Assembly: GCF_022846255.1 (NCBI RefSeq)
Contig: NZ_AP025682.1
Length of the DNA stretch: 64,000 bases
Origin: Escherichia coli
GTDB lineage: Bacteria > Pseudomonadota > Gammaproteobacteria > Enterobacterales > Enterobacteriaceae
Strand: one strand, 5' to 3'
Shown: one piece after another, positions 1-64,000 of the stretch
Layout: the number at the start of each line of letters is the position of its first letter
How positions within the stretch are numbered: position 1 is the first letter of the stretch
The notes under the pieces: model-generated
What the model was told of the DNA's origin: nothing
Database searches by the model: none
Seen by the model: only the letters and a program-made list of their open reading frames with translations
Made by a program: the position numbers and the translations under genes

Positions 1-792
1 AACCTGGACTGGTGGGAGCATTCCGAACGGCGTCAGCGGTTCAAACAGCTTCTGCGCGAACAGGAGCAGATCGATGCCGACGAGGTGATCATGTCGCCAC
101 AGCGGGCACGGGAGCGCGGCCTGACCTCAACGATCACTTTCCCGGTGGGCAATATTGCCCCGGAAGGGTCGGTTATCAAATCCACCGCCATCGATCCCTC
201 GGTGATTGATGATCGGGGCATCTATTACCATAAAGGCGTGGCGAAGGTTTATCTGTCCGAGAAAAGCGCGATTTACGATATCAAGCACGAGAAGATTAAA
301 GCGGGCGATATTCTGGTCATCATCGGCGTTGGCCCTTCCGGCACCGGGATGGAGGAAACCTACCAGGTCACCAGCGCCCTGAAACATCTGTCCTATGGCA
401 AGCATGTTTCACTGATCACCGATGCGCGTTTCTCGGGTGTTTCCACGGGAGCCTGTATCGGCCACACAGGGCCAGAAGCACTGGCCGGAGGGCCAATCGG
501 TAAATTACGCACCGGAGATATTATTGAAATTAAAATTGATTGTCGCGAGCTTCAGGGCGAAGTCAATTTCCTCGGAACCCGTAACGATGAAACATTACCC
601 TCACGGGAGGAGGCCACCGCAATATTAAACGCCCGACCCAGTCATCAGGATTTACTTCCTGATCCTGAACTGCCAGATGATACCCGACTCTGGGCGATGC
701 TCCAGGCGGTAAGCGGCGGGACATGGACGGGTTGTATTTATGATGTAAATAAAATCCGCACGGCCTTGCGCGATTATATGAATAAAAACTGA
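1..792 (+). CDS. Sugar-acid dehydratase, IlvD/EDD family, C-terminal part (5' end lies outside window)
   Basis: Frame 1 is open from base 1 to the stop at 792; translation has the IlvD/EDD C-terminal signature (RFSGVSTGACIGHTGPEALAGGPIGKLRTGDIIEIKID), resembling YjhG/YagF-type xylonate dehydratases. Confidence 0.75.
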   Translation, partial: NLDWWEHSERRQRFKQLLREQEQIDADEVIMSPQRARERGLTSTITFPVGNIAPEGSVIKSTAIDPSVIDDRGIYYHKGVAKVYLSEKSAIYDIKHEKIKAGDILVIIGVGPSGTGMEETYQVTSALKHLSYGKHVSLITDARFSGVSTGACIGHTGPEALAGGPIGKLRTGDIIEIKIDCRELQGEVNFLGTRNDETLPSREEATAILNARPSHQDLLPDPELPDDTRLWAMLQAVSGGTWTGCIYDVNKIRTALRDYMNKN

Positions 793-898
793 AAGCAAAA
801 ATAAAAATATCCAGACGCCTGAATTATCCGGTTACGCATTATTCATCCTGTGCGCAGCCGGATAATGACGGCTCGTTACCCTATAATGAGAGGACGTT

Positions 899-2248
899 AT
901 GCCACTAATTATCGTTGTGGCAGGGATTGCTTTACTCCTGCTTTTAACCATAAAAATTAAGCTTAATACGTTTGTTTCGTTAATTATTGTCTCGATTGCT
1001 GTCGCCATCGCCAGTGGTATGGATTTGAGTAAAGTCGTCACCTCAGTCGAATCCGGACTTGGCGGTACGCTGGGCCATATTGGTTTGATATTTGGCTTCG
1101 GTGTTATGCTCGGTCGCTTGCTGGCCGATGCGGGGGGGGCGCAGCGAATAGCGCTGACCATGCTGAATTATTTCGGGAAAAATAAACTTGACTGGGCAGT
1201 GGTCTGTTCGGCGTTTATTGTCGGTATCGCACTTTTTTTCGAAGTCGGTTTAATTCTTCTGGTACCTATTTTATTCGCTATTGCCCGTGAAGCAAAAATA
1301 TCACCGATGTTTATGTGTGTGCCGATGCTTTCCGGTTTGCTGGTCGCACACGGTTTTTTGCCGCCGCACCCCGGCCCGACAGTAATCGCCAGAGAATATG
1401 GTGCTGATGTAGGATTGGTACTGATATACGGTATCATTGTCGGCATTCCAACCTTTATTCTTTGCGGCCCGGTATTGAATAAATTCTGCCAGCGCATTAT
1501 TCCGGAAGCCTTTAAAAAAGAGGGGAATATAGCCTCTCTCGGCGCGACCCGCCGGTTCAGCGAAAGCGAAATGCCTGGCTTTGGGATCAGTTTTCTCACG
1601 GCAATGCTGCCGGTGATCCTGATGGCGGTTGTCACCATCATCCAGATGACTCATGCCAAAAGTGCCGCGGATTCAGGCTTATTCTACAACGTGCTACTGT
1701 TCTTAGGTAATTCGACGATCGCCATGCTGATTTCACTGCTGTTCGCGATCTATACCATGGGCCTGGGGCGCGGGAAAACAATCCCTGACCTGATGGATTC
1801 TTGCGGAAAAGCTATCGCGGGTATTGCCGGTCTGCTGCTGATTATCGGTGGTGGTGGTGCATTCAAGCAAGTTCTCATCGACTCTGGCGTTGGTCAGTAT
1901 ATTTCCACCCTGGTTTCGGGTATGGATATTAACCCGATCCTGATGGCCTGGGGCGTGGCCGCATTCCTGCGTATTTGTCTGGGTTCAGCCACCGTCGCGG
2001 CGATCTCTACCGCCGGTCTGGTCATCCCATTGTTGGCAGTACATCCCAATACCAACCTGGCCTTGATTACGCTGGCTACCGGTGCCGGATCCTGTATTTG
2101 TTCTCACGTTAACGATGCCAGTTTCTGGATGATTAAAGACTTTTTTGGCCTGACCACCAAAGAAACGCTGTTATCCTGGACGCTGATGTCCACACTCTTA
2201 TCCATCAGTGGGCTGATTTTTATTCTGCTCACCAGCTTAGTTTTATAA
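899..2248 (+). CDS. GntP-family (gluconate/sugar-acid:H+) permease
   Basis: 449-aa polytopic membrane protein with GntP-family sequence character; RBS-like GAGGA upstream of ATG. Confidence 0.85.
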
Positions 2249-2398
2249 TCGGGTTCTTGCCAGTGAGCCAACCTGTTGTTCACTGTCCCCCATAATTTAG
2301 TGAGTGACGGCAACCGTCTGCACGGTGACGAATCGCTGGCGATCAAAAAGGGGCGATATTGAACCGTCGATTATGCTTGTTGAGTGTACTCTCAGTAA

Positions 2399-2435
2399 TA
2401 CTGTAAAGCCGGAGCATGTCTCCGGCTTTACAGTA
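2399..2435. repeat. Perfect 16-bp inverted repeat with 5-nt loop (TACTGTAAAGCCGGAG-catgt-CTCCGGCTTTACAGTA)
   Basis: Read directly from sequence; lies between GntP gene and regulator gene; no T-tract on either side, so not a canonical intrinsic terminator. Confidence 0.6.
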
Positions 2436-2594
2436 TGGGGGAACAGCGGGCGATCGCTCAAATGGTATGCTGGTTTATTTCATGTAAAAGAATAAAATAT
2501 CTGTATAAAATCATGCCACTGGCAATCTGCATCAACTCTCCGGGTAAACAGGGTTAAGATGAGCATTTCCCCGGTTTAATACAGGTATACAAAA

Positions 2595-3581
2595 GTGGAT
2601 AGAGATCAAACAAACAGCAGCCTGTTCAATGATGATCCCGTGCTTCATGCAACATGGCTGTACTATCAGGAAGGCAAAAGCCAGACTGAAGTTGCAGCTA
2701 TCATGGGGGTGTCCCGCGTCACGGTTGTCAAATACCTGCAAACAGCCCGGGAAAATGGACTGGTTCATATCAACCTGGATGTGAATGTCTTTGGCTCTAT
2801 CGACGCTGCTTTGCAAATTCGCGATAAATTCAATCTCCTGAGAGTGATCATCGTGCCGGATGGCGAACATGCCGGAAAACGTGATGATACAAAGCTGATG
2901 CGGACTCGCCTTTCACGTGCCGGTGGCATGTATCTGAATCAGGTGATTGAGAATGGTGATGTGCTGGGGGTTGCCTGGGGAAGAACAATCCATCAGATGA
3001 GCAAAACCATGACGCCGAAGTCATGTAAAAATGTCACCGTTATACAGATGCTCGGTTCCATGCCATCTCAGCCAGACCTGACGATCATTGAATCCTCATC
3101 GCAAATCGCCTACAAGCTTTCAGGCCGTGTCGCTTCGCTGCACGTGCCCGCCGTGGTATCAAGCGCCAGACTGGCCATGGAGTTACAGGCAGAGCCTATT
3201 ATTCGATCGAATTTTGACGTTCTGACTCGCTGTACGAAAGCCTTTTTTGTCGTGGGTAACACGCTTGATGAAAATCCCCTGATTCGGGTGGGCGTGCTGA
3301 ATAAGAAGGAAATGCAGACGTATCGAGATTTAGGCGCAGTAGGTGTCATTTGTGGCCGCTTCTATGACAAGGAAGGGATGCCCGTCGTGGCTGATGTTGA
3401 CCAGCGTATTCTGGGAATCAGTCTGGCTCAGTTAAGGCAGATTGAACGGAAGATCTTTCTTGCTGGTGGCGAAAGAGGCTATGACGCAACGTTGGGTGCC
3501 CTGCTGGGAGGATATGTCACTGACCTGATTGTTGATGAAGGAACGGCAGAGTTTTTGCTGGCGTGTGAATTACCACACTAA
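2595..3581 (+). CDS. SorC/DeoR-family transcriptional regulator (N-terminal HTH, C-terminal sugar-phosphate-binding domain)
   Basis: 328 aa; HTH segment SQTEVAAIMGVSRVTVVKYLQTARENGLV followed by a SorC-type effector domain. Confidence 0.8.
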   Translation: MDRDQTNSSLFNDDPVLHATWLYYQEGKSQTEVAAIMGVSRVTVVKYLQTARENGLVHINLDVNVFGSIDAALQIRDKFNLLRVIIVPDGEHAGKRDDTKLMRTRLSRAGGMYLNQVIENGDVLGVAWGRTIHQMSKTMTPKSCKNVTVIQMLGSMPSQPDLTIIESSSQIAYKLSGRVASLHVPAVVSSARLAMELQAEPIIRSNFDVLTRCTKAFFVVGNTLDENPLIRVGVLNKKEMQTYRDLGAVGVICGRFYDKEGMPVVADVDQRILGISLAQLRQIERKIFLAGGERGYDATLGALLGGYVTDLIVDEGTAEFLLACELPH

Positions 3582-3591
3582 AAGAATGAAC

Positions 3592-3626
3592 TACTGCCCC
3601 ATGTGGATATGGGGCAGGATTTTATT
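3592..3626. terminator. Hairpin between convergent genes (candidate bidirectional terminator)
   Basis: CTGCCCCAT...ATGGGGCAG stem followed by GATTTTATTG; sits between the stop of the regulator (+) and the stop of the transporter (-). Confidence 0.5.
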
Positions 3627-4626
3627 GATTAGCGGCGATAATAAGAACAATACCCACAATGTATGAAATAAACATAGTCAGCAGCAGTTTATTGGTTCCG
3701 GCTGGCGCACTGGCAAATTCTCTCCAGATGAAGACTCCCCAGATCACGGCAATCATTGTGGCACCCTGTCCCAGACCGTAGGAAATGGCATAACCCGCCT
3801 GACCAGACGCAATCAAACTGAATGCCAGACCGACACACCAAATCATACCGCCCAGCCAGCCGCAAACATGATCCCGTAAACTCCCGGAAAAATACATTTT
3901 CCTGTTGACAGGTTCTCCTGAAATAGGCTTTTTCATGACCAGCGTGTTAAGGACAAAGTTCGACAAAAACAGCCCCACGGCAAACAGAACAAGTGCTGAG
4001 TACGGCGTCATCAGACCGCTGGCAGGCTGGCTGAAATTGTCAGACATGGAGTCCGCCAGGAAGCGGAAAAACCATCCCATGATGATACCCGCAAGAATGG
4101 CAGTGATGAGGCCTTTGTTACGGCGAGATTTATCCGCCTCCTGCGTGACACGGCCATAGGCTATCGCGGTAAAAATAATGGCGATCACAACGCAGGCGAC
4201 ACCGAGGAACAGAATGAGCGGATCGCCCTGCGGATTGCCGATATAGGTGGTGATCACACCCAGAGCCAGTGCCAGCCCCACCCCCACAGGAAAAGCTACC
4301 GCCATACCGGCAAGATTAATAGAAGCCACCAGAAGAATATTGGAAATATTGAAGATAATCCCTGCCAGTATTGCCGACATCAGACTACTGTTGCTCGCCT
4401 GCTGAATATCAGGTATAAAGCTGCGACCGGCTTCGCCCATAGAACCCAGAGTGAAGGCAAATAACAAAGAACACAGCAATAATCCAATTGAATAATCCCA
4501 ATAGAATAGAGGGAACTCCCATTTTTTATTACTGACAAGTTTAGTTGTATTCGCCCATGAACCCCAGCAAATCATAGTAATAAAACACATTATTATGGCG
4601 ACAGCATACGATTCCACGATAAACAT
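3622..4626 (-). CDS. Sugar transporter, DMT superfamily (GRP/RhaT/GlcU-like), about 10 TM helices
   Basis: 334-aa hydrophobic protein with two-half internal repeat architecture typical of RhaT/GlcU-type sugar permeases; last gene of the kinase-isomerase-aldolase operon. Confidence 0.7.
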   Translation of the reverse strand: MFIVESYAVAIIMCFITMICWGSWANTTKLVSNKKWEFPLFYWDYSIGLLLCSLLFAFTLGSMGEAGRSFIPDIQQASNSSLMSAILAGIIFNISNILLVASINLAGMAVAFPVGVGLALALGVITTYIGNPQGDPLILFLGVACVVIAIIFTAIAYGRVTQEADKSRRNKGLITAILAGIIMGWFFRFLADSMSDNFSQPASGLMTPYSALVLFAVGLFLSNFVLNTLVMKKPISGEPVNRKMYFSGSLRDHVCGWLGGMIWCVGLAFSLIASGQAGYAISYGLGQGATMIAVIWGVFIWREFASAPAGTNKLLLTMFISYIVGIVLIIAANQ

Positions 4627-4729
4627 AAATAACTCCTTGTGGTAGTTATAATCAATCGTTGTGGACAGAGGGCATAACAGCCATTCCTCGAATGGCTGTT
4701 ATATGTTATTAATTAAAATAAAGCTGTAA

Positions 4730-5371
4730 TTACGCTTTCAAACCATACGTTTTGAATTTTTCAAGAACGATGGTCATTTCGGCTTCAGACAGAACGGGAA
4801 CATCGTGATGTAATCCGCCACATTTGATGTATAAATCAGCCAGCGTCTCAGTTTCACCCGCCAGCCACAACGTCTTTTCCAGCGTGACGTCCATGGCCAG
4901 CATACCGTGGTGCTGCATCAGCAAGGACTTACTTTCTCTGATTCCTTGAGATACACTGTCGGCCAGTTCAGGGCTGCCAAAGGTATAATAGGGAATACAG
5001 GGAATATGATCCGTCCCCGATACCGCCACCATATAATGAATAGCCGGAATTGAATGATTATGTATTGCCACCGCCGTGGAATTCACCGCATGCGTATGTA
5101 TGACAGCATTCAATTCTGGTCTGGCTTTATAACACGCCAGATGAAATAGCCATTCACTTGATGGTATTTTACCCGCTTCAGGTATTCCCTTATCGTCTAC
5201 AAAGACAATCATGTCCGGCGTCATCTTTGAATAAGCGATCCCACTCGGTGTAATCAACATGCCACCGGTATATCTGGCACTCACATTACCTGATGTTCCT
5301 TGATTCAGACCTGACGCATTCATTTCCCGACAAATGGAAATGATATTTTCTGCTAACTTAATCCTTTCCAT
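4730..5371 (-). CDS. Class II (metal-dependent) aldolase, FucA/AraD fold; candidate 5-deoxyribulose-1-P / methylthioribulose-1-P aldolase
   Basis: 213 aa, class II aldolase/adducin-domain size and histidine-rich motifs (HTHAVNSTAVAIHNH); positioned downstream of the MtnA-like isomerase. Confidence 0.8.
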   Translation of the reverse strand: MERIKLAENIISICREMNASGLNQGTSGNVSARYTGGMLITPSGIAYSKMTPDMIVFVDDKGIPEAGKIPSSEWLFHLACYKARPELNAVIHTHAVNSTAVAIHNHSIPAIHYMVAVSGTDHIPCIPYYTFGSPELADSVSQGIRESKSLLMQHHGMLAMDVTLEKTLWLAGETETLADLYIKCGGLHHDVPVLSEAEMTIVLEKFKTYGLKA

Positions 5372-5401
5372 TACTGCTCCTTAACAGAAGTGATCGTCGT
5401 T

Positions 5402-6517
5402 TTAATGCAGCTCGTCCTGGAGTGCTTTACTCTTCAGGTCAGCAAACATATCCGCCAGAGCTGACTTACTGGCAGCACAGACTCCCCGTTCAGTAATGAG
5501 GCCGGTAATGTATCGGGCAGGCGTGACGTCGAAAGCGTAGTTCTCACAACGGGTTCCTTCAGGGGCGGTATTGACCCAGCTCAATTCTCCCTGAGTATTT
5601 ATCCCATAGACATGGGACTGCTCTTTTCCGTCACGTTGCTCAATCGGAATGGTTTTTCCGTCCTCGATAGTCCAGTCAATAGTGGGAGAAGGTAGCGCGA
5701 CGTAGAAGGGAACATGGTTATCATGGGCCGCCAGCGCCTTAAGATAGGTACCAATTTTATTACAGACATCCCCTCTGGCCGTGGTTCGATCGGTCCCCAC
5801 TATACAGAGATCAACGTCACCGTGTTGCATCAGGTGGCCACCCGCATTGTCGGCAATCAGGGTGTGAGGAATACCGTGTGAACCCAGTTCAAATGCCGTG
5901 AGTCCACCCTGATTACGTGGCCGCGTTTCATCCACCCAGACGTGAACAGGGATTCCGTTTTCATGCGCTTTATAGATGGGAGAAAGCGCGGTTCCCCAGT
6001 CTACGGTCGCCAGCCAGCCTGCGTTACAATGTGTCAGGATATTGACCACACTCCCGGCCGATTTTTTCTGGGCTATTTCGCGGATGACTTCTGCACCATG
6101 TAATCCAATTTGTTCGCACAACGCGACATCTTCCTCGGCAATTTCTGCCGCCAGCGCCCAGGCCACATCCTTGCGCTCTGATACACAGAGATCCTTCAGT
6201 GTGGCTATCATCCTGTCGAGAGCCCATTTGAGGTTAATTGCAGTTGGTCGGGTTTTGATAAGAAGGTCATAGTAACGCTGCAGACCTACGTCACTGGCAT
6301 TGTGGTTCATTCCCAGTGCGATACCATATGCCGCAACGACACCAATAAGCGGGGCGCCACGAACCCACATCTCCTGAATAGCCGCAGCGGCCATTTCCGC
6401 AGAGGTAAGCGCCACCACTTCAAACTTAAAAGGCAGCTTAGTCTGATCGATGATCTCTACCGCTTTTCCATCCCCGGAAACCCAGACCGTTCGGTAGTGT
6501 TTACCTTTAATATTCAT
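5402..6517 (-). CDS. mtnA: S-methyl-5-thioribose-1-phosphate isomerase family protein (eIF-2B alpha/beta/delta-like); candidate 5-deoxyribose-1-P isomerase
   Basis: 371 aa; translation shows MtnA/eIF-2B-type isomerase character; stop is 9 bp from the upstream kinase gene. Confidence 0.8.
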
Positions 6518-6526
6518 AATGACCTC

Positions 6527-7786
6527 TTACTTAACCTTCGCAGACTGGATGACGGAGTCCATATTTTTAAACTGGCGGGCATTGACAATAAGATCGCGCG
6601 CCATGGTCAATGCACGTCGTTCACATTCTGCGCGAAGCTCTGTATTTTCAATCTGTTTCAGCTCGGCAACGCCAGCAAAACCAATGATCCGGCGATTCAT
6701 TTCCATGCCGGCATTCACCAGGGAATCTTCAAGCAGCGTGGCAAAAAACTGATCCTGTGCGTCCTCAAGAGCGGCCCTGTTCTGTTGATACATTTCTGTC
6801 GGCCACGCGTCACCCTGTGTTTTGTTGTCCCAGAGCTGGCGGAACTCCCGGGTGAAAACTGACCAGGTGTGGACAATCTGCTGAAGTAGCCATTCCTGAT
6901 AGTCAGCGCGACGTTGCTCATTTGCATCCCACCCAGGGCGTGAGAAGAACGCCAGCAGGAGGTTGCCAATATAGTTGCCGATATCAAACGCCATTGGTCC
7001 CATGAAACCGAACTCCGGATCAATCACTTTGGTATCCGTGTCGGTCACCATGATTGAGCCTGAATGAAGGTCACCATGTAACAATGCCTGCGCTTCTGTC
7101 ATAAATTTGTACTTATAACGCATGGCAACCTGGAGCATCTCTACATCAGCCCAGGCCTTATGGACGGCATCGTCCAGCTCAGGAGAAGTCCAGTTATTCC
7201 GTTCCGCGTTGTAATAGGGCTCTGTGAAGATCAGATCTTCCGTAATTTTGCACAGCTCATGATTCAACGCGAACTCAGCAGTAAGCGCTTTTTTCTGTTC
7301 TGCTGACATGCCAATGTCAGACGTATTAAAGAGAGTCTGTGCTAAAAATCTGCCGATATCTTCAGCTAGCTTAGGGAATTTTTTACCGTTAATCAGTCCC
7401 TTACGCAGAATTACGTGAGGCGTCAAATACTCCATGGCAAACAGTGCCATTTCCGGGTCATAAAAATAGACCTGGGGAATCAGTGTGTGACCCGCGTACT
7501 TGGCTTCCTGACATAAGACGTTGTACTCAAAGCCCGCACGGCTCAGAGATAAAGGCCATCCTTCGCCCCCTGCACGAAGCCAGGGCAGAGCTTGTTTTAC
7601 AATGATGGTTTTATGTGTCCCCTTAACGATAAACACCATGTTCAGGTTTCCGTCCCCCACTTCTGAAACTTTCCACTCTTCTGGTAACCCTCCCGGTTCG
7701 CATGAAGGGGTCAGTCTGGACGAGAGATAACCAGGCAGCGTGTCACATGTCAGCGGCTTGTAACCTGATGGAATTGAATCCGTCAT
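6527..7786 (-). CDS. mtnK: Methylthioribose kinase family protein (MtnK-like); candidate 5-deoxyribose kinase
   Basis: 419 aa with the MtnK/aminoglycoside-kinase-fold catalytic motif HGDLHSGSIM and DPEFGFMGPMAFDIG; first gene of a kinase-isomerase-aldolase-transporter operon. Confidence 0.8.
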   Translation of the reverse strand: MTDSIPSGYKPLTCDTLPGYLSSRLTPSCEPGGLPEEWKVSEVGDGNLNMVFIVKGTHKTIIVKQALPWLRAGGEGWPLSLSRAGFEYNVLCQEAKYAGHTLIPQVYFYDPEMALFAMEYLTPHVILRKGLINGKKFPKLAEDIGRFLAQTLFNTSDIGMSAEQKKALTAEFALNHELCKITEDLIFTEPYYNAERNNWTSPELDDAVHKAWADVEMLQVAMRYKYKFMTEAQALLHGDLHSGSIMVTDTDTKVIDPEFGFMGPMAFDIGNYIGNLLLAFFSRPGWDANEQRRADYQEWLLQQIVHTWSVFTREFRQLWDNKTQGDAWPTEMYQQNRAALEDAQDQFFATLLEDSLVNAGMEMNRRIIGFAGVAELKQIENTELRAECERRALTMARDLIVNARQFKNMDSVIQSAKVK

Positions 7787-7810
7787 AACAGTTCTCCTTA
7801 TCTACACAGA

Positions 7811-7850
7811 ATGATAACTGACTTATCATATGGCAACTATACTTTATCAT
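7811..7850. promoter_or_regulatory. Candidate operator: palindrome ATGATAA-ctgac-TTATCAT plus a third TTATCAT half-site 13 bp away, 25-60 bp upstream of the mtnK-like start
   Basis: Read from sequence at 7811-7829 and 7843-7850, in AT-rich promoter region of the operon. Confidence 0.35.
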
Positions 7851-8291
7851 GTGTAAAGTAATTTGTGATGCATGTAGATTTTTTGAACTGGAGAAAATTA
7901 AAAATAATGTTGTATGGAGTCATGATCTTTACAGGAATTAGTAGGGTGCATTCCTGTTATTTATATAAAATTCATTGTATTACATAAAAATGACGGTGCT
8001 GCGCGGGGAATTGTCTCGGGCAATCTTAGACGAAAGGAAGTATTGAAGTGACAGAATAATCTACATTTTTTATACATGTGTATTTTTCTGTTGTCTTTTG
8101 TTTTTAGCGTATGGTGTTTTTATGCCGATGTCTAATAGACAGATAGATTCGAGGGCCAACAGCCCCATTATCATGATGGAGCAACAGAGGTGAGTCTAAC
8201 GTTTCCGTACTTCTTATCGATCGGCACTAACAATCCTTTGTGATAACGGTATTCCCACACAGAGAAACCCACGTACCTGAATAAAAAAAAG

Positions 8292-8720
8292 ATTACTGGT
8301 GTGGAAATGGGATTAACAGATTATGCCATCAAATCGGATGGTAATGAGGTCAATAATCCTCGTCATCTCATTAACGTCAACTGTAATCTGCGACGCAAAT
8401 TAGCCAGCATGATGAATAATAAACACAATCTGGCAAGAGCGTTAGGTGATGCTGATTGGCACGGCTTTATCAACAAACTGGAGTACAAGGCAGCCGAAAA
8501 AGGCGTTCATCTGGTAAAAATCGACCAGTAGTTTGTCTGTTCGAAAAGCTGCTATTGTTGTGGTTACAAAATGTTGCTTCAAAAACGGATCTGGCGATGC
8601 CCTGAATGCGGTGTTGAACATGACCGGGATATAAATGCGGCAATCAACATAAAACTTAAAGACATACAGGAATTAAAGGCGGCGGGCCCCGTCGTCTCTG
8701 TCTATGGAGGAGCTGCGTAA
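8292..8720 (+). pseudogene. IS200/IS605-family TnpB (RNA-guided nuclease) remnant: C-terminal fragment with internal frameshift/deletion
   Basis: Translation ITGVEMGLTDYAIKSDG...ARALGDADWHGFINKLEYKAAEKGVHLVKID matches the TnpB RuvC region; the zinc-finger segment RCPECGVEHDRDINAAINI follows in another frame; N-terminal ~200 aa absent. Confidence 0.6.
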
Positions 8721-8984
8721 ACCCGTCGTACAGACGGTTGCAGCCTGAAAAGTGGGAAGGCCTTGCCCGATTGGGCGGGGAGTAGTCACCCTTGGAGTCA
8801 TTTTTATCCGGTGTATTAATATGCTCCTAATAGTTAATCTGGTTATAATATTTTTTTTTTGATTATGATCACGAAAATATCTCGGTTTTTATTTGCAAAA
8901 CTTGAAACGTGAATCCAAAAAAGATAAATATTTGTCCGCAGTGACTTCTTTTCTGTTGAAAAGTTCAATCTAAAGGGCAAAAAA

Positions 8985-10097
8985 ATGAAAAAAATTACAG
9001 TGGCACTTTCTGTGGTTGCGGCATCTGTTCTGATGGCAATGTCTGCACAAGCGGCAGAAATCTATAACAAAGACGGTAACAAACTGGATCTGTACGGCAA
9101 AGTTAATGCAGAGCATTACTTCTCTTCTTCAGCTAGTGATGACGGGGATAAAACTTATGCTCGTATGGGTTTCAAAGGTGAAACTCAGATTAATGACCAG
9201 TTAACCGGTTTTGGTCAGTGGGAGTACGAATTTAAAGGTAACCGTACTGAAACTGAAGGTTCTGATAAAGATAAAACTCGTCTTGCGTTTGCAGGGCTTC
9301 GCTTTGGCGATTATGGTTCGCTCGACTATGGTCGCAACTACGGTGTAGCTTATGATGTTGGCGCTTGGACTGACGTGCTGCCGGAGTTTGGTGGAGATAC
9401 CTGGACTCAGACTGATGTATTTATGACCCAGCGTGCTACTGGCGTAGCGACCTATCGTAACAATGATTTCTTCGGCTTGGTTGATGGTCTGAACTTTGCT
9501 TTGCAGTATCAAGGTAAAAATGATAGTGCTGCAAAAGTGAATAACTGGAAAGGCCGTGACGAAGTTGAATCTAATGGTGATGGCTTTGGTCTGTCAGCTA
9601 CTTACGATTATGAGGGATTTGGCGTTGCTGCAACCTATGCAAAATCTGACCGTACTGATGGGCAGGTATCCTATGCTAAAGACAGCCCTCTGAATGCCTC
9701 TGGTAAAACTGCTGAAGTATGGGCTACGGGCCTGAAATATGATGCAAACAACATTTACCTGGCTGCAACTTATTCTGAAACTCAGAATATGACAGTCTTC
9801 GGTGATGACCATATCGCAAACAAAGCGAAAAACTTTGAAGCTGTTGCTCAATACCAGTTTGATTTCGGCTTGCGTCCGTCCATCGCTTACCTACACTCTC
9901 GCGGTGAAAATATTGGTGCGTTCGGTAACCAGGATCTAGTTGAATACATCGACGTAGGTGCGACTTATTACTTCAACAAAAATATGTCCGCTTTCGTTGA
10001 CTACAAGATCAACCTGATTGATGAAAGTGAATTTACCAAAGCATCTGAGGTTGCAACCGACAACATCGTTGCTGTTGGTATGACCTACCAATTCTAA
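8985..10097 (+). CDS. General bacterial porin, OmpC/OmpF/PhoE (GBP) family, divergent paralogue
   Basis: 370 aa; signal peptide ending [20 protein letters not shown], internal [25 protein letters not shown]-terminal YQF typical of 16-strand porins. Confidence 0.9.
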
Positions 10098-10253
10098 TTT
10101 TGGTAGGTAAGAATATGCGGGAAGGGAGTGATGTCACTGCCCGCATATAGGTGGCACCCTCATGCCACCTTTGAAGAGGCAATTTTATTGCCTCTTCTCA
10201 ATTTAACTTCATGTTATTTATTACCCTTTTATTGATTTGAAACTCTATTGTTG

Positions 10254-22036: not shown

Positions 22037-22609
22037 AGAGAATGGGTATTGTATTCAATTAGTTTAGGAGCTTAAGCTATCGGGGGTAATGCTGATTTAT
22101 TGGCAGTTGTGTACGTATTAGCGCTGCTTTTGCCGTAATACCCAGTAGTTCTTTCCAGCATAACTACAACTGAATGATACCAAAAATACATCTCAAGCTT
22201 TTTATCTTAGTCTTTCTATGATGACAATATTGAAAACTTCAGGATAATTAAAAGGTTAGTATTAATGAAAGTCCTTACATTTAAGCATCTTCTCTCTAAA
22301 CATATTTTCCTTAGAATCGGGGGCCTCAGTATTTAAAATCTTCCAGAGGTGTAATATTCAGCTTTGCTGTGACAACATCGAGAATGGTAAAAATTGATAA
22401 TATATCCTCTGAATATCAGGATGACTACGTTATAATGTATATGAGTTGGATTTGATTAGTTTCAAGGAAAGTGAAATGTGTGAAATAAGTACCAGACCAG
22501 TAGAACAGTAATTAAATACCGGAAAGCAAAGGGGGGAGGGGCGTGCTGACTGCATCTAAAATGAGACTATTACGCCCAGACATAGAGGGAAATAGCCAGT
22601 AGAGTACTT

Positions 22610-23386
22610 TTATTTGTTGGGGGGGGCCTGCTGATCCGTTTCACCAGTTGAGTTTGCAGCTGGAAGTTCTTTTGTCTTTGCTGTATCAATTGATTTGATT
22701 TGTTCGATGGCAGTTATATTACCTGACATTGCTTCATTGAGCACTTCTACTGCCCTACGGGCATCACGATCCTTGATCGACATGTAGACCTTGATATGAG
22801 CTTCCACACTCTCTAGGGTGATACCTAGCGCACGGTTAAGCTCTTCAAGATAGTAGTAATAGATGTCTTTAATCGAGTTCATCACGTTATAGAACACGCT
22901 GTTGTGTGATGCTCTGACTATTGCCAGATGGAACTCGTAATCCGCTTCCGAATACTTTTTGTAGTCCCCCTTATTGATCAACATATTATTCAGAGCTTCT
23001 TCGAGCTGGCGAATGTCGTCGTCGGTGGCGTGAGTGACAGCGAGTTCCACGCATTTGAACTCCACGGTCTGACGGAAAATCATCATATCGTGAAACTCTT
23101 CGCGGCTAAGGTGCATGATAGGACGTGGATCGTTACTCAACATTTGCGGGGTGAAGTTTGTGCTCACGTAGCTGCCACAGCCCTGACGTGTCACAACAAT
23201 CCCCAAGGTGCGAAAGCGCTGAACCGCACTACGTACACTGACCCGGCTTACATTAAATGAGTTGGCCAGCTCTAATTCTGAGGGCAAACGGCTACCTGGT
23301 GGCCAGCTGCCGTCCAGCAGTTTTCCACTTATTTGATCATAAACTTCATTTACAACATTCTGTTTCTGAATGGATTTTATGCTCAA
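22610..23386 (-). CDS. GntR-family regulator (FadR subfamily, FCD effector domain)
   Basis: 258 aa; N-terminal GntR winged HTH (LPSELELANSFNVSRVSVRSAVQRFRTLGIVVTRQGCGSYV); C-terminal codons include an 8-nt homopolymer. Confidence 0.85.
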   Translation of the reverse strand: MSIKSIQKQNVVNEVYDQISGKLLDGSWPPGSRLPSELELANSFNVSRVSVRSAVQRFRTLGIVVTRQGCGSYVSTNFTPQMLSNDPRPIMHLSREEFHDMMIFRQTVEFKCVELAVTHATDDDIRQLEEALNNMLINKGDYKKYSEADYEFHLAIVRASHNSVFYNVMNSIKDIYYYYLEELNRALGITLESVEAHIKVYMSIKDRDARRAVEVLNEAMSGNITAIEQIKSIDTAKTKELPAANSTGETDQQAPPNK

Positions 23387-23464
23387 GATGGGGTCCGAAG
23401 TCAGTTTAGATAAGCCAATAATATATCATCTTTAAAATCAAAGCGCCCAAGTGGGCGCCCTATA

Positions 23465-24751
23465 TTAACAAGTTTGTGCTTTTGCTTCAGTGGATTTTTT
23501 AGTGCTAAACGAGGTGAGTGAGGTGAGCAACACTGCCACAACCAGCGAAGCACTCATAAAGACATAAGAAGCACCTGGATCGCCCGTTAATCCATTCAGA
23601 TAACCGACAATCCATGAACCAACGAATGAGCCCAGAGCACCGAAACTTACGATAAATGCCATCGCACCAGCCATCACATTACGAGGGATAATTTCTGGTA
23701 TTGCGGCAAAGAATGGTCCGTAAGGTGTATACATCGCGCCACCTGCAACCATCAACAGGATATACGAGAGCCAAAAGTTGGATTCTCCAACGGTAAACGA
23801 ACCAATAAAGCAGAACGCACCCAATCCTAAAAACAGAAGAACAATGATTTTACGGTTCATAAATTTATCTGAATACCAAGACGCGCCGAGCATAAGTGAT
23901 ACAGCTAATAAGTAGGGTGCTGCTGATAGCCAACCTATTGCTACGATGCTTAATTCAGATGCTGATTTCAAAATAGACGGTAGCCACATAATAAATCCAT
24001 ACATCCCAATATTCCAGAAGAAGTGGATAAATGAGAGTGATAAGACTTTGCCTGAACGAAATGCTTCGCTGTAGTTTTTAATTTCTTTAATATTGGTTTG
24101 CTCTGCCGCAAGTGCCGCTTCTATATCTTTTTTTTCGTGCTCTGTTAACCAGGTTGCATCTGTGGGGCGATCAACAAAGACAAACCACCAGATAACTGCC
24201 CAAATGATGGCAGGGATGCCTTCGATAATAAACATACCACGCCAGCCAAAGGAGTCCACGAGATAGCCTGATAGCACTGACATCCAGAGTACTGTTATGG
24301 GGTTGCCAAGAAAAAGGAAGGTGTTAGCTTTCGACCTTTCTTTCTTAGTGAACCAATGGCTCAGGAAAACAAGCATGGCAGGCATCACAACGCTTTCAGC
24401 CACGCCGAGTAAGAAGCGAATGACCGCTAGGACCTTAACGTCGTGGACCATGCCGGTCGCTGTCGCTAGTATTCCCCACAGAATTAAGCTCCAAAAAATA
24501 AGCTTCTTGGCACTTCTTTTTTCAGCATAAATCCCTCCAGGTACCTGAAAGAAAAAATATCCAAGGAAGAACAGTGCACCCAGTAGTGAGGAAATCCCTG
24601 GTGTAATATTGAGATCCTCAGCCAGACCGGAGGCAGCACCAAAGCCATAATTAGCGCGATCAAGATAGGCAAGGCTATACGTAATAAATGCCAGCGGGAT
24701 CAACTTACGCCAGCGAATCGGCGCTAATTTTTTATGTATATTCTGAACCAT
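23465..24751 (-). CDS. MFS transporter, anion:cation symporter (ACS) family (hexuronate/aldonate-type, ExuT/DgoT-like)
   Basis: 428 aa; N-terminal region LAFITYSLAYLDRANYGFGAASGLAEDLNITPGISSLLGALFFLGYFFFQVPGG typical of ACS-family sugar-acid permeases. Confidence 0.8.
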   Translation of the reverse strand: MVQNIHKKLAPIRWRKLIPLAFITYSLAYLDRANYGFGAASGLAEDLNITPGISSLLGALFFLGYFFFQVPGGIYAEKRSAKKLIFWSLILWGILATATGMVHDVKVLAVIRFLLGVAESVVMPAMLVFLSHWFTKKERSKANTFLFLGNPITVLWMSVLSGYLVDSFGWRGMFIIEGIPAIIWAVIWWFVFVDRPTDATWLTEHEKKDIEAALAAEQTNIKEIKNYSEAFRSGKVLSLSFIHFFWNIGMYGFIMWLPSILKSASELSIVAIGWLSAAPYLLAVSLMLGASWYSDKFMNRKIIVLLFLGLGAFCFIGSFTVGESNFWLSYILLMVAGGAMYTPYGPFFAAIPEIIPRNVMAGAMAFIVSFGALGSFVGSWIVGYLNGLTGDPGASYVFMSASLVVAVLLTSLTSFSTKKSTEAKAQTC

Positions 24752-24806
24752 GATGTTTTCCCATTTAATTACTGCAGTTCGTATAACGAATGTCAGTAGA
24801 TGTTAA

Positions 24807-25574
24807 TTACAGCACCGCGAGCCACCCACCATCAACGTAAATAATTTGTCCATTGATATAATCTGATGCTTTGGATGATAAGAAGATGGCAGTTCCGATG
24901 AGTTCCTCTGGATGTCCCCAACGTTGGGACGGGTTGCTGTTTTTCACCCAAGAATCGAAGTGTTTGTCTTCGATAAGCGCAGTGTTCATGTCGGTGAGAA
25001 TGTAGCCCGGTCCAATGGCATTGGTCTGAATATTAAACTGTGCCCATTCTGCGGCCATTGAACAGGTAAGCATTTTGATGCCGCCTTTTGCTGCCGTGTA
25101 TGGAGCAACTGTTGGACGTGCGGCCTGGCTAGTGAGTGAACCGATATTAATGATTTTGCCACCGCGTTTATGGTCAATCATCCGCTTTGCCGCCGCGCGG
25201 GACACGAGAAATGCACTAGTTAAGTTCGTGTCGATCACCTTCTGCCAGTTTTCCAACTCCAGTTCAACCATCGGTTTGCGGTACTGAATACCAGCGTTAT
25301 TAATCAGGATATCAATACTGATCCCTTGCGCATCAAGTTGACTAAAAGCTGATTCAATCGCTTGTTCATTGGTGACGTCAAAAGCCACACCGTGCGCATC
25401 GTAACCCTTGCTTGTCAGAGACTTTACTGCTTCTGCCAGCAACGTGTCGCGAATATCATTCAGGATGACTCGAGCACCCGCAACGGCAAGTCCCTCTGCA
25501 TAGGCAAGGCCCAGTCCACGTGCTGCACCTGTTACCAACGCCGTTTTCCCCGTTAAATCAAATAAAGCGTTCAT
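24807..25574 (-). CDS. SDR-family oxidoreductase, gluconate 5-dehydrogenase (IdnO/Gno)-like
   Basis: 255 aa; TGAARGLG cofactor motif, catalytic YTAAK, high similarity in pattern to IdnO/KduD-type dehydrogenases. Confidence 0.85.
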   Translation of the reverse strand: MNALFDLTGKTALVTGAARGLGLAYAEGLAVAGARVILNDIRDTLLAEAVKSLTSKGYDAHGVAFDVTNEQAIESAFSQLDAQGISIDILINNAGIQYRKPMVELELENWQKVIDTNLTSAFLVSRAAAKRMIDHKRGGKIINIGSLTSQAARPTVAPYTAAKGGIKMLTCSMAAEWAQFNIQTNAIGPGYILTDMNTALIEDKHFDSWVKNSNPSQRWGHPEELIGTAIFLSSKASDYINGQIIYVDGGWLAVL

Positions 25575-25909
25575 ATTGTTTCCTCATGCATTTGTGTTGT
25601 ATGACAACTACCTTTTAAAAGGTAGGGGGTTCGCTACGACAAAAGCAACAATGTGCCCATGAATTTGCAACATGGATCACAAATAGCTTTGTGCAATGAT
25701 TGATGGTCTTATTTAATTTATTGAATTATATGGTGTAATATTTATATTGATGAGCATGGTTTGATCACTGTCACAGAATGGCGTTCGCAACGATCACTTG
25801 CAAATGAAGCGTGATATAACAATGTTGGTTGTAGGACAACCTACATGTTGTGTTGTTCATAACGATATGGATATGGCATACGAGAAAATTACTGAGCTGA
25901 GGTGTAAAA

Positions 25910-27163
25910 GTGAGTAGCCTGAAAATAACTAACGTGAAGACGATTCTGACGGCACCAGGCGGCATTGATTTAGCGGTCGTGAAAGTCGAGACCAACGAGC
26001 CAGGACTATACGGGTTGGGATGTGCAACATTTACTCAGCGTATCTTTGCAGTAAAAAGCGCAATCGATGAATACATGGCACCTTTCCTGATTGGGAAAGA
26101 TCCTACTCGTATTGAAGATATCTGGCAGTCGGGTGCGGTGAGTGGCTACTGGCGTAGTGGTCCCATTATGAACAATGCGTTGTCTGGTGTGGACATGGCA
26201 CTGTGGGATATCAAAGGTAAACTGGCGGGGATGCCGGTTTATGACTTGCTGGGTGGCAAATGCCGTGATGGTATCCCACTATACTGTCATACCGACGGTA
26301 GCGATGAAGTTGAAGTAGAAGATAACATCCGTGCCAGAATGGAAGAGGGTTACCAGTATGTTCGCTGCCAGATGGGCATGTACGGCGGCGCGGGGACTGA
26401 TGACCTTAAACTGATCGCTACGCAGTTGGCGCGAGCGAAGAACATTCAGCCGAAGCGTTCGCCCCGCAGCAAAACGCCCGGTATCTACTTTGATCCGGAT
26501 GCCTACGCCAAAAGCGTTCCACGTTTGTTTGATCACCTGCGTAACAAGCTGGGATTTGGCATTGAATTTATTCATGATGTGCACGAGCGTGTCACCCCTG
26601 TGACCGCTGTTAACCTGGCTAAAACGCTCGAACAATATCAGCTGTTTTATCTTGAAGATCCGGTGGCACCTGAAAACATCGACTGGTTGAAAATGCTGCG
26701 TCAGCAGTCTTCCACTCCGATATCCATGGGTGAACTGTTTGTAAATGTGAATGAGTGGAAACCGCTCATCGACAATAAACTCATCGACTACATTCGCTGC
26801 CACGTGAGTACTATTGGTGGCATTACACCGGCGAAAAAACTTGCGGTCTACAGCGAGTTGAACGGTGTGCGAACCGCATGGCATGGGCCGGGCGATATTT
26901 CTCCGGTCGGGGTCTGCGCTAATATGCATCTGGACTTGAGTTCACCGAACTTTGGTATTCAGGAATACACGCCAATGAACGACGCGCTGCGTGATGTATT
27001 TCCGGGCTGCCCTGAGATTGACCGCGGTTATGCCTATCTGAACGAGAAGCCGGGTCTGGGGATTGAGATTGATGAAGCTAAAGCGGCAAAATACCCGTGT
27101 GAGGGTGGGATACCGTCGTGGACGATGGCGCGTACACCTGACGGTACTGCCTCAAGACCATAA
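25910..27163 (+). CDS. Enolase-superfamily sugar-acid dehydratase, D-mannonate dehydratase (ManD)/RspA-like
   Basis: 417 aa from GTG start with AGGTG RBS; mandelate racemase/muconate-lactonizing-enzyme fold character (MALWDIKGKLAGMPVYDLLGG). Confidence 0.8.
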   Translation: MSSLKITNVKTILTAPGGIDLAVVKVETNEPGLYGLGCATFTQRIFAVKSAIDEYMAPFLIGKDPTRIEDIWQSGAVSGYWRSGPIMNNALSGVDMALWDIKGKLAGMPVYDLLGGKCRDGIPLYCHTDGSDEVEVEDNIRARMEEGYQYVRCQMGMYGGAGTDDLKLIATQLARAKNIQPKRSPRSKTPGIYFDPDAYAKSVPRLFDHLRNKLGFGIEFIHDVHERVTPVTAVNLAKTLEQYQLFYLEDPVAPENIDWLKMLRQQSSTPISMGELFVNVNEWKPLIDNKLIDYIRCHVSTIGGITPAKKLAVYSELNGVRTAWHGPGDISPVGVCANMHLDLSSPNFGIQEYTPMNDALRDVFPGCPEIDRGYAYLNEKPGLGIEIDEAKAAKYPCEGGIPSWTMARTPDGTASRP

Positions 27164-27534
27164 GTAATGAAGGGCCCGGTTTGCAGTTGCCGGGTCTGTC
27201 TCCTGTTCCCAGAGTTTTATTTATCTTCATCACTTACAGAGAATGCTCAACATTTGCTAGTCTTTTCCTGTCCAGGTATCCAAAGTCTCCTCCCAAATAT
27301 CCTGGATACTGGCTTAGACAAAATGAGATTATATTTTATAGTAAATTATATCATAACAGCTTTTGTTAAGGATGCTGTGTAAGATAAGATATATGGGTTA
27401 GAGGCATATTCTTTTGCAATCAGGAAGAAGATAATCACTGATGTTATCGGATATGTAGTAGTATTCGGTATAGCTATTTAGAGAAATTTGTGCCACAATT
27501 TATTATAGAGTTTAAAGAAAAATATATTGAAAAT

Positions 27535-27560
27535 AAAATCCGGGCTATTGCCCGGATTTT
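27535..27560. terminator. Hairpin terminator just past the integrase stop (T-rich on both strands)
   Basis: AAAATCCGGGC-tatt-GCCCGGATTTT, flanked by T-runs. Confidence 0.6.
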
Positions 27561-27561
27561 A

Positions 27562-28824
27562 TTATTTTAATGGATTATTAATCTTTGCATATTCAAATGG
27601 ACTGATAAATCTTTCTCTATTTGCATCCAGAAAATCGGCCCACCATTGTAGCATCAGTCGACGTTCTTCCAGATGTTCTGCTTTATGAATGTAAGCAGCA
27701 CGTACACCATTACGCTCCTGATGGCTCATCTGACGTTCCACAGCATCGCGGGACCACAAACCTGATTCAATCAATGCACTGCACGCCATCGCCCGGAATC
27801 CATGGCCACAGACTTCCTGGGTTGTGTCATATCCCATAACCCTCAGGGCTTTATTTACGGTATTTTCGCTGATTGGTTTACGTGGGTCATGTGCCCCCGT
27901 AAAGATCAGACCATTTTCACCAGCCCATGTCTGAAGTTCTGTCAGTATGGCTACAGCCTGTTTGCTGAGTGGCACAAGATGTGGTGTTCGCATCTTGGAG
28001 CCTCGGTGTGAGAATTTTACGCCTGGCAGAGGTTCGCGTTCGGCTGGAATAGTCCACATGGCATTGTCAATATCAATTTCAGACCAGCGGGCATATCTGA
28101 GTTCACTGGAACGAATAAAAACCAGTAAATTCAGCATAACTGCCCGTCGGGTGACAGGCTGGCCTTTATAACCGCCAATACGCGACAGAAGTTCAGGCAG
28201 ACGTGAAAGATCCAGAGCTGGGCGATGCTGGCGTTTTACCGTAGTCAATGCACCAGCCATATCCAGAGCCGGGTTATATCTGATGATGCCAGACTGTACG
28301 GCATAACGCATTACAGCAGATATTCTTTGCTGCAGACGACTGGCGATTTCATAAATTTGTTTAGCTTCTGCAGCACGAACAGGGATAAGCAGGTCCGGGG
28401 TACTGAGTGTTGTGATATCCCGGTTGCCGATAAAGGGGAATACGTGTGTCTCGAGGCTTTTGAGTACTTTATCGCTGTGTGATTGTGCCCATTGTTTATT
28501 ACTGGCATGCCAGCGTCGTGCAATATGTTCAAAAGAGAGCTGTAAATCAGGGACTACTTTTTTAGCTCTTTTCTGTTCGCAAGGGTCAATCCCCTCCGAA
28601 ATCAGTTTTCGGGCCTCATCCCGTTTTGTACGAGCTTCGGAGAGAGAAACTTCTGGATACACACCAAGTGCCAGAGTCTTCTCCTTACCCAGAATACGAT
28701 AACGGAGACGCCAGTAACGGGAACCATTAGGATGAACCAGCAGGAACATGCCGGCCCCGTCAGTGAGTTTATAAGCCTTGTCAGTGGGCTTTGCAGCCCG
28801 GATTTTTGCGTCAGTCAGCGCCAT
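27562..28824 (-). CDS. int: Tyrosine recombinase, P4-type integrase (island integrase)
   Basis: 420 aa, MALTDAKIRAAKPTDKAYKLTDGAGMFLLVHPNGSRYWRLRYR... N-terminal arm-binding region typical of P4-like integrases; start lies 198 bp from the tRNA-Phe 3' end. Confidence 0.9.
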   Translation of the reverse strand: MALTDAKIRAAKPTDKAYKLTDGAGMFLLVHPNGSRYWRLRYRILGKEKTLALGVYPEVSLSEARTKRDEARKLISEGIDPCEQKRAKKVVPDLQLSFEHIARRWHASNKQWAQSHSDKVLKSLETHVFPFIGNRDITTLSTPDLLIPVRAAEAKQIYEIASRLQQRISAVMRYAVQSGIIRYNPALDMAGALTTVKRQHRPALDLSRLPELLSRIGGYKGQPVTRRAVMLNLLVFIRSSELRYARWSEIDIDNAMWTIPAEREPLPGVKFSHRGSKMRTPHLVPLSKQAVAILTELQTWAGENGLIFTGAHDPRKPISENTVNKALRVMGYDTTQEVCGHGFRAMACSALIESGLWSRDAVERQMSHQERNGVRAAYIHKAEHLEERRLMLQWWADFLDANRERFISPFEYAKINNPLK

Positions 28825-28980
28825 AGTTCAGCCTTCTGAATGCGTTAAAGAGGGTACAAATTCTGTCGAACTGGGGTATACCCGCAATTATACCCACACA
28901 ATGGGGTTGATGTGGGGGGAATCTGGTTGAGTTCGGTAGAATTGATTTGTAGGTAGAACGCTTAAATTGTGGCGTTCTGA

Positions 28981-29010
28981 AACGAAAAACGGACCTCCGT
29001 GGAGGTCCGT
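28981..29010 (-). terminator. Rho-independent terminator of tRNA-Phe
   Basis: On minus strand GGACCTCC-ac-GGAGGTCC followed by GTTTTTCGTT. Confidence 0.7.
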
Positions 29011-29021
29011 TGATATGAATT

Positions 29022-29097
29022 TGGTGCCCGGACTCGGAATCGAACCAAGGACACGGGGATTTTCAATCCCCTGCTCTACCGACTGAGCTATCCGGGC
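29022..29097 (-). tRNA. pheV: tRNA-Phe (GAA anticodon)
   Basis: Reverse complement reads GCCCGGATAGCTCAGTCGGTAGAGCAGGGGATTGAAAATCCCCGTGTCCTTGGTTCGATTCCGAGTCCGGGCACCA, the canonical E. coli tRNA-Phe. Confidence 0.95.
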
Positions 29098-29202
29098 AAC
29101 GGGGCGCATTAAACCTGATTCGCCTCGTCTCGTCAATCAAATTTCTTCAATTTAGTGCAGACTGCACAATCTATCATCACTTTGCCGCTATTGCACGCAT
29201 TG

Positions 29203-29910
29203 TCAGGCAAACCAGGCGGTCCAGGCGGCGGAAAGCGGCATTGCCAGAAGGAGTGCTGGAAGCATGTTGACCACCGGGAACATTTTAATGCCACAGATGC
29301 GTAATCCGGTTGCCAGCAGCAATAAACCGCCTACGGCGCTGAAGTCTGCCATCATCGACGGTGTGGTCAGCGGTAATATCAGCGCGGCAGCCCACGCCAG
29401 TGTTAACTGGATGATCAGTAATGGAATGCTAATCACCGACACCGCAATACCCAGCGAGCAGGCGAAGATCATCGCCGTAAAGAAATCAAGAAATGACTTG
29501 GCGATTAAAATACTTGGATCGCCGGTCATCCCTTCGTTCATCGCCCCGAAGATTCCGGTGCCGCTGGCGCAAAACAGGACAATAATCGCGACAAAATTCT
29601 GAATAAAAGATTCATGCGCTGGCTTCTTACGCGAGTGGTGAAACAGATTATGCGCTTTGGCGACCACTGTATTGACGCCTTTTTCCAGCAGACAAATTTC
29701 GCCGATTAATGCTCCGAGTAAGGTTGCTAAAACCATCGCCGGAAGGTTGGCGCATTTCACCACCAGTAAAATACCAATCCCCAGCGATGCCAGACCAAAA
29801 ATTGATGTCATGGAGACGCGGATACGTTCCGGTAAGCGTTGGCTAAGGAGTGCGCCGAAAACGCCACCCAGTAAGACTGCACTTGCGTTGATAAAAGGGC
29901 CGATGACCAC
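29203..29910 (-). CDS. yqgA: DUF554 inner-membrane protein YqgA
   Basis: 235-aa membrane protein in the position of yqgA beside the tRNA-Phe gene; conserved synteny. Confidence 0.9.
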
Positions 29911-30308
29911 AAGAGTTCCTGTTAGCTGTATTGTTTGATTTTCTTATTATGAACTTTTGGCGCCGTCGATGGCTTGTTTGTTCGCAAAGTCCTGGCTTGC
30001 ACGCTTTAGCGAAAGGTGCCATGATTGCGCGAATTTTCTCCTCTCTGTACGGAGTTTGCCCGATGCACGCCACCTCCTTACATTCTCTCGCTTATCGCCG
30101 TTTCGCGCGAAACTCTTCTCTTTTTATGCTACTGCTCATGCGGTGAAGTTAACGCACGCTCACTGCAGGACAACAGTAAAATCAGAGCGTTTCTGCTTTT
30201 ACTGATGTCTGGCGGTCGGAGCTGGTGACCAGTTTGACCCATATCTCATGGGGCAGGGTTTTCCACCTTGTCCGGTATTCTTACTTCCCCTAAACGGGTT
30301 TTGCGCTT

Positions 30309-32444
30309 ATGAAATCAATGAATATTGCCGCCAGTAGTGAACTGGTATCCCGACTTTCTACTCATCGCCGCGTGGTGGCGTTGGGAGATACTGATTTTAC
30401 GGACGTCGCGGCAGTCGTCATTACCGCTGCGGATAGTCGCAGTGGCATTCTTGCGTTGCTTAAGCGCACCGGTTTTCATCTACCGGTGTTTTTGTATTCC
30501 GAACATGCTGTTGAATTACCTGCGGGCGTTACGGCGGTAATCAACGGCAACGAGCAGCAGTGGCTGGAGCTGGAATCCGCAGCCTGTCAGTATGAAGAGA
30601 ATTTGCTGCCACCGTTTTATGACACGCTGACGCAGTACGTTGAGATGGGTAATAGCACCTTTGCTTGCCCTGGACATCAACATGGTGCGTTCTTTAAAAA
30701 GCATCCTGCCGGACGCCATTTTTACGATTTCTTTGGCGAGAACATCTTTCGCGCCGATATGTGTAACGCTGACGTAAAATTGGGCGATCTGCTTATTCAT
30801 GAAGGATCGGCGAAAGATGCGCAGAAATTTGCAGCCAAAGTCTTTCATGCCGATAAAACCTATTTTGTGCTGAACGGCACATCGGCAGCGAATAAAGTGG
30901 TGACGAATGCGCTGTTAACGCGTGGCGATCTGGTGCTCTTCGACCGTAACAACCATAAGTCGAATCATCATGGCGCGTTGATTCAGGCGGGGGCGACGCC
31001 GGTCTATCTGGAAGCTTCACGTAACCCGTTTGGTTTCATTGGCGGTATTGATGCGCACTGTTTTAATGAAGAGTATCTGCGCCAGCAAATTCGCGACGTT
31101 GCGCCAGAAAAAGCCGACCTGCCGCGCCCGTTTCGCCTGGCGATTATTCAGCTGGGAACCTATGACGGCACTGTCTATAACGCCCGTCAGGTGATCGATA
31201 CCGTTGGGCATCTGTGTGATTACATTCTGTTTGATTCCGCGTGGGTCGGTTACGAACAGTTTATCCCGATGATGGCGGATAGCTCGCCGCTGCTGTTAGA
31301 ACTTAACGAAAACGATCCGGGGATCTTTGTGACTCAGTCGGTGCACAAACAGCAGGCGGGATTCTCACAGACGTCGCAGATCCATAAAAAAGATAACCAT
31401 ATCCGTGGACAGGCGCGTTTTTGCCCGCATAAGCGGTTGAATAATGCCTTTATGCTCCATGCTTCTACCAGCCCGTTCTATCCGCTGTTCGCCGCCCTGG
31501 ACGTTAACGCCAAAATTCATGAAGGGGAGAGTGGGCGTCGGCTGTGGGCTGAGTGCGTTGAGTTGGGTATTGAGTCGCGCAAGGCTATTCTTGCGCGCTG
31601 TAAGCTGTTCCGCCCGTTTATCCCGCCCGTTGTTGATGGCAAATTGTGGCAGGATTATCCGACGTCAGTGTTAGCCAGCGACCGCCGTTTTTTCAGTTTT
31701 GAGCCGGGGGCGAAGTGGCACGGCTTTGAAGGATATGCCGCGGATCAGTATTTTGTTGATCCGTGCAAGCTGTTACTCACCACGCCGGGTATCGATGCCG
31801 AAACCGGCGAATATAGCGATTTTGGCGTTCCAGCGACGATTCTGGCGCACTATCTGCGTGAGAACGGCATTGTGCCGGAGAAGTGCGATCTCAACTCCAT
31901 TCTGTTCTTATTAACTCCGGCGGAAAGCCACGAGAAGCTGGCACAACTGGTGGCGATGCTGGCGCAGTTTGAACAGCATATTGAGGATGATTCGCCGCTG
32001 GCTGAGGTGTTGCCGAGCGTTTATAACAAATATCCGGTGCGCTATCGCGACTACACCCTGCGCCAGTTGTGTCAGGAGATGCACGATCTGTATGTCAGTT
32101 TCGACGTCAAAGACCTACAAAAAGCGATGTTCCGCCAGCAGAGTTTCCCGTCAGTGGTGATGAATCCCCAGGATGCGCATAGCGCTTATATTCGCGGTGA
32201 AGTGGAGTTGGTGCGGATTCGTGATGCCGAAGGGCGAATTGCGGCAGAAGGAGCGTTGCCTTATCCACCTGGCGTGCTTTGCGTGGTACCCGGGGAAGTC
32301 TGGGGTGGGGCGGTTCAACGTTATTTCCTTGCGCTGGAAGAAGGCGTGAATTTGTTGCCGGGATTTTCGCCGGAGTTGCAAGGTGTCTATAGCGAAACCG
32401 ATGCGGATGGCATGAAACGGTTGTACGGTTATGTGTTGAAGTAA
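30309..32444 (+). CDS. speC: Ornithine decarboxylase, constitutive
   Basis: 711 aa, MKSMNIAASSELVSRLSTHRRVVALGDTDF...; fold-type I PLP decarboxylase. Confidence 0.95.
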   Translation: MKSMNIAASSELVSRLSTHRRVVALGDTDFTDVAAVVITAADSRSGILALLKRTGFHLPVFLYSEHAVELPAGVTAVINGNEQQWLELESAACQYEENLLPPFYDTLTQYVEMGNSTFACPGHQHGAFFKKHPAGRHFYDFFGENIFRADMCNADVKLGDLLIHEGSAKDAQKFAAKVFHADKTYFVLNGTSAANKVVTNALLTRGDLVLFDRNNHKSNHHGALIQAGATPVYLEASRNPFGFIGGIDAHCFNEEYLRQQIRDVAPEKADLPRPFRLAIIQLGTYDGTVYNARQVIDTVGHLCDYILFDSAWVGYEQFIPMMADSSPLLLELNENDPGIFVTQSVHKQQAGFSQTSQIHKKDNHIRGQARFCPHKRLNNAFMLHASTSPFYPLFAALDVNAKIHEGESGRRLWAECVELGIESRKAILARCKLFRPFIPPVVDGKLWQDYPTSVLASDRRFFSFEPGAKWHGFEGYAADQYFVDPCKLLLTTPGIDAETGEYSDFGVPATILAHYLRENGIVPEKCDLNSILFLLTPAESHEKLAQLVAMLAQFEQHIEDDSPLAEVLPSVYNKYPVRYRDYTLRQLCQEMHDLYVSFDVKDLQKAMFRQQSFPSVVMNPQDAHSAYIRGEVELVRIRDAEGRIAAEGALPYPPGVLCVVPGEVWGGAVQRYFLALEEGVNLLPGFSPELQGVYSETDADGMKRLYGYVLK

Positions 32445-32492
32445 GAATAAAAAAACGGGTCACCTTCTGGCGACCCGTTTTTCTTTGCGTAA

Positions 32493-58339: not shown

Positions 58340-58616
58340 GTTTTCTCTTCCGCACAAGGTCAGGATTATTCTAAAAATGCGCCGTTTGCAGGTGAATCGA
58401 CGCTCAGTCTCAGTATAAGGAAAAGCGCAGCGGACGGGCGAGTGGATTGCGCAACATGCGAGCATGATCCAGAGATTTCTGAAGCGGCAAAAGGATGTTC
58501 CATGTACATGACGCGCGGCTTGCGGTAAATTGTTGGCAAATTTTCCGGCGTAGCCCAAAACGCGCTGTCGTCAAGTCGTTAAGGGCGTGCCCTTCATCAT
58601 CCGATCTGGAGTCAAA

Positions 58617-60608
58617 ATGTCCTCACGTAAAGAGCTTGCCAATGCTATTCGTGCGCTGAGCATGGACGCAGTACAGAAAGCCAAATCCGGTCACCCGGGC
58701 GCCCCGATGGGTATGGCTGACATTGCCGAAGTCCTGTGGCGTGATTTCCTGAAACACAACCCGCAGAATCCGTCCTGGGCTGACCGTGACCGCTTCGTGC
58801 TGTCCAACGGCCACGGCTCCATGCTGATCTACAGCCTGCTGCACCTCACCGGTTACGATCTGCCGATGGAAGAACTGAAAAACTTCCGTCAGCTGCACTC
58901 TAAAACTCCGGGTCACCCGGAAGTGGGTTACACCGCAGGTGTAGAAACCACCACCGGTCCGCTGGGTCAGGGTATTGCCAACGCAGTCGGTATGGCGATT
59001 GCAGAAAAAACGCTGGCGGCGCAGTTTAACCGTCCGGGCCACGACATCGTCGACCACTACACCTACGCCTTCATGGGCGACGGCTGCATGATGGAAGGCA
59101 TCTCCCACGAAGTTTGCTCTCTGGCGGGTACGCTGAAGCTGGGTAAACTGATTGCGTTCTACGATGACAACGGTATTTCTATCGATGGTCACGTTGAAGG
59201 CTGGTTTACCGACGACACCGCAATGCGTTTCGAAGCTTACGGCTGGCACGTTATTCGCGACATCGACGGTCATGACGCGGCATCCATCAAACGCGCAGTA
59301 GAAGAAGCACGCGCAGTGACTGACAAACCGTCCCTGCTGATGTGCAAAACCATCATCGGTTTCGGTTCCCCGAACAAAGCCGGTACCCACGACTCCCACG
59401 GTGCGCCGCTGGGCGACGCTGAAATTGCTCTGACCCGCGAACAGCTGGGCTGGAAATACGCGCCGTTCGAAATCCCGTCTGAAATCTATGCTCAGTGGGA
59501 TGCGAAAGAAGCAGGCCAGGCGAAAGAGTCCGCATGGAACGAGAAATTCGCTGCTTACGCGAAAGCTTATCCGCAGGAAGCCGCTGAATTTACCCGCCGT
59601 ATGAAAGGCGAAATGCCGTCTGACTTCGACGCCAAAGCGAAAGAGTTCATTGCTAAACTTCAGGCTAATCCGGCGAAAATCGCCAGCCGTAAAGCGTCTC
59701 AGAATGCTATCGAAGCGTTCGGTCCGCTGTTGCCGGAATTCCTCGGCGGCTCCGCTGACCTTGCTCCGTCTAACCTGACCCTGTGGTCTGGTTCTAAAGC
59801 AATCAACGAAGATGCTGCAGGTAACTACATCCACTACGGTGTTCGCGAGTTCGGTATGACCGCGATTGCTAACGGTATCTCCCTGCACGGTGGTTTCCTG
59901 CCGTATACCTCAACCTTCCTGATGTTCGTGGAATACGCACGTAATGCCGTACGTATGGCTGCGCTGATGAAACAGCGTCAGGTGATGGTTTACACCCACG
60001 ACTCCATCGGTCTGGGCGAAGATGGCCCGACTCACCAGCCGGTAGAACAGATCGCTTCTCTGCGCGTGACCCCGAACATGTCTACATGGCGTCCGTGTGA
60101 CCAGGTTGAATCCGCAGTAGCGTGGAAATACGGCGTTGAGCGTCAGGACGGCCCGACTGCGCTTATCCTCTCCCGTCAGAACCTGGCGCAGCAGGAACGT
60201 ACTGAAGAGCAGCTGGCAAACATCGCGCGCGGTGGTTATGTGCTGAAAGACTGTGCTGGTCAGCCGGAACTGATCTTCATCGCGACCGGTTCTGAAGTTG
60301 AACTGGCTGTTGCCGCCTACGAAAAACTGACTGCCGAAGGCGTGAAAGCGCGCGTGGTTTCCATGCCGTCTACCGACGCATTCGACAAGCAGGACGCGGC
60401 TTACCGTGAATCCGTACTGCCGAAAGCGGTTACCGCTCGTGTTGCGGTGGAAGCTGGCATTGCTGACTACTGGTACAAGTATGTTGGCCTGAACGGTGCT
60501 ATCGTCGGCATGACCACCTTCGGTGAATCTGCTCCGGCAGAGCAGCTGTTTGAAGAGTTCGGCTTCACCGTTGACAACGTTGTTGCGAAAGCAAAAGCGC
60601 TGCTGTAA
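58617..60608 (+). CDS. tktA: Transketolase 1
   Basis: 663 aa from [41 protein letters not shown]. Confidence 0.96.
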
Positions 60609-60630
60609 TCGGTAAGATGCTTTGTGAGAA

Positions 60631-60828
60631 GGGCCGCAAATGCGGCCCTTCAGATTGTTGGCAAAGTGCGCGTTGTTTATGCCGGATGCGGCGTGAACGC
60701 CTTATCCGTCCTACAAGATTTTGCAAATTCAACATATTGCAGGAAGTATGTAGGCCTGATAAGCGTAGCGCATCAGGCAGTTTTGTCTTTGCTATCAGTC
60801 TCAAGGGCCGCGAAAGCGGCCCTTTTTT
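60631..60828. repeat. tktA terminator hairpin plus REP/BIME cluster and a second terminator-like hairpin
   Basis: GGGCCGCAAATGCGGCCC hairpin, REP units GCCGGATGCGGCGTGAACGCCTTATCCG..., then GGGCCGCGAAAGCGGCCCTTTTTTT. Confidence 0.8.
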
Positions 60829-61736
60829 TACTTAGTAGAGATAAACGGAACTGTGCTGCCGGGGATCATGGTATCGGGCAGTTTACCGTCCCAACGCTCA
60901 GCAGTGGTGAGGGCAACAAGTCCGGGATTCTCCCGCAGAGCTTCACCGCGCAGGCGGATAGCTTCTGCTTCAGCCGCACTTTTTAAACGAATAGTTTCAG
61001 CCTCTGCCGCGCCTCTTACGCGAATAGTTTCCGCTTCTGCTTTGGCTGCCGCTAGTTTACTGTCTGCTTCCGCCTGGGCCTGAGTTACCGCTATTTGCGC
61101 CTGGATTTTCTCCGTTTCCAGATTTTGCTTACGCGTGGCAATGGCGACTTCTGCTTTCATTCGGTCTTCAATCGACTTTTCATAAGCGTCAGAAAAATCA
61201 ATATTTTCAATCTGGACCCCGTCAATTACCACTGGCCCAACAACGGCTTTGCGCATGGCATTTTGCAGATCCTGAACCAGTTTTGTACGATCTTGTACGG
61301 CGCTGATGGCGGTATATTGTCCGAAAACGTTCTCCAGTTGAGTTGGCAACTGACGGACAATCAGACGATCTTTTAATGCTTCAATGGTGTTGTAGGTGGT
61401 ATAAACCGCGCCTGCTTCTGAAGGTTTAATGTGGAAGCTGACTGATACTGTCATTTGTGCCGGTTGCTGGTCGCGGCTGTAGGCCTGTAATCCCTGATAG
61501 ACCACAGCCTGATTACGCGTGGAAATTTTCTCTACGCTTTCCATAAAAGGGATCTTAAAACCCAGCCCCGGCTCGGCAACTTTTACGATTTTTCCGTAGC
61601 GCAGCAAAATGCCGCGTTCACCTTCATTAACGGTGTAATACGAGAGAAATGGCAGCACAACCACGGCAAGCACGCCAATGGCGATAGCAAGAGATTTTTG
61701 TGGGCGAAATGAGGTTAATGAAACAGGTGCTTTCAT
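60828..61736 (-). CDS. SPFH/band-7 (stomatin/prohibitin-like) membrane protein with C-terminal Ala/Glu-rich repeat, strain-variable gene between tktA and cmtB
   Basis: 302 aa; N-terminal TM helix, SPFH-domain body, C-terminal tandem AEAETIRVRGA / AEAETIRLKSA / AEAEAIRLRGE repeats encoded by a DNA tandem repeat. Confidence 0.75.
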   Translation of the reverse strand: MKAPVSLTSFRPQKSLAIAIGVLAVVVLPFLSYYTVNEGERGILLRYGKIVKVAEPGLGFKIPFMESVEKISTRNQAVVYQGLQAYSRDQQPAQMTVSVSFHIKPSEAGAVYTTYNTIEALKDRLIVRQLPTQLENVFGQYTAISAVQDRTKLVQDLQNAMRKAVVGPVVIDGVQIENIDFSDAYEKSIEDRMKAEVAIATRKQNLETEKIQAQIAVTQAQAEADSKLAAAKAEAETIRVRGAAEAETIRLKSAAEAEAIRLRGEALRENPGLVALTTAERWDGKLPDTMIPGSTVPFISTK

Positions 61737-62113
61737 ATGAATCTTCCTTGAGTAAAGTATAGGAATATGTCACATGGGGTGATGAGAAAACAGACAACAG
61801 CCGATAATTCAGAATTTATAAAGGGGATGAGCGAAAAAATAATAAACGTAATAAGTATGTTTTCGAACATTCAATAAGAAAATAGAGATGTGTATCACAA
61901 ATATAGTGATGAATAATTTGTTGATTTTGTAGTTTACTTAACAGATTTATAATTGACTTTTTAAAAGCTTATTTCATGTTGTTGTTATTTAATATTTTGT
62001 TATTTTTGCTCGTGGAGTTTCTCCTTTCATGTGTCCAATTGCTTTCGTTAATTTGTACGCGTATTTTATTTTTACCGCCGGACGGTACCCTAAAAATAAA
62101 ATAAGGATAATTT

Positions 62114-62557
62114 ATGCGGCTTATTGATTATTTTCCAGAGTCATCAATCTCAGTTATACATTCAGCAAAAGATTGGCAGGAAGCTATCGATTTCTCGATG
62201 GTATCATTGCTGGATAAAAACTATATCAGCGAGAATTACATTCAGGCAATTAAAGGTTCCACCATCAGCAATGGTCCTTATTATATTCTCGCACCAGGCG
62301 TGGCAATGCCTCATGCGCGACCGGAATGTGGAGCGCTTAAAACCGGGATGTCTTTGACGTTACTTAAACAAGGCGTTTATTTTCCGGGGAATGACGAACC
62401 GATTAAATTACTCATCGGACTTTCTGCTGCCGATGCCGATTCGCACATTGGTGCTATTCAGGCGTTAAGTGAATTACTGTGCGAAGAAGAAATACTCGAA
62501 CAACTCTTAACCGTATCATCAGAAAAACAATTAGCGGACATTATCAGCCGCGGATAA
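62114..62557 (+). CDS. cmtB: PTS mannitol-type cryptic EIIA component
   Basis: 147 aa, MRLIDYFPESSISVIHSAKDWQEAIDFSMV...; PTS EIIA type 2 with active-site His. Confidence 0.92.
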   Translation: MRLIDYFPESSISVIHSAKDWQEAIDFSMVSLLDKNYISENYIQAIKGSTISNGPYYILAPGVAMPHARPECGALKTGMSLTLLKQGVYFPGNDEPIKLLIGLSAADADSHIGAIQALSELLCEEEILEQLLTVSSEKQLADIISRG

Positions 62558-62584
62558 TTACTCTCTCCTCTACAGGATAATATT

Positions 62585-63973
62585 ATGGAAAACAAGTCTG
62601 CTCGTGCAAAGGTCCAGGCTTTTGGGGGATTTTTGACTGCAATGGTCATCCCCAATATCGGTGCTTTTATTGCCTGGGGATTTATAACGGCATTATTTAT
62701 TCCCACCGGTTGGCTGCCGAATGAACATTTCGCCAAAATTGTTGGTCCGATGATTACCTATTTATTGCCCGTGATGATTGGTTCTACCGGTGGTCATCTG
62801 GTCGGCGGTAAACGCGGCGCGGTCATGGGCGGAATTGGTACGATTGGTGTGATCGTCGGCGCTGAAATCCCGATGTTCCTTGGCTCAATGATTATGGGGC
62901 CGCTCGGTGGTCTGGTGATTAAATATATCGACAAGTCGCTGGAAAAACGCATACCTGCTGGTTTTGAGATGGTTATCAATAACTTCTCATTAGGTATCGC
63001 GGGGATGCTCCTTTGTCTGCTGGGTTTTGAAGTTATCGGCCCGGCGGTGTTAATTGCTAATACTTTCGTCAAAGAGTGTATTGAGGCGCTGGTACATGCG
63101 GGTTATCTACCTTTGCTGTCAGTCATCAATGAACCGGCGAAAGTGCTTTTCCTTAATAATGCGATCGATCAGGGCGTCTATTATCCGCTGGGAATGCAAC
63201 AGGCTTCGGTTAACGGTAAATCCATCTTCTTCATGGTGGCCTCCAATCCAGGTCCTGGTCTGGGGCTGCTGCTGGCGTTTACCTTGTTTGGTAAAGGGAT
63301 GAGTAAACGTTCTGCGCCCGGGGCGATGATTATTCACTTCCTCGGTGGGATCCACGAACTGTATTTCCCGTATGTGCTGATGAAGCCGCTGACCATTATT
63401 GCCATGATTGCGGGCGGTATGTCTGGCACCTGGATGTTTAACTTACTGGACGGTGGTCTGGTGGCTGGCCCAAGTCCGGGGTCTATCTTTGCTTACCTGG
63501 CACTGACGCCGAAAGGCTCGTTCCTGGCGACAATTGCCGGTGTTACGGTAGGTACCCTGGTGTCCTTTGCTATCACTTCGCTGATACTGAAGATGGAAAA
63601 AACGGTGGAAACGAAGAGCGAAGATGAGTTTGCTCAGTCAGCCAATGCGGTTAAGGCGATGAAACAAGAAGGTGCATTCTCGTTAAGCCGTGTTAAGCGT
63701 ATTGCCTTTGTTTGCGATGCAGGGATGGGCTCCAGTGCGATGGGCGCAACCACCTTCCGTAAACGTCTGGAAAAAGCGGGGCTGGCAATAGAAGTAAAAC
63801 ATTACGCGATAGAAAACGTGCCTGCGGATGCCGATATCGTCGTTACTCATGCCAGTCTGGAAGGGCGCGTGAAACGTGTGACGGATAAACCGCTGATACT
63901 GATTAATAACTATATTGGCGATCCAAAACTCGACACTTTATTTAATCAATTAACCGCCGAACATAAACACTGA
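62585..63973 (+). CDS. cmtA: PTS mannitol-type cryptic EIICB component
   Basis: 462 aa, MENKSARAKVQAFGGFLTAMVIPNIGAFIAWGF...; EIIC membrane domain plus EIIB. Confidence 0.93.
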   Translation: MENKSARAKVQAFGGFLTAMVIPNIGAFIAWGFITALFIPTGWLPNEHFAKIVGPMITYLLPVMIGSTGGHLVGGKRGAVMGGIGTIGVIVGAEIPMFLGSMIMGPLGGLVIKYIDKSLEKRIPAGFEMVINNFSLGIAGMLLCLLGFEVIGPAVLIANTFVKECIEALVHAGYLPLLSVINEPAKVLFLNNAIDQGVYYPLGMQQASVNGKSIFFMVASNPGPGLGLLLAFTLFGKGMSKRSAPGAMIIHFLGGIHELYFPYVLMKPLTIIAMIAGGMSGTWMFNLLDGGLVAGPSPGSIFAYLALTPKGSFLATIAGVTVGTLVSFAITSLILKMEKTVETKSEDEFAQSANAVKAMKQEGAFSLSRVKRIAFVCDAGMGSSAMGATTFRKRLEKAGLAIEVKHYAIENVPADADIVVTHASLEGRVKRVTDKPLILINNYIGDPKLDTLFNQLTAEHKH

Positions 63974-63987
63974 TTACAGAGGTAAAA

Positions 63988-64000
63988 ATGAAAACCAAAG
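63988..64000 (+). CDS. Start of next gene (truncated by window end), likely yggP-like dehydrogenase
   Basis: RBS AGGTAAAA then ATGAAAACCAAAG at window end; only 4 codons visible. Confidence 0.3.

Follow-up and report, generated by a model that had tools for sequence, protein, structure and literature searches.

The window, a stretch of 64,000 nucleotides, carries from its left edge to a tRNA-Phe gene the following features, given with coordinates, strand where assigned, and basis.

1-792, plus strand: yjhG (xylonate dehydratase), 3′ 40% of the gene, truncated at the window edge (NCBIfam TIGR03432, covering 387-639 of 640 profile positions)
899-2248, plus strand: yjhF, GntP-family permease (NCBIfam TIGR00791, 652 bits)
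2595-3581, plus strand: yjhU/mtnR, SorC/DeoR-type repressor of the DHAP-shunt operon (NCBIfam, annotation)
3622-7786, minus strand: DHAP-shunt operon (NCBIfam; MtnK, MtnA and aldolase above cut-off)
3622-4626, minus strand: GRP-family permease of the operon
4730-5371, minus strand: ald2
5402-6517, minus strand: mtnA
6527-7786, minus strand: mtnK
about 8230-8748, plus strand: TnpB (IS200/IS605-type) pseudogene remnant (annotation of a 99.8% identical copy)
8797-10321, plus strand: porin cassette, phage-borne NmpC/Lc type, CDS 8985-10097 (NCBIfam OmpC subfamily)
10321-11564, minus strand: ISEc16 (IS3 family), 1244 bp (inverted repeats, annotation)
11834-13024, minus strand: MFS transporter, gene overlapping pepT (NCBIfam)
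13021-14274, minus strand: peptidase T (tripeptidase) paralogue (NCBIfam NF009920, 456 bits, cut-off 293)
14666-14768: short stretch (about 100 bp) similar to sequence that is annotated as IS3-family (IS629/IS1203-like), with thousands of matching records
14984-15117: psiE pseudogene (annotation)
15192-16643, minus strand: NhaC-family transporter (NCBIfam TIGR00931, 593 bits, cut-off 370)
16636-17814, minus strand: PatB/MalY-family C-S lyase (NCBIfam TIGR04350, 370 bits, cut-off 340; CDS limits from the RefSeq annotation of a 99.8% identical copy)
18198-18287, plus strand: phosphoethanolamine-transferase gene fragment (alignment to strain 4600; annotation in GTEN_97 and Santai)
18288-19545, minus strand: IS3-family element, ISEc31-like (91-92% identity) and about 1.26 kb long (blastn, NCBIfam IS3 transposase)
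19668-20001: degenerate IS3-family remnant (77% match to IS3-family transposase genes)
20050-21270, minus strand: CynX/NimT-like MFS transporter (NCBIfam)
21386-22036, plus strand: TetR-family regulator (NCBIfam)
22610-23386, minus strand: GntR/FadR-family regulator (NCBIfam; annotated alike in CH4784)
23465-24751, minus strand: MFS transporter resembling the D-galactonate transporter family (NCBIfam TIGR00893)
24807-25574, minus strand: SDR oxidoreductase resembling gluconate-5 and KDG-5 dehydrogenases (NCBIfam)
25910-27163, plus strand: ManD/D-galactonate-dehydratase-family enzyme of the enolase superfamily, putative sugar-acid dehydratase (NCBIfam NF043051 and NF011654, both below cut-off)
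27540-29021: conserved integrase cassette, including a hairpin and T-run just 3′ of the tRNA
27562-28824, minus strand: intP4, P4-type tyrosine integrase, 420 aa (Pfam, NCBIfam PRK09692)
29022-29097, minus strand: tRNA-Phe(GAA), pheV (ARAGORN, Rfam tRNA)

The tRNA-Phe(GAA) gene is the single tRNA found in the window (ARAGORN, with which Rfam concurs), and because its other flank is yqgA-speC-nupG-mltC-mutY, the integrase-anchored island that the initial annotation had placed at tRNA-Phe is not only borne out but can be assigned to pheV. The attachment site is the 3′ end of this gene, with the island boundary at 29013/29014 and K-12 homology beginning at 29014. As had been claimed, the integrase side is unlike the K-12 pheV surroundings: nothing from the K-12 yghD-glcD stretch was found in 1-29013, and in K-12, where yghD follows pheV after 148 bp, none of the DNA of 1-29013 is present. 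The predicted P4-type integrase about 200 bp from the tRNA 3′ end was likewise recovered, as the gene starts 197 bp from it, its domains follow the P4-type order Arm-DNA-bind_3/Phage_int_M/Phage_integrase (Pfam), and its translation shows the catalytic residues R, HxxR and Y; intP4 appears intact. The hairpin and T-run just 3′ of pheV were read directly from the letters.

P4-family integrases recombine the attP of a circular element with the last 19-23 nt of a tRNA gene, restoring the tRNA. Satellite phage P4 and CP4-type cryptic elements are the source of this integrase family, and the locus resembles P4 in integrase domain order and in integration at a tRNA 3′ end, but the window carries neither P4 replication, capsid-size or regulatory genes nor a yee/flu (CP4-like) module; the islands of relatives have such modules, in their distal part only. 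Compared with its counterparts in four other islands at tRNA-Phe, intP4 shows 95.3-97.3% nucleotide and 98.1-98.6% protein identity, homology with other islands ends 22 bp beyond the integrase stop codon, and in 2,946 of 5,426 complete E. coli genomes homology to the integrase side runs on from the pheV core flank without a break. The integrase is GI-pheV's conserved anchor gene and has no tie to this particular cargo, and since it is about 97% identical to all relatives, the allele does not reveal with which cargo block it arrived.

The DNA of 1-29013 is accessory. Its GC content is 45.3%, against 51.3% for the core (1-kb windows, Mann-Whitney p = 3e-12), and by stretch amounts to 42.4% at 11.8-21.3 kb, 48.8% at 0.9-7.8 kb and 46.4% at 22.6-27.2 kb; the patchiness noted in the initial annotation is thus present, with the island below the core, whereas the last of these stretches, described there as near core-like, is intermediate. 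The whole arrangement is absent from the complete E. coli genomes, none of the 5,426 covering 80% of 1-25000, which is contrary to the same content standing at pheV in most E. coli. The cargo consists of transporters, catabolic enzymes, regulators and IS elements, in line with the transport and catabolism genes plus IS elements first described. Of the gene classes reported as missing, defence genes gave no PADLOC match among the ten cargo proteins scanned, but phage genes are represented by a P7-type nmpC porin cassette, and the lack of virulence genes holds within the window only, as Ag43 and an annotated enterotoxin gene stand in the distal island part of relatives. No excisionase gene, transfer genes or att repeat were found in the window, and nothing suggests that the island in its present state is self-transmissible.

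That yjhG is cut at position 1 indicates that the island continues upstream, as had been anticipated, and in GTEN_97, the closest relative, the 18.3-kb block (1-18287) lies within an 82.5-kb island running from tRNA-Phe to an imperfect att repeat, TTCGATTCCGAGTCCGG-CACCA, located 61 kb further out. Searches with the 23-mer, the 19-mer and a 22-nt one-base-deletion variant, allowing up to 3 mismatches each, did not turn up the 3′ end of tRNA-Phe a second time in the window, in agreement with the earlier placing of the distal att repeat outside it; unlike in described GI-pheV islands, neither a distal end nor an att repeat is seen for this one. The imperfect 22/23-nt repeat of the relatives is itself a GI-pheV likeness, 19- or 23-bp repeats being present in 66% of these islands and this imperfect form being listed for H10407, ED1a and 55989 (PMC11537424). 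In Santai, the integrase is followed by a 19-nt tRNA-Phe fragment, so that two islands stand there in tandem. From relatives only, we infer the size of the present island, its att repeat and whether it forms one element or a tandem array.

The leftmost block, 1-8235, is a displaced copy of the yjh/DHAP-shunt segment of the leuX island. It is 95.7% identical to, and collinear with, the leuX island of PK8275, and has the same gene set and order as the leuX-island segment, with about 97% identity over the operon; at this level the operon at 3622-7786 matches the DHAP-shunt operon in about 1,078 genomes, and the variant found here is present at at least 99% identity in only 13 records. The function and regulation of the DHAP shunt have been described (PMC10986504, PMC12632272), mtnR being yjhU (PMC12632272), and the operon's place was stated to be 'invariably' the end of the leuX island (PMC10986504, PMC12632272). 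Unlike that location, it lies 21 kb from pheV here and about 14 kb from tRNA-Phe in GTEN_97, and compared with the leuX-island segment, the sgc part is truncated in the relatives' copy. The promoter region of the operon reaches 8235, the 449 bp upstream of mtnK being kept with both mapped promoters inside by the published coordinates. The semi-palindrome CAAAT-N-ATTTG, proposed as the MtnR site of the studied operon, reads CAAAT...ACATG here, and with this alteration regulation may differ from that of the studied operon.

Beyond the TnpB remnant, in whose region ORF 8571-8720 contains the motif RCPECGVEHDRDINAAINI, stands the 1.5-kb porin cassette, which shares 97.3% protein and 95.2% nucleotide identity with nmpC of phage P7, about 82% protein identity with the porins of lambdoid phages and 60% with K-12 OmpC. 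The closeness to P7 nmpC means that the island holds one gene of phage-borne type; in P7, however, nmpC lies between odaA and ssb, whereas here the cassette lies between the TnpB remnant and ISEc16 in a tRNA island, and unlike phage-borne NmpC/Lc porins it lacks phage structural and lysis genes in its vicinity. ISEc16 has 39-nt inverted repeats and no target-site duplication at its flanks, and its right end is also the end of homology with NB4833, in which 1-11564 is 98.1% identical. Further on, the IS629/IS1203-like stretch divides the pepT sub-block from the nhaC sub-block, the nhaC-patB sub-block (14666-18233) being 99.4% identical in the ST131 strain 751, and the phosphoethanolamine-transferase fragment is cut off by the IS3 element.

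Block 1-18287 as a whole is 99.8% identical in 9 complete genomes from different hosts, which indicates that it travels ready-assembled. This contiguity, and the island with both att sites in a relative, would suit a ready-made island acquired in a single integration, its mosaic look dating from earlier hosts. Such a history is improbable, since none of the 9 genomes has the block connected with the ManD/TetR unit; it is linked there to another integrase-proximal segment with a phosphoethanolamine-transferase pseudogene and then the integrase. Moreover, the integrase is only about 97% identical to the copies in these genomes, against 99.8% for the block, the join is an IS3 copy lacking a target duplication, and the same 29 kb in other core backgrounds is absent among the 5,426 complete genomes.

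The IS3 element at 18288-19545, which has terminal inverted repeats and no target-site duplication at its flanks, forms the joint between the 18.3-kb distal block and the tRNA-proximal unit. An Rfam isrC match falls within it. The join 18287/19546 across the element occurs in no other complete genome and therefore rests on this assembly alone, and the sole independent contig found (2,392 bp, 99.7% identical to 19828-22219, the CynX/TetR part) ends before the element, as might be expected if contigs had been misjoined across the repeated 1.26-kb IS3 copy or the 1.24-kb ISEc16. We regard such a chimera as very unlikely, because the phosphoethanolamine-transferase gene normally adjoins intP4 in tRNA-Phe islands, so that the distal block belongs at a tRNA-Phe site in this orientation, because the ISEc16 join is confirmed in the 9 complete genomes, and because the degenerate remnant at 19668-20001 beside the element shows IS3-family sequence to have been at this spot already.

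The 9.5-kb tRNA-adjacent unit comprises the CynX-MFS, TetR, GntR, MFS, SDR, ManD-like dehydratase and integrase genes, of which the ManD-like, SDR, MFS and CynX proteins score under the NCBIfam equivalog cut-offs, so that their family names do not fix a substrate. Only one of the 5,426 complete E. coli genomes, CH4784, has the unit, at pheU, with 98.8% identity over 22022-29145; homology begins at 22022, and the last five codons of the TetR gene fall within the shared sequence. The remainder, 19546-22021, is absent from all 5,426, among which the CynX/NimT-like MFS gene has no DNA match; this gene also adjoins TetR and GntR in L007. A divergent Escherichia genome has 19990-23458 and 24814-27965 at its pheV with 90-92% identity, the order being kept and the integrase decayed, and this identity resembles the core-flank divergence of that genome (86-94%). 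The locus could accordingly be read as two unrelated abutting elements, an old, decaying and largely vertical 9.5-kb pheV islet and a large tRNA-Phe island fragment brought in by IS3 recombination, in which case most of the cargo would never have been mobilized by the integrase; the different integrase-proximal segment joined to the distal block in the 9 genomes and the IS3 at the join without target duplication favour it as well. This reading is possible but doubtful, as the presence of the unit in a single E. coli genome, and at pheU, counters simple vertical inheritance within E. coli. It also refines rather than replaces the best explanation, because GI-pheV is by definition modular, with intP4 as the sole conserved gene and IS elements standing between the modules (PMC11537424).

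Based on these findings, we propose that 1-29013 is the tRNA-proximal part of a GI-pheV-type island, whose modular cargo was joined stepwise and has a metabolic fitness role (probability about 0.85). The stepwise, IS-scarred assembly suggested initially is upheld, in that blocks with separate distributions end at IS ends and the two complete IS elements lack target duplications, which supports such an assembly. By sequence comparison, the load appears joined from at least five gene blocks, each found elsewhere in differing contexts. The integrase cassette would be the conserved anchor and everything distal to it exchangeable cargo, likely joined through IS3-family elements and through homologous recombination in which the integrase/tRNA served as one arm. 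The present arrangement would then consist of two parts joined across the IS3 copy without target duplication: the tRNA-adjacent unit, with a sugar-acid module (ManD-like dehydratase, SDR, MFS, GntR) and a TetR/CynX-MFS pair, and the 18.3-kb block otherwise known inside 80-kb-class tRNA-Phe islands, with the yjhG-yjhF-mtnR/DHAP-shunt copy, the P7-type nmpC cassette, ISEc16, pepT with its MFS gene, and nhaC with patB.

The GI-pheV-type island proposed here shares with its kind the insertion site, an intP4 directly beside the tRNA with 95-97% nucleotide identity to other copies, modular cargo parted by IS elements, and a GC content below the core. The kind includes PAI V of strain 536, PAI I of CFT073, the she island (SHI-1) of Shigella flexneri and OI-122. 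Modules described for GI-pheV are shiF-iuc-sat, nan, flu and yee, in a text where the word 'metabol' is absent (PMC11537424); unlike these, the 29 kb here hold none of the four and carry catabolic and transport modules instead, in an exact arrangement absent from the 5,426 complete genomes.

In conclusion, the island is an ordinary one of a well-described kind, notable only for its load, almost all of which is genes for nutrient uptake and breakdown. Growth of E. coli on 5′-deoxynucleosides via the DHAP shunt was shown with the leuX copy (PMC10986504, PMC12632272), and the copy here, 97% identical to it, may confer the same ability. The remaining modules probably allow sugar acids, tripeptides and S-linked amino acids to be taken up and broken down as well, as judged from family membership only. 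In functional terms, this would make it a fitness (metabolic) island.

The 64-kb window holds a single tRNA gene, tRNA-Phe(GAA) at 29022-29097 on the minus strand (ARAGORN, with which Rfam agrees), and the genes beyond it on the side away from the integrase, yqgA, speC, nupG, mltC and mutY, identify it as pheV and not its twin pheU. On the other side lies a 420-aa integrase ORF (27562-28824, minus strand) whose start lies 197 bp away from the 3′ end of the tRNA, in agreement with the distance of about 200 bp in the initial annotation. It contains the Pfam domains Arm-DNA-bind_3, Phage_int_M and Phage_integrase (E-values 7e-30 to 3e-16), the catalytic R, HxxR and Y are legible in translation as RSSELR, HGFR and AAY, and it looks to be an intact P4-type tyrosine integrase. 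P4-family integrases recombine attP with the 3′ 19-23 nt of tRNA-Phe, restoring the tRNA. In the alignment with K-12, homology begins at window 29014, which therefore places the proximal island boundary at 29013/29014, and none of the yghD-glcD stretch that comes next after pheV in K-12 was found within window 1-29013. The integrase side is thus indeed unlike the K-12 pheV neighborhood, and the island sits directly 3′ of pheV, in place of the K-12 pheV-yghD junction. Gene calls, which draw on NCBIfam scans and on how RefSeq annotates nearly identical copies, give the following order from the window edge to the tRNA:

From position 1: yjhG (xylonate dehydratase), 3′ part, cut by the window edge
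yjhF (GntP permease)
yjhU/mtnR, the repressor gene of the DHAP-shunt operon
3622-7786, minus strand: DHAP-shunt operon, with GRP-family permease, ald2, mtnA and mtnK
TnpB pseudogene
Porin gene
10321-11564: ISEc16, with 39-nt inverted repeats
MFS transporter and peptidase T genes
Short IS3-family (IS629-like) match and psiE pseudogene
NhaC-family transporter and PatB/MalY C-S lyase genes
18198-18287: phosphoethanolamine-transferase gene fragment, 90 bp
18288-19545: IS3-family element, ISEc31-like (91-92% identity)
Degenerate IS3 remnant
CynX-like MFS transporter and TetR regulator genes
GntR regulator, MFS transporter, SDR oxidoreductase and ManD/galactonate-dehydratase-family enzyme genes
27562-28824, minus strand: integrase gene, nearest the tRNA

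The cargo is as initially described, transport and catabolism genes with IS elements, but the accompanying statement that no phage genes are present needs qualification, as the porin is of a phage-borne type (P7 nmpC). The reported lack of defense genes agrees with PADLOC, which was blank for the ten cargo proteins scanned. NCBIfam scans detected no virulence determinants among the genes of window 1-29021, and in this absence of defining virulence cargo the stretch differs from a pathogenicity island. Similarly, no relaxase, oriT, type IV secretion system or excisionase was found among the ORFs of at least 100 aa in the window part or the inspected gap ORFs, so that the windowed part of the island has none of the hallmark genes of an integrative conjugative or mobilizable element; among the small ORFs of the gaps at 27.1-27.6, 14.3-15.2 and 7.8-9.0 kb there was nothing recognizable and no excisionase-like gene. 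The Rfam scan returned the tRNA and one isrC match, and nothing else. The latter, which belongs to an Hfq-binding sRNA family (19355-19477, minus strand, 135 bits), lies in the orfA region of the IS3-family element; it is a match to IS sequence and no sign of an independent sRNA gene. Judged by family membership, with several scores lying below equivalog cut-offs, the ManD-like/SDR/MFS/GntR set probably serves the breakdown of a sugar acid, PepT and its MFS partner probably the uptake and cleavage of tripeptides, NhaC and PatB probably the import and cleavage of an S-linked amino acid, and the porin probably provides an extra outer-membrane channel.

The island is accessory. The initial annotation had stated that it would be overturned if most E. 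coli genomes had this gene content at pheV, and none of the 5,426 complete E. coli genomes covered at least 80% of window 1-25000, while the core stretch 29098-50000 was covered by 5,403 complete E. coli genomes (best identity 99.3%). The five complete genomes that match this core flank best are A36, A20 and A24, from wild mammals, one human strain and one canine strain, and the lineage of the source strain appears to be thinly represented among complete genomes. GC content is 45.3% for 1-29021 vs 51.3% for 29098-64000 (1-kb windows, island vs core, Mann-Whitney p = 3e-12), and it varies by segment: 49-50% in the yjh/DHAP part, 44% in the porin, 40% in pepT/MFS, 43% in nhaC/patB, 40% in CynX/TetR, 46% from GntR to ManD and 52-54% in both IS copies. 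The mosaic pattern claimed for the island is therefore seen, but calling its 22.6-27.2 kb block near core-like was somewhat generous, as this block has 46.4% GC. The core side has an AT-rich patch as well, at window 60828-63973 (43-44% GC), where an SPFH/HflC-like ORF of 302 aa (60828-61736, minus strand) adjoins cmtB/cmtA-type mannitol PTS genes.

Comparison with fetched relative loci divides the island into blocks, which end at ISEc16, at the IS629-like remnant and at the IS3 element, and each of which has its own distribution. Window 1-8235 is collinear, at 95.7% identity, with the distal end of the leuX island of the ExPEC strain PK8275, where the gene order is sgc-yjhIHGFU-permease-ald2-mtnA-mtnK. 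Window 1-11564 is 98.1% identical in NB4833, with homology ending at the right end of ISEc16, and nine complete genomes (Santai, GTEN_97, two mink, one chicken-farm and four human strains) carry the entire distal block, window 1-18287, at 99.8% identity. The part of this block from 14666 to 18233, the nhaC-patB sub-block, recurs at 99.4% identity in the ST131 strain 751, in a different island and adjoining an IS3 copy. In that strain (NZ_CP103562.1, 4645523-4667191) the sub-block includes the psiE pseudogene, and its further neighbors are a TetR gene and a microcompartment cluster for choline-TMA lyase.

On the tRNA side of the IS3 element, window 22022-29145 is 98.8% identical in CH4784, located at pheU there. 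Window 19546-22021, with the CynX-MFS and TetR genes, had no DNA match in complete E. coli genomes except a 77% IS3 remnant, and a protein search found the exact CynX-like protein in sequencing-run assemblies only, its cluster comprising 24 sequences that all come from Logan run assemblies. Windows 19990-23458 and 24814-27965 match, at 90-92% identity, the pheV stretch of GCA_037034325.1 (ABQONE010000030.1, 1-21209), in which the order is ManD-SDR-MFS-(Zn-ADH)-GntR-TetR-CynX between a decayed integrase and glcB, with no gsp, sslE or glcA genes at the locus. This genome carries a Shigella flexneri label but is probably an Escherichia other than E. coli, because its identity to K-12 is no more than 86% in the yqgA flank and 94% in the glc operon. 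Its contiguous GntR, TetR and CynX genes show 19.5-29.0 kb to be one unit. A module boundary at 22021/22022, where CH4784 homology starts, was considered and dropped since GCA_037034325.1 is contiguous across this point; the break is a deletion or replacement specific to CH4784. The final five codons and stop of the TetR gene (22022-22036) lie within the sequence common to CH4784, where the same point abuts a 5′-truncated second integrase gene (11420-12007 of the fetched CH4784 locus), so that one breakpoint has served in two distinct settings.

The integrase itself belongs to a cassette of wider distribution. Homology to other tRNA-Phe islands spans 27540-29145, ending 22 bp beyond the integrase stop codon, and the hairpin and T-run just past the tRNA fall within this common cassette. 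Integrase-side homology is contiguous with the pheV flank in 2,946 of the 5,426 complete E. coli genomes (~54%). The integrase gene is 95.3-97.3% identical in nucleotides, and its product 98.1-98.6% identical, to the copies in Santai, GTEN_97, CH4784 and strain 4600, and it is no closer to CH4784, which has the adjacent cargo in common, than to GTEN_97, which has the distal cargo in common. Assigning the integrase to one cargo block was dropped, as an allele identity of ~97% to all relatives is uninformative. On these comparisons, we regard the integrase as the anchor of the island, not tied to its present cargo.

No target-site duplications were found on inspection of the flanks of the two complete IS copies, ISEc16 and the IS3 element, as expected if they are recombination joints and not simple insertions. 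Together with the separate distributions of the blocks, this supports the stepwise assembly put forward in the initial annotation. Cargo would have been exchanged in blocks by homologous recombination, with the integrase/tRNA and IS3-family copies as arms. In the survey of complete genomes, the arrangement across the IS3 join was unique to the window, and with no other genome supporting this join it could be suspected of being an assembly error; however, the phosphoethanolamine-transferase fragment next to the join (18198-18287) normally adjoins intP4, and we therefore think an error unlikely.

The porin segment points to a further source. The porin is only 60% identical in protein sequence to K-12 OmpC but 97.3% identical to the nmpC product of the P1-family phage-plasmid P7, and is thus a close match to the phage-borne NmpC/Lc porins, with a weaker likeness to the chromosomal OmpC. 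At the DNA level, window 8797-10321 is 95.2% identical to the nmpC cassette of P7, in which nmpC lies between odaA and ssb, and ~94% identical to phages JL22 and phi456; the stretch common to P7 and the island stops exactly at the left end of ISEc16. A phage-type gene thus circulates between phage-plasmids and a tRNA island.

Three forms of the tRNA-Phe 3′ end were considered as att sequences, namely TTTCATTCCGATTCCGGGCACCA, the 19-mer ATTCCGAGTCCGGGCACCA and TTCGATTCCGAGTCCGG-CACCA, a 22-nt variant with a one-base deletion. Searches of the window for a second tRNA-Phe 3′ end with the 23-mer, the 19-mer and the 22-nt variant matched only the tRNA itself, and a repeat search over 1-30000 returned just two short direct repeats, which are probably due to chance. 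The window thus contains no distal att repeat, as initially stated, and because yjhG is in addition cut at the edge, the island continues past position 1.

The relatives illustrate what such a continuation could be. In GTEN_97 (NZ_CP113493.1), the 23-mer and 19-mer of the tRNA-Phe 3′ end yielded no att repeat, and an imperfect repeat, TTCGATTCCGAGTCCGG-CACCA, is present at record 835302-835323, where it runs in the same direction as the tRNA (917836-917911). For H10407, ED1a and 55989, this sequence is listed as attR (PMC11537424). The GTEN_97 island is 82.5 kb long, with the repeat 61 kb beyond the point equivalent to window position 1 and the K5 capsule cluster and yghD outside the repeat. 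Outward of the 18.3-kb block, it carries in order yjhH, yjhI and sgcR, with truncated sgc genes after them; a module of dcuC, amidohydrolase and LysR genes; an enterotoxin-annotated gene; malX/malY with a citrate-lyase/acnB module and further remnants; and a CP4-like module with Ag43. By analogy, the island in the window may resemble these outer parts where it runs on past position 1, and if it is like that of GTEN_97, its length would be about 90 kb. As relatives carry Ag43 and the enterotoxin-annotated gene, this outer part may qualify as a pathogenicity island. In Santai (NZ_CP007592.1), the 19-nt fragment of the tRNA-Phe 3′ end occurs without a tRNA directly after the integrase-proximal sequence (36200-36218 of the fetched locus), with a second, CP4-like island beyond it, a tandem accretion of islands with an internal att site. 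In the GTEN_97 record (stretch 790000-930708), the island has the pheV side (glc-sslE-gsp-yghD-kps) as its distal flank and the pheU side (dicD-dsbD-cutA-dcuA-aspA) as its tRNA-proximal flank. These mixed flanks imply that the chromosome has inverted over the origin region, between pheV and pheU, which lie in inverted orientation.

The four genes of the DHAP-shunt operon and mtnR are all present, intact and in the described order, with NCBIfam scores well beyond the cut-offs (MtnK 521 bits vs 275, MtnA 463 vs 271, class II aldolase 361 vs 264). MtnK, MtnA and Ald2 turn 5-deoxyribose or methylthioribose, which come from the core Pfs nucleosidase, into DHAP and an aldehyde, and the shunt permits growth on 5′-deoxynucleosides (PMC10986504). 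As the operon DNA of the window is ~97% identical to the widespread copy, its function is likely the same as that of the described copies, and growth on 5′-deoxyadenosine, MTA or 5-deoxyribose is likely. Approximately 1,078 genomes carry the operon, but only 13 records have the window variant at ≥99% identity. Although the operon has been located "invariably" at the end of the leuX island (PMC10986504, PMC12632272), here it is in the pheV island, and in GTEN_97 it lies ~14 kb from a tRNA-Phe; both copies therefore depart from the location in the literature.

Expression of the operon is under the repressor MtnR (yjhU) and the activator CRP, and a CAAAT-N-ATTTG semi-palindrome over the P1 -10 element is a possible MtnR site (PMC12632272). 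The PK8275 copy in the leuX island has this semi-palindrome intact, whereas a pattern search upstream of mtnK in the window copy did not find the exact semi-palindrome. In the alignment, window 7843-7860 (minus strand, upstream of mtnK) reads CAAATTACTTTACACATG, with the right half mutated; overall identity in the final 230 bp before mtnK is ~90%. With the proposed operator changed, the regulation of the window copy might differ. One could further imagine the yjh/DHAP-shunt segment and the P7-type porin as a portable nutrient-scavenging package that rides tRNA-Phe islands and spreads growth on 5′-deoxynucleosides, perhaps under altered regulation, a proposal we consider rather improbable. If true, growth on 5′-deoxynucleosides, so far held to be a leuX-linked ExPEC trait, would reach other lineages, including duck, mink and chicken strains.

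In the GI-pheV islands, intP4 is the sole conserved gene (>94% identity in 98% of genomes), the cargo is modular with IS elements between modules, and direct repeats of 19 or 23 bp occur in 66% of islands (PMC11537424). The window island matches them in its insertion site at pheV, in an intP4 beside the tRNA whose identity to other copies (95.3-97.3%) lies above 94%, and in IS-separated modules common to different islands. By site, integrase and modularity, we assign it to the GI-pheV family. It is unusual in that its visible cargo is wholly metabolic, that its arrangement is unique among complete genomes and that the DHAP-shunt segment is in a tRNA-Phe island rather than the leuX island.

Discussion of GI-pheV islands usually concerns the virulence traits that they carry, and the window island shows that they can be filled almost wholly with metabolic and transport modules. 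It also puts on record a second chromosomal site of the DHAP-shunt operon, and is a clean case of island rebuilding, in which the integrase cassette was kept and blocks, from another tRNA island, a P1-family phage-plasmid and other tRNA-Phe islands, were joined at IS3-family elements. The present view of genomic islands is unchanged by this. The main use of the finding is in annotation and in studies of the occurrence of the DHAP shunt.

Follow-up and report, generated by a model that had tools for sequence, protein, structure and literature searches.

A D-xylonate operon tail and a DHAP shunt operon with its own SorC-type repressor lie back to back on an Escherichia coli island

At one end of a 64,000-nucleotide stretch of Escherichia coli DNA (contig NZ_AP025682.1; hereafter the window), genes for a sugar-acid dehydratase and a GntP-family permease are followed by a regulator gene that converges on a kinase operon, which raises the question of whether these genes serve a single pathway, are two modules under one regulator, or are simply neighbors. 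We consider it about 90% probable that they represent two independent, already characterised catabolic modules that adjoin each other on a mobile island, and their adjacency is one of genomic neighbourhood and not of a common pathway. Open frames and family profiles confirm the positions and orientations originally given for the dehydratase, permease, and regulator, including the convergence of the regulator (2595-3581, plus strand) with the kinase operon (3622-7786, minus strand). The description of this association as not a textbook arrangement was overstated, considering that the layout is annotated in approximately one fifth of complete E. coli genomes. The whole block (at least 80% of window positions 1-8300 covered in one place) is present in 1087 of 5426 such genomes, ST131 included, and matches annotated E. 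coli loci at 96-100% identity. In the window, it lies within an island beside a tRNA-Phe gene (pheV, judging by its neighbors) and carries divergent alleles of yjhG and of the mtnK promoter. All of the genes here are already annotated, both the xylonate operon and the shunt have been characterised, and a 2025 publication described what the regulator does; the discovery value is therefore small, and the chief gain is a correction, in that the SorC regulator is to be assigned to the shunt and not to the sugar-acid genes.

The first module is the tail of the D-xylonate operon yjhI-yjhH-yjhG-yjhF. Its first gene in the window is the 3' part of yjhG (263 codons; 1-792, plus strand), in frame 1 of which the first stop after the window edge is at 790-792, and which encodes a D-xylonate dehydratase of the YjhG/YagF family (IlvD/EDD superfamily). 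The fragment matches the Pfam profile PF24877 (ILV_EDD_C), and the highest scoring of eight IlvD/EDD models is TIGR03432 (YjhG/YagF D-xylonate dehydratase; 459 bits over model positions 387-639 of 640), although the fragment is too short for the full-length cut-off of 808. The N-terminal 392 residues, the catalytic part with the Fe-S cluster and Mg ligands, lie outside the window, and the dehydratase assignment rests on the C-terminal part. The truncation is caused by the window edge and is not present in the genome, because the fragment is 99.2% identical in amino acids to residues 393-655 of YjhG at another locus (L001), where the gene is uninterrupted and encodes the full 655 residues. The full-length YjhG of L001 is 95% identical to K-12 YjhG at the amino acid level. 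The second gene, yjhF (899-2248, plus strand; annotated under this name in RefSeq), is the last of the yjhIHGF unit and encodes a GntP-family permease that is presumed to be a xylonate/H+ symporter. It matches PF02447 over its full length (604 bits, positions 1-440 of 440) and TIGR00791 well above the cut-off (652 versus 293 bits), and its product is 99.5% identical to K-12 YjhF in amino acids. Xylonate transport by YjhF is an assumption in the literature (PMC13279387); D-xylonate as the presumed substrate would fit the operon membership of yjhF in both E. coli and Serratia. Xylonate is presumably imported by YjhF; YjhG dehydrates it to 2-keto-3-deoxy-xylonate (an activity established for the K-12 enzyme), which YjhH, encoded upstream of the window, cleaves to pyruvate and glycolaldehyde and which the activator YjhI senses. 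It has been reported that yjhIHG is under a dedicated activator of the IclR type, YjhI, whose effector is 2-keto-3-deoxy-xylonate, and that no cross-talk of YjhI with XynR, the other xylonate regulator, was found (PMC13279387). Compared with the ST131 copy of the common allele, the 3' part of yjhG and the yjhG-yjhF spacer in the window are 87% and 82% identical in nucleotides, respectively. Identity to the common allele changes sharply between yjhG (~87%) and yjhF (~99%), and these pieces therefore have different histories.

The regulator gene, yjhU (2595-3581, plus strand), encodes a protein of the SorC type, with a PF04198 Sugar-bind domain at residues 64-323 (265 bits) and N-terminal helix-turn-helix matches at residues 19-57. 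YjhU was renamed MtnR in 2025, when it was shown in strain ATCC 25922 to repress the DHAP shunt operon by means of deletion, lacZ fusions, qRT-PCR, and complementation; deletion of mtnR raised expression of the operon approximately 5 log2-fold, complementation restored repression, and the effect was specific to promoter P1 (PMC12632272). Repression of P1 and its relief by a shunt substrate are known from this strain only. The window protein is 99.1% identical in amino acids to WP_000373366.1, the RefSeq protein common to K-12 and ST131, and the MtnR orthologue call rests on this identity and on the position of the gene beside the shunt operon. Thus, the regulator that had been placed with the sugar-acid module belongs to the shunt. 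Its best NCBIfam match is the Bacillus-type DeoR model NF053881 (209 bits, under the equivalog cut-off of 420). The effector of Bacillus DeoR is deoxyribose-5-phosphate, and this match together with the SorC sugar-binding domain would fit a phospho-sugar ligand for MtnR. To our knowledge, the xylonate pathway contains no phosphorylated intermediate.

The second module comprises the DHAP shunt operon, on the opposite strand, and this repressor of its own. The operon begins with mtnK (6527-7786, minus strand; TIGR01767, 521 bits, cut-off 275), encoding a 5-methylthioribose/5-deoxyribose kinase, followed by mtnA (5402-6517, minus strand; TIGR00512, 412 bits, cut-off 279), encoding a 5-methylthioribose-1-phosphate/5-deoxyribose-1-phosphate isomerase, and ald2 (4730-5371, minus strand; PF00596, 173 bits; NF005984, 361 bits), encoding a class II aldolase that converts 5-deoxyribulose-1-phosphate or methylthioribulose-1-phosphate to DHAP and an aldehyde (PMC12632272). 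These three genes are all present, intact, co-oriented, and above family cut-offs, with gaps of 9-30 bp. The last shunt gene (3622-4626, minus strand; PF07168 and PF06800), whose product is named 'GRP family sugar transporter' in RefSeq, encodes a GRP/RhaT-like transporter of the DMT superfamily, a putative importer of 5-deoxyribose or methylthioribose, and is co-transcribed with mtnK-mtnA-ald2 (PMC12632272). In the proposed scheme, the four-gene operon would convert 5-deoxyribose or methylthioribose to DHAP and an aldehyde; the convergently transcribed yjhU/mtnR would repress it and keep P1 shut when substrate is lacking, MtnR would probably be released by a phosphorylated intermediate of the shunt, and CRP would add catabolite control.

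The spaces between these genes also bear on the original description of the two modules as fused. A 346-bp spacer, 98.8% identical in ST131, separates yjhF from yjhU and contains a perfect hairpin at 2399-2435 (plus strand; 16-bp stem, 5-nt loop) that lacks a T-tract on either strand. The region 2385-2460 folds at -39.3 kcal/mol (z = -6.5), a value equalled by none of 200 shuffles. The xylonate transcript probably ends at this hairpin or is stabilised by it, and the hairpin and the length of the spacer together suggest that the xylonate genes and yjhU are separately transcribed. Between yjhU and the transporter gene, which converge 40 bp apart, lies a GC-rich hairpin (3594-3617; 10 pairs, 6 of them GC, with the tail GATTTTATTG in a terminator scan) that is T-rich on both sides, folds at -22.7 kcal/mol (z = -5.2), and is likely a bidirectional terminator. 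Instead of being fused, yjhF and yjhU are parted by one hairpin and the 346-bp spacer, and yjhU and the shunt operon by the other hairpin. An Rfam scan of positions 1-12000 (E-value ≤0.1) gave no match in 1-8400 and thus none at the 2399-2435 hairpin; the matches in the scanned region were sub-threshold ones only, a GcvB-like match 3' of a porin gene and ALIL in IS3. A sigma-70-like promoter scan returned 7 matches versus 12.8 in shuffled sequence and gave no guide to the yjhU promoter.

The mtnK promoter of the window is a divergent variant in comparison with that of ST131, with 83% identity in the 174 nt nearest mtnK and 72% beyond; a near-identical genome, CP032426.1, is given at 84% in Dataset S2 of the published study (PMC12632272). 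At the right half of the semi-palindrome proposed in that study, the window has ACATG in place of ATTTG. The P1 start site reported there lies 72 nt before mtnK, and shortly downstream of it is the block TTTACAnnTGATAAnGTATA (7838-7857, minus strand), which alignments show to be the most conserved promoter stretch among E. coli, Citrobacter, and Providencia, and which we infer to be a candidate MtnR operator. While the published candidate operator is not conserved, this adjacent block is. Allowing up to three mismatches in the window and L001, the block matched without mismatch at mtnK only, with one three-mismatch match at 13962-13981, and no match was found near yjhF, yjhU, or yjhI, a weak negative given that the block is itself a candidate. 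The published semi-palindrome was dropped as an operator probe because this promoter variant and Providencia both carry mutated forms of it; CAAAT-N9-ATTTG (up to one mismatch, window) gave 5 matches versus 4.7 expected, none of them at mtnK or near the yjh promoters. A palindrome common to enteric and Vibrio promoters, sought by eye, was likewise abandoned as over-interpretation since the candidates differ (TACAT-N6-ATGTA versus TTTGTAT-N8-ATACAAA).

Within E. coli, the shunt never occurs apart from yjhU-yjhF-yjhG (intact shunt in 1076 genomes, whole block in 1087), and thus E. coli data alone cannot separate the modules. Every YjhU homologue of at least 66% identity that was found outside E. 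coli adjoins ald2-mtnA-mtnK, and six of the seven loci that keep this linkage are devoid of yjhG and yjhF. Their six genomes belong to Providencia rettgeri, Citrobacter amalonaticus, Vibrio (three genomes), and Aliivibrio, four genera in all. Providencia and C. amalonaticus show the same convergent layout with unrelated upstream genes (an aldehyde dehydrogenase and a TPP enzyme in the former, Hcp/Tlde1 and a phage integrase in the latter), and Citrobacter sp. On2M is the sole locus outside E. coli that also carries yjhIHGF, its proteins being 94-99% identical to those of E. coli. In the other direction, yjhIHGF is present without the shunt in K-12, approximately 370 further E. coli genomes carry yjhGFU but nothing of ald2-mtnA-mtnK, and Serratia 39006 has a yagE-yagF-yjhF operon (PMC11778176). 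Hence, the modules are not inseparable, and nothing points to a shared regulator or a single fused pathway, because regulator and shunt occur without yjhG/yjhF and the xylonate genes occur without the shunt. Such independent occurrence in other genomes is what the original prediction had named as evidence against itself. YjhU homologues from Proteus (~60% identity) and Pararhizobium (36%) were rejected as MtnR orthologues as no shunt was present in the flanks retrieved, and the neighbors of the P. mirabilis homologue (L013) are unrelated to the shunt.

The original prediction offered two readings, and of the first, two modules sharing a regulator, the two independent modules stand but the sharing does not, since MtnR has been published as the shunt repressor and the xylonate operon has YjhI. 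MtnR could still repress the shunt and also tune yjhF or the xylonate operon, or xylonate-induced read-through from yjhF could raise MtnR, which would rank xylonate above 5-deoxyribose. Such a reading, which we regard as improbable, would be consistent with the co-orientation of yjhU with yjhG-yjhF, the T-less spacer hairpin, the constant company of yjhG, yjhF, and yjhU in E. coli, and the existence of at least one MtnR target beyond the shunt, efeU (PMC12632272). Moreover, yjhG is listed in the 'Gene categories' sheet of Dataset S1, presumably a list of genes differentially expressed in one or another comparison (PMC12632272). However, the genes reported up in the mtnR deletion are the shunt operon and efeU only (PMC12632272), the xylonate operon has a dedicated activator without cross-talk to XynR, the regulator is accompanied by the shunt but not by yjhF/yjhG in the six genomes mentioned above, and the conserved mtnK promoter block is not in the yjh promoters. 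Read-through into mtnR is possible because yjhU and yjhF are co-oriented and the hairpin lacks a T-tract; still, actual cross-talk, whether by xylonate transcription through 2399-2435 or by MtnR directly tuning yjhF, is very improbable, gene orientation being its basis. If read-through did occur, xylonate or YjhI activation would raise MtnR and hold off the 5-deoxyribose pathway, a built-in substrate hierarchy. The second reading, in which dehydratase, GntP permease, and the kinase, isomerase, and aldolase all act on a single substrate of an unusual kind, for example a deoxy-aldonic acid, can hardly be entertained: physical adjacency in 1087 genomes is all that speaks for it, whereas the routes from xylonate via 2-keto-3-deoxy-xylonate to pyruvate and glycolaldehyde (PMC13279387) and from 5-deoxyribose via its 1-phosphate and ribulose-1-phosphate to DHAP and an aldehyde (PMC12632272) have no common intermediate, each module stands alone somewhere (xylonate only in K-12; shunt only in Providencia, C. 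amalonaticus, and Vibrio), and the step in identity between yjhG and yjhF points to different histories.

With two independent modules as the preferred reading, the presence of yjhU without its shunt in K-12 needs an explanation. Selection on another regulon might have kept yjhU in shunt-less strains such as K-12, as could be suggested by the rise of efeU in the mtnR deletion (PMC12632272) and by the intact K-12 protein, which shares its RefSeq accession with that of ST131. We consider this possibility rather doubtful: of 5426 complete E. coli genomes only 1601 have yjhU, which is thus not broadly conserved, and in 1596 of these 1601 the terminator is retained along with the final 58 nt of the transporter gene. 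Furthermore, an identical IS1 end, backed by the fec locus, is joined to position 4773 in CFSAN061762 and to position 3679 in K-12, which is the pattern of nested IS1-adjacent deletions, and in other strains the shunt ends inside ald2 or mtnA. The lone yjhU of K-12 therefore looks like a stranded remnant of such deletions of the shunt and not a regulator kept for another regulon.

Among the closest known systems, the shunt operon of ATCC 25922 and ST131 under MtnR and CRP control (Huening et al. 2025, PMC12632272) has the same four genes and the same convergent regulator, the shunt coding regions of the window being 96-99% identical to ST131 in nucleotides. The yjhIHGF operon of K-12 (KpLE2 element, regulator YjhI) has the same genes in the same order, with yjhU after yjhF in both; it lies in the fim/sgc region, whereas the window locus is in the island beside tRNA-Phe, and the comparison with K-12 is at the protein level only, the nucleotide identities given here referring to ST131. 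The CP4-6 yagEFGH/XynR cluster and the yagE-yagF-yjhF cluster of Serratia 39006 contain a paralogous or orthologous dehydratase, aldolase, and permease with an IclR-type regulator (PMC13279387, PMC11778176), and the two papers, from whose descriptions the flanks are known, mention neither a DHAP shunt nor a SorC regulator beside the yag clusters. B. subtilis DeoR, a deoxyribose-5-phosphate-responsive repressor of the SorC family, shares its domain architecture with MtnR and is the best NCBIfam match over the full length, but the two are not orthologues because the score is far under the equivalog cut-off. In terms of Pfam matches, MtnR is of the SorC-type Sugar-bind class and not of the E. coli DeoR/GlpR type used for comparison in the published discussion (PMC12632272). 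In the Vibrio and Aliivibrio loci (L005, L006, L014, and L017), an MtnR orthologue of 66-79% amino acid identity adjoins mtnK-mtnA-ald2 without yjhG or yjhF, but here the regulator gene diverges from the operon instead of converging on it. The operon order is RbsD/FucU-ABC transporter-mtnK-mtnA-ald2, in which the RbsD/FucU protein and the ABC transporter, of the ribose type as seen in L014, take the place of the GRP transporter. The linkage of MtnR to the shunt is thus conserved from Enterobacterales to Vibrionaceae despite different transporters and orientation, which provides a comparative set for the operator and effector of this repressor.

The gene content described in the original prediction was borne out by the ORF list, translations, and Pfam and NCBIfam scans. 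On the plus strand, the last 263 codons of yjhG, encoding an IlvD/EDD-type dehydratase (1-792; top family in the NCBIfam scan TIGR03432, YjhG/YagF D-xylonate dehydratase, 459 bits, model positions 387-639), are followed by yjhF, a full-length GntP permease gene (899-2248; TIGR00791, 652 bits), and yjhU, which codes for a SorC-type regulator (2595-3581; HTH and PF04198 Sugar-bind, 265 bits). Convergent with yjhU at a distance of 40 bp is a four-gene minus-strand unit, the DHAP shunt, which comprises a GRP/RhaT-like transporter (3622-4626), a class II aldolase (ald2, 4730-5371), MtnA (5402-6517), and MtnK (6527-7786). The view that this association is not a textbook arrangement is an overstatement: in E. 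coli the block is a standard locus with annotation in place, and the finding is already known. RefSeq labels its genes yjhG, yjhF, yjhU, GRP family sugar transporter, L-fuculose-phosphate aldolase, mtnA, and mtnK, and megablast matched window 1-8300 in 1622 of 5426 complete E. coli genomes (1087 with at least 80% covered in one place). In the closest of these, strain SCEC020001 (99.7%), the dehydratase gene is whole, with yjhH, yjhI, and sgcR ahead of it, a layout also found in ST131. The genes ald2-mtnA-mtnK are intact in 1076 E. coli genomes, essentially all within the full block, and remnants occur in another 156. Because the block is one inherited locus, E. coli data alone cannot assign the regulator to either module, and relatives of YjhU were therefore sought in other species.

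By scanning one genome per species and mapping all nine locus proteins onto the matches with tblastn, we found the shunt adjacent to yjhU and convergent with it, together with the GRP transporter and without yjhG/yjhF, in Providencia rettgeri (YjhU 89% identical at the amino acid level; neighbours an aldehyde dehydrogenase and a TPP enzyme) and Citrobacter amalonaticus (98%; neighbours Hcp/Tlde1 and a phage integrase). Three Vibrio genomes and one Aliivibrio (66-79%) also carry the shunt next to the regulator and lack yjhG/yjhF there. Only in Citrobacter sp. On2M (YjhU 98%, other proteins 94-99%) are both the shunt and yjhIHGF adjacent, and the island there is evidently the one known from E. 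coli. Thus, in two bacterial orders the regulator belongs to the shunt unit and the xylonate genes do not. For the YjhU homologues of Proteus species (approximately 60%), no shunt genes were detected in flanks of up to 10 kb (loci L008-L013, L015, L016, L018, and L020), and yjhG/yjhF were likewise absent; in P. mirabilis (L013), the locus inspected, the neighbours are unrelated, being an SBP_bac_11-type ABC transporter and RlaP proteins. These homologues probably represent a sister regulator with another target.

Published work assigns a separate regulator to each module. In ATCC 25922, mtnK, mtnA, ald2, and the transporter gene form one operon induced by 5-deoxyribose, whose P1 promoter is repressed by YjhU, renamed MtnR (Huening et al. 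2025, PMC12632272), as demonstrated by deletion (approximately 5 log2-fold up on glucose), lacZ fusions, qRT-PCR, and complementation; the operon is also under catabolite control via CRP (PMC12632272). As for the xylonate genes, yjhG encodes xylonate dehydratase, yjhH 2-keto-3-deoxy-xylonate aldolase, and yjhF the assumed xylonate transporter, and YjhI is an IclR-type activator with 2-keto-3-deoxy-xylonate as effector (Malfoy et al. 2026, PMC13279387). In Serratia 39006, an IclR regulator represses the yagE-yagF-yjhF operon (PMC11778176). Each module therefore has a published regulator of its own. The proposal of two modules sharing a regulator thus stands as regards two independent modules but not as regards the sharing, since the regulator goes with the shunt in Providencia, C. 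amalonaticus, and Vibrio/Aliivibrio. Its alternative, one pathway acting on an unusual sugar acid, is unsupported: the two routes have no common intermediate and each occurs alone. The original interpretation is therefore partly supported; as far as the evidence goes, the shunt does not share its regulator with the xylonate genes, and cross-talk between the modules, whether through read-through or through additional targets of MtnR, appears very improbable. Outside the shunt, efeU is the sole gene reported to be up in the mtnR deletion (PMC12632272).

The local anatomy agrees with assignment of the regulator to the shunt. The 346-bp yjhF-yjhU spacer contains a perfect 16-bp hairpin (2399-2435; -39 kcal/mol, z = -6.5), and a GC-rich hairpin with T-rich flanks on both sides (3594-3617) separates yjhU from the convergent transporter gene. 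Across E. coli, Citrobacter, and Providencia, the best-conserved stretch of the mtnK promoter is TTTACAnnTGATAAnGTATA (7838-7857), which directly follows the published P1 start, is invariant in the five aligned sequences, and adjoins the published semi-palindrome (the two within 7838-7870, minus strand); no counterpart was found near yjhF, yjhU, or yjhI. The semi-palindrome CAAAT...ATTTG proposed as the MtnR site (PMC12632272) is not conserved in the same alignment (CAAATTACTTTACACATG in the window, CATTAACTTTTACAATTG in Providencia). From the alignment we infer that TTTACAnnTGATAAnGTATA may be a candidate operator block.

MtnR has been suggested to be widespread and kept for other targets (PMC12632272), but yjhU was present in only 1601 of the 5426 complete genomes. 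The 98 nt after yjhU, a stretch that takes in the terminator and the final 58 nt of the transporter gene, are kept in 1596 of these 1601. K-12 has the order sgcR-yjhI-yjhH-yjhG-yjhF-yjhU, and its likeness to the window ends at 3679, where an IS1 is followed by the fec locus. One and the same IS1 end, GGTAATGACTCCAACTTACTGATAGTGT, which the adjacent IS1 annotation leads us to take for an IS1 terminal repeat, abuts window-equivalent position 4773 in CFSAN061762 (junction at approximately 8772 of locus L024) and 3679 in K-12 (10679/10680 of locus L002), with fec behind it in both. In further strains, the locus breaks off within mtnA or at 5038 in ald2, in the latter case beside a cbtA remnant. 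Taken together, these endpoints are consistent with the shunt having been deleted repeatedly; in K-12, nested deletions next to IS1 would have left the regulator stranded, hence yjhU without the shunt there. A second role for MtnR is compatible with this pattern.

Window 29100-33000 is E. coli core chromosome (yqgA-speC-nupG, 99.8%; yqgA 29203-29910, speC 30309-32444), flanked by a minus-strand tRNA-Phe gene (29022-29097), presumably the pheV site judging from these neighbours, and an integrase gene beside it (27562-28824, minus strand). The sgcR-yjhIHGFU-shunt block therefore lies here in a tRNA-Phe island (1-29097); in ST131 and K-12 it is in the fim-nan-sgc (KpLE2) region, and it has apparently moved as a unit. 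Judged by sequence identity, this copy is a mosaic relative to the ST131 copy of the common allele: identity is 86.6% for the 3' part of yjhG and 82% for the yjhG-yjhF spacer, yjhF (98.7%), yjhU (99.0%), and their spacer reach 98.7-99%, the shunt genes 96-98%, and the region upstream of mtnK (7787-8300) 83%, dropping to 72%. The yjhG/yjhF boundary (1-898 versus 899-3581) is apparently a recombination breakpoint. For the near-identical genome CP032426.1, a promoter identity of 84% has been reported (Dataset S2, PMC12632272).

The island also holds, between mtnK and its remainder (8230-11501), a decayed TnpB/InsQ remnant (approximately 8230-8748; a pseudogene in the annotation of L001, a near-identical E. 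coli locus), an extra OmpC-like porin gene (8985-10097) followed by a sub-threshold GcvB-like Rfam match (10093-10279; 28 bits, threshold 42), and an IS3-family element (10351-11501) with a sub-threshold ALIL frameshift-pseudoknot match. A co-oriented minus-strand set (11834-17928), made up of an MFS transporter, a peptidase T-like protein (13021-14274), an NhaC-family antiporter (15192-16691), and a PatB-family C-S lyase (16636-17928), may form a module that handles sulfur-containing peptides or conjugates. Another sugar-acid module, unrelated to the first (22610-27163), encodes a GntR/FCD regulator (22610-23386), a D-galactonate-transporter-family MFS protein (23465-24751), an SDR (24807-25574), and a ManD/galactonate-dehydratase-family enolase (25910-27163).

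Approximately 1.2 kb upstream of mtnK in C. amalonaticus (16369-20184 of locus L007), a same-strand set encodes an iron-type alcohol dehydrogenase, which might, speculatively, process the aldehyde product of the shunt, a MaoC-like dehydratase, a DHDPS-family protein (46% identical to YjhH), and an amidohydrolase. At each of the four Vibrio/Aliivibrio loci, the MtnR orthologue is transcribed divergently from the operon, the layout of L005, L006, and L017 being deduced from gene spacing; these loci could be useful for comparison in studies of the operator and the effector. In V. marinisediminis (5702-9841 of locus L014), mtnK-mtnA-ald2 are preceded by genes for an RbsD/FucU-family protein and a ribose-type ABC transporter (ATPase, permease, and binding protein), which replace the GRP transporter of the E. 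coli shunt.

Follow-up and report, generated by a model that had tools for sequence, protein, structure and literature searches.

Between yjhF and yjhU (mtnR) of Escherichia coli stands a long inverted repeat, and it raises two questions: what kind of element it is, and what, if anything, it does at present. An earlier note, made from the letters alone, had described a perfect 16/16 dyad at 2399-2435 that stands isolated and is not a classic intrinsic terminator, and had proposed an RNA stability element, a protein-binding palindrome or a mobile miniature repeat. We followed up these proposals in the window (the whole 64-kb stretch of DNA that was analysed) and in homologous loci of other genomes. 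The features needed for the argument, all on the plus strand, are:

899-2248, plus strand: yjhF, encoding a GntP-family permease, the present upstream gene
about 2279-2385, plus strand: decayed 3' remnant of gss (glutathionylspermidine synthase/amidase), Gss residues 586-617 in two frames
2398-2414, plus strand: left arm of the dyad, ATACTGTAAAGCCGGAG, containing an A-tract AAA (2405-2407) and a G+C core GCCGGAG (2408-2414)
2405-2429, plus strand: core of 10 pairs common to all four allele types, AAAG(C/T)CGGAG-N5-CTCCG(G/A)CTTT
2415-2419, plus strand: loop CATGT (CATGC or CCTGT in homologues)
2420-2436, plus strand: right arm of the dyad, CTCCGGCTTTACAGTAT, with a G+C core CTCCGGC (2420-2426) and then an eroded T-tract TTTACAGTAT (2427-2436)
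2554-2580, plus strand: predicted constitutive sigma-70 promoter of yjhU, TTAAGA-15-TTTAAT, 3' of the hairpin
2595-3581, plus strand: yjhU/mtnR, a regulator gene with a GTG start

A perfect hairpin between yjhF and mtnR

The dyad occupies the yjhF–yjhU spacer, and its counterpart in E. coli K-12 is on the minus strand at about 4520483-4520521 of NC_000913.3. Following yjhU, on the opposite strand, are the genes of the DHAP shunt (GRP transporter, ald2, mtnA and mtnK). The constitutive yjhU promoter TTAAGA-15-TTTAAT was predicted in a publication and matched to the window sequence (PMC3946193). A tRNA-Phe gene was identified at 29022-29097, and thus the yjh/mtnR genes may sit in a tRNA-Phe-linked island; in K-12 they are located elsewhere, next to the fec genes and IS1F. 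The annotation of near-identical strains has a TnpB/InsQ pseudogene fragment just past the mtnK promoter, corresponding to 8230-8748.

The two arms (ATACTGTAAAGCCGGAG-CATGT-CTCCGGCTTTACAGTAT) are complementary at 17/17 positions, so that the dyad is real and one pair longer (2398-2436) than had been noted. There are 149 nt between the yjhF stop (2248) and the dyad, and 158 nt between the dyad and the yjhU GTG (2595), in agreement with the spacings of about 150 and 160 bp given earlier. Both the A-tract and the T-tract are inside the stem (AAA-GCCGGAG...CTCCGGC-TTT). No perfect short-loop hairpin in the window is longer; the next has 14 bp, and the longest arm in 200 block-wise shuffles of the window was 7-13 bp. 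By our own arithmetic (64000 x 6 x 4^-16), chance would yield about 1e-4 perfect dyads with arms of 16 bp or more and a loop of 3-8 nt. The RNA fold of the dyad region has an energy of -39.3 kcal/mol, compared with a mean of -21.3 for dinucleotide shuffles (n=200; z = -6.25, 0/200 as good). The dyad is real and far beyond chance. It is also isolated, as claimed: a search of the 64-kb window for other copies with up to three mismatches gave only two weak, chance-level matches.

Two other perfect dyads were identified in the window. One, of 14 bp at 27532-27563 (AATAAAATCCGGGC-tatt-GCCCGGATTTTATT), has the textbook shape of a bidirectional terminator (A-tract, G+C stem, T-tract) and serves as an internal comparison. 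The other, of 13 bp at 4674-4702 (ATAACAGCCATTC-ctc-GAATGGCTGTTAT), is without a T-run; it is in the ald2/GRP transporter spacer of the DHAP-shunt operon and may be an intra-operon mRNA processing or stability hairpin.

Intrinsic termination needs a hairpin followed by a U-rich hybrid. The window allele has the G+C-rich stem and short loop of an intrinsic terminator (7 G/C-rich pairs in the 17-bp stem, 5-nt loop). Lacking is the U-tract. Terminators have about 5 or more U in the 8 nt immediately 3' of the stem, whereas in the window allele T makes up 4 of the 8 nt that follow the G+C core, and no T follows the full stem, and a simple terminator scan of the window found 0 sites at the dyad. The statement that no U-tract flanks the repeat is thus correct for the full 17-bp stem. 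The 149 nt that separate the hairpin from the yjhF stop are more than is seen for most terminators, which counts against the terminator reading. Given that yjhF and yjhU are both on the plus strand, no convergent transcription units meet at the hairpin, as they would at a bidirectional terminator; the sole promoter-like site on the minus strand is weak. An Rfam scan of 2200-2650 (E up to 10) gave three chance-level matches (E 4-10), none of them on the hairpin.

The hairpin derives from the 3' end of gss

Most of the 149-nt spacer after yjhF is a gss pseudogene fragment, as 2279-2385 aligns to the 3' end of that gene (77% nucleotide identity to K-12 gss, E 4e-8). The fragment, which is unannotated, lies between yjhF and the hairpin, and K-12 has it too. 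The remnant is frameshifted, because the protein match falls in two frames (Gss 586-607, FTVPHNLVSDGNRLHGDESLAIKK, and Gss 607-617, KRGDIEPSIML), and its stop codon has been lost.

A metagenome scan with the pattern GATAAAGNCGGAG-N5-CTCCGNCTTT gave five matches. Four of these, in contigs with unrelated contexts (L032-L035), have the identical core stem right after a stop codon, followed by a T-run. This independent occurrence indicates that the core stem is a generic terminator shape, and the four hairpins are ordinary terminators that converged on one stem. The fifth match (L036) is homologous to the window: its mtnR is 99% identical, DHAP-shunt genes are present, and its hairpin reads GATAAAGCCGGAG-CCTGT-CTCCGGC-TTTTTTGTC. 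The 38 codons before this hairpin encode the C-terminus of Gss (NCBIfam NF007801, E 8e-17, profile 582-618 of 619), a peptide 97% identical to K-12 Gss. An exact look-up of the L036 MtnR protein identified four further contigs (L039-L042), one of which is a 4.76-Mb NCBI contig. The gene order in L036 and L039-L042 is GST (yghU-like)–gss (619 aa, CHAP+GSP_synth)–hairpin–mtnR–DHAP shunt, with an identical spacer.

In these contigs 33 nt separate the intact gss stop from the hairpin, and in L039 the scan that was negative in the window calls it terminator-like (AAAGCCGGAGCCTGTCTCCGGCTTT then TTTGTCTT). The gss-linked orthologue (AAAGCCGGAG-CCTGT-CTCCGGCTTT, then TTTGTCTT) is a canonical Rho-independent terminator. 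The window dyad stands directly after the gss remnant and in this respect has the short distance to a sense-strand stop that is typical of terminators. Thus, the verdict "not a classic intrinsic terminator" holds for the window allele under strict criteria but fails for its orthologue behind intact gss, which is a textbook case. Given the gss fragment in the spacer, we infer that the module originated directly downstream of gss, the position it has in L039-L042.

In species-representative genomes scanned with YjhU as the query, homologous hairpins were identified in two Citrobacter genomes only, about 200 bp upstream of mtnR. In Citrobacter sp. On2M the genes are arranged as in E. coli, yjhF included. 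C. amalonaticus is without yjhF (upstream are an integrase and T6SS Hcp, effector and immunity genes), yet it keeps the hairpin and about 75 bp before it. The hairpin thus belongs to the mtnR module and not to yjhF. The upstream regions of the Providencia, Vibrio and Proteus homologues are unrelated and have no comparable hairpin.

Within E. coli, the 51-nt segment 2392-2442 was used as a blastn query (11-nt words, E up to 10). Of 5426 complete genomes, 1602 have the hairpin, each at a single locus (scored at two places, which are both strands of one palindrome), and it is absent from the other 3824 and from the plasmids of these E. coli genomes. The sets of genomes with yjhF, the spacer and yjhU are essentially identical.

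Four allele types can be compared. All keep the 10-bp core (2405-2429 in the window), which is the part shared with the canonical terminator allele; the loops vary (CATGT, CATGC, CCTGT), and so does the sequence after the core, given here with a TransTermHP-style tail score computed after the G+C core:

L036/L039 allele: TTTTTTGT after the core, 7 T in the first 8, tail score -5.5
On2M allele: TTTTTAGC after the core, 5 T in the first 8, tail score -4.6
C. amalonaticus allele: TTTATCAG after the core, 4 T in the first 8, tail score -3.9
E. coli allele: TTTACAGT after the core, 4 T in the first 8, tail score -3.6

The On2M hairpin was not called by the simple terminator scan. In C. amalonaticus (CTGATAAAG/CTTTATCAG) and in E. 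coli (CTGTAAAG/CTTTACAG) the left and right flanks are exactly complementary, and in the On2M and L036 alleles there is no pairing of the outer flanks. E. coli and C. amalonaticus are set apart by a paired one-base indel (an A on the left, a T on the right) that leaves the dyad perfect, and their DNA flanking the hairpin is about 25% different. This comparison of alleles rests on single-sequence folds, as a MAFFT five-sequence alignment left the right-arm indel out of register.

We consider it probable (about 0.7) that the dyad began as the terminator of gss, travelled with the mtnR/DHAP-shunt module and is now a relic, at most a leaky terminator or 3'-end stabiliser. What the data show is the homology, the origin of the hairpin, its single copy and the canonical terminator in the orthologue; termination or stabilisation today, and the mutational path, are our inference. 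On this reading the hairpin was the Rho-independent terminator of a gss gene once directly upstream of mtnR. The module would then have entered an E. coli island beside yjhF, carrying about 110 bp of the gss 3' end along with the terminator, and the gss fragment would have decayed after the move. The T-run seen in the intact-gene context is presumed ancestral. In E. coli the core (AAAGCCGGAG/CTCCGGCTTT) would have stayed intact and the T-run would have given way to a sequence complementary to the left flank (TTTACAGTAT), forming the 17-bp palindrome. In the lineages in which this gss copy was destroyed, it appears that the quasi-palindrome was "perfected" by template-switch events, at the cost of the T-run.

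The perfect palindrome probably arose, then, through quasi-palindrome template-switch mutation, hotspots of which have been described in E. coli (PMC7202029). The dyad resembles these hotspots in that paired arm changes keep or create symmetry (the A/T indel, and the replacement of the T-run by the flank complement), but differs in that the mechanism is here deduced from end states only. Paired changes made by template switching do not demonstrate that RNA structure is under selection.

The element belongs to a known kind, the intrinsic-terminator hairpin; it is an ordinary member of it, unannotated, with an unusually clear history. It is like Rho-independent terminators with a paired A-/U-tract in its G+C-rich stem, short loop, AAA/TTT pairing and site after a coding region, but differs in having three T after the core and a stem extended by six pairs that are not part of the A/T-tract. 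The hairpin of native K-12 gss (NC_000913.3 3136613-3136647; 5614-5648 in L037) is a perfect 15-bp dyad (CCCCGTACTGATTAT-gaaga-ATAATCAGTACGGGG) located 16 nt after the gss stop and, like the window dyad, is without a T-run. Its outer ACTGAT...ATCAGTA(C/T)GGGG is common to the C. amalonaticus and E. coli versions. Homology between this native hairpin and the dyad is not established, because the inner stem and loop are sequence-unrelated.

Present function and competing explanations

In a transcript that runs past the end of yjhF, a hairpin of about -30 kcal/mol would fold, with UUUACAGUAU behind it and only three U residues after the core. Weak termination is predicted, because the U-tract behind the hairpin is eroded. 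We expect no more of the element than leaky intrinsic termination and a block to 3'-exonucleases. Given that the predicted mtnR promoter is downstream of the hairpin, the latter would partly insulate mtnR from yjhF read-through. A role as an RNA stability element, one of the original proposals, is possible. Rho-terminated transcripts have processed 3' ends that are set by stable stem-loops (Dar and Sorek 2018, PMC6061677), and the dyad is comparable in being a strong hairpin without a U-tract 149 nt past a stop; however, the untranslated stretch here is not C-rich and G-poor (C 35, G 40 of 149). It is also reminiscent of REP/BIME elements, being a palindrome in the spacer of two co-directional genes and perhaps an mRNA stabiliser, but it is a single copy and has no family.

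Published maps of transcript ends place none at the site. In the accessible portion of the 3'-end tables of Adams et al. 2021 there is no end at K-12 position about 4520483-4520521, nor at native gss, and the nearest end in that portion is 4520003, inside yjhU. TERMITe has no entry at the hairpin site. A missing 3' end is weak evidence, as these genes are poorly expressed in the conditions used.

Less probable, though a real chance in our estimate, is that the ex-gss terminator has no present function at all in E. coli and persists because it is young and neutral. The eroded T-run, the clearly decaying gss remnant adjoining it and the lack of a 3' end in that portion of the published tables are consistent with this, as is the variation among E. 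coli genomes. Up to 619 of the 1602 genomes have one mismatch in the 51-nt segment, and in the three sampled it was in every case (3/3) G2425A, in the right arm. This change creates an uncompensated C.A mismatch in the G+C core, at a cost of about 9 kcal/mol; as it breaks the core stem without compensation, relaxed constraint is suggested. However, a 17-bp stem of about -30 kcal/mol blocks 3' exonucleases and pauses RNA polymerase, selected or not, and the 10-bp core is conserved in the four allele types while the flanks differ by about 25%.

We regard as improbable the converse, that the relic has been co-opted as a tunable insulator (its leakiness coupling mtnR to yjhF, with G2425A selected) or is a fragile site that shapes island deletions. 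Were co-option true, expression of mtnR (the DHAP-shunt repressor) would be tied to transcription of yjhF, a gene of the xylonate cluster, and the common G2425A allele would alter read-through and thus be a selected regulatory polymorphism. Were the fragile-site alternative true, a DNA-level palindrome would shape island deletions, as at the junction in strain 2452.

In that strain (L004/L007), homology to the window stops at 2435/2436, the last base of the 16-bp dyad. Past the junction, which is known from this one genome, is unrelated island DNA (GTPase and YfjI genes), and yjhU is missing. Microhomology was sought by searching the window for the DNA on the right side of the junction, which is absent from it. 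The palindrome may have been a deletion endpoint here, or the position is a coincidence. In strain SCU-316 (L008) the junction is a different one, inside yjhU.

A protein-binding palindrome, such as an auto-regulatory operator of MtnR or a site for another regulator, is very improbable, and we identified no support for it. The MtnR operator is not yet defined (PMC12632272), and the window has just three copies of the 8-mer CTGTAAAG, one in each arm and one at 7927, in the region of the mtnK promoter. However, this is the sole 8-mer that the dyad shares with the mtnK promoter, and the copy at 7927 is not conserved in C. amalonaticus (CCTGAGAACG; MtnR 98% identical) or Providencia. The block conserved in the three species around mtnK P1 has no CCGG-type motif. 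An MtnR operator defined by CTGTAAAG/CTTTACA in the mtnK promoter was considered and rejected, as the upstream copy is not conserved across the three mtnK promoters.

Arm-like sequences also overlie the predicted mtnR promoter, which would suit an operator. These are CTCCGGGTAAACAGGG (2538-2553) and, compared with GAGCATGTCTCCGGCTTTACAGTAT, GAGCATTTCCCCGGTTTAATACAGGTAT (2561-2588); they are degenerate direct copies of the right half of the hairpin and are only partly conserved in C. amalonaticus. Nevertheless, in On2M and L036 the outer arms either have another sequence or do not pair, an RNA hairpin and not an operator is what typically has contiguous 17-bp arms around a 5-nt spacer, and the identical core is found as ordinary terminators in unrelated contexts. 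In addition, published ChIP-exo of YjhU in K-12 yielded no peaks under the condition used (PMC6237786).

Some other sequences near mtnK were noted. A block found both at mtnK P1 of E. coli and in the hairpin arm of C. amalonaticus (TGATAAAGT) was rejected as chance; it coincides with a putative extended -10 element, given the position of the CRP site in PMC12632272. Two minus-strand palindromes in the mtnK promoter/leader, TACTTTA-cacatga-TAAAGTA (7860-7840) and TGATAA-gtcag-TTATCA (7828-7812), are in the block conserved among E. coli, C. amalonaticus and Providencia and are candidate MtnR operators. A CAAAT...ATTTG semi-palindrome has been described for ATCC 25922 (PMC12632272); the window allele is without it.

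A small RNA transcribed on the minus strand from TTGCCA-18-GATATT (2525 to 2496) and ending at the palindrome is slightly less credible again. The window shares this promoter-like site with L009 and L039, the L039 hairpin is terminator-like on the minus strand too, and G2425A would be a G.U wobble on a minus-strand RNA. However, the promoter match is weak (9/12) and of a frequency expected by chance, the putative body (2437-2455) is the least conserved part between alleles, and there is no Rfam match. The arm variants moreover disagree on the strand, in that the T-for-C in the left arm of C. amalonaticus is a wobble on the plus strand and a mismatch on the minus strand, the reverse of what G2425A would suggest.

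REP elements account for many of the long perfect palindromes between E. coli genes, but membership in a dispersed repeat family (REP/BIME-like or MITE), the mobile miniature repeat of the earlier note, can be dismissed as refuted: the genome-wide search found a single locus per genome and not the many copies of a generic repeat, the window has no second copy, and the hairpins in a plasmid collection are all orthologous copies.

Meaning for the mtnR/DHAP-shunt module

The conspicuous, unannotated palindrome in the yjhF–yjhU spacer of K-12 is explained as an ordinary terminator, a result of little general importance. Its analysis revealed an unannotated gss pseudogene fragment and provides a natural example of a terminator that would have decayed into a perfect palindrome once its gene was lost. 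For studies of MtnR regulation, the hairpin marks how far the control region of mtnR extends upstream. The gss fragment implies that extraintestinal E. coli owe their mtnR/DHAP-shunt module to a related enterobacterium, in which it lay on the chromosome directly behind gss.

Follow-up and report, generated by a model that had tools for sequence, protein, structure and literature searches.

The window analysed here, the whole 64,000-nucleotide stretch of Escherichia coli DNA, very probably carries the E. coli DHAP shunt operon, mtnK-mtnA-ald2-permease, together with its repressor, MtnR (YjhU). This operon lets some strains grow on 5-deoxyribose (5dR) and similar sugars left over as waste from S-adenosylmethionine metabolism. 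The enzymes and pathway of the five-gene arrangement in E. coli ATCC 25922 are said to have been set out by North 2020. The operon is already published, and what sets the present copy apart from those described is minor; its single unusual feature is its residence in the pheV island instead of at leuX. The content, order, and intactness of the genes, the families and motifs of their products, their near-identity to the leuX-type copy, and the pheV location are all directly observed.

The original prediction placed four co-oriented, closely spaced genes at 3622-7786, and the ends of four intact minus-strand ORFs in the window's ORF list match that interval exactly. In gene order, these are mtnK (6527-7786; 419 aa), for a 5-methylthioribose/5-deoxyribose kinase; mtnA (5402-6517; 371 aa), for the corresponding 1-phosphate isomerase; ald2 (4730-5371; 213 aa), for a class II aldolase assigned to 5-deoxyribulose-1-phosphate and methylthioribulose-1-phosphate; and a DMT/GRP-type permease gene (3622-4626; 334 aa), with intergenic gaps of 9, 30, and 103 bp. 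The convergent SorC-family regulator of the same prediction is yjhU (mtnR; 2595-3581, plus strand; 328 aa), whose stop codon lies 40 bp from that of the permease gene. All five genes equal their E. coli SE15 counterparts in length, without frameshift. A GC-rich hairpin found by terminator scan between the convergent stops (3594-3617; 10-bp stem, 6 GC pairs, T-run on the plus strand) is kept in SE15 and K-12, and is likely a bidirectional terminator. A second hairpin, at 4674-4702 on the minus strand within the 103-bp ald2-permease spacer, has a perfect 13-bp stem with no T-run after it in the terminator scan. Folding of the spacer gives -25.1 kcal/mol (z = -4.3), a stability matched by 0 of 200 shuffled sequences, and Providencia retains the stem with a C-G to T-A change.

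Linkage to pheV was also borne out. The only tRNA gene in the window, identified with ARAGORN, is pheV, a tRNA-Phe (GAA) at 29022-29097 on the minus strand; from exactly position 29022 onward the sequence is homologous to K-12, through yqgA, speC, nupG, and mutY. A P4-type integrase ORF (27562-28824) lies beside pheV, and the operon is 21 kb away. At a threshold of at least 80% coverage, 1083 of the 5426 complete E. coli genomes (~20%) carry the locus, and the operon-pheV junction is common to only 12 of the 5426. In published accounts, the cluster is located “invariably” at the leuX island end. Thus, of the earlier question as to whether this arrangement had been described, the answer is divided: the five-gene arrangement is published for ATCC 25922, while the pheV location is not described.

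Window positions 1-8235 are colinear with E. coli SE15 at 95.7% DNA identity (blastn), with only 85-87% at the 3′ end of yjhG, and the five proteins are 96.8-99.4% identical. SE15 shares the 799-bp upstream region and the neighbouring ORF, WP_000788354, given for ATCC 25922 (PMC12632272). Homology to the leuX type stops at 8235, leaving 449 bp of that upstream region (7787-8235, minus strand); beyond it lie a TnpB/InsQ pseudogene (annotated as such in near-identical genomes), an ompC-like porin gene, and an IS3 element. The allele is divergent relative to the leuX type, with ~96% identity in DNA and 85% in the promoter. The yjhG-yjhF-yjhU block, in which yjhF (899-2248, plus strand) encodes a GntP-family permease (TIGR00791, 652 bits), travels with the operon, and SE15, K-12, and Citrobacter sp. 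On2M share its order. Conservation of the whole five-gene module, regulator included, extends to Providencia rettgeri (77-87% amino acid identity) and contig L011; in Citrobacter sp. On2M, gene order as judged from ORF sizes is also the same, and the promoter is near-identical.

Each of the predicted enzyme families was recovered with NCBIfam models. The kinase scores 521 bits against the MtnK equivalog TIGR01767 (cut-off 275), carries the motifs GDGNLN (44), HGDLH (237), and DPEF (256), and is identical to SE15 MtnK at 413 of 419 residues. Its best PDB relatives are the 5-methylthioribose kinases 2pyw (339 bits) and 2olc (243 bits), rather than unrelated aminoglycoside or homoserine kinases. 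The isomerase reaches 411.6 bits against the MtnA model TIGR00512 (cut-off 279) and 463 bits against NF004326, has the MtnA structures 1t9k and 2yrf/2yvk as its PDB relatives, and matches SE15 MtnA at 359 of 371 residues. A translation-factor-like protein is not indicated in this case, since the catalytic motifs THCNAG (Cys165) and GTDR (Asp243) are kept and the score lies far above those of eIF2B models. Finally, Ald2 (209/213 residues identical to SE15) exceeds the cut-off of the class II aldolase subfamily NF005984 (361 versus 264 bits).

The fourth gene encodes a DMT-type permease, as predicted, with Pfam matches in the DMT clan to Ureide_permease (PF07168, 2.4e-10) and Sugar_transport (PF06800, 2e-6); RefSeq names it “GRP family sugar transporter”. 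Orthologues with 85-88% identity likewise follow ald2 in Providencia rettgeri and contig L011, and another is assumed, by size and position, in the 334-aa ORF after ald2 of Citrobacter sp. On2M. More distant homologues (58-72% identity) adjoin PfkB sugar kinases, and one Bacteroidota locus of this group has a nucleoside hydrolase beside the permease gene, which together fit a ribofuranose-type substrate. In ATCC 25922, the permease gene is co-transcribed and co-induced with mtnK-mtnA-ald2 (PMC12632272). It is apparently not strictly needed, since K-12 supplied with the three enzyme genes alone grows on 5 mM 5dR (PMC10986504). The protein is best regarded as a putative importer of 5-deoxypentoses.

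In the proposed pathway, 5′-deoxyadenosine (5dAdo) and 5′-methylthioadenosine (MTA) would be cleaved by the housekeeping nucleosidase Pfs, encoded elsewhere, and 5-deoxyribose or 5-methylthioribose (MTR) would enter the cell, probably aided by the permease. MtnK would then phosphorylate the sugar at C1, MtnA would isomerise the product to a 1-phospho-ketose, and Ald2 would split this into DHAP and acetaldehyde or 2-methylthioacetaldehyde, with DHAP and acetaldehyde passing to central metabolism. Uptake and catabolism of exogenous 5-deoxypentoses beyond mere internal salvage, as originally proposed, has been shown for the near-identical ATCC 25922 locus (PMC10986504, PMC12632272). Specifically, 5dR, 5dAdo, and MTA can each serve that strain as sole carbon source, and their use depends on mtnK-mtnA-ald2 (PMC10986504). 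Enzyme activities, too, have been shown by others for the proteins of ATCC 25922-type strains, to which those encoded here are 96-99% identical. Its four genes form one operon, induced ~7.5 log2-fold on 5dR, that requires CRP, for which binding was shown, and is under catabolite control (PMC12632272). We infer that the present, divergent allele behaves like the ATCC 25922-type operon; expression would be off in glucose because of CRP dependence, and off without substrate because MtnR represses.

Other roles for the cluster were weighed, beginning with the aldolase. RefSeq labels Ald2 “L-fuculose-phosphate aldolase”, and the protein shares 58% identity with E. coli FucA and retains every catalytic residue (His92/His94/His155, Glu73, Tyr113), which might suggest degradation of a 6-deoxyhexose. 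However, Ald2 falls below the cut-off of the FucA equivalog TIGR01086 (314.7 versus 400.25 bits), its neighbours are genes for MtnK and MtnA with no fucose isomerase or fuculokinase nearby, and the promoter is not induced by fucose (PMC12632272), making this reading extremely improbable. Ald2 also lies below the MtnB model TIGR03328 (66 versus 137 bits) and, judged by these profiles, is a class II aldolase but neither a FucA nor an MtnB equivalog. This bears on a role in sulfur (methionine) salvage from MTA rather than carbon catabolism: MtnK and MtnA, so named by NCBIfam, are the first two methionine salvage enzymes, and a DHAP shunt serves sulfur salvage in Rhodospirillum rubrum and Rhodopseudomonas palustris (PMC12632272), but genes of the mtnB/C/D type are absent from the locus, and both CRP dependence and 5dR induction are marks of a carbon-catabolic operon (PMC12632272). 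MTA and MTR are also reported not to support growth of ATCC 25922 as sole sulfur source, and PMC10986504 states that MTA sulfur is not significantly recycled in this strain and accumulates as 2-methylthioethanol. Sulfur salvage is accordingly considered quite improbable. Slightly less probable still is detoxification of an inhibitory build-up of 5dR or 5dAdo, as proposed for drdK-drdI-drdA of Bacillus thuringiensis; the Bacillus pathway uses the same chemistry, Ald2 is detectably related to the B. thuringiensis aldolase structure 6btd (118 bits), and this role is cited for that organism in PMC12632272. Yet deletion of mtnK-mtnA-ald2 from ATCC 25922 left sensitivity to MTA, 5dAdo, and 5dR unchanged, and 4 mM 5dR was not inhibitory (PMC10986504), while linkage to an uptake-type permease and CRP control point to nutrition. 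PMC10986504 ascribes to the ATCC 25922 shunt neither significant sulfur salvage nor a detoxification role.

A further alternative accepts the same pathway but holds that regulation differs in the pheV-linked allele, where divergence of the promoter and loss of one half-site of the proposed MtnR operator may have left expression partly derepressed or hard to induce. YjhU matches the SorC-type models for Bacillus DeoR and LsrR below their cut-offs (NCBIfam), its Providencia orthologue carries PF04198 (Sugar-bind), and in ATCC 25922 the protein, renamed MtnR, represses promoter P1 (PMC12632272). Promoter activity in that strain was mapped to 66-126 bp upstream of mtnK (PMC12632272), and the P1 start reported at 72 bp upstream would correspond to about position 7858 here. 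The 126-bp promoter region (7787-7912, minus strand) is identical to SE15 at 107 positions (85%), compared with 95-98% DNA identity in the coding regions. SE15 and two Citrobacter sequences retain the candidate MtnR palindrome, CAAAT-N8-ATTTG, in full, whereas the present allele has CAAAT-N8-ACATG, a change in the right arm through which regulation could differ; three positions also differ in the higher-scoring CRP-like site of PMC12632272. Against this, a six-sequence alignment finds promoter blocks conserved across genera at TCACA (7868-7864), TTTACA (7857-7852), TGATAA (7849-7844), and TATAGT (7841-7836), of which TCACA, TTTACA, TGATAA, and TAT, invariant across four genera, are intact. Moreover, the functional-looking module of contig L011 has the same ACATG arm, MtnR differs from its SE15 counterpart at just 2 of 328 residues, and the palindrome is a proposed MtnR site only (PMC12632272). 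Altered regulation is thus unlikely, albeit the least improbable of these alternatives, and an operon under the control described for ATCC 25922 is preferred.

Among known systems, the closest is the leuX-island operon of ATCC 25922 and ST131-type ExPEC, which has the same five genes in the same order, orientation, and lengths, and shares the yjhG-yjhF-yjhU neighbours on one side. The leuX-type copy sits at the leuX island end, whereas the present locus lies in the pheV island, where the truncated upstream region (449 of 799 bp) gives way to the pseudogene, porin gene, and IS3 element noted above, and where the promoter is altered, as is the right arm of the candidate palindrome. The drdK-drdI-drdA cluster of B. 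thuringiensis carries out the same three reactions, by kinase, 1-phosphate isomerase, and class II aldolase, to yield DHAP and acetaldehyde (PMC12632272), but its aldolase is only distantly related to Ald2 (6btd, 118 bits, versus 270 bits for E. coli FucA among PDB matches) and its reported role is detoxification, not growth (PMC12632272). The shunt of R. rubrum and R. palustris (MtnP or MtnN/MtnK, MtnA, and Ald2) follows the same isomerase and aldolase logic, to DHAP and 2-methylthioacetaldehyde; there it is a constitutively expressed sulfur salvage route (PMC12632272), in contrast to the inducible, CRP-dependent carbon pathway of E. coli with its own permease and repressor. Finally, the L-fucose and L-rhamnose pathways of E. 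coli (FucA and RhaD) are analogous, in that a class II aldolase cleaves a ketose-1-phosphate, formed from a deoxy sugar, into DHAP and an aldehyde. The shunt differs from them in its 5-deoxypentose substrates, in an aldolase that resembles FucA yet scores under the FucA equivalog cut-off, and in the order of its steps: the APH-fold MtnK phosphorylates the aldose at C1 and isomerisation follows, the reverse of the fucose pathway, in which isomerisation precedes phosphorylation.

The kinase, isomerase, aldolase and transporter genes of the original prediction are confirmed, since the ends of the open reading frames (ORFs) and the family assignments fit in every detail. The predicted limits coincide exactly with the ends of four minus-strand ORFs: an mtnK-type kinase gene comes first (6527-7786, 419 aa), followed by an mtnA-type isomerase gene (5402-6517, 371 aa), the class II aldolase gene ald2 (4730-5371, 213 aa) and a DMT/GRP-type permease gene (3622-4626, 334 aa), with intergenic gaps of 9, 30 and 103 bp from mtnK to the permease gene. 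A fifth ORF, yjhU/mtnR (2595-3581, plus strand, 328 aa), converges on the permease gene. The two stop codons lie 40 bp apart, and a GC-rich hairpin between them (3594-3617) looks like a bidirectional terminator. As judged from ORF positions, the permease gene as fourth cistron and the convergent yjhU/mtnR match the layout of SE15, the E. coli reference for the leuX-type locus.

The proposed MtnK/MtnA/class II aldolase triad likewise stands, with profile scores above the MtnK, MtnA and NF005984 cut-offs and catalytic motifs that have been kept. The kinase scored 521 bits on the MtnK equivalog TIGR01767 (cut-off 275), has the MTR kinases 2pyw and 2olc as structural relatives, and carries the motifs GDGNLN, HGDLH and DPEF. 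The isomerase scored 411.6 bits on the MtnA equivalog TIGR00512 (cut-off 279), and its THCNAG and GTDR motifs align with MtnA structures; the Cys of the former and the Asp of the latter are presumably the catalytic residues, as in B. subtilis MtnA. The aldolase scored 361 bits on the class II aldolase subfamily model NF005984 (cut-off 264) and fell below the cut-offs of both the FucA equivalog (314.7 vs 400.25) and the MtnB equivalog TIGR03328 (66 vs 137). E. coli FucA is a structural relative at 58% identity, and the aldolase shares with it the zinc ligands His92/94/155 as well as Glu73 and Tyr113. In all matching genomes, RefSeq names the product of 4730-5371 “L-fuculose-phosphate aldolase”. 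This name is misleading, because the score lies below the FucA equivalog cut-off and the orthologue is Ald2, the 5-deoxyribulose-1-P/methylthioribulose-1-P aldolase.

The locus is the published DHAP shunt (5-deoxypentose catabolism) of extraintestinal pathogenic E. coli and is already known. The region 2500-8000 was found at a coverage of at least 80% in 1083 of 5426 complete E. coli genomes, and the annotation in matching genomes is always mtnK, mtnA, L-fuculose-phosphate aldolase, GRP transporter and yjhU. In strain ATCC 25922, growth on 5-deoxyribose, 5'-deoxyadenosine and 5'-methylthioadenosine runs via mtnK-mtnA-ald2, and these three genes are enough for growth of K-12 on 5 mM 5-deoxyribose; in E. 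coli the pathway does not contribute significantly to sulfur salvage and does not serve detoxification (PMC10986504). Regulatory work placed mtnK, mtnA, ald2 and the adjacent permease gene in a single operon, induced about 7.5 log2-fold on 5-deoxyribose, with the convergent yjhU product, renamed MtnR, repressing the primary promoter P1 and with CRP being needed and binding the promoter region (PMC12632272). Growth and enzyme activities have been shown in ATCC 25922 and in K-12 supplied with its genes, and are predicted from sequence for the window allele. In view of the published results on growth, operon structure, MtnR and CRP, the suggestion of an uptake-and-catabolism locus with its own permease and SorC/DeoR regulator is therefore correct and has already been demonstrated (PMC10986504, PMC12632272). 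The pathway makes a carbon source of the universal waste products of S-adenosylmethionine chemistry, and extraintestinal pathogenic E. coli are enriched for it; its importance has been argued in print, and the window therefore adds little to that argument. With the system already characterised genetically and physiologically, permease and regulator included, the residual novelty is modest and consists of a rare pheV location, a diverged promoter, and comparative evidence on the regulator and permease.

With respect to the regulator, YjhU scored 208.7 bits on the Bacillus DeoR model across residues 16-322 and also matched the LsrR model, while a Providencia orthologue, 87% identical, possesses PF04198 (Sugar-bind). 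YjhU thus appears to combine an N-terminal HTH with a Sugar-bind effector domain, as in the SorC family (the “DeoR family” of PMC12632272). The convergent SorC/DeoR regulator that had been predicted is accordingly found as ORF 2595-3581 on the plus strand, with DeoR and LsrR matches, and its repressor function is published (PMC12632272). The regulator is part of the mobile module. In K-12 MG1655 (NC_000913.3, ~11241-11338), IS1F adjoins yjhU, and the 98 bp between them, equivalent to window 3582-3680, retain the terminator hairpin and ~58 bp of the 3' end of the permease gene, cut by the IS1 end. This permease remnant and hairpin beside K-12 yjhU show the gene to be an orphan regulator left behind by an IS1-associated loss of the operon. 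When yjhU was included in the query (window 2500-8000), a match to any part of it was obtained in 1601 of the 5426 genomes. By this count, yjhU/mtnR occurs without the operon in roughly 500 genomes and is missing from most, which is odd given that it has been described as widespread in E. coli.

Both published accounts place the cluster on the leuX island (PMC10986504, PMC12632272), with PMC12632272 adding that it is there “invariably” and “at the end”. The window contains a single tRNA gene, tRNA-Phe (pheV; 29022-29097). Homology to K-12 starts exactly at 29022 and continues through yqgA, speC, nupG, mltC and mutY, this core flank being 96-98% identical to K-12, and a P4-type integrase gene adjoins the tRNA gene. 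The tRNA-Phe gene and the genes of the pheV neighbourhood therefore place the operon 21 kb inside the pheV island, and the predicted pheV linkage is borne out by tRNA-Phe followed by yqgA-speC. Rare as it is, this location contradicts the “invariably leuX” statement, and the cluster also occurs outside the leuX island. The match to the leuX-type upstream DNA breaks off 449 bp before mtnK, and in place of that DNA stand a TnpB pseudogene, an ompC-like porin gene and an IS3 element. This junction is common to 12 of the 5426 genomes, from human, duck, chicken and mink sources, each with one copy of the region; in strain 3CM, the stretch from the operon to pheV-yqgA-speC is annotated in full. A small number of isolates from humans, poultry and mink carry a divergent allele whose promoter is noticeably different. 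No paper naming both pheV and mtnK was found in the literature searched.

An origin-symmetric inversion between the leuX and pheV islands would also bring the operon to pheV. In near-identical genomes, the other side of the block consists of a truncated sgc cluster, IS fragments and unrelated island cargo. The leuX-type locus is flanked by nan-fim, as opposed to an sgc cluster truncated by IS fragments and unrelated cargo, and the inversion was rejected on these grounds; the truncated sgc cluster and the unrelated cargo point to a transferred segment rather than a simple inversion.

Other cargo of the pheV island can be described briefly. Flanked by a TnpB/InsQ pseudogene and an IS3-family element (flanks 8230-8750 and 10351-11501), the extra OmpC-family porin gene (8985-10097) scored 532 bits on the OmpC subfamily model, and its nearest relatives outside the lineage, at 95% DNA identity, are mostly on ~90-135 kb plasmids of many E. 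coli strains. The remainder of the island (11834-28824) holds several small metabolic cargo modules, with the P4-type integrase at the pheV end: an MFS transporter with peptidase T, NhaC with a PatB-type C-S lyase, a CynX-type MFS transporter, and a GntR regulator with a galactonate-type MFS transporter and a ManD-like dehydratase. The closest complete genomes cover only 63% of window 7800-32500, the window having additional DNA within 11834-28824.

The SE15 locus possesses the same 799-bp upstream region and upstream ORF (WP_000788354) as published for ATCC 25922, and is flanked by nan/sgc/yjh genes on one side and leuX-island cargo on the other. Window 1-8235 is colinear with it at 95.7% DNA identity, and the encoded proteins are closely similar (MtnK 413/419, MtnA 359/371, Ald2 209/213, permease 332/334 and YjhU 326/328 identical residues). 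DNA identity varies along the alignment, from 85-87% in window 1-900 (the 3' end of yjhG) to 98-99% in 901-3600 (yjhF-yjhU), 95-98% over the operon and roughly 80% in the distal part of the upstream region, the window copy being a divergent, mosaic allele of the SE15-type module. The step from 85-87% to the adjacent 98-99% suggests that a recombination breakpoint lies close to the yjhG/yjhF boundary.

Divergence extends to the promoter. P1 lies within 126 bp upstream of mtnK, with a candidate MtnR semi-palindrome spanning the -10 element (PMC12632272); this 126-bp region is 85% identical to that of SE15. The published form of the palindrome, CAAAT-N9-ATTTG, had no match near mtnK at up to one mismatch, and its matches across the window were as many as expected by chance. 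On alignment of SE15 with the window, the true spacing proved to be N8, and the window allele turned out to have a mutated right arm, the sequence being CAAAT-N8-ATTTG in SE15 and two Citrobacter and CAAAT-N8-ACATG in the window. Six promoters from four genera were aligned (two E. coli alleles, two Citrobacter, Providencia rettgeri, and L011, an enterobacterial contig with the five-gene module). Invariant among them (window 7827-7875, minus strand) are ACAT-N3-TCACA, with TCACA at 7868-7864, TTTACA (7857-7852), TGATAA (7849-7844) and the TAT that begins TATAGT (7841-7836); a second TGATAA-like hexamer follows 21 bp downstream of the first. Beyond Escherichia and Citrobacter, neither the arms of the palindrome nor the higher-scoring of the two published CRP-like sites is conserved; Providencia and L011 do not have the palindrome. 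That the candidate MtnR palindrome is not kept in otherwise intact modules should help in mapping the MtnR operator.

The text of PMC12632272 places the P1 start 72 bp upstream of mtnK and CRP sites at -35.5 and -17.5. Two CRP-like 16-mers do lie 18 bp apart, as that text has them, and its numbering fits a start ~68 bp upstream and not 72. An alternative reading is a textbook class II layout, in which the TCACA site would be centred ~41.5 bp upstream of a start following TATAGT. The experimentally mapped start is preferred over one derived from sequence numbering. A generic promoter scan of the minus strand upstream of mtnK returned nothing useful. When genome contigs were searched with the conserved promoter motif, 61 loci matched, but only four of them are real relatives (three Citrobacter, one Providencia); the remainder were dismissed as chance matches in AT-rich genomes. 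The promoter differences are best taken as leads for operator mapping, not as conclusions.

A further candidate for regulation lies within the operon. Between ald2 and the permease gene, the 103-bp spacer has a folding energy of -25.1 kcal/mol (z = -4.3) and contains a perfect hairpin with a 13-bp stem (4674-4702) that is followed by no T-run and is thus not a classical terminator. Providencia retains this hairpin, with a compensatory C-G to T-A change, but it was not evident in L011. Acting on the processing or stability of the mRNA, the hairpin may set the enzyme:permease ratio.

The predicted permease beside the triad is a DMT-clan gene in fourth position, in one operon with the enzymes (PMC12632272), where it is termed a permease of unknown function. 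Its Pfam matches are to DMT-clan families alone and are weak: Ureide_permease PF07168 (2.4e-10 and 1.4e-9, one per half) and Sugar_transport PF06800 (2e-6 across residues 75-332). The RhaT model score was far under the cut-off, and a crude Kyte-Doolittle scan gave 8-10 hydrophobic segments, too rough to fix a 10-TMS topology. Placement in the DMT superfamily is safe; the RefSeq product name is GRP family sugar transporter, and membership of that glucose/ribose porter family is at best weakly suggested. Orthologues at 85-88% identity in Providencia rettgeri and L011 keep the five-gene order, including the convergent Sugar-bind regulator, the P. rettgeri module proteins being 77-87% identical to those of the window, and Citrobacter sp. 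On2M carries yjhG-yjhF-yjhU and the operon in unchanged order. At 58-72% identity, homologues from five distant loci (L006, L008, L010, L012 and L013; Aeromonas, Bacteroidota, KSB1 and others) consistently adjoin PfkB-family sugar kinases, with ADP-ribosylglycohydrolase genes in some and a nucleoside hydrolase in the Bacteroidota locus. These PfkB-linked loci apparently represent an uncharacterised ribose-type uptake cassette. Such neighbours would fit a ribofuranose-type sugar transporter, and support, but do not prove, import of 5-deoxyribose and 5-methylthioribose. That K-12 without the permease grows on 5 mM 5-deoxyribose when given mtnK-mtnA-ald2 (PMC10986504) speaks against a strict permease requirement.

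A broader, speculative scenario would have the yjhGFU-DHAP-shunt block be mobile cargo that moves between tRNA-linked islands (leuX to pheV) and genera (Escherichia, Citrobacter and Providencia), the diverged promoter of the rare pheV allele altering control by MtnR and CRP, and the co-transferred DMT permease serving as a dedicated, high-affinity importer of 5-deoxypentoses. All of these parts holding together is rather unlikely. If they did, a widespread and unstudied ribofuranose-transporter subfamily, elsewhere paired with PfkB kinases, would gain its first characterised member in this permease.

Among known systems, the universal methionine salvage pathway continues after MtnA with MtnB, an enolase-phosphatase (MtnC or MtnW/X) and the dioxygenase MtnD. 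No genes for MtnB, MtnC or MtnW/X, or MtnD were found among the ORFs of 1-14000 or the other island genes scanned, and the window locus differs from that pathway in this respect. The closest counterpart is the DHAP shunt operon of PMC12632272, which lies at leuX; the window copy lies in the pheV island, a difference of location and not of function.

Follow-up and report, generated by a model that had tools for sequence, protein, structure and literature searches.

Repressors of the SorC family bind their operators as tetramers, with one dimer on each half-operator, and one of the two halves is often weak (PMC11229326). The operator of Bacillus subtilis DeoR at dra-nupC-pdp is 39 bp long and combines a palindrome with a direct repeat of the palindrome's 3' arm, while the CggR operator of gapA is 45 bp long and lies at +32 to +77 (PMC11229326). 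For the Escherichia coli regulator YjhU, renamed MtnR in 2025, the genetics have been described by Huening et al. 2025, who worked on ATCC 25922, a strain with the common promoter allele (PMC12632272). Four genes form one operon for growth on 5'-deoxynucleosides, and MtnR represses its proximal promoter, P1: deletion of mtnR gives approximately 5 log2-fold derepression, and MtnR control is kept in a fusion with only 126 bp upstream of mtnK. The P1 start is given as 72 bp upstream of mtnK, activity of P1 requires the DNA 66–126 bp upstream, and CRP, an activator of the promoter, bound a 255-bp fragment of the ATCC 25922 allele in an EMSA. The authors explicitly state that the MtnR binding site is unknown, and tentatively suggest as operator a semi-palindrome, CAAAT-N-ATTTG, over their −10 (PMC12632272). 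The link between MtnR and the operon is thus already published; what we add is a prediction of where the operator lies, and both the kind of element and the mechanism it implies are ordinary ones.

We analyzed a 64,000-nucleotide stretch of E. coli DNA (the window) that contains this locus, the E. coli DHAP-shunt operon mtnK-mtnA-ald2-permease. The operon lies on the minus strand and, as assigned from Pfam and RefSeq, begins with the kinase gene mtnK (Pfam APH, 6527–7786), followed by the isomerase gene mtnA (Pfam IF-2B, 5402–6517), the class II aldolase gene ald2 (Pfam Aldolase_II, 4730–5371), and a sugar permease gene (Pfam sugar transporter, RefSeq GRP transporter, 3622–4626). The RefSeq annotation of near-identical genomes lists mtnK, mtnA, aldolase, GRP transporter, and yjhU. 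The repressor gene yjhU/mtnR is on the plus strand (2595–3581), convergent with the operon, and its product has the N-terminal HTH and the PF04198 domain (E = 8.5e-79) of a SorC-family protein and is 99% identical to YjhU of E. coli EcN. Its best PDB matches are B. subtilis DeoR (8r7y, E = 2e-42), SorC, and LsrR, and its HTH is clearly homologous to that of DeoR; MtnR belongs to the SorC family, of which E. coli DeoR is not a member. An earlier reading of the DNA from the letters and open reading frames (the sequence-only reading) had taken the nearby regulator for a SorC/DeoR-family protein and had proposed, as a hypothesis only, that it acts on the operon. The domains and the DeoR match bear out the first point, and the second agrees with the published genetics of YjhU/MtnR repression (PMC12632272). 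ChIP-exo of YjhU in K-12, which is without this operon, gave no peaks, consistent with the mtnK promoter being the main target.

The region of interest reads aATGATAActgacTTATCATatggcaactatactTTATCATg on the plus strand and holds three copies of one heptamer 25–64 bp upstream of the mtnK ATG (7786, minus strand). Copy 1 is ATGATAA on the plus strand (7811–7817, 25–31 bp before the ATG); copies 2 and 3 are TTATCAT, that is, ATGATAA on the minus strand (7823–7829, 37–43 bp before the ATG; and 7844–7850, 58–64 bp before it). In the direction of transcription the order is therefore ATGATAA, 14 nt, ATGATAA, gtcag, TTATCAT. Copies 1 and 2 make a perfect 19-bp palindrome, ATGATAA-N5-TTATCAT (7811–7829), which is the sole match at one mismatch or fewer in the window (0.37 expected at two mismatches or fewer). 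Both the three copies ahead of the kinase gene and the perfect palindrome had been noticed in the sequence-only reading, and we find them as described. The spacing that it gave for the extra TTATCAT needs correcting: the copy is there, but the gap is 14 nt (7830–7843) rather than 13, so that the same-orientation copies 2 and 3 are 21 bp apart, start to start. Nowhere else in the 64 kb does any 7-mer occur at least three times, counting both strands, within 40 bp. Some 7-mer cluster of that kind is present in 19% of dinucleotide-shuffled windows, but when the 1.2-kb intergenic region upstream of mtnK is shuffled by itself, the frequency of such clusters is only 0.75%. The cluster is suggestive but not compelling by itself, and the weight of the argument falls on its placement and on comparative data.

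Comparison begins within the species, where there are two promoter alleles. The window carries the minority version, found at 99% identity or more in 12 of 1080 genomes; the other genomes (~1064) carry a version that is ~88% identical, with this common allele 88 to 90% identical to the window, while the operon and regulator proteins are 96.5 to 99% identical between alleles. The corresponding copies in the common allele are TTGATAA, ATGACAA, and TTATCAT, with a gttga spacer. Because these copies are imperfect, the perfect palindrome is specific to the allele of the window.

We collected orthologous loci by scanning for MtnK in one genome per species and by contig look-ups for MtnR homologues, and compared loci from at least 10 genera that retain an MtnR orthologue. 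MtnR adjoins mtnK-mtnA-ald2 in Citrobacter (98% identity), Providencia (89%), Vibrio (79%), two metagenomic lineages (L024, 74%; L020, 69%), Aliivibrio (66%), Morganella (59–61%), Chelonobacter (55%), and the alphaproteobacterium Pseudovibrio (51%). The regulator gene is convergent with the operon in Enterobacterales; in Vibrionaceae, Pasteurellaceae, and Pseudovibrio it is divergent and the operon is prefixed by rbsD/ABC transporter genes. All six MtnR sequences that we aligned have the same recognition helix, SRVTVVKYLQ-ARE-G, so one DNA half-site should be common to the orthologues.

What the promoters share across genera is a pair of related 12- to 14-mers with the consensus TTACAnnTG(A/T)(T/A)AA, 19 to 22 bp apart, around a TATAGT hexamer. 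In the window, these are site A, the candidate promoter-distal MtnR half-operator (TTACACATGATAAA, 7843–7856, minus strand), which has copy 3 as its right half, and site B, the candidate promoter-proximal half-operator (TGCCATATGATAAG, 7822–7835, minus strand), which has copy 2 as its right half. Both are pseudo-palindromic, with dyads at about 7850/7851 and 7829/7830 and not at 7820. Their centers are 21 bp apart within a whole span of ~35 bp, and a spacing of two helical turns puts both on the same face of the DNA.

We aligned the Enterobacterales promoters without gaps, anchoring them on the CRP half-site TCACA; a MAFFT alignment was set aside because it placed Morganella site B on E. coli site A, one repeat off. 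From the start of site A, the gapless block reads TACACATGATAAAGTATAGTTGCCATATGATAAG in the window, TACATTTGATAATGTATAGTTGTCACATGACAAG in E. coli EcN, TACAATTGATAATGTATACTTTGCATATGTAAAG in Providencia, TACATATGTATAGTTATAATTTACATATGTATCC in M. morganii, and TACTTTTGTATACTTATAGTTAACAACAGTAAAA in Xenorhabdus, with exactly 21 bp from the start of the A 12-mer to that of the B 12-mer. TACAnnTG(A/T)(T/A)AA occupies the site A register in Escherichia, Citrobacter, Providencia, Morganella, and Xenorhabdus, and the Chelonobacter intergenic region contains a 12-mer with exactly the sequence of EcN site A, TACATTTGATAA. At the position of site B, the CA-NN-TG core is kept across genera; its equivalents are TGTCATATGACA in Citrobacter (a perfect palindrome), TGCATATGTAAA in Providencia, and TACATATGTA in M. 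morganii.

The arrangement extends beyond this alignment. The two metagenomic lineages each have two sites 20 bp apart behind the CRP half-site (L020, TCACA..TGTCATTTGTTActgTATAGTTACATTTGTAAAT; L024, TCACA..TTACATATGATCA..), and all the promoters that we compared carry TAC(A/T)nnTG(T/A)(A/T)(A/T)A elements, usually paired at 19 to 22 bp. The pairs are at −69/−48 in both E. coli and Providencia, at −61/−40 in M. morganii, which has TACATATGTA at both positions, and at −49/−28 (21 bp apart) in Chelonobacter, with a third site at −103. In Aliivibrio, Vibrio, and Pseudovibrio, the motif is near the first operon gene; in the Vibrio promoters it is present without a clean two-site layout being recovered, the second site overlapping the ribosome-binding region.

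Copy 1 behaves differently. It is present in EcN-type E. coli and in Citrobacter On2M, differs by one base in C. amalonaticus (TTATCGT), and has no counterpart (7811–7817) in Providencia, Morganella, Xenorhabdus, L024, or Chelonobacter. At the equivalent place in L020, we read TTGTAAA-ttaaa-TTAACAA, an inverted element that agrees at 6 of 7 positions and keeps the 5-nt spacing. We regard copy 1 as an optional extra half-site of uncertain function, apparently restricted to Escherichia, Citrobacter, and one other lineage. The proposal that the ATGATAA motif is an operator thus survives in altered form: copies 2 and 3 fall inside elements conserved beside MtnR in many genera, but what these genera conserve is not the perfect palindrome. 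Loss of the motif from orthologous loci that retain the regulator, which the sequence-only reading had named as grounds for giving up the operator, is seen for the palindrome, for example in Providencia, whose MtnR is 89% identical and has the same helix, but not for the two direct copies.

The dyad did not recur upstream of the regulator gene, the other place to which the sequence-only reading had pointed: there is no ATGATAA upstream of yjhU, and no site there is conserved across genera. The regions upstream of yjhU are unrelated in Providencia and Morganella, and in Morganella yjhU abuts the preceding gene. As a candidate autoregulatory site, we considered a moderate 12-mer, CACTTTTGTATA (2586–2597), which overlaps the yjhU start codon in Escherichia and Citrobacter, and rejected it, as it is not found in Providencia or Morganella.

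An unbiased 12-mer seed search of 11 non-Escherichia promoters returned the same motif. The top seeds were all variants of TAC(A/T)wwTGTAwA, and the score of 114 was reached in none of 60 dinucleotide shuffles (105.9 ± 1.3); with one sequence per genus, the score was 93 against 87.3 ± 1.2. Against shuffles, the motif search thus reached z of approximately 5–6. Some of the searched promoters are homologous, and part of this signal is shared ancestry; these are still the bases that were kept. In a position weight matrix built from 18 sites, none of them from Escherichia or Citrobacter, only two positions, C3 and G8, are invariant. Such an AT-rich half-site carries little information, so that picking sites by eye risks over-fitting. 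Site A scores 9.7 bits, the second-best match in the intergenic region of the window, and site B scores 6.3 bits, ranking fifth (third among independent top matches). An A + B pair of such quality at 20 to 21 bp occurs in 0.14% of shuffled 130-bp promoters. Scans that left out a taxon's own clade recovered the assigned sites in nearly every taxon, with site B of EcN falling outside its top five. A pair test over the whole window at a low threshold gave two pairs, estimated to be about chance level, while the promoter-restricted test was significant. The best match to the matrix in the whole intergenic region is a distal one, TACACATGTATA (8071–8082, minus strand, 296 bp upstream of mtnK), at 11.5 bits, with counterparts in EcN (TACATATGTACA, at −297) and Citrobacter On2M (TACATGTGTATA, at −300). 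Taken alone, such a match has an 8.9% chance in shuffles; it is a possible auxiliary MtnR site.

From these comparisons, the hypothesis that the ATGATAA repeats mark an operator is partly supported. We consider it very probable that the repeats lie in DNA contacted by MtnR, whatever the register, and, with less assurance, we judge that sites A and B probably form the core MtnR operator of mtnK-mtnA-ald2-permease. Among the observations that count against A and B, site B is weak in E. coli, and both sites are downstream of the published start and not over the authors' −10.

The last point depends on where transcription begins. Between sites A and B lies the −10-like hexamer TATAGT (7836–7841, minus strand), which appears as TATAGT, TATACT, or TATAAT in five genera in a register fixed relative to site A. 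It begins ~30 bp downstream of the center of a CRP-like site (AAAATCTACATGCATCACAAAT, 7861–7882, minus strand), in which 12 of 22 positions agree with the CRP consensus. The right half of that site, TCACA, is kept across genera: every Enterobacterales locus that we examined has it 7 to 8 nt upstream of site A, as do L020 and L024. The published start is 72 bp upstream in the text (~7858), and ~68 bp upstream as inferred from the paper's CRP-site numbering; TATAGT fits neither. Either value (about 7854–7858) places the start at the upstream edge of site A, with A and B both downstream of it. TATAGT may be the functional −10, which would be at odds with the published start; the comparison in any case questions which hexamer is the −10 of this CRP-dependent promoter.

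The functional unit that we propose is a bipartite operator in which A and B flank TATAGT just downstream of the CRP site. By analogy with its relatives, MtnR would, in the absence of pathway substrate, sit on A and B as a tetramer built from two dimers, one on each site, and cover ~35 bp. Under the published start, this complex would cover approximately the first 35 nt after the start, a position comparable to those of the CggR operator and lac O1. Were TATAGT the −10 instead, transcription would start at ~7829–7830, the CRP-like site would be centered near −41.5 or −42.5 as in a class II promoter, and MtnR would cover the −10 and +1. With either start, transcription initiation or promoter escape would be blocked. 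A phosphorylated intermediate of the pathway presumably releases the repressor, as for other SorC proteins, and CRP-cAMP supplies activation, as others have shown.

An alternative within the same DNA is that the 19-bp palindrome (7811–7829) is itself the primary MtnR dimer site, with copy 3 anchoring a second dimer, an arrangement that would mirror the palindrome and 3'-arm direct repeat of the B. subtilis DeoR operator. The palindrome is perfect and is the only one of its kind in the window, and several features recall DeoR: the 21 bp from arm to repeat is close to the 22 bp between the DeoR TTCAA repeats (our own count), and GATAA-N5-TTATC has the 5-5-5 geometry of the crystallized DeoR O15, TTGAA-N5-TTCAA (PMC11229326). 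Within Escherichia and Citrobacter, moreover, the arms are kept while the spacer varies (gtcag, gttga, gttgt), and the 6/7 inverted element of L020 (MtnR 69% identical) stands at the equivalent place. However, the proximal arm is absent in Providencia, which has the same recognition helix, and in Morganella, Xenorhabdus, L024, and Chelonobacter; the palindrome is imperfect in the allele that was studied experimentally (ATGACAA...TTATCAT, with the distal copy TTGATAA); and the conserved TTACA/CA left halves are left unexplained. Because the arms of the MtnR sites are closer together (TACA-N2-TGTA) than those of DeoR OL (TTGAA-N6-TTCAA), and because the 7-5-7 palindrome is the better fit to the geometry of DeoR OL and its inner arms have that of O15, we retain it as a rival to A and B, though an unlikely one.

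It is considerably less probable that the repeats are chance, AT-rich promoter repetition, and that MtnR binds elsewhere, for example at CAAAT-N-ATTTG. The motif is low in information, clusters of its kind arise in about a fifth of shuffled windows, as noted above (19%), and TATCAT scored as −10-like on the plus strand in a consensus scan, all of which would fit an accidental origin. Against this, the sites hold their position, usually as pairs, in at least 10 genera, and the motif search was significant. The authors' element, at about 7848–7865, is broken in the window, where ATTTG is ACATG, and its left arm is not kept in Providencia or Morganella. Its right arm, ATTTG, overlaps the core of site A in the authors' allele. 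Our analysis has the operon, the regulator, and the 126-bp control region in common with that study (PMC12632272), and differs in placing the sites 3 to 50 bp further downstream than CAAAT-N-ATTTG, and as a pair. The comparison thus points away from CAAAT-N-ATTTG and refines the sequence-only reading.

That a different regulator binds the repeats is highly improbable. Fur is the obvious candidate, as ATGATAA is the core of the Fur-box consensus GATAATGATAATCATTATC, and, besides the operon, loss of mtnR is reported to derepress just one gene, the Fur-regulated efeU, whose Fur box reads GTAATGATAATCGCTATCAC (PMC12632272). The motif nevertheless travels with MtnR orthologues, including that of an alphaproteobacterium. 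As a Fur box, the DNA was rejected: the best match to GATAATGATAATCATTATC is 10/19 over the motif and 11/19 in the wider promoter, short of the ~13/19 or more expected of a Fur box, and hundreds of window positions do equally well. The consensuses of GntR, E. coli DeoR, MetJ, Cra, and CytR match only at background level.

The resemblance to Fur boxes might instead work in the other direction. MtnR, through the half-site that it would prefer in Escherichia, (A/T)TGATAA, which coincides with the Fur-box core, could occupy Fur-box-like DNA such as the efeU promoter, an idea that we hold to be very improbable. If true, it would account for efeU being the one further gene that responds to loss of mtnR, and salvage of radical-SAM by-products (5'-deoxyadenosine) would be directly coupled to ferrous-iron uptake. 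In K-12, TTAGATTTGATAAT, 337 bp upstream of efeU, agrees with site A of EcN at 13 of 14 positions, but the invariant C is broken; the segment that contains it is missing from the extraintestinal pathogenic strain examined; and the 12-mer of the efeU Fur box scores −1.4 bits against the matrix. For now, efeU as a second MtnR target may serve as a loose lead.

Least probable of all is an RNA-level element, in which a hairpin formed by the palindrome in the 5' leader acts on mRNA stability or translation: the palindrome would be transcribed from either candidate start and forms a 7-bp hairpin in the minimum-free-energy fold, yet the fold of the leader is no better than that of shuffled sequences (z = −0.06), the leader has no relevant Rfam match, the arms do not change in a compensating way (a C-A is left unpaired in EcN), and the hairpin is absent in other genera.

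Returning to the paired sites, we note that the prediction is specific: two 14-bp sites at defined coordinates, each with an invariant C and G, which on the minus strand are C 7853 and G 7848 in site A and C 7832 and G 7827 in site B. The consensus TTACAnnTG(T/A)(A/T)AA, in pairs ~21 bp apart, could serve in searching Enterobacterales, Vibrionaceae, and Pasteurellaceae for MtnR regulons, and the CRP-dependent promoter concerned governs the use of 5'-deoxynucleosides by extraintestinal pathogenic E. coli.

How closely does the proposed operator resemble those of its relatives? At the level of sequence, it has the two related half-operators about two turns apart (A and B, 21 bp) that are expected in the SorC family, and the site is kept upstream of the operon where the regulator is kept. 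Like the DeoR operator, it would consist of two half-operators overlapping the promoter, one of them a good palindrome and the other degenerate and with a direct repeat. The DeoR OR half-operator (TTACATATGTTCAA) agrees with site A at 11 of 14 positions, a match equaled by only 4 of ~128,000 window positions, and site B of M. morganii has the run TTTACATATGT in common with the DeoR operator sequence. The effector of DeoR is a phosphosugar of the pathway that it regulates, and by analogy we propose the same for MtnR. The two systems differ in spacing (21 bp between A and B against ~23 bp between the centers of the DeoR half-operators, by our own count), in position (A and B at or downstream of the start region, the DeoR operator at −60 to −21), and in gene order, the MtnR gene being convergent with and downstream of its operon in Enterobacterales, unlike that of DeoR. 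The CggR operator is also similar, with two tandem, partly palindromic repeats ~20 bp apart that are bound by a tetramer, one half strong and one weak, and a position downstream of the start that matches that of A and B under the published start. CggR is unlike MtnR in its winged-helix domain, its GC-rich motif (CGGGAC-N6-TGTC), and its effector, fructose-1,6-bisphosphate.

The motif derived from MtnR-linked promoters outside Escherichia and Citrobacter identifies a distal match, TACACATGTATA, on the minus strand at 8071–8084, 296 bp upstream of mtnK. We found that this match is the top score for the motif across the whole 1.2-kb intergenic region. Its counterparts are TACATATGTACA at −297 in EcN, which carries the common E. 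coli promoter allele, and TACATGTGTATA at −300 in Citrobacter On2M; a site is also found at −199 in Providencia, and a pair of sites (−410/−388) is present in L020, a metagenomic lineage with an MtnR orthologue. Considered alone, the distal site has a probability of 8.9% of arising in shuffles; it was not required in the published 126-bp fusion (PMC12632272). One possible role for this distal site is that of an auxiliary or looping operator.

Other matches were found further away. A moderate motif match (8–10 bits), CACTTTTGTATA, is at 2586–2597 on the minus strand, overlapping the GTG start of yjhU, the gene for MtnR; the match is the same in EcN and has small changes in both Citrobacter loci, and this yjhU-start site was not found in Providencia or Morganella. 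The whole-window top match for the first PWM, made from eight sites from Providencia, Morganella, and Xenorhabdus, is TACAAATGTATA at 19542–19553, which is probably a chance match. It is located in a short non-coding stretch between overlapping ORFs. Of separate note, the best CRP consensus match in the window, AATTGTGATGTAGATAACATTT at 33894–33915, is near-perfect (19/22) and unrelated to the proposed MtnR operator.

Derepression of efeU has been reported in an mtnR deletion strain (PMC12632272). Within the DNA upstream of efeU (L017, E. coli K-12, 4815–5360; L025, ExPEC MS15052, 570–815), ATGATAA is found inside the efeU Fur box, GTAATGATAATCGCTATCAC, and K-12 carries TTAGATTTGATAAT 337 bp upstream of efeU, matching EcN site A, a proposed MtnR half-operator, at 13 of 14 positions. 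The segment bearing TTAGATTTGATAAT is absent from the ExPEC strain examined.

MtnR-like regulators also occur in L018 (Proteus, 61% identity) and L022 (metagenome, 54%), 8001–8984, with no mtnK, mtnA, or ald2 near the regulator in either locus; in Proteus it adjoins an unrelated ABC transporter. Thus, the MtnR family includes members with other targets.

Compared with L001, the promoter region of the window (7787–8240) is only ~88–90% identical to the common E. coli allele, and the proteins flanking the promoter are 96.5–99% identical between the two alleles. Upstream of the promoter, the window has a TnpB-like remnant (8301–8531) and a second porin gene (8985–10097), whereas EcN has a glycosyltransferase fragment at the equivalent place. 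The divergent promoter and different upstream content together suggest a recombined island end.

PMC12632272 places the P1 start 72 bp upstream of mtnK (~7858 in the window); the paper's CRP numbering implies ~7854, and the position of P2 differs between its text (188 bp) and a legend (218 bp). The authors' −10 region, AATAAT in the allele of that paper, is AATTAC in the window. A TATAGT hexamer (7836–7841, minus strand) lies between sites A (7843–7856) and B (7822–7835), and in at least five genera TATAGT, TATACT, or TATAAT occupies this interval in a fixed register. The hexamer starts ~30 bp past the centre of a conserved CRP-like site (7861–7882). This is the spacing expected for a class II CRP promoter, which would start transcription near 7829–7830.

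Follow-up and report, generated by a model that had tools for sequence, protein, structure and literature searches.

A 64,000-nucleotide stretch of Escherichia coli DNA (the window) carries, between mtnK (6527–7786, minus strand) and an ompC-like porin gene (8985–10097, plus strand), a sequence recalling the RNA-guided nuclease TnpB. The locus raises the question of what this sequence derives from and whether any part of it still acts. Positions 8233–8789 are here assigned, with high confidence, to the dead 3′ portion of an insertion sequence (IS) of the IS200/IS605 family, IS605 group, most likely an inert relic.

Identity of the remnant and state of tnpB

In DNA alignments to intact IS copies, 8233–8789 (plus strand) corresponds to the last 557 bp, at the 3′ end, of an IS605-group element. 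Throughout these 557 bp the remnant is collinear with intact elements of Enterobacteriaceae at approximately 80–88% identity (blastn). Among them are a complete 1.78-kb element, L002, which interrupts norW in E. coli TUM9803 and encodes an intact TnpB of 392 amino acids, and an identical copy on plasmid pGF60-C. With the L002 TnpB (L002 2512–3690) as the query, tblastn gave one strong match in the window, residues 174–381 at 8262–8711 (E = 1e-56). The frame-corrected translation matched the Pfam family PF07282 (Cas12f1-like_TNB) with 82.4 bits (E = 2.5e-23; cut-off 26.3), and the Pfam RuvC model PF01385 was absent among its Pfam matches.

A sequence-only reading of the locus had taken 8292–8720, upstream of the porin gene, for what is left of a decayed IS200/IS605 TnpB, and had proposed alignment to intact IS605/IS609-family TnpB proteins and right ends as the check. 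The strong match over 8233–8789 bears the identification out, and the interval falls inside the remnant, although the true extent is wider. The same reading held that the motifs would have to be put down to chance if a profile search found no significant similarity to TnpB, and the PF07282 match is such a similarity. That the TnpB-like motifs are a chance resemblance in non-coding DNA has virtually no probability left, since it is refuted by the tblastn and Pfam matches, by the DNA collinearity and by a covariance-model match described below (E = 4e-33), and nothing was found in its favour. In the RefSeq/PGAP annotation of E. coli SCEC020001 (NZ_CP032426.1, 911.7–912.3 kb) and other carrier records, the equivalent of 8230–8748 is called a TnpB pseudogene, "frameshifted; internal stop; incomplete". 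The pseudogene status is thus already in public annotation, and is known and ordinary.

Intact relatives of the remnant have tnpA and tnpB in divergent orientation, and their TnpB is a clear homologue of that of ISDra2 (PDB 8EXA, 8BF8, 8H1J; E = 4e-79 over residues 4–382). WP_045145569.1 is one such intact related TnpB. The copy in phage RCS47, annotated as ISEc46, is a more distant relative of the remnant. The first block of the remnant, 8233–8399, is 88% identical to the L002-type IS and only about 75% identical to other sub-lineages, whereas the second block, 8401–8789, is about 80% identical to both alike. This contrast hints that the progenitor IS was perhaps of mosaic or recombinant ancestry.

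The TnpB pseudogene occupies 8233–8748 (plus strand) and corresponds approximately to residues 163–392 of the intact protein, as placed by the DNA alignment to L002, tblastn and the PGAP annotation. Its left truncation junction is at 8232/8233, where the mtnK-side island DNA stops and the TnpB homology starts, with a break in homology on both sides. In the alignment to L002 everything to the left of codon 163 or so is missing, that is the left end, tnpA and residues 1–162. The N-terminal loss had been put at about 200 residues; the truncation is real, but it removes 162 residues, and residues 220–275 or so are gone through a separate deletion. This internal deletion of 168 nt (junction at 8400/8401, plus strand; alignment gap L002 3170–3337) has the junction sequence CGCAAATTAGCCAGC and takes out the RuvC-II Glu (E272 of IVETLK). 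Translation against D188 of the intact protein, and against an ISDra2-type alignment, places the RuvC-I Asp codon at 8304–8306 (plus strand), where it has become a Glu codon (GVDMGL to GVEMGL).

The other lesions, likewise on the plus strand and placed by alignment to intact IS copies, are a 1-nt deletion at 8259/8260 and a 1-nt insertion at 8711, which both shift the frame, a 3-nt insertion at 8421–8423, a 9-nt deletion at 8568/8569 and a 1-nt insertion at 8759. A TGG codon has in addition become a premature TAG stop at 8529–8531 (alignment and translation). The frameshifting recognised earlier is thereby confirmed at two places, together with the stop. Kept is the region of the zinc finger (CxxC...CxxC) and of HDRD (RuvC-III) at 8550–8630 (plus strand), which is apparent in the PF07282 match and in the translation, with the cysteines at 8550–8561 and 8598–8609 and HDRD at 8619–8630. 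The zinc-finger part of the earlier description therefore stands, but the RuvC-like region is only partial, with motif I changed, motif II deleted and PF01385 unmatched. The complete D-E-D catalytic triad of RuvC is lacking, the HDRD motif alone being left, and so is an intact full-length reading frame (about 390 amino acids) with N-terminal WED/REC domains. Intact IS605-group elements have a left end, tnpA and a full tnpB; the remnant, in contrast, has none of these and carries the 168-nt deletion, the stop, the frameshifts and the D-to-E change besides. As the gene is truncated, frameshifted and interrupted by a stop, and has lost RuvC-II and the RuvC-I Asp, production of a nuclease is ruled out.

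The termini of the element were defined by two identical IS copies at different sites (L002 and L003). No match to TnpA, the Y1 HUH transposase, better than E = 2 was found in the 64-kb window by tblastn, which agrees with the earlier statement that TnpA is absent. The left end of the intact element, with its subterminal hairpin beside the TAM/target motif, had no blastn match within the window, and the 64 kb contained no second tnpB. With neither TnpA nor a left end, transposition is impossible for the remnant.

Next to the left end, independent intact copies have TTCAG, TTTAG, ATCAG or CTTAG (L002 1949–1953; L003; L008–L035), which suggests a TTYAG-like target or TAM for the intact IS lineage. 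The left-end and right-end hairpins both carry a CCCTCGCCC...GGGCGGGG core.

Right end and omega-RNA scaffold

In more than 20 further independent insertions, homology to the window ends exactly at 8789 (plus strand), after ...GGGCGGGGAG(C/T)AGTCAC. These insertions come from E. coli, IMG/VR contigs, Photorhabdus, Kluyvera, Arsenophonus, Izhakiella and metagenome-assembled genomes. The remnant has the conserved AGTCAC at 8789 and a subterminal hairpin at 8761–8780 (plus strand), the latter aligned with 20+ copies. Because the terminus at 8789 is common to more than 20 independent insertions, the right end of the remnant can be regarded as complete; this terminus, the terminal hairpin and the architecture of the scaffold are shared with the intact IS605-group elements.

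A covariance model, R1, was made from 22 aligned intact right ends, the window being left out, and their RNAalifold consensus of 37 pairs, 12 of which have compensatory changes. R1 had a single match in the window, at 8638–8789 (plus strand), with 132 bits (E = 4.3e-33), where the intact copies score 133–182 bits. This omega-RNA scaffold runs over the 3′ part of the tnpB reading frame and finishes with the right end of the IS. From the sequence alone it had been supposed that an omega RNA region might persist at about 8700–8800, and a covariance-model search of 8650–8850 had been suggested. Such a search does recover a retained scaffold and right end, but at a location which overlaps the guess in part only. 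The omega-RNA scaffold and the right-end hairpin are thus still intact in sequence and structure.

The scaffold in the window has 14 substitutions, 7 of them at paired positions, and only one of the 37 pairs is broken. Random placement would break 5.3 ± 1.7 pairs (P approximately 0.01, from a simple simulation and an alignment fitted to the model). The U-to-A change on the 5′ side of the broken pair is also found in the Photorhabdus copy L029, and one pair displays a true C-G to U-A double change. The low number of broken pairs could hint at continued selection on the RNA, and divergence at a time when the IS was still active accounts for it equally well. A scan of 7700–9100 with Rfam 15 at E values up to 10 gave no match overlapping 8638–8789 and only chance-level snoRNA and sRNA matches. 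In single-sequence folding, which is weak evidence beside the covariance model, 8640–8809 was not distinguishable from shuffles (z = −0.79), and an intact copy gave z = −2.05.

The guide-RNA scaffold of ISDra2 extends across the tnpB 3′ end as far as the right end, beyond which the flank supplies the guide. The remnant shares the arrangement of a scaffold running over the tnpB 3′ end to the right end. Unlike ISDra2, however, it no longer has a working protein partner; all that survives is the DNA that encodes the RNA and forms the right end, and its transcription is putative. The locus illustrates how, in a TnpB element, the right end with its RNA-coding part can persist after the protein gene has been lost.

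Genomic setting and history

The segment 8100–8900 of the window has a full-length match of 99.8% in 11 complete E. coli chromosomes and a partial one in a twelfth; among 5426 complete E. coli genomes, only these 12 carry the remnant locus. Its two flanks have different affinities. The left flank, 7787–8235, has its counterpart (83% identity) in the intergenic DNA next to mtnK in 1062 E. coli genomes, that of Nissle 1917 included, and the homology to this Nissle-type DNA parts at about 8232–8235, where the TnpB homology begins (8232/8233). The right flank, from about 8796–8800 through the porin gene, matches, at 93–95% identity, an ompC-like module found on about 99 plasmids of E. coli. These plasmids, roughly 90–160 kb in size, lack an IS ahead of the porin gene, and the module lies there between a gene for a 996-aa hypothetical protein and ssb, a lysozyme gene and a gene for a head-processing protein. 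By gene content they look like P1-type phage-plasmids, and the chromosomal porin gene appears to be phage-plasmid-derived cargo. The region as a whole is located within a tRNA-Phe island, with a P4-type integrase gene at 27562–28824 and tRNA-Phe at 29022–29097. The remnant thus marks a scar at the seam at which a porin module of the phage-plasmid type was joined to an island bearing mtnK and mtnA.

The formation of the seam may be depicted as follows: The IS was probably inserted first, about 195 bp upstream of the ompC-like porin gene. Later, illegitimate recombination or a deletion would have cut through tnpB, removing the left end, tnpA and the first 162 tnpB codons, and the rest would have been fused to the DNA beside mtnK in the tRNA-Phe island. 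This order of insertion and then truncation is suggested by the contrast between a clean junction at the right end and a ragged one on the left. An intact progenitor or an empty site was not found in complete E. coli genomes, PLSDB, INPHARED, GTDB species, JGI or protein searches. The best match to the remnant among the PLSDB plasmids was about 80%, and the INPHARED phages contained only the ISEc46 of RCS47 (76%). With peptide patterns of the remnant, GTDB at one genome per species gave 11 loci, all of them distant relatives, and the exact junction of right end and flank (GAGTAGTCACCCTTGGAGTC) had 0 matches in the JGI metagenomes. A search of 5.8 billion proteins returned a best match of about 75% amino acid identity, in the C-terminal part. 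The porin upstream regions of the phage-plasmids are too diverged (about 84%) for the pre-insertion site or its TAM to be placed exactly. The nearest intact copies in all collections searched are approximately 80–83% identical in DNA and 75% in protein, and since no copy was closer than about 83% in nucleotides or 75% in amino acids, the remnant comes from an unsampled or extinct sub-lineage.

Differences between the remnant and L002 amount to 12%, 11% and 23% at the three codon positions, and those of the intact copy L011, of similar divergence, to 11%, 8% and 23%. The ratio of third to first and second positions is 2.0 in the remnant, against 2.4–3.6 in the intact copies compared. As a rough estimate, this suggests that most of the divergence of about 15–20% arose under selection, and perhaps a few percent by neutral decay after inactivation. 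The insertion had been called ancient; this is only roughly supported, for the codon-position pattern suggests that most of the divergence precedes the inactivation. Erosion of the remnant continues, as is seen in E. coli CDE2901 (L038, NZ_CP170179.1), in which an IS903B is located inside the remnant at the equivalent of about 8381. Only the part from there onward is contiguous with the porin gene in this strain, and PGAP lists it as a pseudogene of a 'zinc ribbon domain-containing protein'.

Several features of the surrounding island were recorded alongside. In the segment 3622–7786 an mtnK-mtnA cluster is accompanied by genes for a fuculose-phosphate-aldolase-like protein and a GRP sugar transporter; it presumably resembles the ExPEC cluster for salvage of SAM by-products (DHAP shunt). 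About 1060 of 5426 E. coli genomes, among them Nissle 1917, have the 83% identical version of the flank of this cluster. Directly downstream of the porin gene, at 10351–11512, is a frameshifted pseudogene of an IS3-family transposase, for the equivalent of which the annotation of CDE2901 gives an intact ISEc16 whose frameshift is programmed. The content of the island at 11564–29016 is unlike that of the otherwise 98% identical reference strain SCEC020001. It comprises genes for MFS transporters, an M20 peptidase, an Na+/H+ antiporter-family protein, an aminotransferase, an SDR and an enolase-superfamily enzyme, followed by the P4-type integrase, where SCEC020001 has ISApl1, a type I R-M system, a group II intron and sugar-utilisation genes.

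Residual function of the scaffold and its flank

If an RNA were made from the scaffold, the 16 nt 3′ of the right end (8790–8805, plus strand), CCTTGGAGTCATTTTT, would be its guide. Within the window this sequence matches only itself, apart from one chance-level match with 3 mismatches at 49636–49651. A target of TnpB requires an adjoining TAM. The guide's own match is preceded by the right end and not by the TTYAG-type motif seen at intact left ends; it therefore has no TAM, and the guide has no licensed target there. A consensus scan, which is a crude and weak test, detected no sigma-70-like site on the plus strand within 8233–8789, and a scan for promoters and terminators gave nothing above the shuffle expectation; transcription by read-through, or from a promoter of another kind than sigma-70, would escape such a scan. 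The promoter region of tnpB and the 5′ part of its mRNA are gone from the remnant. Given that its plus strand has no promoter-like site, that the window encodes no cognate TnpB and that the match of the guide lacks a TAM, the remnant is most likely an inert relic.

An alternative to the inert relic is an orphan guide RNA that is still in use: scaffold and guide would be transcribed, and the RNA would either be taken up in trans by a related TnpB whose gene lies elsewhere in the genome or on a plasmid, or serve as a small regulatory RNA. The structural integrity of the scaffold (132 bits and a single broken pair) would fit such use, and so would the related intact IS copies that are common on plasmids and chromosomes of E. 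coli, Salmonella and Klebsiella; one carrier genome (H6) has a second place matching the query. Most carrier chromosomes, however, contain just this one copy, and the remnant offers neither a promoter-like site on the plus strand nor the tnpB promoter region and 5′ mRNA. A TnpB loaded with this guide would lack a licensed target, because the guide matches only its own flank, without a TTYAG-type TAM. Moreover, the divergence of the scaffold is similar to that of the dead coding part (roughly 82% versus 80–88%), and the IS903B disrupts the remnant in one strain. Continued use of an orphan guide RNA is consequently very unlikely. The statement that the locus could still yield a structured RNA holds only for its capacity to fold, given the R1 score; expression would be hypothetical, as the plus strand of the remnant has no promoter-like site. 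In a more specific form, the scaffold at 8638–8789 would be transcribed, for example by read-through, and captured in trans by the TnpB of a related IS on co-resident phage-plasmids, or would act in cis or in trans as a regulatory RNA for the porin. This is scarcely probable; if true, the guide RNA would here have survived the loss of its nuclease. Pseudogenes of TnpB are common, and the present one matters little unless the orphan scaffold proves to be expressed.

The remnant might instead have been kept as a promoter, insulator or regulatory element for the porin gene downstream. Its right end is 195 bp from the porin ATG (8985), and the junction of right end and porin gene is kept in all 12 carriers. 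These carriers are, however, about 99.8% identical, so that the co-retention reflects recent common descent rather than selection, and the remnant has no outward promoter-like site on the plus strand. Furthermore, the porin gene brings its own control region, because the roughly 185 bp at about 8800–8984 are homologous to phage-plasmid copies which lack an upstream IS. The porin very probably uses this promoter region (8800–8984) of its own, and a regulatory role of the remnant is improbable to a high degree.

Domestication of the kind known from TldR was also considered for what is here regarded as an inert relic. TldRs are TnpB-like, nuclease-dead repressors with full-length intact reading frames and a conserved guide that targets a promoter. 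The remnant is like them in the loss of RuvC catalytic residues and in its position just upstream of a gene for a surface protein. It is nevertheless not TldR-like, as the truncation, the frameshifts and the stop leave no intact reading frame, and this candidate was rejected.

Follow-up and report, generated by a model that had tools for sequence, protein, structure and literature searches.

The cluster at positions 22,610–27,163 of the analysed window (a 64-kb stretch of Escherichia coli DNA) is closely related to the ROD13 cluster studied earlier in Salmonella Enteritidis (PMC3282883), as an allele without idnD, and we lean towards reading it as an intact, self-regulated and horizontally mobile module that would catabolise a six-carbon keto-aldonate or aldonate. 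Because its dehydratase is identical to PDB 3TW9 (S. Enteritidis SEN1436) at 404 of 416 residues (97.1%), and its SDR is 90.2% identical to PDB 4G81, a “putative hexonate dehydrogenase” of the SEN1435 type, we regard the cluster as a version of the ROD13/SEN1432-1436 hexonate island in E. coli. SEN1433-1436 comprise idnD, a hexonate transporter, a gluconate 5-dehydrogenase and a dehydratase, with SEN1433-5 as a putative operon divergent from SEN1436 (PMC5428311). The genes and landmarks of the locus are:

22610-23386, minus strand: FadR-subfamily GntR regulator gene (258 aa, TTG start; ORF list, Pfam)
23393-24813: polymorphic cassette, with MFS-A only here and idnD plus MFS-B (2.6 kb) in sister E. 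coli islands
23465-24751, minus strand: MFS-A permease gene (428 aa; ORF list, NCBIfam, Pfam and PDB matches)
24807-25574, minus strand: SDR oxidoreductase gene (255 aa), first gene of the three-gene operon
25575-25909: divergent control region separating the SDR operon from the dehydratase gene, with conserved blocks in a seven-locus alignment
25910-27163, plus strand: dehydratase gene, ManD subgroup of the enolase superfamily (417 aa, GTG start)
27532-27563: 14-bp perfect hairpin, terminator-like on both strands, between the convergent dehydratase and integrase genes
27562-28824, minus strand: P4-type tyrosine integrase gene of the pheV island
29022-29097, minus strand: tRNA-Phe (pheV), the integration site of the island

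All four cluster ORFs are intact, and only 78 bp separate the regulator gene from that of MFS-A. The positions reported in the first-pass annotation match the ORF list exactly, as does its layout of an island-borne cluster with regulator, permease and SDR co-oriented and the dehydratase divergent and adjoining the integrase. Its four gene identities were upheld by the Pfam and NCBIfam assignments. It overlooked the chief peculiarity of this copy, in which idnD and the SEN1434-type transporter are absent and the permease is a different one. E. coli CH4784 has these four ORFs in its RefSeq annotation too, at 99.5% DNA identity. The flanking genes yqgA, speC, nupG and mltC share 99.9% identity with E. 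coli, and the P4-type integrase accompanies the cluster in pheV and pheU islands alike.

The dehydratase shows the two-domain architecture of MR_MLE_N (PF02746, E 4.5e-21) and MR_MLE_C (PF13378, E 3.5e-42), and it scored 961 bits against 3TW9 versus 340.6 bits against RspA. Its 12 substitutions relative to 3TW9 are all conservative, and none lies at an invariant position. In the alignment of homologues, R152, D223, H225, E249, E275 and H325 were invariant in 83/83 sequences and aligned with R147, D212, H214, E238, E264 and H314 of RspA, whereas Y158 was found in 68/83 and is left unaligned with RspA Y159 by MAFFT, because the loop differs in length from that of RspA. Enzymes of the ManD subgroup use an Arg/Tyr base (Arg at the end of strand 2, Tyr in the 150–180s loop) together with the DxH histidine. 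We take D223, E249 and E275 to be the metal-ligand carboxylates and H225 (DxH) to be the general acid, the roles reportedly assigned by Rakus et al. 2007. A catalytic Lys/Asp/Glu/His set had been expected for this enzyme; the Arg, Asp, Glu and His positions are in place, but Lys does not belong to the ManD set. Neither a loss of catalytic residues nor a nonfunctional locus, which the first-pass annotation had named as grounds against its reading, was borne out, as the residues are invariant and strong purifying selection acts on the genes. With 406.1 bits against NF043051 (ManD equivalog, cut-off 550) and 399.5 bits against PRK15072 (“D-galactonate dehydratase family”, cut-off 430), both under the cut-off, the protein is a member of the subgroup but no ManD equivalog. 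To call its substrate open, as had been done, is an overstatement given the identity to SEN1436, a putative D-gluconate dehydratase (PMC6458216), and the protein is a SEN1436 orthologue of the D-gluconate dehydratase type, with predicted activity here.

For the SDR, the best NCBIfam models were those of gluconate 5-dehydrogenase (297–300 bits, under the 408 cut-off). After 4G81, its closest solved relatives carry gluconate (5-)dehydrogenase names, and it is 46% identical to E. coli K-12 IdnO. We therefore classify it as a putative enzyme of the gluconate 5-dehydrogenase/5-keto-D-gluconate reductase type. KduD and the gluconate 5-dehydrogenases are close paralogues, and the KduD models also matched the SDR, at 237–239 bits. 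A KduD-like enzyme would act on 2-keto-3-deoxy-D-gluconate (KDG) or 2,5-diketo-3-deoxygluconate, so that SDR and dehydratase would converge on or follow KDG instead of acting in series before it. We consider this hardly probable at all, considering the higher gluconate 5-dehydrogenase scores, the names of the solved relatives, the lack of a kduI-like gene near the cluster, and the presence of idnD together with the SDR gene in the sister allele, which suits 5-ketogluconate reduction.

The permease contains the Pfam domain MFS_1, and its best NCBIfam match is TIGR00893 (2.A.1.14), the ACS-family D-galactonate-transporter subfamily (E 1.9e-71; 241 bits, under the 395-bit subfamily cut-off), while its PDB matches are sialin, VGLUTs and DgoT. 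These similarities place MFS-A in the anion:cation symporter (ACS) family of MFS, and it presumably takes up the substrate of the pathway. Its identity is 89% to the MFS-A of Superficieibacter but only 24.6% to the SEN1434-type MFS-B of plasmid copies. No IdnD homologue was found between the regulator and SDR genes of the window, and MFS-B is absent from the window locus. Megablast against the sister loci L087, L090, L091 and L093 placed the breakpoints at window positions 23392 and 24814, where the regulator gene starts and the SDR gene stops. Where the dehydratase is identical, pheV/pheU islands of E. coli have either one reduced form or the other. All six genes occur in Superficieibacter, arranged as SDR, MFS-A, MFS-B, IdnD and GntR plus the dehydratase, and each E. 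coli form can be derived from this arrangement by a single contiguous deletion. In all loci carrying idnD (7/7), the gene neighbours MFS-B, and the IdnD of the sister allele (46% identical to K-12 IdnD) reaches 577 bits, above the 469 cut-off of the NCBIfam L-idonate 5-dehydrogenase equivalog. Loci without idnD combine the SDR with MFS-A (window, CH4784, K. oxytoca plasmid, Orbaceae) or, in Brenneria and Oceanobacillus, with a TRAP system. The SDR is thus kept where idnD is missing and so has a role independent of idnD, which fits the import of a keto-acid.

All four genes are under strong purifying selection, with dN/dS of 0.012–0.077 at dS 0.4–0.85. The most constrained is the dehydratase gene (dN/dS 0.012–0.022; 98% amino acid identity at 90% nucleotide identity), and the identical dehydratase protein occurs in 129 blocks of public assemblies. 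Regulator, SDR and dehydratase were present together in 11/11 close loci and make up the cluster's invariant core in Enterobacterales and Bacillaceae.

The regulator contains the GntR HTH domain (PF00392) and the FCD domain (PF07729), both above the Pfam gathering score, and is assigned on this basis to the FadR subfamily of GntR; it scores far under every named NCBIfam equivalog. It is about 92% identical in amino acids to the plasmid copies, with diverging tails in the alignment. As homology to the other cluster copies ends at 22663-22666, its last ~19 residues represent an alternative tail.

This changed C-terminal tail at a module boundary, together with the missing idnD and MFS-B, could indicate that a five- or six-gene cluster is decaying and has left the four-gene form as a remnant, nonfunctional or cryptic and unexpressed after idnD loss. 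The cluster is also rare, being found in 7/5426 complete E. coli genomes and in only one of them on the chromosome. The Salmonella pathway has reportedly been termed “cryptic”: Wichelecki and colleagues are said to have found in 2014 that the Salmonella enzyme is D-gluconate-specific with low efficiency (kcat/KM about 10–100 M-1 s-1) and that no growth phenotype was attributable to it. Decay nevertheless seems quite improbable to us, since the ORFs are intact at dN/dS of 0.01–0.08, the breakpoints coincide exactly with gene boundaries without disturbing the operators or the operon structure, and the FCD domain finishes near residue 219, ahead of the altered tail. Moreover, this four-gene design is seen again in Orbaceae and, at 88% nucleotide identity, on a K. 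oxytoca plasmid, and SEN1433-6 is inducible in Salmonella (PMC5428311).

An intact module with its own regulation is also consistent with the divergent control region, which contains the following elements:

25597-25608: operator-like palindrome TTGTATGACAAC (TTGT-N3-ACAA), 23–34 nt upstream of the SDR start codon
25666-25681: CRP-like site TGCAACATGGATCACA, differing from TGTGA-N6-TCACA by 2 mismatches, with half-sites conserved across genera
25760-25775: CRP-like site TTTGATCACTGTCACA, 1 mismatch, centre ~60 nt upstream of where transcription of the dehydratase gene probably starts
25812-25820, plus strand: extended -10-like element TGATATAAC of the presumed dehydratase promoter, conserved in 6/7 aligned loci
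25829-25840: second operator-like palindrome TTGTAGGACAAC, 70 nt upstream of the dehydratase start codon

The core TTGTATGAC of the first palindrome is invariant across seven loci from six genera, and TTGTANGACNAC, even with one mismatch tolerated, had just two matches in the 64-kb window, namely both control-region palindromes, which are conserved across genera. The second of these lies 9 nt downstream of the conserved extended -10-like element, which a simple two-hexamer promoter scan missed. We infer that the TTGT-N3-ACAA palindromes are candidate sites of the GntR regulator. In loci L004-L007 the palindrome occurs a third time, upstream of the regulator gene. This gene and that of MFS-A form a divergent pair in L006 and L007, which puts MFS-A in the same predicted regulon. 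The CRP-like sites suggest catabolite control.

The ROD13 route is known to lead from L-idonate via 5-keto-D-gluconate and D-gluconate to KDG. In the idnD-less allele of the window, L-idonate entry would be impossible unless a host idnD performs this step. In the pathway that we propose, the FadR-type GntR regulator would bind the two palindromes and keep the dehydratase gene and the SDR-MFS-regulator operon repressed, until binding of an acid-sugar effector to its FCD domain lifts repression. MFS-A would then bring in 5-keto-D-gluconate (most likely) or possibly D-gluconate, the SDR would reduce 5-keto-D-gluconate to D-gluconate, and the ManD-subgroup dehydratase would convert D-gluconate to KDG, which could be handled by the host KdgK/Eda. 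The effector, the functions of the operators and CRP-like sites and the direction of flux are inferred along with the MFS-A substrate, the latter solely from gene content. Acid-sugar catabolism and the ManD subgroup had been rightly recognised in the first-pass annotation, but nothing favours the uronate that it also considered. It had further described the capacity as “independent”, yet no kinase or aldolase gene is present within the cluster, which implies dependence on the host KdgK/Eda or GntK. As E. coli GntK/Edd act on D-gluconate and IdnO acts on 5-ketogluconate, the proposed route would be redundant, which counts against it. The low efficiency and the lack of a growth phenotype reported for the Salmonella enzyme likewise weigh against this route.

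Next, we compared the locus with known systems. For ROD13 (PDB 3TW9/3TWA/3TWB, 4G81), the five-gene copies on E. coli IncF plasmids, whose dehydratase is 98% identical in amino acids to that of the window, were used as ROD13-type stand-in in place of an S. Enteritidis sequence. The GntR/SDR/divergent-dehydratase core, the location on islands or plasmids and, in the plasmid copies, the operator-like palindromes are shared, whereas the window locus has its own ACS-type MFS in place of idnD and MFS-B and lies beside a P4-type integrase at tRNA-Phe rather than at the Salmonella location. The GntII/idn system of E. coli K-12 (idnK, idnD, idnO, idnT, idnR) shares the IdnO-like SDR and the 5-ketogluconate/gluconate chemistry. 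However, IdnK, a GntP-family IdnT and IdnR were all absent from the window locus: it has no gluconate kinase, its dehydratase would take gluconate to KDG instead of 6-phosphogluconate, its transporter is of the MFS type, and its regulator is of the GntR/FadR type in contrast to the IdnR type annotated in K-12.

With E. coli RspA/RspB and the Chromohalobacter salexigens L-gulonate pathway (PDB 4IL2 etc.), the locus shares the theme of a low-efficiency dehydratase combined with dehydrogenases that interconvert aldonates. The ManD subgroup and the R/DxH/E/E/H positions are common to both, but the 150–180s loop differs from that of RspA in sequence as well as length, the partner enzyme is an SDR and not the Zn-ADH RspB, and the specificity is presumably for D-gluconate, unlike D-mannonate for the RspA type. 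Finally, the DgoR/DgoT D-galactonate system and the UxuR/ExuR and LldR regulons resemble the locus in their FadR-subfamily GntR repressor with FCD. They also share an ACS-family MFS importer, a dehydratase (of the enolase superfamily or other) leading to a 2-keto-3-deoxy acid, and short palindromic operators of the TTGT...ACAA type, like that of DgoR. They differ from the window cluster, which lacks kinase and aldolase and uses another dehydratase subgroup.

It is conceivable, albeit somewhat unlikely, that the regulator, SDR and dehydratase act on another acid sugar, whose precursors would be imported by MFS-A, MFS-B or TRAP, and that the two enzymes dehydrate D-gluconate and reduce 5-ketogluconate only as a weak side activity. 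The constraint on the dehydratase, the strongest in the set, is hard to reconcile with a low-efficiency, dispensable enzyme, and Enterobacterales and Bacillaceae share the triad at 74–75% amino acid identity, coupled to three unrelated transporter types (MFS-A, MFS-B and TRAP). Both enzymes also score below the ManD and gluconate 5-dehydrogenase equivalog cut-offs. Furthermore, an egg-white model medium, in which hexonates are not known, induces SEN1433-6 5- to 33-fold (PMC5428311), which the 5-ketogluconate/gluconate reading leaves unexplained and which hints at another inducer. On the other hand, the sister IdnD passes its equivalog cut-off, its product 5-keto-D-gluconate suits an IdnO-like SDR, and, chemically, the three steps link up into a coherent chain to KDG. 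With still greater reserve, we put forward the rather unlikely idea that the triad of FadR-type regulator, SDR and 3TW9-clade dehydratase may define a pathway for a new acid sugar, possibly plant- or ascorbate-derived, for which D-gluconate is a poor surrogate; the cassettes would then represent a natural switch of the entry substrate. If this were true, the polymorphism of MFS-A versus IdnD plus MFS-B in near-identical islands would provide a genetic handle on the true substrate.

All four ORFs of the sugar-acid locus were recovered at exactly the positions of the first-pass annotation. The locus adjoins an integrase gene and a tRNA gene, as follows:

22610-23386, minus strand: GntR-type regulator, 258 aa, TTG start
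23465-24751, minus strand: MFS permease (MFS-A), 428 aa
24807-25574, minus strand: SDR, 255 aa
25910-27163, plus strand: enolase-superfamily dehydratase, 417 aa, GTG start, divergent across a 335-bp spacer
27562-28824, minus strand: P4-type integrase
29022-29097, minus strand: tRNA-Phe

Family and domain searches bore out the earlier labels at family level. The regulator carries a GntR HTH and an FCD domain, MFS-A belongs to MFS_1 with the ACS-family TIGR00893 as top model, and the nearest models of the SDR are gluconate 5-dehydrogenases. The dehydratase shows MR_MLE_N and MR_MLE_C domains, and its nearest model is ManD, with a score of 406 bits that lies below the equivalog cut-off of 550. 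Judged by these scores, it is a ManD-subgroup member, yet no ManD equivalog. Uronate use, which had been proposed beside aldonate use, did not hold up, as no isomerase, uronate-type transporter or UxuB/UxaB-type enzyme was found.

Beyond the tRNA-Phe, yqgA, speC, nupG and mltC share 99.9% identity with E. coli, so that the locus sits in an E. coli pheV island, at its integrase-proximal end. No direct repeat of the tRNA-Phe 3' end that would bound a small island was detected within the window, even with three mismatches allowed. An Rfam search over 21900-29300 returned the tRNA as the sole structured RNA, and the small ORFs in the 22037-22609 spacer were all short and unsupported.

The remaining island content falls into blocks divided by IS3-family transposase genes at 10351-11205 and 18296-19509. 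At the left end, the C-terminal part of an IlvD/Edd-family dehydratase (85-792, cut by the end of the window) and a GntP-family gluconate:H+ symporter-type gene (899-2248) presumably represent the ‘first’ sugar-acid locus implied by the annotation. They are followed by a set that appears to resemble the DHAP-shunt salvage module for 5'-deoxy-nucleosides from pathogenic E. coli (2595-7786):

2595-3581: SorC/DeoR-type regulator
3622-4626: sugar/ureide-permease-like membrane protein
4730-5371: class II aldolase
5402-6517: MtnA-type methylthioribose-1-phosphate isomerase
6527-7786: MtnK-type methylthioribose kinase

An extra OmpC-like porin gene lies at 8985-10097. The block at 11500-18288 encodes an MFS protein, a pepT-like peptidase T, an NhaC-type antiporter and a MalY/PatB-type aminotransferase; a 99.8% identical segment is present in many other E. 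coli genomes without the sugar-acid cluster, which makes the island a mosaic of modules that circulate independently. Directly to the left of the cluster, a CynX/NimT-type MFS transporter gene is paired with a divergent TetR regulator gene (20050-22036). This pair accompanies the cluster in several E. coli pheV/pheU islands (L086-L089, L092 and L093) and is absent beside it in E. coli CH4784 and the plasmid copies.

The dehydratase is identical in 404 of 416 residues (97.1%) to the protein of PDB entries 3TW9/3TWA/3TWB, with 4IHC and 3T6C almost as close, and the SDR shares 90.2% identity with PDB 4G81, a ‘putative hexonate dehydrogenase’. Wichelecki et al. (Biochemistry 2014, 53:2722 and 53:5692) reportedly assayed the Salmonella dehydratase, as a low-efficiency, D-gluconate-specific ManD-subgroup member, and are said to have rebuilt the route from L-idonate via 5-keto-D-gluconate and D-gluconate to 2-keto-3-deoxy-D-gluconate (KDG) in vitro, detecting no physiological phenotype and labelling the pathway ‘cryptic’. 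In S. Enteritidis the entire cluster is cited as SEN1432-6, with a putative operon SEN1433-5 (the L-idonate 5-dehydrogenase gene idnD, a hexonate transporter and a gluconate 5-dehydrogenase) divergent from the dehydratase SEN1436 (PMC5428311), which has also been named a putative D-gluconate dehydratase (PMC6458216). The region forms the genomic island ROD13, confined to Enteritidis and Gallinarum (PMC3282883). The window locus has the regulator, SDR and dehydratase in common with ROD13 and would work alike, but idnD and the SEN1434-type transporter are missing, so that we file it as an idnD-less sister allele rather than a copy. Nor does it belong to the GntII system of E. coli, since it is without IdnK, IdnT and IdnR and its SDR is only 46% identical to IdnO. 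There is nothing categorically new in the window locus; its cluster type is known from Salmonella as ROD13.

Comparison of the 11 closest loci revealed that all of them contain regulator, SDR and dehydratase, and that idnD adjoins MFS-B, the SEN1434-type transporter gene, wherever it occurs (7/7 idnD-bearing loci). E. coli IncF plasmids harbor an 86%-identical cluster of five-gene form, with idnD and a 453-aa MFS-B between regulator and SDR, neither of which is present in the window locus; MFS-A and MFS-B share only 24.6% identity. Two kinds of partner accompany the core in idnD-less loci: MFS-A in the window, CH4784, an Orbaceae genome and a K. oxytoca plasmid (88% nucleotide identity), and a TRAP transporter in Brenneria and Oceanobacillus. 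All six genes were found in Superficieibacter electus, in the order SDR, MFS-A, MFS-B, IdnD and GntR opposite the dehydratase, the MFS-A of this genome being 89% identical to that of the window. Given this order, each E. coli form is a single contiguous deletion away from the six-gene arrangement.

An exact-sequence look-up located the window dehydratase protein in public assemblies (129 blocks), among them a Hadza gut metagenome. The protein is encoded in pheV as well as pheU islands of E. coli, which are of four-gene or five-gene form, with cassette exchange breakpoints at window positions 23392 (regulator start) and 24814 (SDR stop). The four-gene allele is exemplified by GCA_053993955.1, which matches window 16911-36163 at 99.76% identity, and the five-gene allele by GCA_023038895.1. 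Only 7/5426 complete E. coli genomes carry the SDR-dehydratase pair, one on the chromosome and six on plasmids. That the idnD-less form arose through a single deletion peculiar to this strain was rejected, because several E. coli assemblies share the four-gene form; it is known from both pheV and pheU, in addition to the K. oxytoca plasmid. In CH4784 (L001, 1-11628), the same integrase-plus-cluster arrangement lies at pheU, and beyond the cluster block ETEC-type tia, leoABC and a phosphoethanolamine transferase gene replace the cargo of the window.

Plasmid clusters border Tn3-family resolvase and transposase genes (E. coli IncF plasmid L002, 8817-12603; K. oxytoca plasmid L084, 9574-13370), and these neighbors accompany five-gene as well as four-gene versions. 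The cluster may be transposon cargo; no convincing pair of Tn3-type terminal inverted repeats flanking it was found. The regulator-dehydratase-SDR triad also occurs in the Bacillaceae Oceanobacillus jeddahense (L011) and Metabacillus arenae (L012), both at 7200-13000, one with a TRAP transporter and the other with a Zn-ADH and an MFS-B-like permease. Their dehydratases share 74-75% identity with the E. coli protein, more than many proteobacterial homologues do, which suggests transfer between phyla.

The dehydratase residues R152, D223, H225, E249, E275 and H325 do not vary among 83 homologues of 49-100% identity, and the active-site comparison with RspA suggested earlier aligned all six with R147, D212, H214, E238, E264 and H314. 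Y158, present in 68/83 homologues, is likely the loop tyrosine, a provisional assignment as the length of the 150-180s loop differs from RspA. Pairwise dN/dS against copies at dS 0.4-0.85 was 0.012-0.022 for the dehydratase, 0.05-0.08 for the SDR, 0.07 for MFS-A and 0.06 for the regulator. The four genes are not decaying, and both these selection data and the recurring four-gene design speak against a cryptic remnant, which we consider quite unlikely. Homology to all other copies stops at 22663-22666, within the 3' end of the regulator ORF, leaving the window regulator with a 19-residue alternative tail outside the FCD domain, on its far side.

Two TTGT-N3-ACAA palindromes occur in the divergent spacer, TTGTATGACAAC at 25597-25608 and TTGTAGGACAAC at 25829-25840; they are the sole matches to TTGTANGACNAC in the 64-kb window, even when one mismatch is allowed. 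Across seven loci from six genera, their cores are invariant. An extra copy lies upstream of the regulator gene in Brenneria, Cedecea, Acerihabitans and Serratia, and in the latter two this gene forms a divergent pair with MFS-A. We infer that this is the pattern expected of a FadR-type repressor acting on its own small regulon, MFS-A included. The second palindrome is preceded, at a distance of 9 nt, by a conserved TGATATAAC (25812-25820), so that the predicted operator would overlie the transcription start. CRP-like sites were noted at 25666-25681 (two mismatches) and 25760-25775 (one mismatch), with ~0.16 expected from the window-wide density; like the promoter, they are putative calls at consensus level. 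As a simple promoter and terminator scan showed no enrichment versus shuffles, the promoter proposals rest on cross-genus conservation. A perfect 7+7 palindrome, CTACCTTTTAAAAGGTAG, spans 25608-25625, directly adjoining the first operator-like site, and is only partly conserved in other genera.

With slightly better than even confidence, we consider the following mechanism most likely: MFS-A would import 5-keto-D-gluconate, or possibly D-gluconate, the SDR would reduce 5-keto-D-gluconate to D-gluconate, the dehydratase would form KDG, and host KdgK/Eda would complete catabolism. A keto-acid entry substrate is favored mainly by the SDR, which is kept in every idnD-less locus and whose role is thus independent of idnD; that this role is KduD-like appears very improbable. 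Ketogluconates are products of incomplete microbial glucose oxidation. In plants, the metabolism of ascorbate to tartrate passes through L-idonate and 5-ketogluconate (PMC12994016). Such origins fit the hosts of most close relatives, which are plant- or insect-associated (Brenneria, Pantoea, Serratia plymuthica, Acerihabitans, Orbaceae). Another, so far unrecognised acid sugar as the true substrate is a distinctly less probable alternative: the very strong constraint on the dehydratase conflicts with its reported low efficiency, and induction of the SEN cluster in egg-white medium (PMC5428311) is left unexplained.

The window locus alone closes little new ground; both of its enzymes are matched by crystal structures, with 90-97% identity. 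Its value is comparative: regulator, SDR and dehydratase form a conserved unit, idnD moves only with one particular transporter, and E. coli islands hold two alternative cassettes between identical flanks. Together they offer a clean natural experiment on the purpose of strongly conserved ‘low-efficiency’ ManD-subgroup dehydratases, a question left from 2014, which the cassette polymorphism and the predicted operator make experimentally approachable; the TTGT-N3-ACAA operators define a predicted, directly testable regulon. In the ecology of E. coli, the cluster stands for an accessory capacity that is rare and borne by islands or plasmids; its nearest relatives outside E. coli are mostly found in plant- and insect-associated Enterobacterales.

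Follow-up and report, generated by a model that had tools for sequence, protein, structure and literature searches.

An eight-base G/C run in the last codons of a FadR-subfamily regulator gene of Escherichia coli is very probably an incidental homopolymer

Does an uninterrupted run of eight G:C pairs, placed two codons ahead of the stop codon of a transcriptional regulator, serve as a switch for that regulator? The question is raised by positions 22619-22626 of the 64-kb stretch of DNA analysed here (the window). A first-pass annotation had proposed that slipped-strand mispairing at this tract could phase-vary the C-terminal tail of the protein, and had added that the run may be incidental. 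The position of the run in the gene, the product expected from a one-base slip, the alleles found in related loci and the behavior of other runs in the window were used to decide between these readings.

The regulator and its island

The regulator gene belongs to an island at tRNA-Phe in a chromosome of the Escherichia coli type. The window aligns to E. coli chromosomes around speC-nupG-mltC, mostly at 95-99% identity, and the island boundary is given by the tRNA-Phe gene (29022-29097, minus strand) and by the integrase gene that adjoins it (27562..28824, minus strand). The regulator gene occupies 22610..23386 on the minus strand and encodes 258 amino acids, from a TTG start to a TAA stop at 22610-22612. 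Upstream of it and on the same strand are the ORFs of an MFS transporter of the D-galactonate-transporter family (23465..24751) and of a gluconate-5-dehydrogenase-like SDR (24807..25574), while the gene of a ManD/D-galactonate-dehydratase-family enzyme is transcribed divergently from the SDR, MFS and regulator genes; the best NCBIfam matches of the MFS, SDR and dehydratase genes are all under the curated cut-offs. The order of the MFS and SDR genes is kept in related loci, and these two genes are likely the regulon of the regulator. The regulator allele of the window, that of a rare accessory gene, is found in only one of 5426 complete E. coli genomes, which are thus ill suited for comparison, and relatives were taken from protein clusters and contigs instead. 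Diverged copies with 87% DNA identity reside on plasmids of E. coli, Klebsiella and Kosakonia. The cluster is a mosaic, putative sugar-acid gene cluster.

The exact protein (P0001) is found in the public protein collection as 'FadR/GntR family transcriptional regulator [Escherichia coli]', and the RefSeq annotation of the copy in E. coli CH4784, which is 99.7% identical, gives the same start and stop. In that strain the same cluster adjoins the genes of a partial integrase, a TPR protein, a phosphoethanolamine transferase and LeoA. Two arrangements of the operon contain P0001 (window 22610-27163; loci L012-L017): in the one seen in the window, the order SDR-MFS (428 aa)-regulator is accompanied by the divergent ManD-like dehydratase, and the second reads SDR-MFS (453 aa)-Zn-dependent dehydrogenase (idnD-like)-regulator.

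The first-pass annotation had placed the run in the gene of a GntR-family regulator, and this is borne out by Pfam. Residues 13-74 match GntR (PF00392; E 1.3e-15, 57.3 bits versus a cut-off of 27) and residues 101-219 match FCD (PF07729; E 1.8e-22, 80.5 bits versus a cut-off of 24.3), and the protein is assigned to the FadR subfamily because both domains match: it has the N-terminal GntR winged helix-turn-helix and the C-terminal all-helical FCD effector-binding domain, the AlphaFold2 model placing helices between residues 95 and 239. It shares this arrangement with NanR, LldR, PdhR, GlcC, UxuR and ExuR and, as with the sugar-acid and organic-acid regulators of the FadR type, its gene adjoins those of a sugar-acid-type transporter, a dehydrogenase and a dehydratase. 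Unlike the named FadR-type regulators, it is no equivalog of any of them (NanR, LldR, PdhR and others), given that its best NCBIfam matches reach 96-98 bits versus curated cut-offs of 260-330, and it has an additional tail of 19 amino acids.

The run, the tail that holds it and the consequence of a slip

Direct reading agrees with the description of the run as eight G on the plus strand and eight C on the coding strand, encoding a Pro-Pro near the C-terminus. The plus strand at 22619-22626 reads GGGGGGGG, with T at 22618 and C at 22627 as neighbours, and the gene strand reads GCC CCC CCC AAC AAA TAA, that is, Ala254-Pro255-Pro256-Asn257-Lys258-stop, with the C8 contained within GCC CCC CCC. 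The run terminates two codons ahead of the stop, and the regulator ORF is the sole long ORF that spans it.

The stretch of protein in which the run lies is a C-terminal extension of 19 residues (240-258, ELPAANSTGETDQQAPPNK; 22613..22669, minus strand), which becomes apparent from the comparison with homologues. The plasmid homologues, with 92% protein identity, have TAA or TAG at codon 240 where the window reads GAA, and their protein ends at residue 239; the DNA 3' of their stop is partly alignable with the tail of the window. Most of the 120 homologues listed are 231-246 amino acids long. Their conserved core extends to about AIEKIK (residue 231), beyond which there is a short hydrophilic tail that differs per lineage, and FadR-type relatives in the PDB align to at most about residue 224. 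In the AlphaFold2 model, built with 43 homologues, pLDDT is below 50 at residues 234-255 and there is no secondary structure beyond residue 239. From this model and the homologues, the extension is lineage-specific, probably disordered and well outside both domains.

The tail also differs from the body of the gene in its substitutions. When the window is compared with L008, 1 synonymous and 13 nonsynonymous differences fall in the last 28 codons, versus 24 and 3 in the body, and for L010 the corresponding values are 3 and 18 versus 25 and 5. This pattern may reflect either weak constraint at the protein level or a mosaic junction. In the loci L004-L018 the last 28 codons (22613-22696) are hypervariable by nonsynonymous substitution, and the 258-residue alleles end in APPNK, VPPNK, LPPNK, PPPNK, TSPNE or TNSNK. 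Taken with the plasmid stop at codon 240, this hypervariable tail could be due to relaxed constraint or to a recombination junction. We infer that the tail is functionally dispensable. On the other hand, the 258-residue alleles, heavily substituted as they are, all share their exact length and end in N-K/E-stop. The fact that no frameshifted alleles are seen while a nearby non-coding run varies hints at some purifying selection on the 258-residue frame, and the tail may not be wholly functionless.

The consequences of a one-base slip were simulated. Loss of one C gives a protein of 271 amino acids ending in APPTNKSTLLAISLYVWA, in which the last Asn-Lys is replaced by 15 residues, and gain of one C gives a protein of 291 amino acids ending in APPQQIKVLYWLFPSMSGRNSLILDAVSTPLPPLLSGI, in which the same two residues are replaced by 35. 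In neither product is a residue before position 257 lost, and all 254 upstream residues and both domains are intact. The run is at the extreme 3' end of the gene and, therefore, a slip cannot switch the regulator off; at most it adds a tail. At contingency loci the repeat lies in the 5' coding region or in the promoter spacer, where a frameshift switches expression, and this is not the case for the run studied here. A tail altered by a frameshift would be neutral or slightly harmful and would not serve regulation.

Allele comparison and control runs

Three G/C runs of eight bases are found in the window, at 1132-1139, 12706-12713 and 22619-22626. For a 64-kb window with 48.6% G+C, an order-1 Markov model gives 0.8 runs of at least eight bases, and 57% of the windows simulated with it contain one or more. 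The Poisson probability of three or more such runs given 0.8 is approximately 0.05, and the three observed are not clearly more than chance, with an excess that is at most marginal. All three encode Gly-Gly or Pro-Pro dipeptides in GGG or CCC codons and lie inside intact ORFs. By length, the window has three G/C runs of eight bases, none of seven and four of six, which are small numbers; the absence of runs of seven beside three of eight is odd and probably due to chance.

The two other runs of eight are both placed in the middle of a gene. The G8 at 1132-1139 belongs to a yjhF-like GntP permease gene (899..2248, plus strand), where GCG GGG GGG GCG encodes Ala-Gly-Gly-Ala. This site reads GGT GGT in two genomes sampled from the 1596 with 95-99% identity, and GGG GGT in one other allele; identity of 99% or above with the window is found in 11 genomes, and the one that was read (H33) has the in-frame G8. 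The G8 arose, then, from GGT GGT via two synonymous T>G changes. The run at 12706-12713 is C8 on the plus strand and G8 on the gene strand of an MFS transporter gene (11834..13024, minus strand), where it encodes part of LGGLGGA, and nine complete E. coli genomes share the 100 nt around it with 100% identity. Thus, G/C runs of eight bases arise by point mutation at Gly-Gly and Pro-Pro codons and are stable in this species even in the middle of genes.

A further internal control is provided by an interrupted non-coding run 70 nt past the regulator stop (22531..22541), which reads CCCCTCCCCCC on the gene strand, the minus strand, and GGGGGGAGGGG on the plus strand. Among the related loci it is shorter by a deletion of one nucleotide in L005 (C4TC5), L013 carries a C>T change, and in L004 and L018 the sequence is remodelled. 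This variation in length means that homopolymer indels are detectable in these assemblies where the sequence is unconstrained. Two other features of the region were considered and set aside: a terminator-like hairpin with a T-run at 22644-22663 (plus strand), antisense to the 3' end of the regulator gene, is at chance level (1 found versus 1.1 expected from shuffles), and for a G-quadruplex formed from the G8 and GGGGGGAGGGG, 78 nt off, the G-tracts would be too few and too distant.

At the coding run the alleles behave differently from this control. The 90% cluster of the regulator has 12 members on 137 contigs, of which 11 are 258 amino acids long and one is an N-terminally partial form of 246 amino acids; approximately 107 of the 137 contigs have alleles ending in A/V/L/P-P-P-N-K. 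The exact products of slips to C5, C6, C7, C9, C10 and C11 are all absent from a collection of about 15 billion proteins, and no close homologue cluster listed has the lengths of slip products, 271/272 or 290-292 amino acids. The DNA was compared in 17 related loci that have the 258-residue tail, their assemblies being consensus sequences. The site of the run is ACA AAC TCG, with no run, in L010 and L011; ACA AGC CCC (C4) in L008 and L009; GCT CCC CCC (C6, a synonymous change) in L014; GTC CCC CCC (C7) in L005-L007; CTC CCC CCC (C7) in L018; GCC CCC CCC (C8) in the window, L001, L012, L013 and L015-L017; and CTG CCC CCC CCC (C9) in L004. Every one of the length differences is a base substitution at the run's 5' edge, the position of the stop is constant, and in none of these 17 consensus assemblies is there an indel at the coding run. 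At this site the sister alleles have ACAAGCCCC, ACAAACTCG or GCTCCCCCC, so that the tract is broken or missing in them and is not kept across alleles as it is at a contingency locus. A scan of JGI metagenome contigs for the two flanking sequences at varying distance, GGTGAAACGGATCAGC N{8,14} AACAAATAAAAGTA, matched nothing at all and thus carries no information on tract length.

These comparisons bear directly on the proposal of the first-pass annotation, which would have been contradicted by a tract of invariant length. The length is not invariant, given that the run is absent or ranges from 4 to 9 bases, but it changes by substitutions only, with the frame and the stop kept. The proposed phase variation of the tail, for its part, is not supported: the related assemblies and the protein collection have no indel variant, the run is not maintained and a frameshift at this place cannot inactivate the protein.

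Weighing the readings of the run

Slipped-strand mispairing at the C8, by which gain or loss of one C would alter the tail and reversibly change the activity or the stability of the regulator, is a very unlikely explanation for the run. It is true that eight uninterrupted G:C pairs are long enough to slip and are within the hypermutable range, runs of this kind being indel hot spots in mismatch-repair-defective E. coli (PMC8510543). Each frameshift product also gains in length and hydrophobicity (PTNKSTLLAISLYVWA, or PQQIKVLYWLFPSMSG and further residues), which might destabilise the protein. The contingency loci of Neisseria, Haemophilus, Campylobacter and Helicobacter likewise have coding mononucleotide G:C runs that are prone to slippage. 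Unlike these, the regulator run is found in the last codons and not in the 5' part of the gene, and no off state is possible; it has no indel polymorphism among its relatives (137 contigs, 17 DNA loci, and none of the six predicted slip products in the protein collection), and it has not been kept from allele to allele. The host differs as well, since its runs of eight show a stability of the type expected for intact mismatch repair, with the other two standing mid-gene in intact ORFs. To our knowledge, no classical homopolymer contingency loci are known in E. coli-type genomes, which also counts against this reading. A frameshift at the extreme 3' end gives no null, and phase-variable repeats are biased to the N-termini of proteins (PMC3315296). 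If the phase-variation reading were true, the regulator would be an unusual homopolymer-switched metabolic regulator in the Enterobacteriaceae.

A role at the level of the RNA or the ribosome is highly improbable. In this case a CCC-C +1 frameshift or transcriptional slippage would give a minor extended isoform, or the Ala-Pro-Pro-Asn sequence would cause EF-P-dependent stalling. A Pro-Pro flanked by Ala or Asn is an EF-P-dependent stall site, which counts in favour of stalling, and a +1 shift at Pro255 would leave the protein with the 16 residues that also end the product of a C7 allele. The slippery motif CCC-C is present at Pro255, and CC[C/U]-[C/U] is shift-prone, +1 errors in E. coli reaching about 1% when it stands at the second codon position; nonetheless, this high frequency is reported for the second codon specifically and not for the end of an ORF (PMC4519876). 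No stimulatory structure accompanies the motif, given that, with z = +1.44, the fold of the 181 nt at 22480-22660 (minus strand) is weaker than that of its shuffles, and Rfam gives no match at E <= 1. Sister alleles that end in TSPNE or TNSNK lack the motif, and the alternative-frame tails vary in sequence or length among alleles (16, 19 or 41 amino acids in one frame and 9 to 63 in the other) and have no sign of coding constraint. A programmed frameshift event at the run is, thus, unlikely. A tail switch of low frequency, in which a slip of the DNA at the C8, or a +1 slip of the ribosome at CCC-C, occasionally appends the hydrophobic tail of 15 or 35 residues and gives rise to a subpopulation derepressed for the sugar-acid genes, is highly improbable too. 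If true, it would mean an altered stability or oligomerisation of the regulator, and a C-terminal phase variation of an E. coli transcription factor that is not of the on/off type.

Several sequencing platforms are prone to errors in homopolymers, and the length of the run could be an artefact of sequencing or assembly. The probability of this is next to negligible: the in-frame C8 is found in at least six independent NCBI/ENA/Logan records (L001, L012, L013, L015, L016 and L017), and it gives an intact ORF whose protein is identical to the one on 54 contigs.

The G8/C8 run is, very probably, an incidental homopolymer that has no switch function, and the caveat in the first-pass annotation is the reading that the evidence favours. 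The run would exist as the terminal Ala-Pro-Pro happens to be spelled GCC CCC CCC. The sequence of the tail would drift, with point substitutions repeatedly extending or breaking the run, as the series ACA AGC CCC, GCT CCC CCC, GTC/CTC CCC CCC, GCC CCC CCC and CCC CCC CCC suggests. As a mutational property, the slippage-prone character that had been ascribed to a tract of this length stands. In E. coli the rates of indels climb exponentially with the length of the run, and the eight G.C pairs of the tRNA genes leuP, leuQ, leuV and leuT gathered 23-29 indels each in mismatch-repair-defective mutation-accumulation lines (PMC8510543). The regulator run has the same length and base pair in the same species as these hot spots of 1-bp indels in the absence of mismatch repair; they differ in that the leu runs are structurally required, as part of the T-psi-C stem, and conserved, while the regulator run is unconserved and has no apparent role. 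It is, then, a latent slippage hot spot, at which slips would be rare in mismatch-repair-proficient E. coli and would exchange only the final Asn-Lys for 15 (C7) or 35 (C9) residues, sparing the DNA- and effector-binding domains. Such a hot spot would be tolerated because it sits at an unconstrained protein terminus. Minority length variants are expected in culture at some low rate, as at any run of eight nucleotides, and here they would have little consequence. Prokaryotic proteins carry an excess of simple repeats at both of their ends and tolerate them there, for biophysical reasons (Lin & Kussell 2012; PMC3315296). At a terminus free of structural constraint a substitution, or even a frameshift, carries little cost, and the regulator run is an ordinary instance of this pattern, with no difference of substance.

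The outcome is mainly a clean negative, which means that a conspicuous G/C run of eight nucleotides is not necessarily a contingency locus in a genome of the E. coli type, and that the position in the gene, the comparison of alleles and a nearby non-coding control can together decide the question without read data.

Follow-up and report, generated by a model that had tools for sequence, protein, structure and literature searches.

Escherichia coli carries hflKC. The HflC and HflK proteins belong to the SPFH3 subfamily of the SPFH superfamily, with cryo-EM structures 7vhp, 7wi3 and 9cz1, and have been described as periplasm-facing (PMC2636767). The prokaryotic prohibitins make up another subfamily, SPFH4, encoded by solo genes for proteins of ~280–300 residues; in their 2009 survey Hinderhofer et al. 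(PMC2636767) found no NfeD partner for SPFH3 or SPFH4, reported that proteins of these two subfamilies rarely coexist in one genome, and listed no bacterial SPFH4 member that had been studied. QmcA–YbbJ (SPFH1 with NfeD; 8z5g) and YqiK/flotillin (SPFH2) are cage-forming proteins of the same superfamily; QmcA faces the cytoplasm, and both QmcA and YqiK/flotillin need an NfeD partner. Phages also encode SPFH proteins, and these copies have been described as poorly understood (PMC7760394).

Here we describe an SPFH gene located between tktA and cmtB in a 64,000-nucleotide stretch of the E. coli contig NZ_AP025682.1 (hereafter the window), for which HflC and HflK are the best matches in both sequence and fold. 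The likeness extends to the order of the parts (N-terminal transmembrane segment, SPFH domain, long helix, tail) and to a predicted periplasmic orientation; however the protein is only ~22% identical to HflC/HflK, under the equivalog cut-offs, it has no counterpart of the long N-terminus that HflK places in the cytoplasm, and its gene stands singly between tktA and cmtB rather than in an hflK–hflC pair. As in SPFH4, we found a solo gene of that size class, free of NfeD, whose product combines a transmembrane segment, an SPFH domain and a coiled coil, but this one would coexist with HflK/C, whose genes lie outside the window, and be a rare exception by the survey of Hinderhofer et al. (PMC2636767).

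The SPFH gene and its upstream region

The tktA stop codon ends at position 60,608 and the cmtB start codon lies at 62,114, and within the interval between them (60,609–62,113) there is a single real open reading frame, at 60,828–61,736 on the minus strand (stop codon included), supported by the ORF list, Pfam, the RefSeq annotation and dN/dS. It encodes a protein of 302 residues with a predicted mass of ~33 kDa, and in matching genomes the RefSeq product name is 'prohibitin family protein'. Its dN/dS was 0.024 against E. albertii and 0.019 against Kluyvera; strong purifying selection acts on this gene. Thus far it is intact and annotated already, yet unstudied: our literature searches on the gene, on the E. 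coli 'prohibitin family protein', on SPFH proteins in conjugation and on phage SPFH proteins yielded no study of function, in agreement with a sequence-only reading of this DNA that had called the function uncharacterised. When searched with the PADLOC-DB models, the protein matched 0 families at E ≤ 1.

A Shine-Dalgarno sequence read from the DNA, AAGGAAG (61,743–61,749, minus strand), lies 6 nt 5′ of the ATG and is kept in E. coli and E. albertii and partly in Kluyvera. Further upstream, an alignment revealed a block conserved from Escherichia to Kluyvera that holds TGACATATT (61,764–61,772, minus strand), possibly an extended −10 element. Both sites fall within the AT-rich region (61,737–62,113; 29% GC) that separates the SPFH gene from cmtB and that, from its composition and the upstream alignment, may be a divergent control region. 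A generic scan for sigma-70 promoters and terminators returned no more sites than did shuffled sequence, its only useful result being the hairpin at 60,803–60,824, and an Rfam search over the AT-rich region upstream of the gene gave no match.

Protein architecture and fold

The sequence-only reading had proposed an SPFH/band-7 membrane protein, and a profile search confirmed this, with a Pfam Band_7 (PF01145) match (E = 5.6e-32, 111.6 bits) that covered model positions 2–176 of 176 and residues 35–210 of the protein (61,107–61,634, minus strand). The AlphaFold2 (AF2) monomer (mean pLDDT 83) consists of a transmembrane helix (residues 12–32), an alpha/beta SPFH domain (33–181, pLDDT about 90) and a long helix (183–269), with the last 25 residues unstructured and of low pLDDT. 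The first of these (codons 12–32; 61,641–61,703, minus strand), a hydrophobic helix that corroborates the N-terminal transmembrane segment claimed earlier, has the features of a signal anchor: residues 1–15 include three K/R and no D/E, and the N-terminal segment aligns with the transmembrane segment and first strand of HflC. In two relatives, P0080 (LSGC) and P0059 (FLSC), a lipoprotein box lies at the end of the transmembrane segment, exactly at the start of the SPFH domain, and several phage copies carry the annotation lipoprotein.

The long helix is continuous over 87 residues (codons 183–269; 60,930–61,190, minus strand) in the AF2 model and would be expected to form the wall of an SPFH cage. 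Its hydrophobicity autocorrelation peaks at lags of 11 (0.38) and 22 (0.32) residues, and together the model and this 11-residue periodicity give the arrangement typical of the SPFH superfamily, an N-terminal anchor followed by a coiled-coil helix. Beyond it, an alignment of homologues revealed a conserved C-terminal tail, AERWDGKLPxTMxP..PF (codons 279–302; 60,831–60,902, minus strand), in which W282, G284, L286, P287, P292 and P297 are invariant among 50 homologues; from the analogy to HflK/C this tail may cap an oligomer.

Relation to known SPFH proteins

The top Foldseek matches were to HflC (7vhq_G, 1.2e-17), human prohibitin (8rrh, 1.3e-15) and erlin, with further matches to stomatin, QmcA and flotillin. 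A profile of the family searched against the PDB likewise scored highest with HflC (1.5e-19), followed by HflK (4e-12), the prohibitins (3e-11 to 1e-7) and QmcA (1e-6); the prohibitin match at 3e-11 extended over the full length. Eukaryotic PHB1/PHB2 (8rrh, 9o9z) are thereby among the nearest known proteins. These matches place the protein in the HflC/HflK–prohibitin branch of the superfamily. At the same time it scored well below the NCBIfam cut-offs for the equivalogs HflC (TIGR01932, 59.9 bits against 134.4), HflK (TIGR01933, 37.4 against 159.4) and FloT (17.5 against 700), as well as that of NF008259 (53 against 427), which, together with the distant QmcA match, upholds the earlier view that it is distinct from HflK, HflC, QmcA and YqiK. 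As the HflC and HflK cut-offs were failed, it cannot be assumed that the protein shares the partner of HflK/C.

We collected homologs as 253 representative clusters at E ≤ 1e-30, of which the best 150 mostly aligned end to end at 270–320 residues. In the chromosomal, plasmid and phage contexts examined there was neither a second SPFH gene beside a homolog nor an NfeD gene or other conserved neighbor, and the NfeD Pfam family was absent from the called neighbors of the homologs. Clustering of the ORFs within ~3 kb of 80 loci yielded no neighbor cluster that spanned genera, only the gene itself, antisense shadow ORFs and within-genus neighbors.

Relatives with 45–72% identity occur in phage early regions and conjugative transfer operons, and the E. 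coli protein matched phrog_200 with an E-value of 6e-63. The phage proteins (GAP32 gp025, g012 of Yersinia phage fHe-Yen9-04, that of Serratia phage BF, and the 'band 7 protein' of Escherichia phage Skarpretter) were 45–53% identical over ~90% of the length and have the same architecture; they differ in being encoded in the early or replication regions of phages, jumbo phages and Skarpretter among them, and in that several are annotated as lipoproteins. Other full-length relatives were located in an F-like tra operon, between a TraB-like (Pfam TrbI) gene and traV, just upstream of a VirB1-like gene in an IncX-like operon, and in an ICE-like island, and still other plasmid copies were placed among unrelated genes. 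A candidate stand-alone C-terminal fragment on phage-plasmids was rejected, as it proved to be a full-length, divergent SPFH gene of 275 residues.

Distribution and two haplotypes at the locus

We found the SPFH gene in 1830 of 5426 complete E. coli genomes, including the type strain ATCC 11775, the O25:H4 strain CU568-3 and the O83:H1 strain NRG 857C, while 3595 of the 5426 had the 235-bp spacer of K-12 in its place; the tktA–cmtB locus therefore exists as two haplotypes. Almost all of the E. coli copies (1818/1830) covered at least 80% of the gene and 12 fell below this; a few genomes have the gene truncated or interrupted by an IS element, and one cluster, P0015, is frameshifted. As the sequence-only reading had supposed, K-12-like genomes do not carry the gene at this site. 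The haplotype-specific segment is 1427 bp (60,609–62,035), and the only part of the interval alignable to K-12 is 62,036–62,113 (92%), the remainder scoring no better than shuffles. The K-12 state is not an empty site; it is a replacement by an unrelated 235-bp segment. When we sought a remnant of the gene there by comparing the distal 235 bp of the K-12 spacer with the interval, the score was 26, within the range of the shuffles (mean 21.8, maximum 33).

Among species representatives of Salmonella, Citrobacter and E. fergusonii we found no close copy. The occurrence of the gene across the Enterobacteriaceae is patchy, so that to call it ancestral requires either that it was lost several times or that recombination ran through the conserved flank on the tktA side.

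Terminators and REP block

Directly 3′ of the SPFH stop codon is a GC-rich hairpin terminator (60,803–60,824), found by the terminator scan, and a second copy with 91% identity follows tktA (60,629–60,650; repeat family D4, inverted repeat I1, and alignment). In E. coli CM2 and Kluyvera one hairpin, the counterpart of the copy beside the SPFH gene, serves both tktA and the SPFH gene. Between the two copies lies a REP/BIME block (60,651–60,802) of two palindromic units in opposite orientation, which bears out the REP cluster that had been noted beside the gene: Rfam ES036 matched at 60,715–60,757 above its gathering score (50 against 37.6 bits), and naRNA4 matched weakly (32 bits). All Rfam matches in the tktA–cmtB interval were to such REP-derived families. 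The median number of occurrences of the REP-block sequence in an E. coli genome is 29; the block is missing in E. coli CM2 and Kluyvera, and in strain 23AR0806 it contains an inserted IS1397.

An internal repeat in the long helix

Within the long helix the gene has three in-frame units of 33 bp (60,942–61,040, minus strand; repeat families D2 and D3), which encode, in order, AEAETIRVRGA (61,008–61,040), AEAETIRLKSA (60,975–61,007) and AEAEAIRLRGE (60,942–60,974). The AEAE(T/A)IR repeats proposed for the C-terminal part are thus present, but their period is 33 bp (11 residues) and not the 36–39 bp that had been estimated, a figure that probably came from a lone 39-bp spacing in repeat family D3. 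The DNA identities among the units are 79, 67 and 58%, and Tandem Repeats Finder, run on 60,500–62,200 with a minimum score of 30, called no array in the gene. All 59 full-length E. coli copies sampled (93.7–99.9% identity) were exactly 909 bp. Two units are the state in other genera, and there are rare shorter alleles: one from E. albertii, present in two samples, is 22 residues short, and that of P0011 is 11 short. The three-unit form is common to E. coli, E. albertii and E. whittamii, and has therefore been stable since these species split. The extra 11-residue unit of Escherichia would extend the wall helix by three turns (~16 Å) and leave its register unchanged; it may be regarded as a fixed structural feature rather than a switch.

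Alternative explanations

Two thirds of E. coli genomes are without the gene, it adjoins a REP block of a kind that attracts IS1397, and its relatives reside on phages, plasmids and an ICE-like island, all of which could suggest a recent horizontal insertion into the tktA–cmtB spacer, as the sequence-only reading had it. This we now consider very unlikely and largely refuted: E. albertii and E. whittamii have the gene at the identical site and in the same direction, and in Pseudocitrobacter, Kluyvera and one further lineage it lies next to tktA and converges with it; its GC content (49.3%) is that of the window as a whole (48.6%); measured against E. albertii, its dS (0.72) is similar in magnitude to those of cmtA, cmtB and loiP (0.46–0.53); and its alleles within E. 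coli differ by up to 6%. We found no integrase, transposase or direct repeats bounding the haplotype segment, and none of the mobility genes, bounding repeats, atypical composition or absence from sister species that mark a recently acquired islet, and both the shared terminator with tktA in Kluyvera and CM2 and the occupied K-12 site speak against it as well. On these comparisons the gene appears to be an old resident of the locus and not a fresh insertion, and K-12-type strains would have lost it when this segment was replaced. That so many strains do without it, and that some copies are incomplete, IS-interrupted or, in P0015, frameshifted, might instead be taken for the decay of a non-functional remnant, a reading that is barely credible and is already refuted by the selection signature (dN/dS ~0.02), with which the intact frame, the constant length in all sampled copies and the conserved ribosome-binding site and upstream blocks are consistent. 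The repeat had also raised the prospect of a contingency element, in which slippage would change the number of units and so switch or tune the protein between strains. Tandem, in-frame units, together with the natural alleles shorter by one or two of them and the two-unit form in other genera, fit such an element, but we judge it extremely unlikely: a slippage-prone tandem repeat has near-identical units and a copy number that varies among close strains, and here we observed units of just 58–79% identity and a single length in 59 of 59 E. coli copies, with the three-unit form persisting across three species. The copy number does differ, over longer time scales.

Turning to the role of the protein, a cytoplasm-facing scaffold like stomatin and QmcA, or like flotillin, with its NfeD partner encoded elsewhere, would share the superfamily architecture and would account for the additional Foldseek matches to those proteins. 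We think it quite unlikely, however, because HflC, HflK and prohibitin were matched more strongly, the FloT score was far below its cut-off, export is indicated by how the charges are distributed and by the relatives with a lipobox, no homolog examined had an NfeD gene beside it, and Hinderhofer et al. (PMC2636767) describe the SPFH3 and SPFH4 subfamilies as lacking that partner. Somewhat different is the idea that the gene was domesticated from a mobile element and that its actual task has to do with invading DNA or with machines that span the envelope, such as phage or plasmid entry exclusion, or the protection of the inner membrane during the assembly of a T4SS or phage apparatus. The full-length relatives (45–72%) in phage early regions, the tra operon, the IncX-like operon and the ICE-like island, as well as the strong phrog_200 match, agree with this; yet the Escherichia copy lies outside any island and is without partner genes, other plasmid copies sit among unrelated genes, PADLOC gave no match, and in the literature we searched no experiment assigns such a role, the phage copies being poorly understood (PMC7760394). 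We regard domestication as unlikely.

Proposed role

The explanation we favor, and consider probable, is that of a stand-alone, vertically inherited inner-membrane SPFH gene of the HflC/HflK–prohibitin branch whose product would form a periplasmic cage. By analogy, the protein most likely acts as a homo-oligomeric SPFH cage that sits on the inner membrane and faces the periplasm. As in HflK/C, the N-terminus would be cytoplasmic and the bulk of the protein periplasmic, and contacts through the long helices and the C-terminal tails would link many copies into a homo-oligomer, a closed dome that would cover the inner membrane from its periplasmic side. Such a dome could fence off a patch of membrane together with its proteins and modulate their stability or proteolysis; if HflK/C and the mitochondrial prohibitins are taken as analogues, FtsH is the obvious candidate for its client. 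More tentatively, and with limited confidence, we speculate that in B2-type E. coli this is a fifth, periplasm-facing SPFH cage, the chromosomal representative of the phage and plasmid family, that shields or remodels the inner membrane, or modulates FtsH, upon a breach of the envelope or the assembly of a trans-envelope machine.

Significance

The practical value of these findings is modest and there is no hint of a new kind of system, but they mark the tktA–cmtB junction as a clean two-haplotype locus and offer an easy E. coli model for an unstudied, prohibitin-like branch of bacterial proteins and its phage and plasmid relatives. Since SPFH3 and SPFH4 proteins rarely coexist in one genome (Hinderhofer et al., PMC2636767), the protein should not simply be presumed redundant with HflK/C. 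One complete E. coli genome in three carries this fifth SPFH gene, and K-12 deletion studies of SPFH redundancy are therefore not directly transferable to the strains that carry it. If the reading as a fifth cage is true, it would provide a tractable model for the bacterial 'prohibitins', none of which, by the account of the 2009 survey, had yet been studied, and the usual count of four SPFH proteins in E. coli would be specific to K-12.

An SPFH gene in the tktA-cmtB interval

The tktA stop codon and the cmtB start codon bound an interval of exactly 60609-62113 in the window, and a sequence-only reading was essentially right that an SPFH gene is present there. The 302-aa ORF on the minus strand (60828-61736), preceded by an AAGGAAG ribosome-binding site, is a real gene; residues 35-210 of its product match Pfam Band_7 (E 5.6e-32), which bears out the family assignment of that reading, and RefSeq names the same protein in matching genomes 'prohibitin family protein'. 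The protein sequence is under strong constraint, with dN/dS values of 0.024 in comparison with E. albertii and 0.019 with Kluyvera. In the same E. albertii comparison (locus L003) cmtB (62114-62557) gave 0.159, well above its neighbors cmtA (0.025), tktA (0.014) and the SPFH gene. Two antisense ORFs inside the gene (60853-61083, plus strand, 76 aa; 61095-61376, plus strand, 93 aa) recur at the same position across many distant loci and are interpreted as a shadow of the conserved sense frame rather than as genes.

On the tktA side (60609-60827) lie two GC-rich hairpin copies (60629-60650 and 60803-60824, 91% identical to each other) around a REP/BIME block; on the cmtB side is a divergent control region of 29% GC (61737-62113). 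Two minus-strand blocks of the latter (61764-61772 and ~61800-61815) are kept from Escherichia to Kluyvera (alignment A5), one of them TGACATATT, a candidate extended -10 element, and the other ATAAATTCTGAATT, a candidate regulator site; the remainder of this AT-rich region is unconserved over the same range. Around the REP block (60629-60824) the two terminator hairpin copies, each extended by ~16 bases, form an inverted repeat (38-nt arms, 79% complementary). E. coli CM2 and Kluyvera show a single hairpin without the block, which is present in E. albertii and E41-1. Either it came in together with a duplicated hairpin, or recombination between the two copies removed it. In the closest matching genome, E. 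coli 23AR0806, an IS1397-family element lies in the tktA-SPFH spacer (L025 530-1878) at the position of the window's REP block; insertion there would agree with the targeting of REP palindromic units by IS1397. Strain 14EC033 carries IS1A within the interval.

Two haplotypes and their history

Of 5426 complete E. coli genomes, 1830 match the SPFH gene (1818 of them with at least 80% coverage), including the type strain ATCC 11775, NRG 857C and the O25:H4 strain CU568-3; ATCC 11775, NRG 857C and O25:H4/ST131 strains are members of phylogroup B2. When the interval was compared across genomes, as the sequence-only reading had proposed, its place was found to be taken by a 313-bp spacer in K-12, O157:H7 and most other genomes. 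Of that spacer the last 78 bp alone can be aligned, to 62036-62113 (92%); the remaining 235 bp carry a different tktA terminator and bear no relation to the window. This 235-bp segment (1710-1944 of the K-12-type spacer locus L001, in place of 60609-62035) is present in 3595 genomes, and because the two counts, taken as totals over all genomes, sum to 5425 of 5426, the junction behaves in E. coli as a locus with two clean alternative haplotypes.

The gene had been described as inserted between tktA and cmtB; our comparisons reverse that polarity. E. albertii, E. whittamii and Escherichia sp. MOD1 carry it at this very site, between cmtBA and tktA-loiP. Two Pseudocitrobacter species also have it convergent with tktA, as do Kluyvera (83% identical, followed on the far side by epd-pgk-fbaA) and one further lineage (followed there by alpha-mannosidase genes), and in Kluyvera and E. 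coli CM2 a single hairpin terminator is common to tktA and the SPFH gene. Its dS against E. albertii is 0.72 (0.46-0.53 for cmtB, cmtA and loiP) and its GC content is ordinary (49.3%, against 48.6% for the window). Judged by this shared site, tktA adjacency, terminator, dS and GC, the SPFH haplotype is old, and the gene was most likely lost in K-12-type lineages by replacement of the segment. Species representatives of Salmonella, Citrobacter and E. fergusonii yielded no close copy, which points to several losses, or to recombination across the conserved tktA flank.

Domain structure and a fixed repeat

An AlphaFold2 monomer model built from 50 homologs (mean pLDDT 83) has a transmembrane helix (residues 12-32), an alpha/beta SPFH domain (33-181), a single unbroken helix (183-269) and a short helix (272-279), followed by a C-terminal tail that is unstructured in the model yet highly conserved (W282, G284, L286, P287, P292, P297). 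Foldseek against the PDB placed HflC first (7vhq_G, 1.2e-17), then human prohibitins, erlins and HflK, with stomatin, QmcA and flotillin at lower ranks; a family profile searched against PDB sequences gave HflC (1.5e-19), HflK (4e-12), prohibitin (3e-11, aligned along its full length), QmcA (1e-6) and stomatin (4e-6). All NCBIfam equivalog cut-offs were missed, namely HflC (59.9 bits, cut-off 134.4), HflK (37.4, 159.4) and FloT (17.5, 700), which makes the protein a separate paralog on the HflK/C-prohibitin side of the SPFH superfamily. It fits a class that Hinderhofer et al. 2009 call 'SPFH4, p-prohibitin' and describe as solo genes that lack an NfeD partner, probably periplasm-facing and unstudied in bacteria (PMC2636767).

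The 'AEAETIR' repeat in the long helix, earlier given a period of 36-39 bp, consists of three in-frame 33-bp units (60942-61040) with DNA identities of 79, 67 and 58%, which Tandem Repeats Finder did not report. Helix hydrophobicity peaks at lags 11 (0.38) and 22 (0.32), an 11-residue, three-turn periodicity. There are two units in other genera (protein ~291 aa) and three in E. coli, E. albertii and Shigella; rare shorter alleles lack 11 aa (P0011) or, in E. albertii, 22 aa (P0014, found at the same locus in two independent samples), and since all length differences are multiples of 11 residues the helix register is kept. The suggestion that slippage could vary the repeat number did not hold: all 59 sampled full-length E. 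coli copies are exactly 909 bp, at 93.7-99.9% identity. We therefore reject a slippage switch; the repeat is a fixed structural extension.

Membrane orientation

Residues 1-15 contain three K/R and zero acidic residues, and the anchor and first strand align with their counterparts in HflC, which faces the periplasm (PMC2636767). In several relatives the anchor segment ends in a lipoprotein box right before the SPFH domain (LSGC in P0080, FLSC in P0059), and phage copies are annotated as lipoproteins. Together these features make export of the SPFH domain most likely. A cysteine right before the domain occurs in a subset of homologs (P0080, P0059, P0074, P0086-P0095), several within a lipobox-like motif, so the family seems to use a signal-anchor helix in some members and a lipid anchor in others.

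Wider family and possible role

At E ≤ 1e-30 the full-length family falls into 253 representative clusters, and it is commonly found in Shewanella, Pseudomonas, Cellvibrio, Brucella/Ochrobactrum and Rhizobium. Copies on mobile elements are frequent (123 phage and 73 plasmid records with a match covering at least 80% of the protein). Phage copies, described as poorly understood (PMC7760394), lie in early regions of jumbo phage GAP32 and the replication/early module of phage Skarpretter. Relatives 62-72% identical lie inside conjugative transfer operons (L015 6001-6891, L009 6001-6885): a Kosakonia relative between a TraB-like (Pfam TrbI) gene and traV in an F-like tra operon, and another just upstream of a VirB1-like gene in an IncX-like operon (SLT/VirB1, TrbC and VirB3-4 genes follow) on a Salmonella IncFII-RepA plasmid, with a NusG-like gene also present. 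One relative is in an island that also encodes ArdC, CbtA and a methyltransferase. Hundreds of ~90-130 kb plasmids typed non-mobilizable match only the last ~65 query residues (~49% identity); in the single plasmid examined, E. coli IncY p28Eco12 (L024 2371-3198), the match falls within an SPFH gene of 275 aa that lies upstream of a dnaB-type helicase gene. The 68-position phrog_38808 also matches only the C-terminal tail.

Contexts differ between chromosomes, plasmids and phages, and in those examined we found neither NfeD, the partner sought on the earlier suggestion, nor any other conserved neighbor; when neighboring ORFs of 80 loci from many genera were clustered, none was common beyond a single genus. 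The gene is solo. PADLOC has no model for the protein, and the searched literature gives no function for the gene or its relatives.

Based on the solved HflK/C, prohibitin, QmcA and flotillin assemblies, many copies probably assemble into a dome at the periplasmic surface of the inner membrane, which would enclose a membrane patch and its proteins; the Escherichia-specific third repeat unit would extend the wall helix by ~16 Å. By analogy FtsH would be the most obvious candidate client, an identification we regard as rather unlikely. Though catalogued, the gene is unstudied; its biological interest is ordinary, with a modest gain for studies of E. coli SPFH proteins and of the mobile-element relatives.
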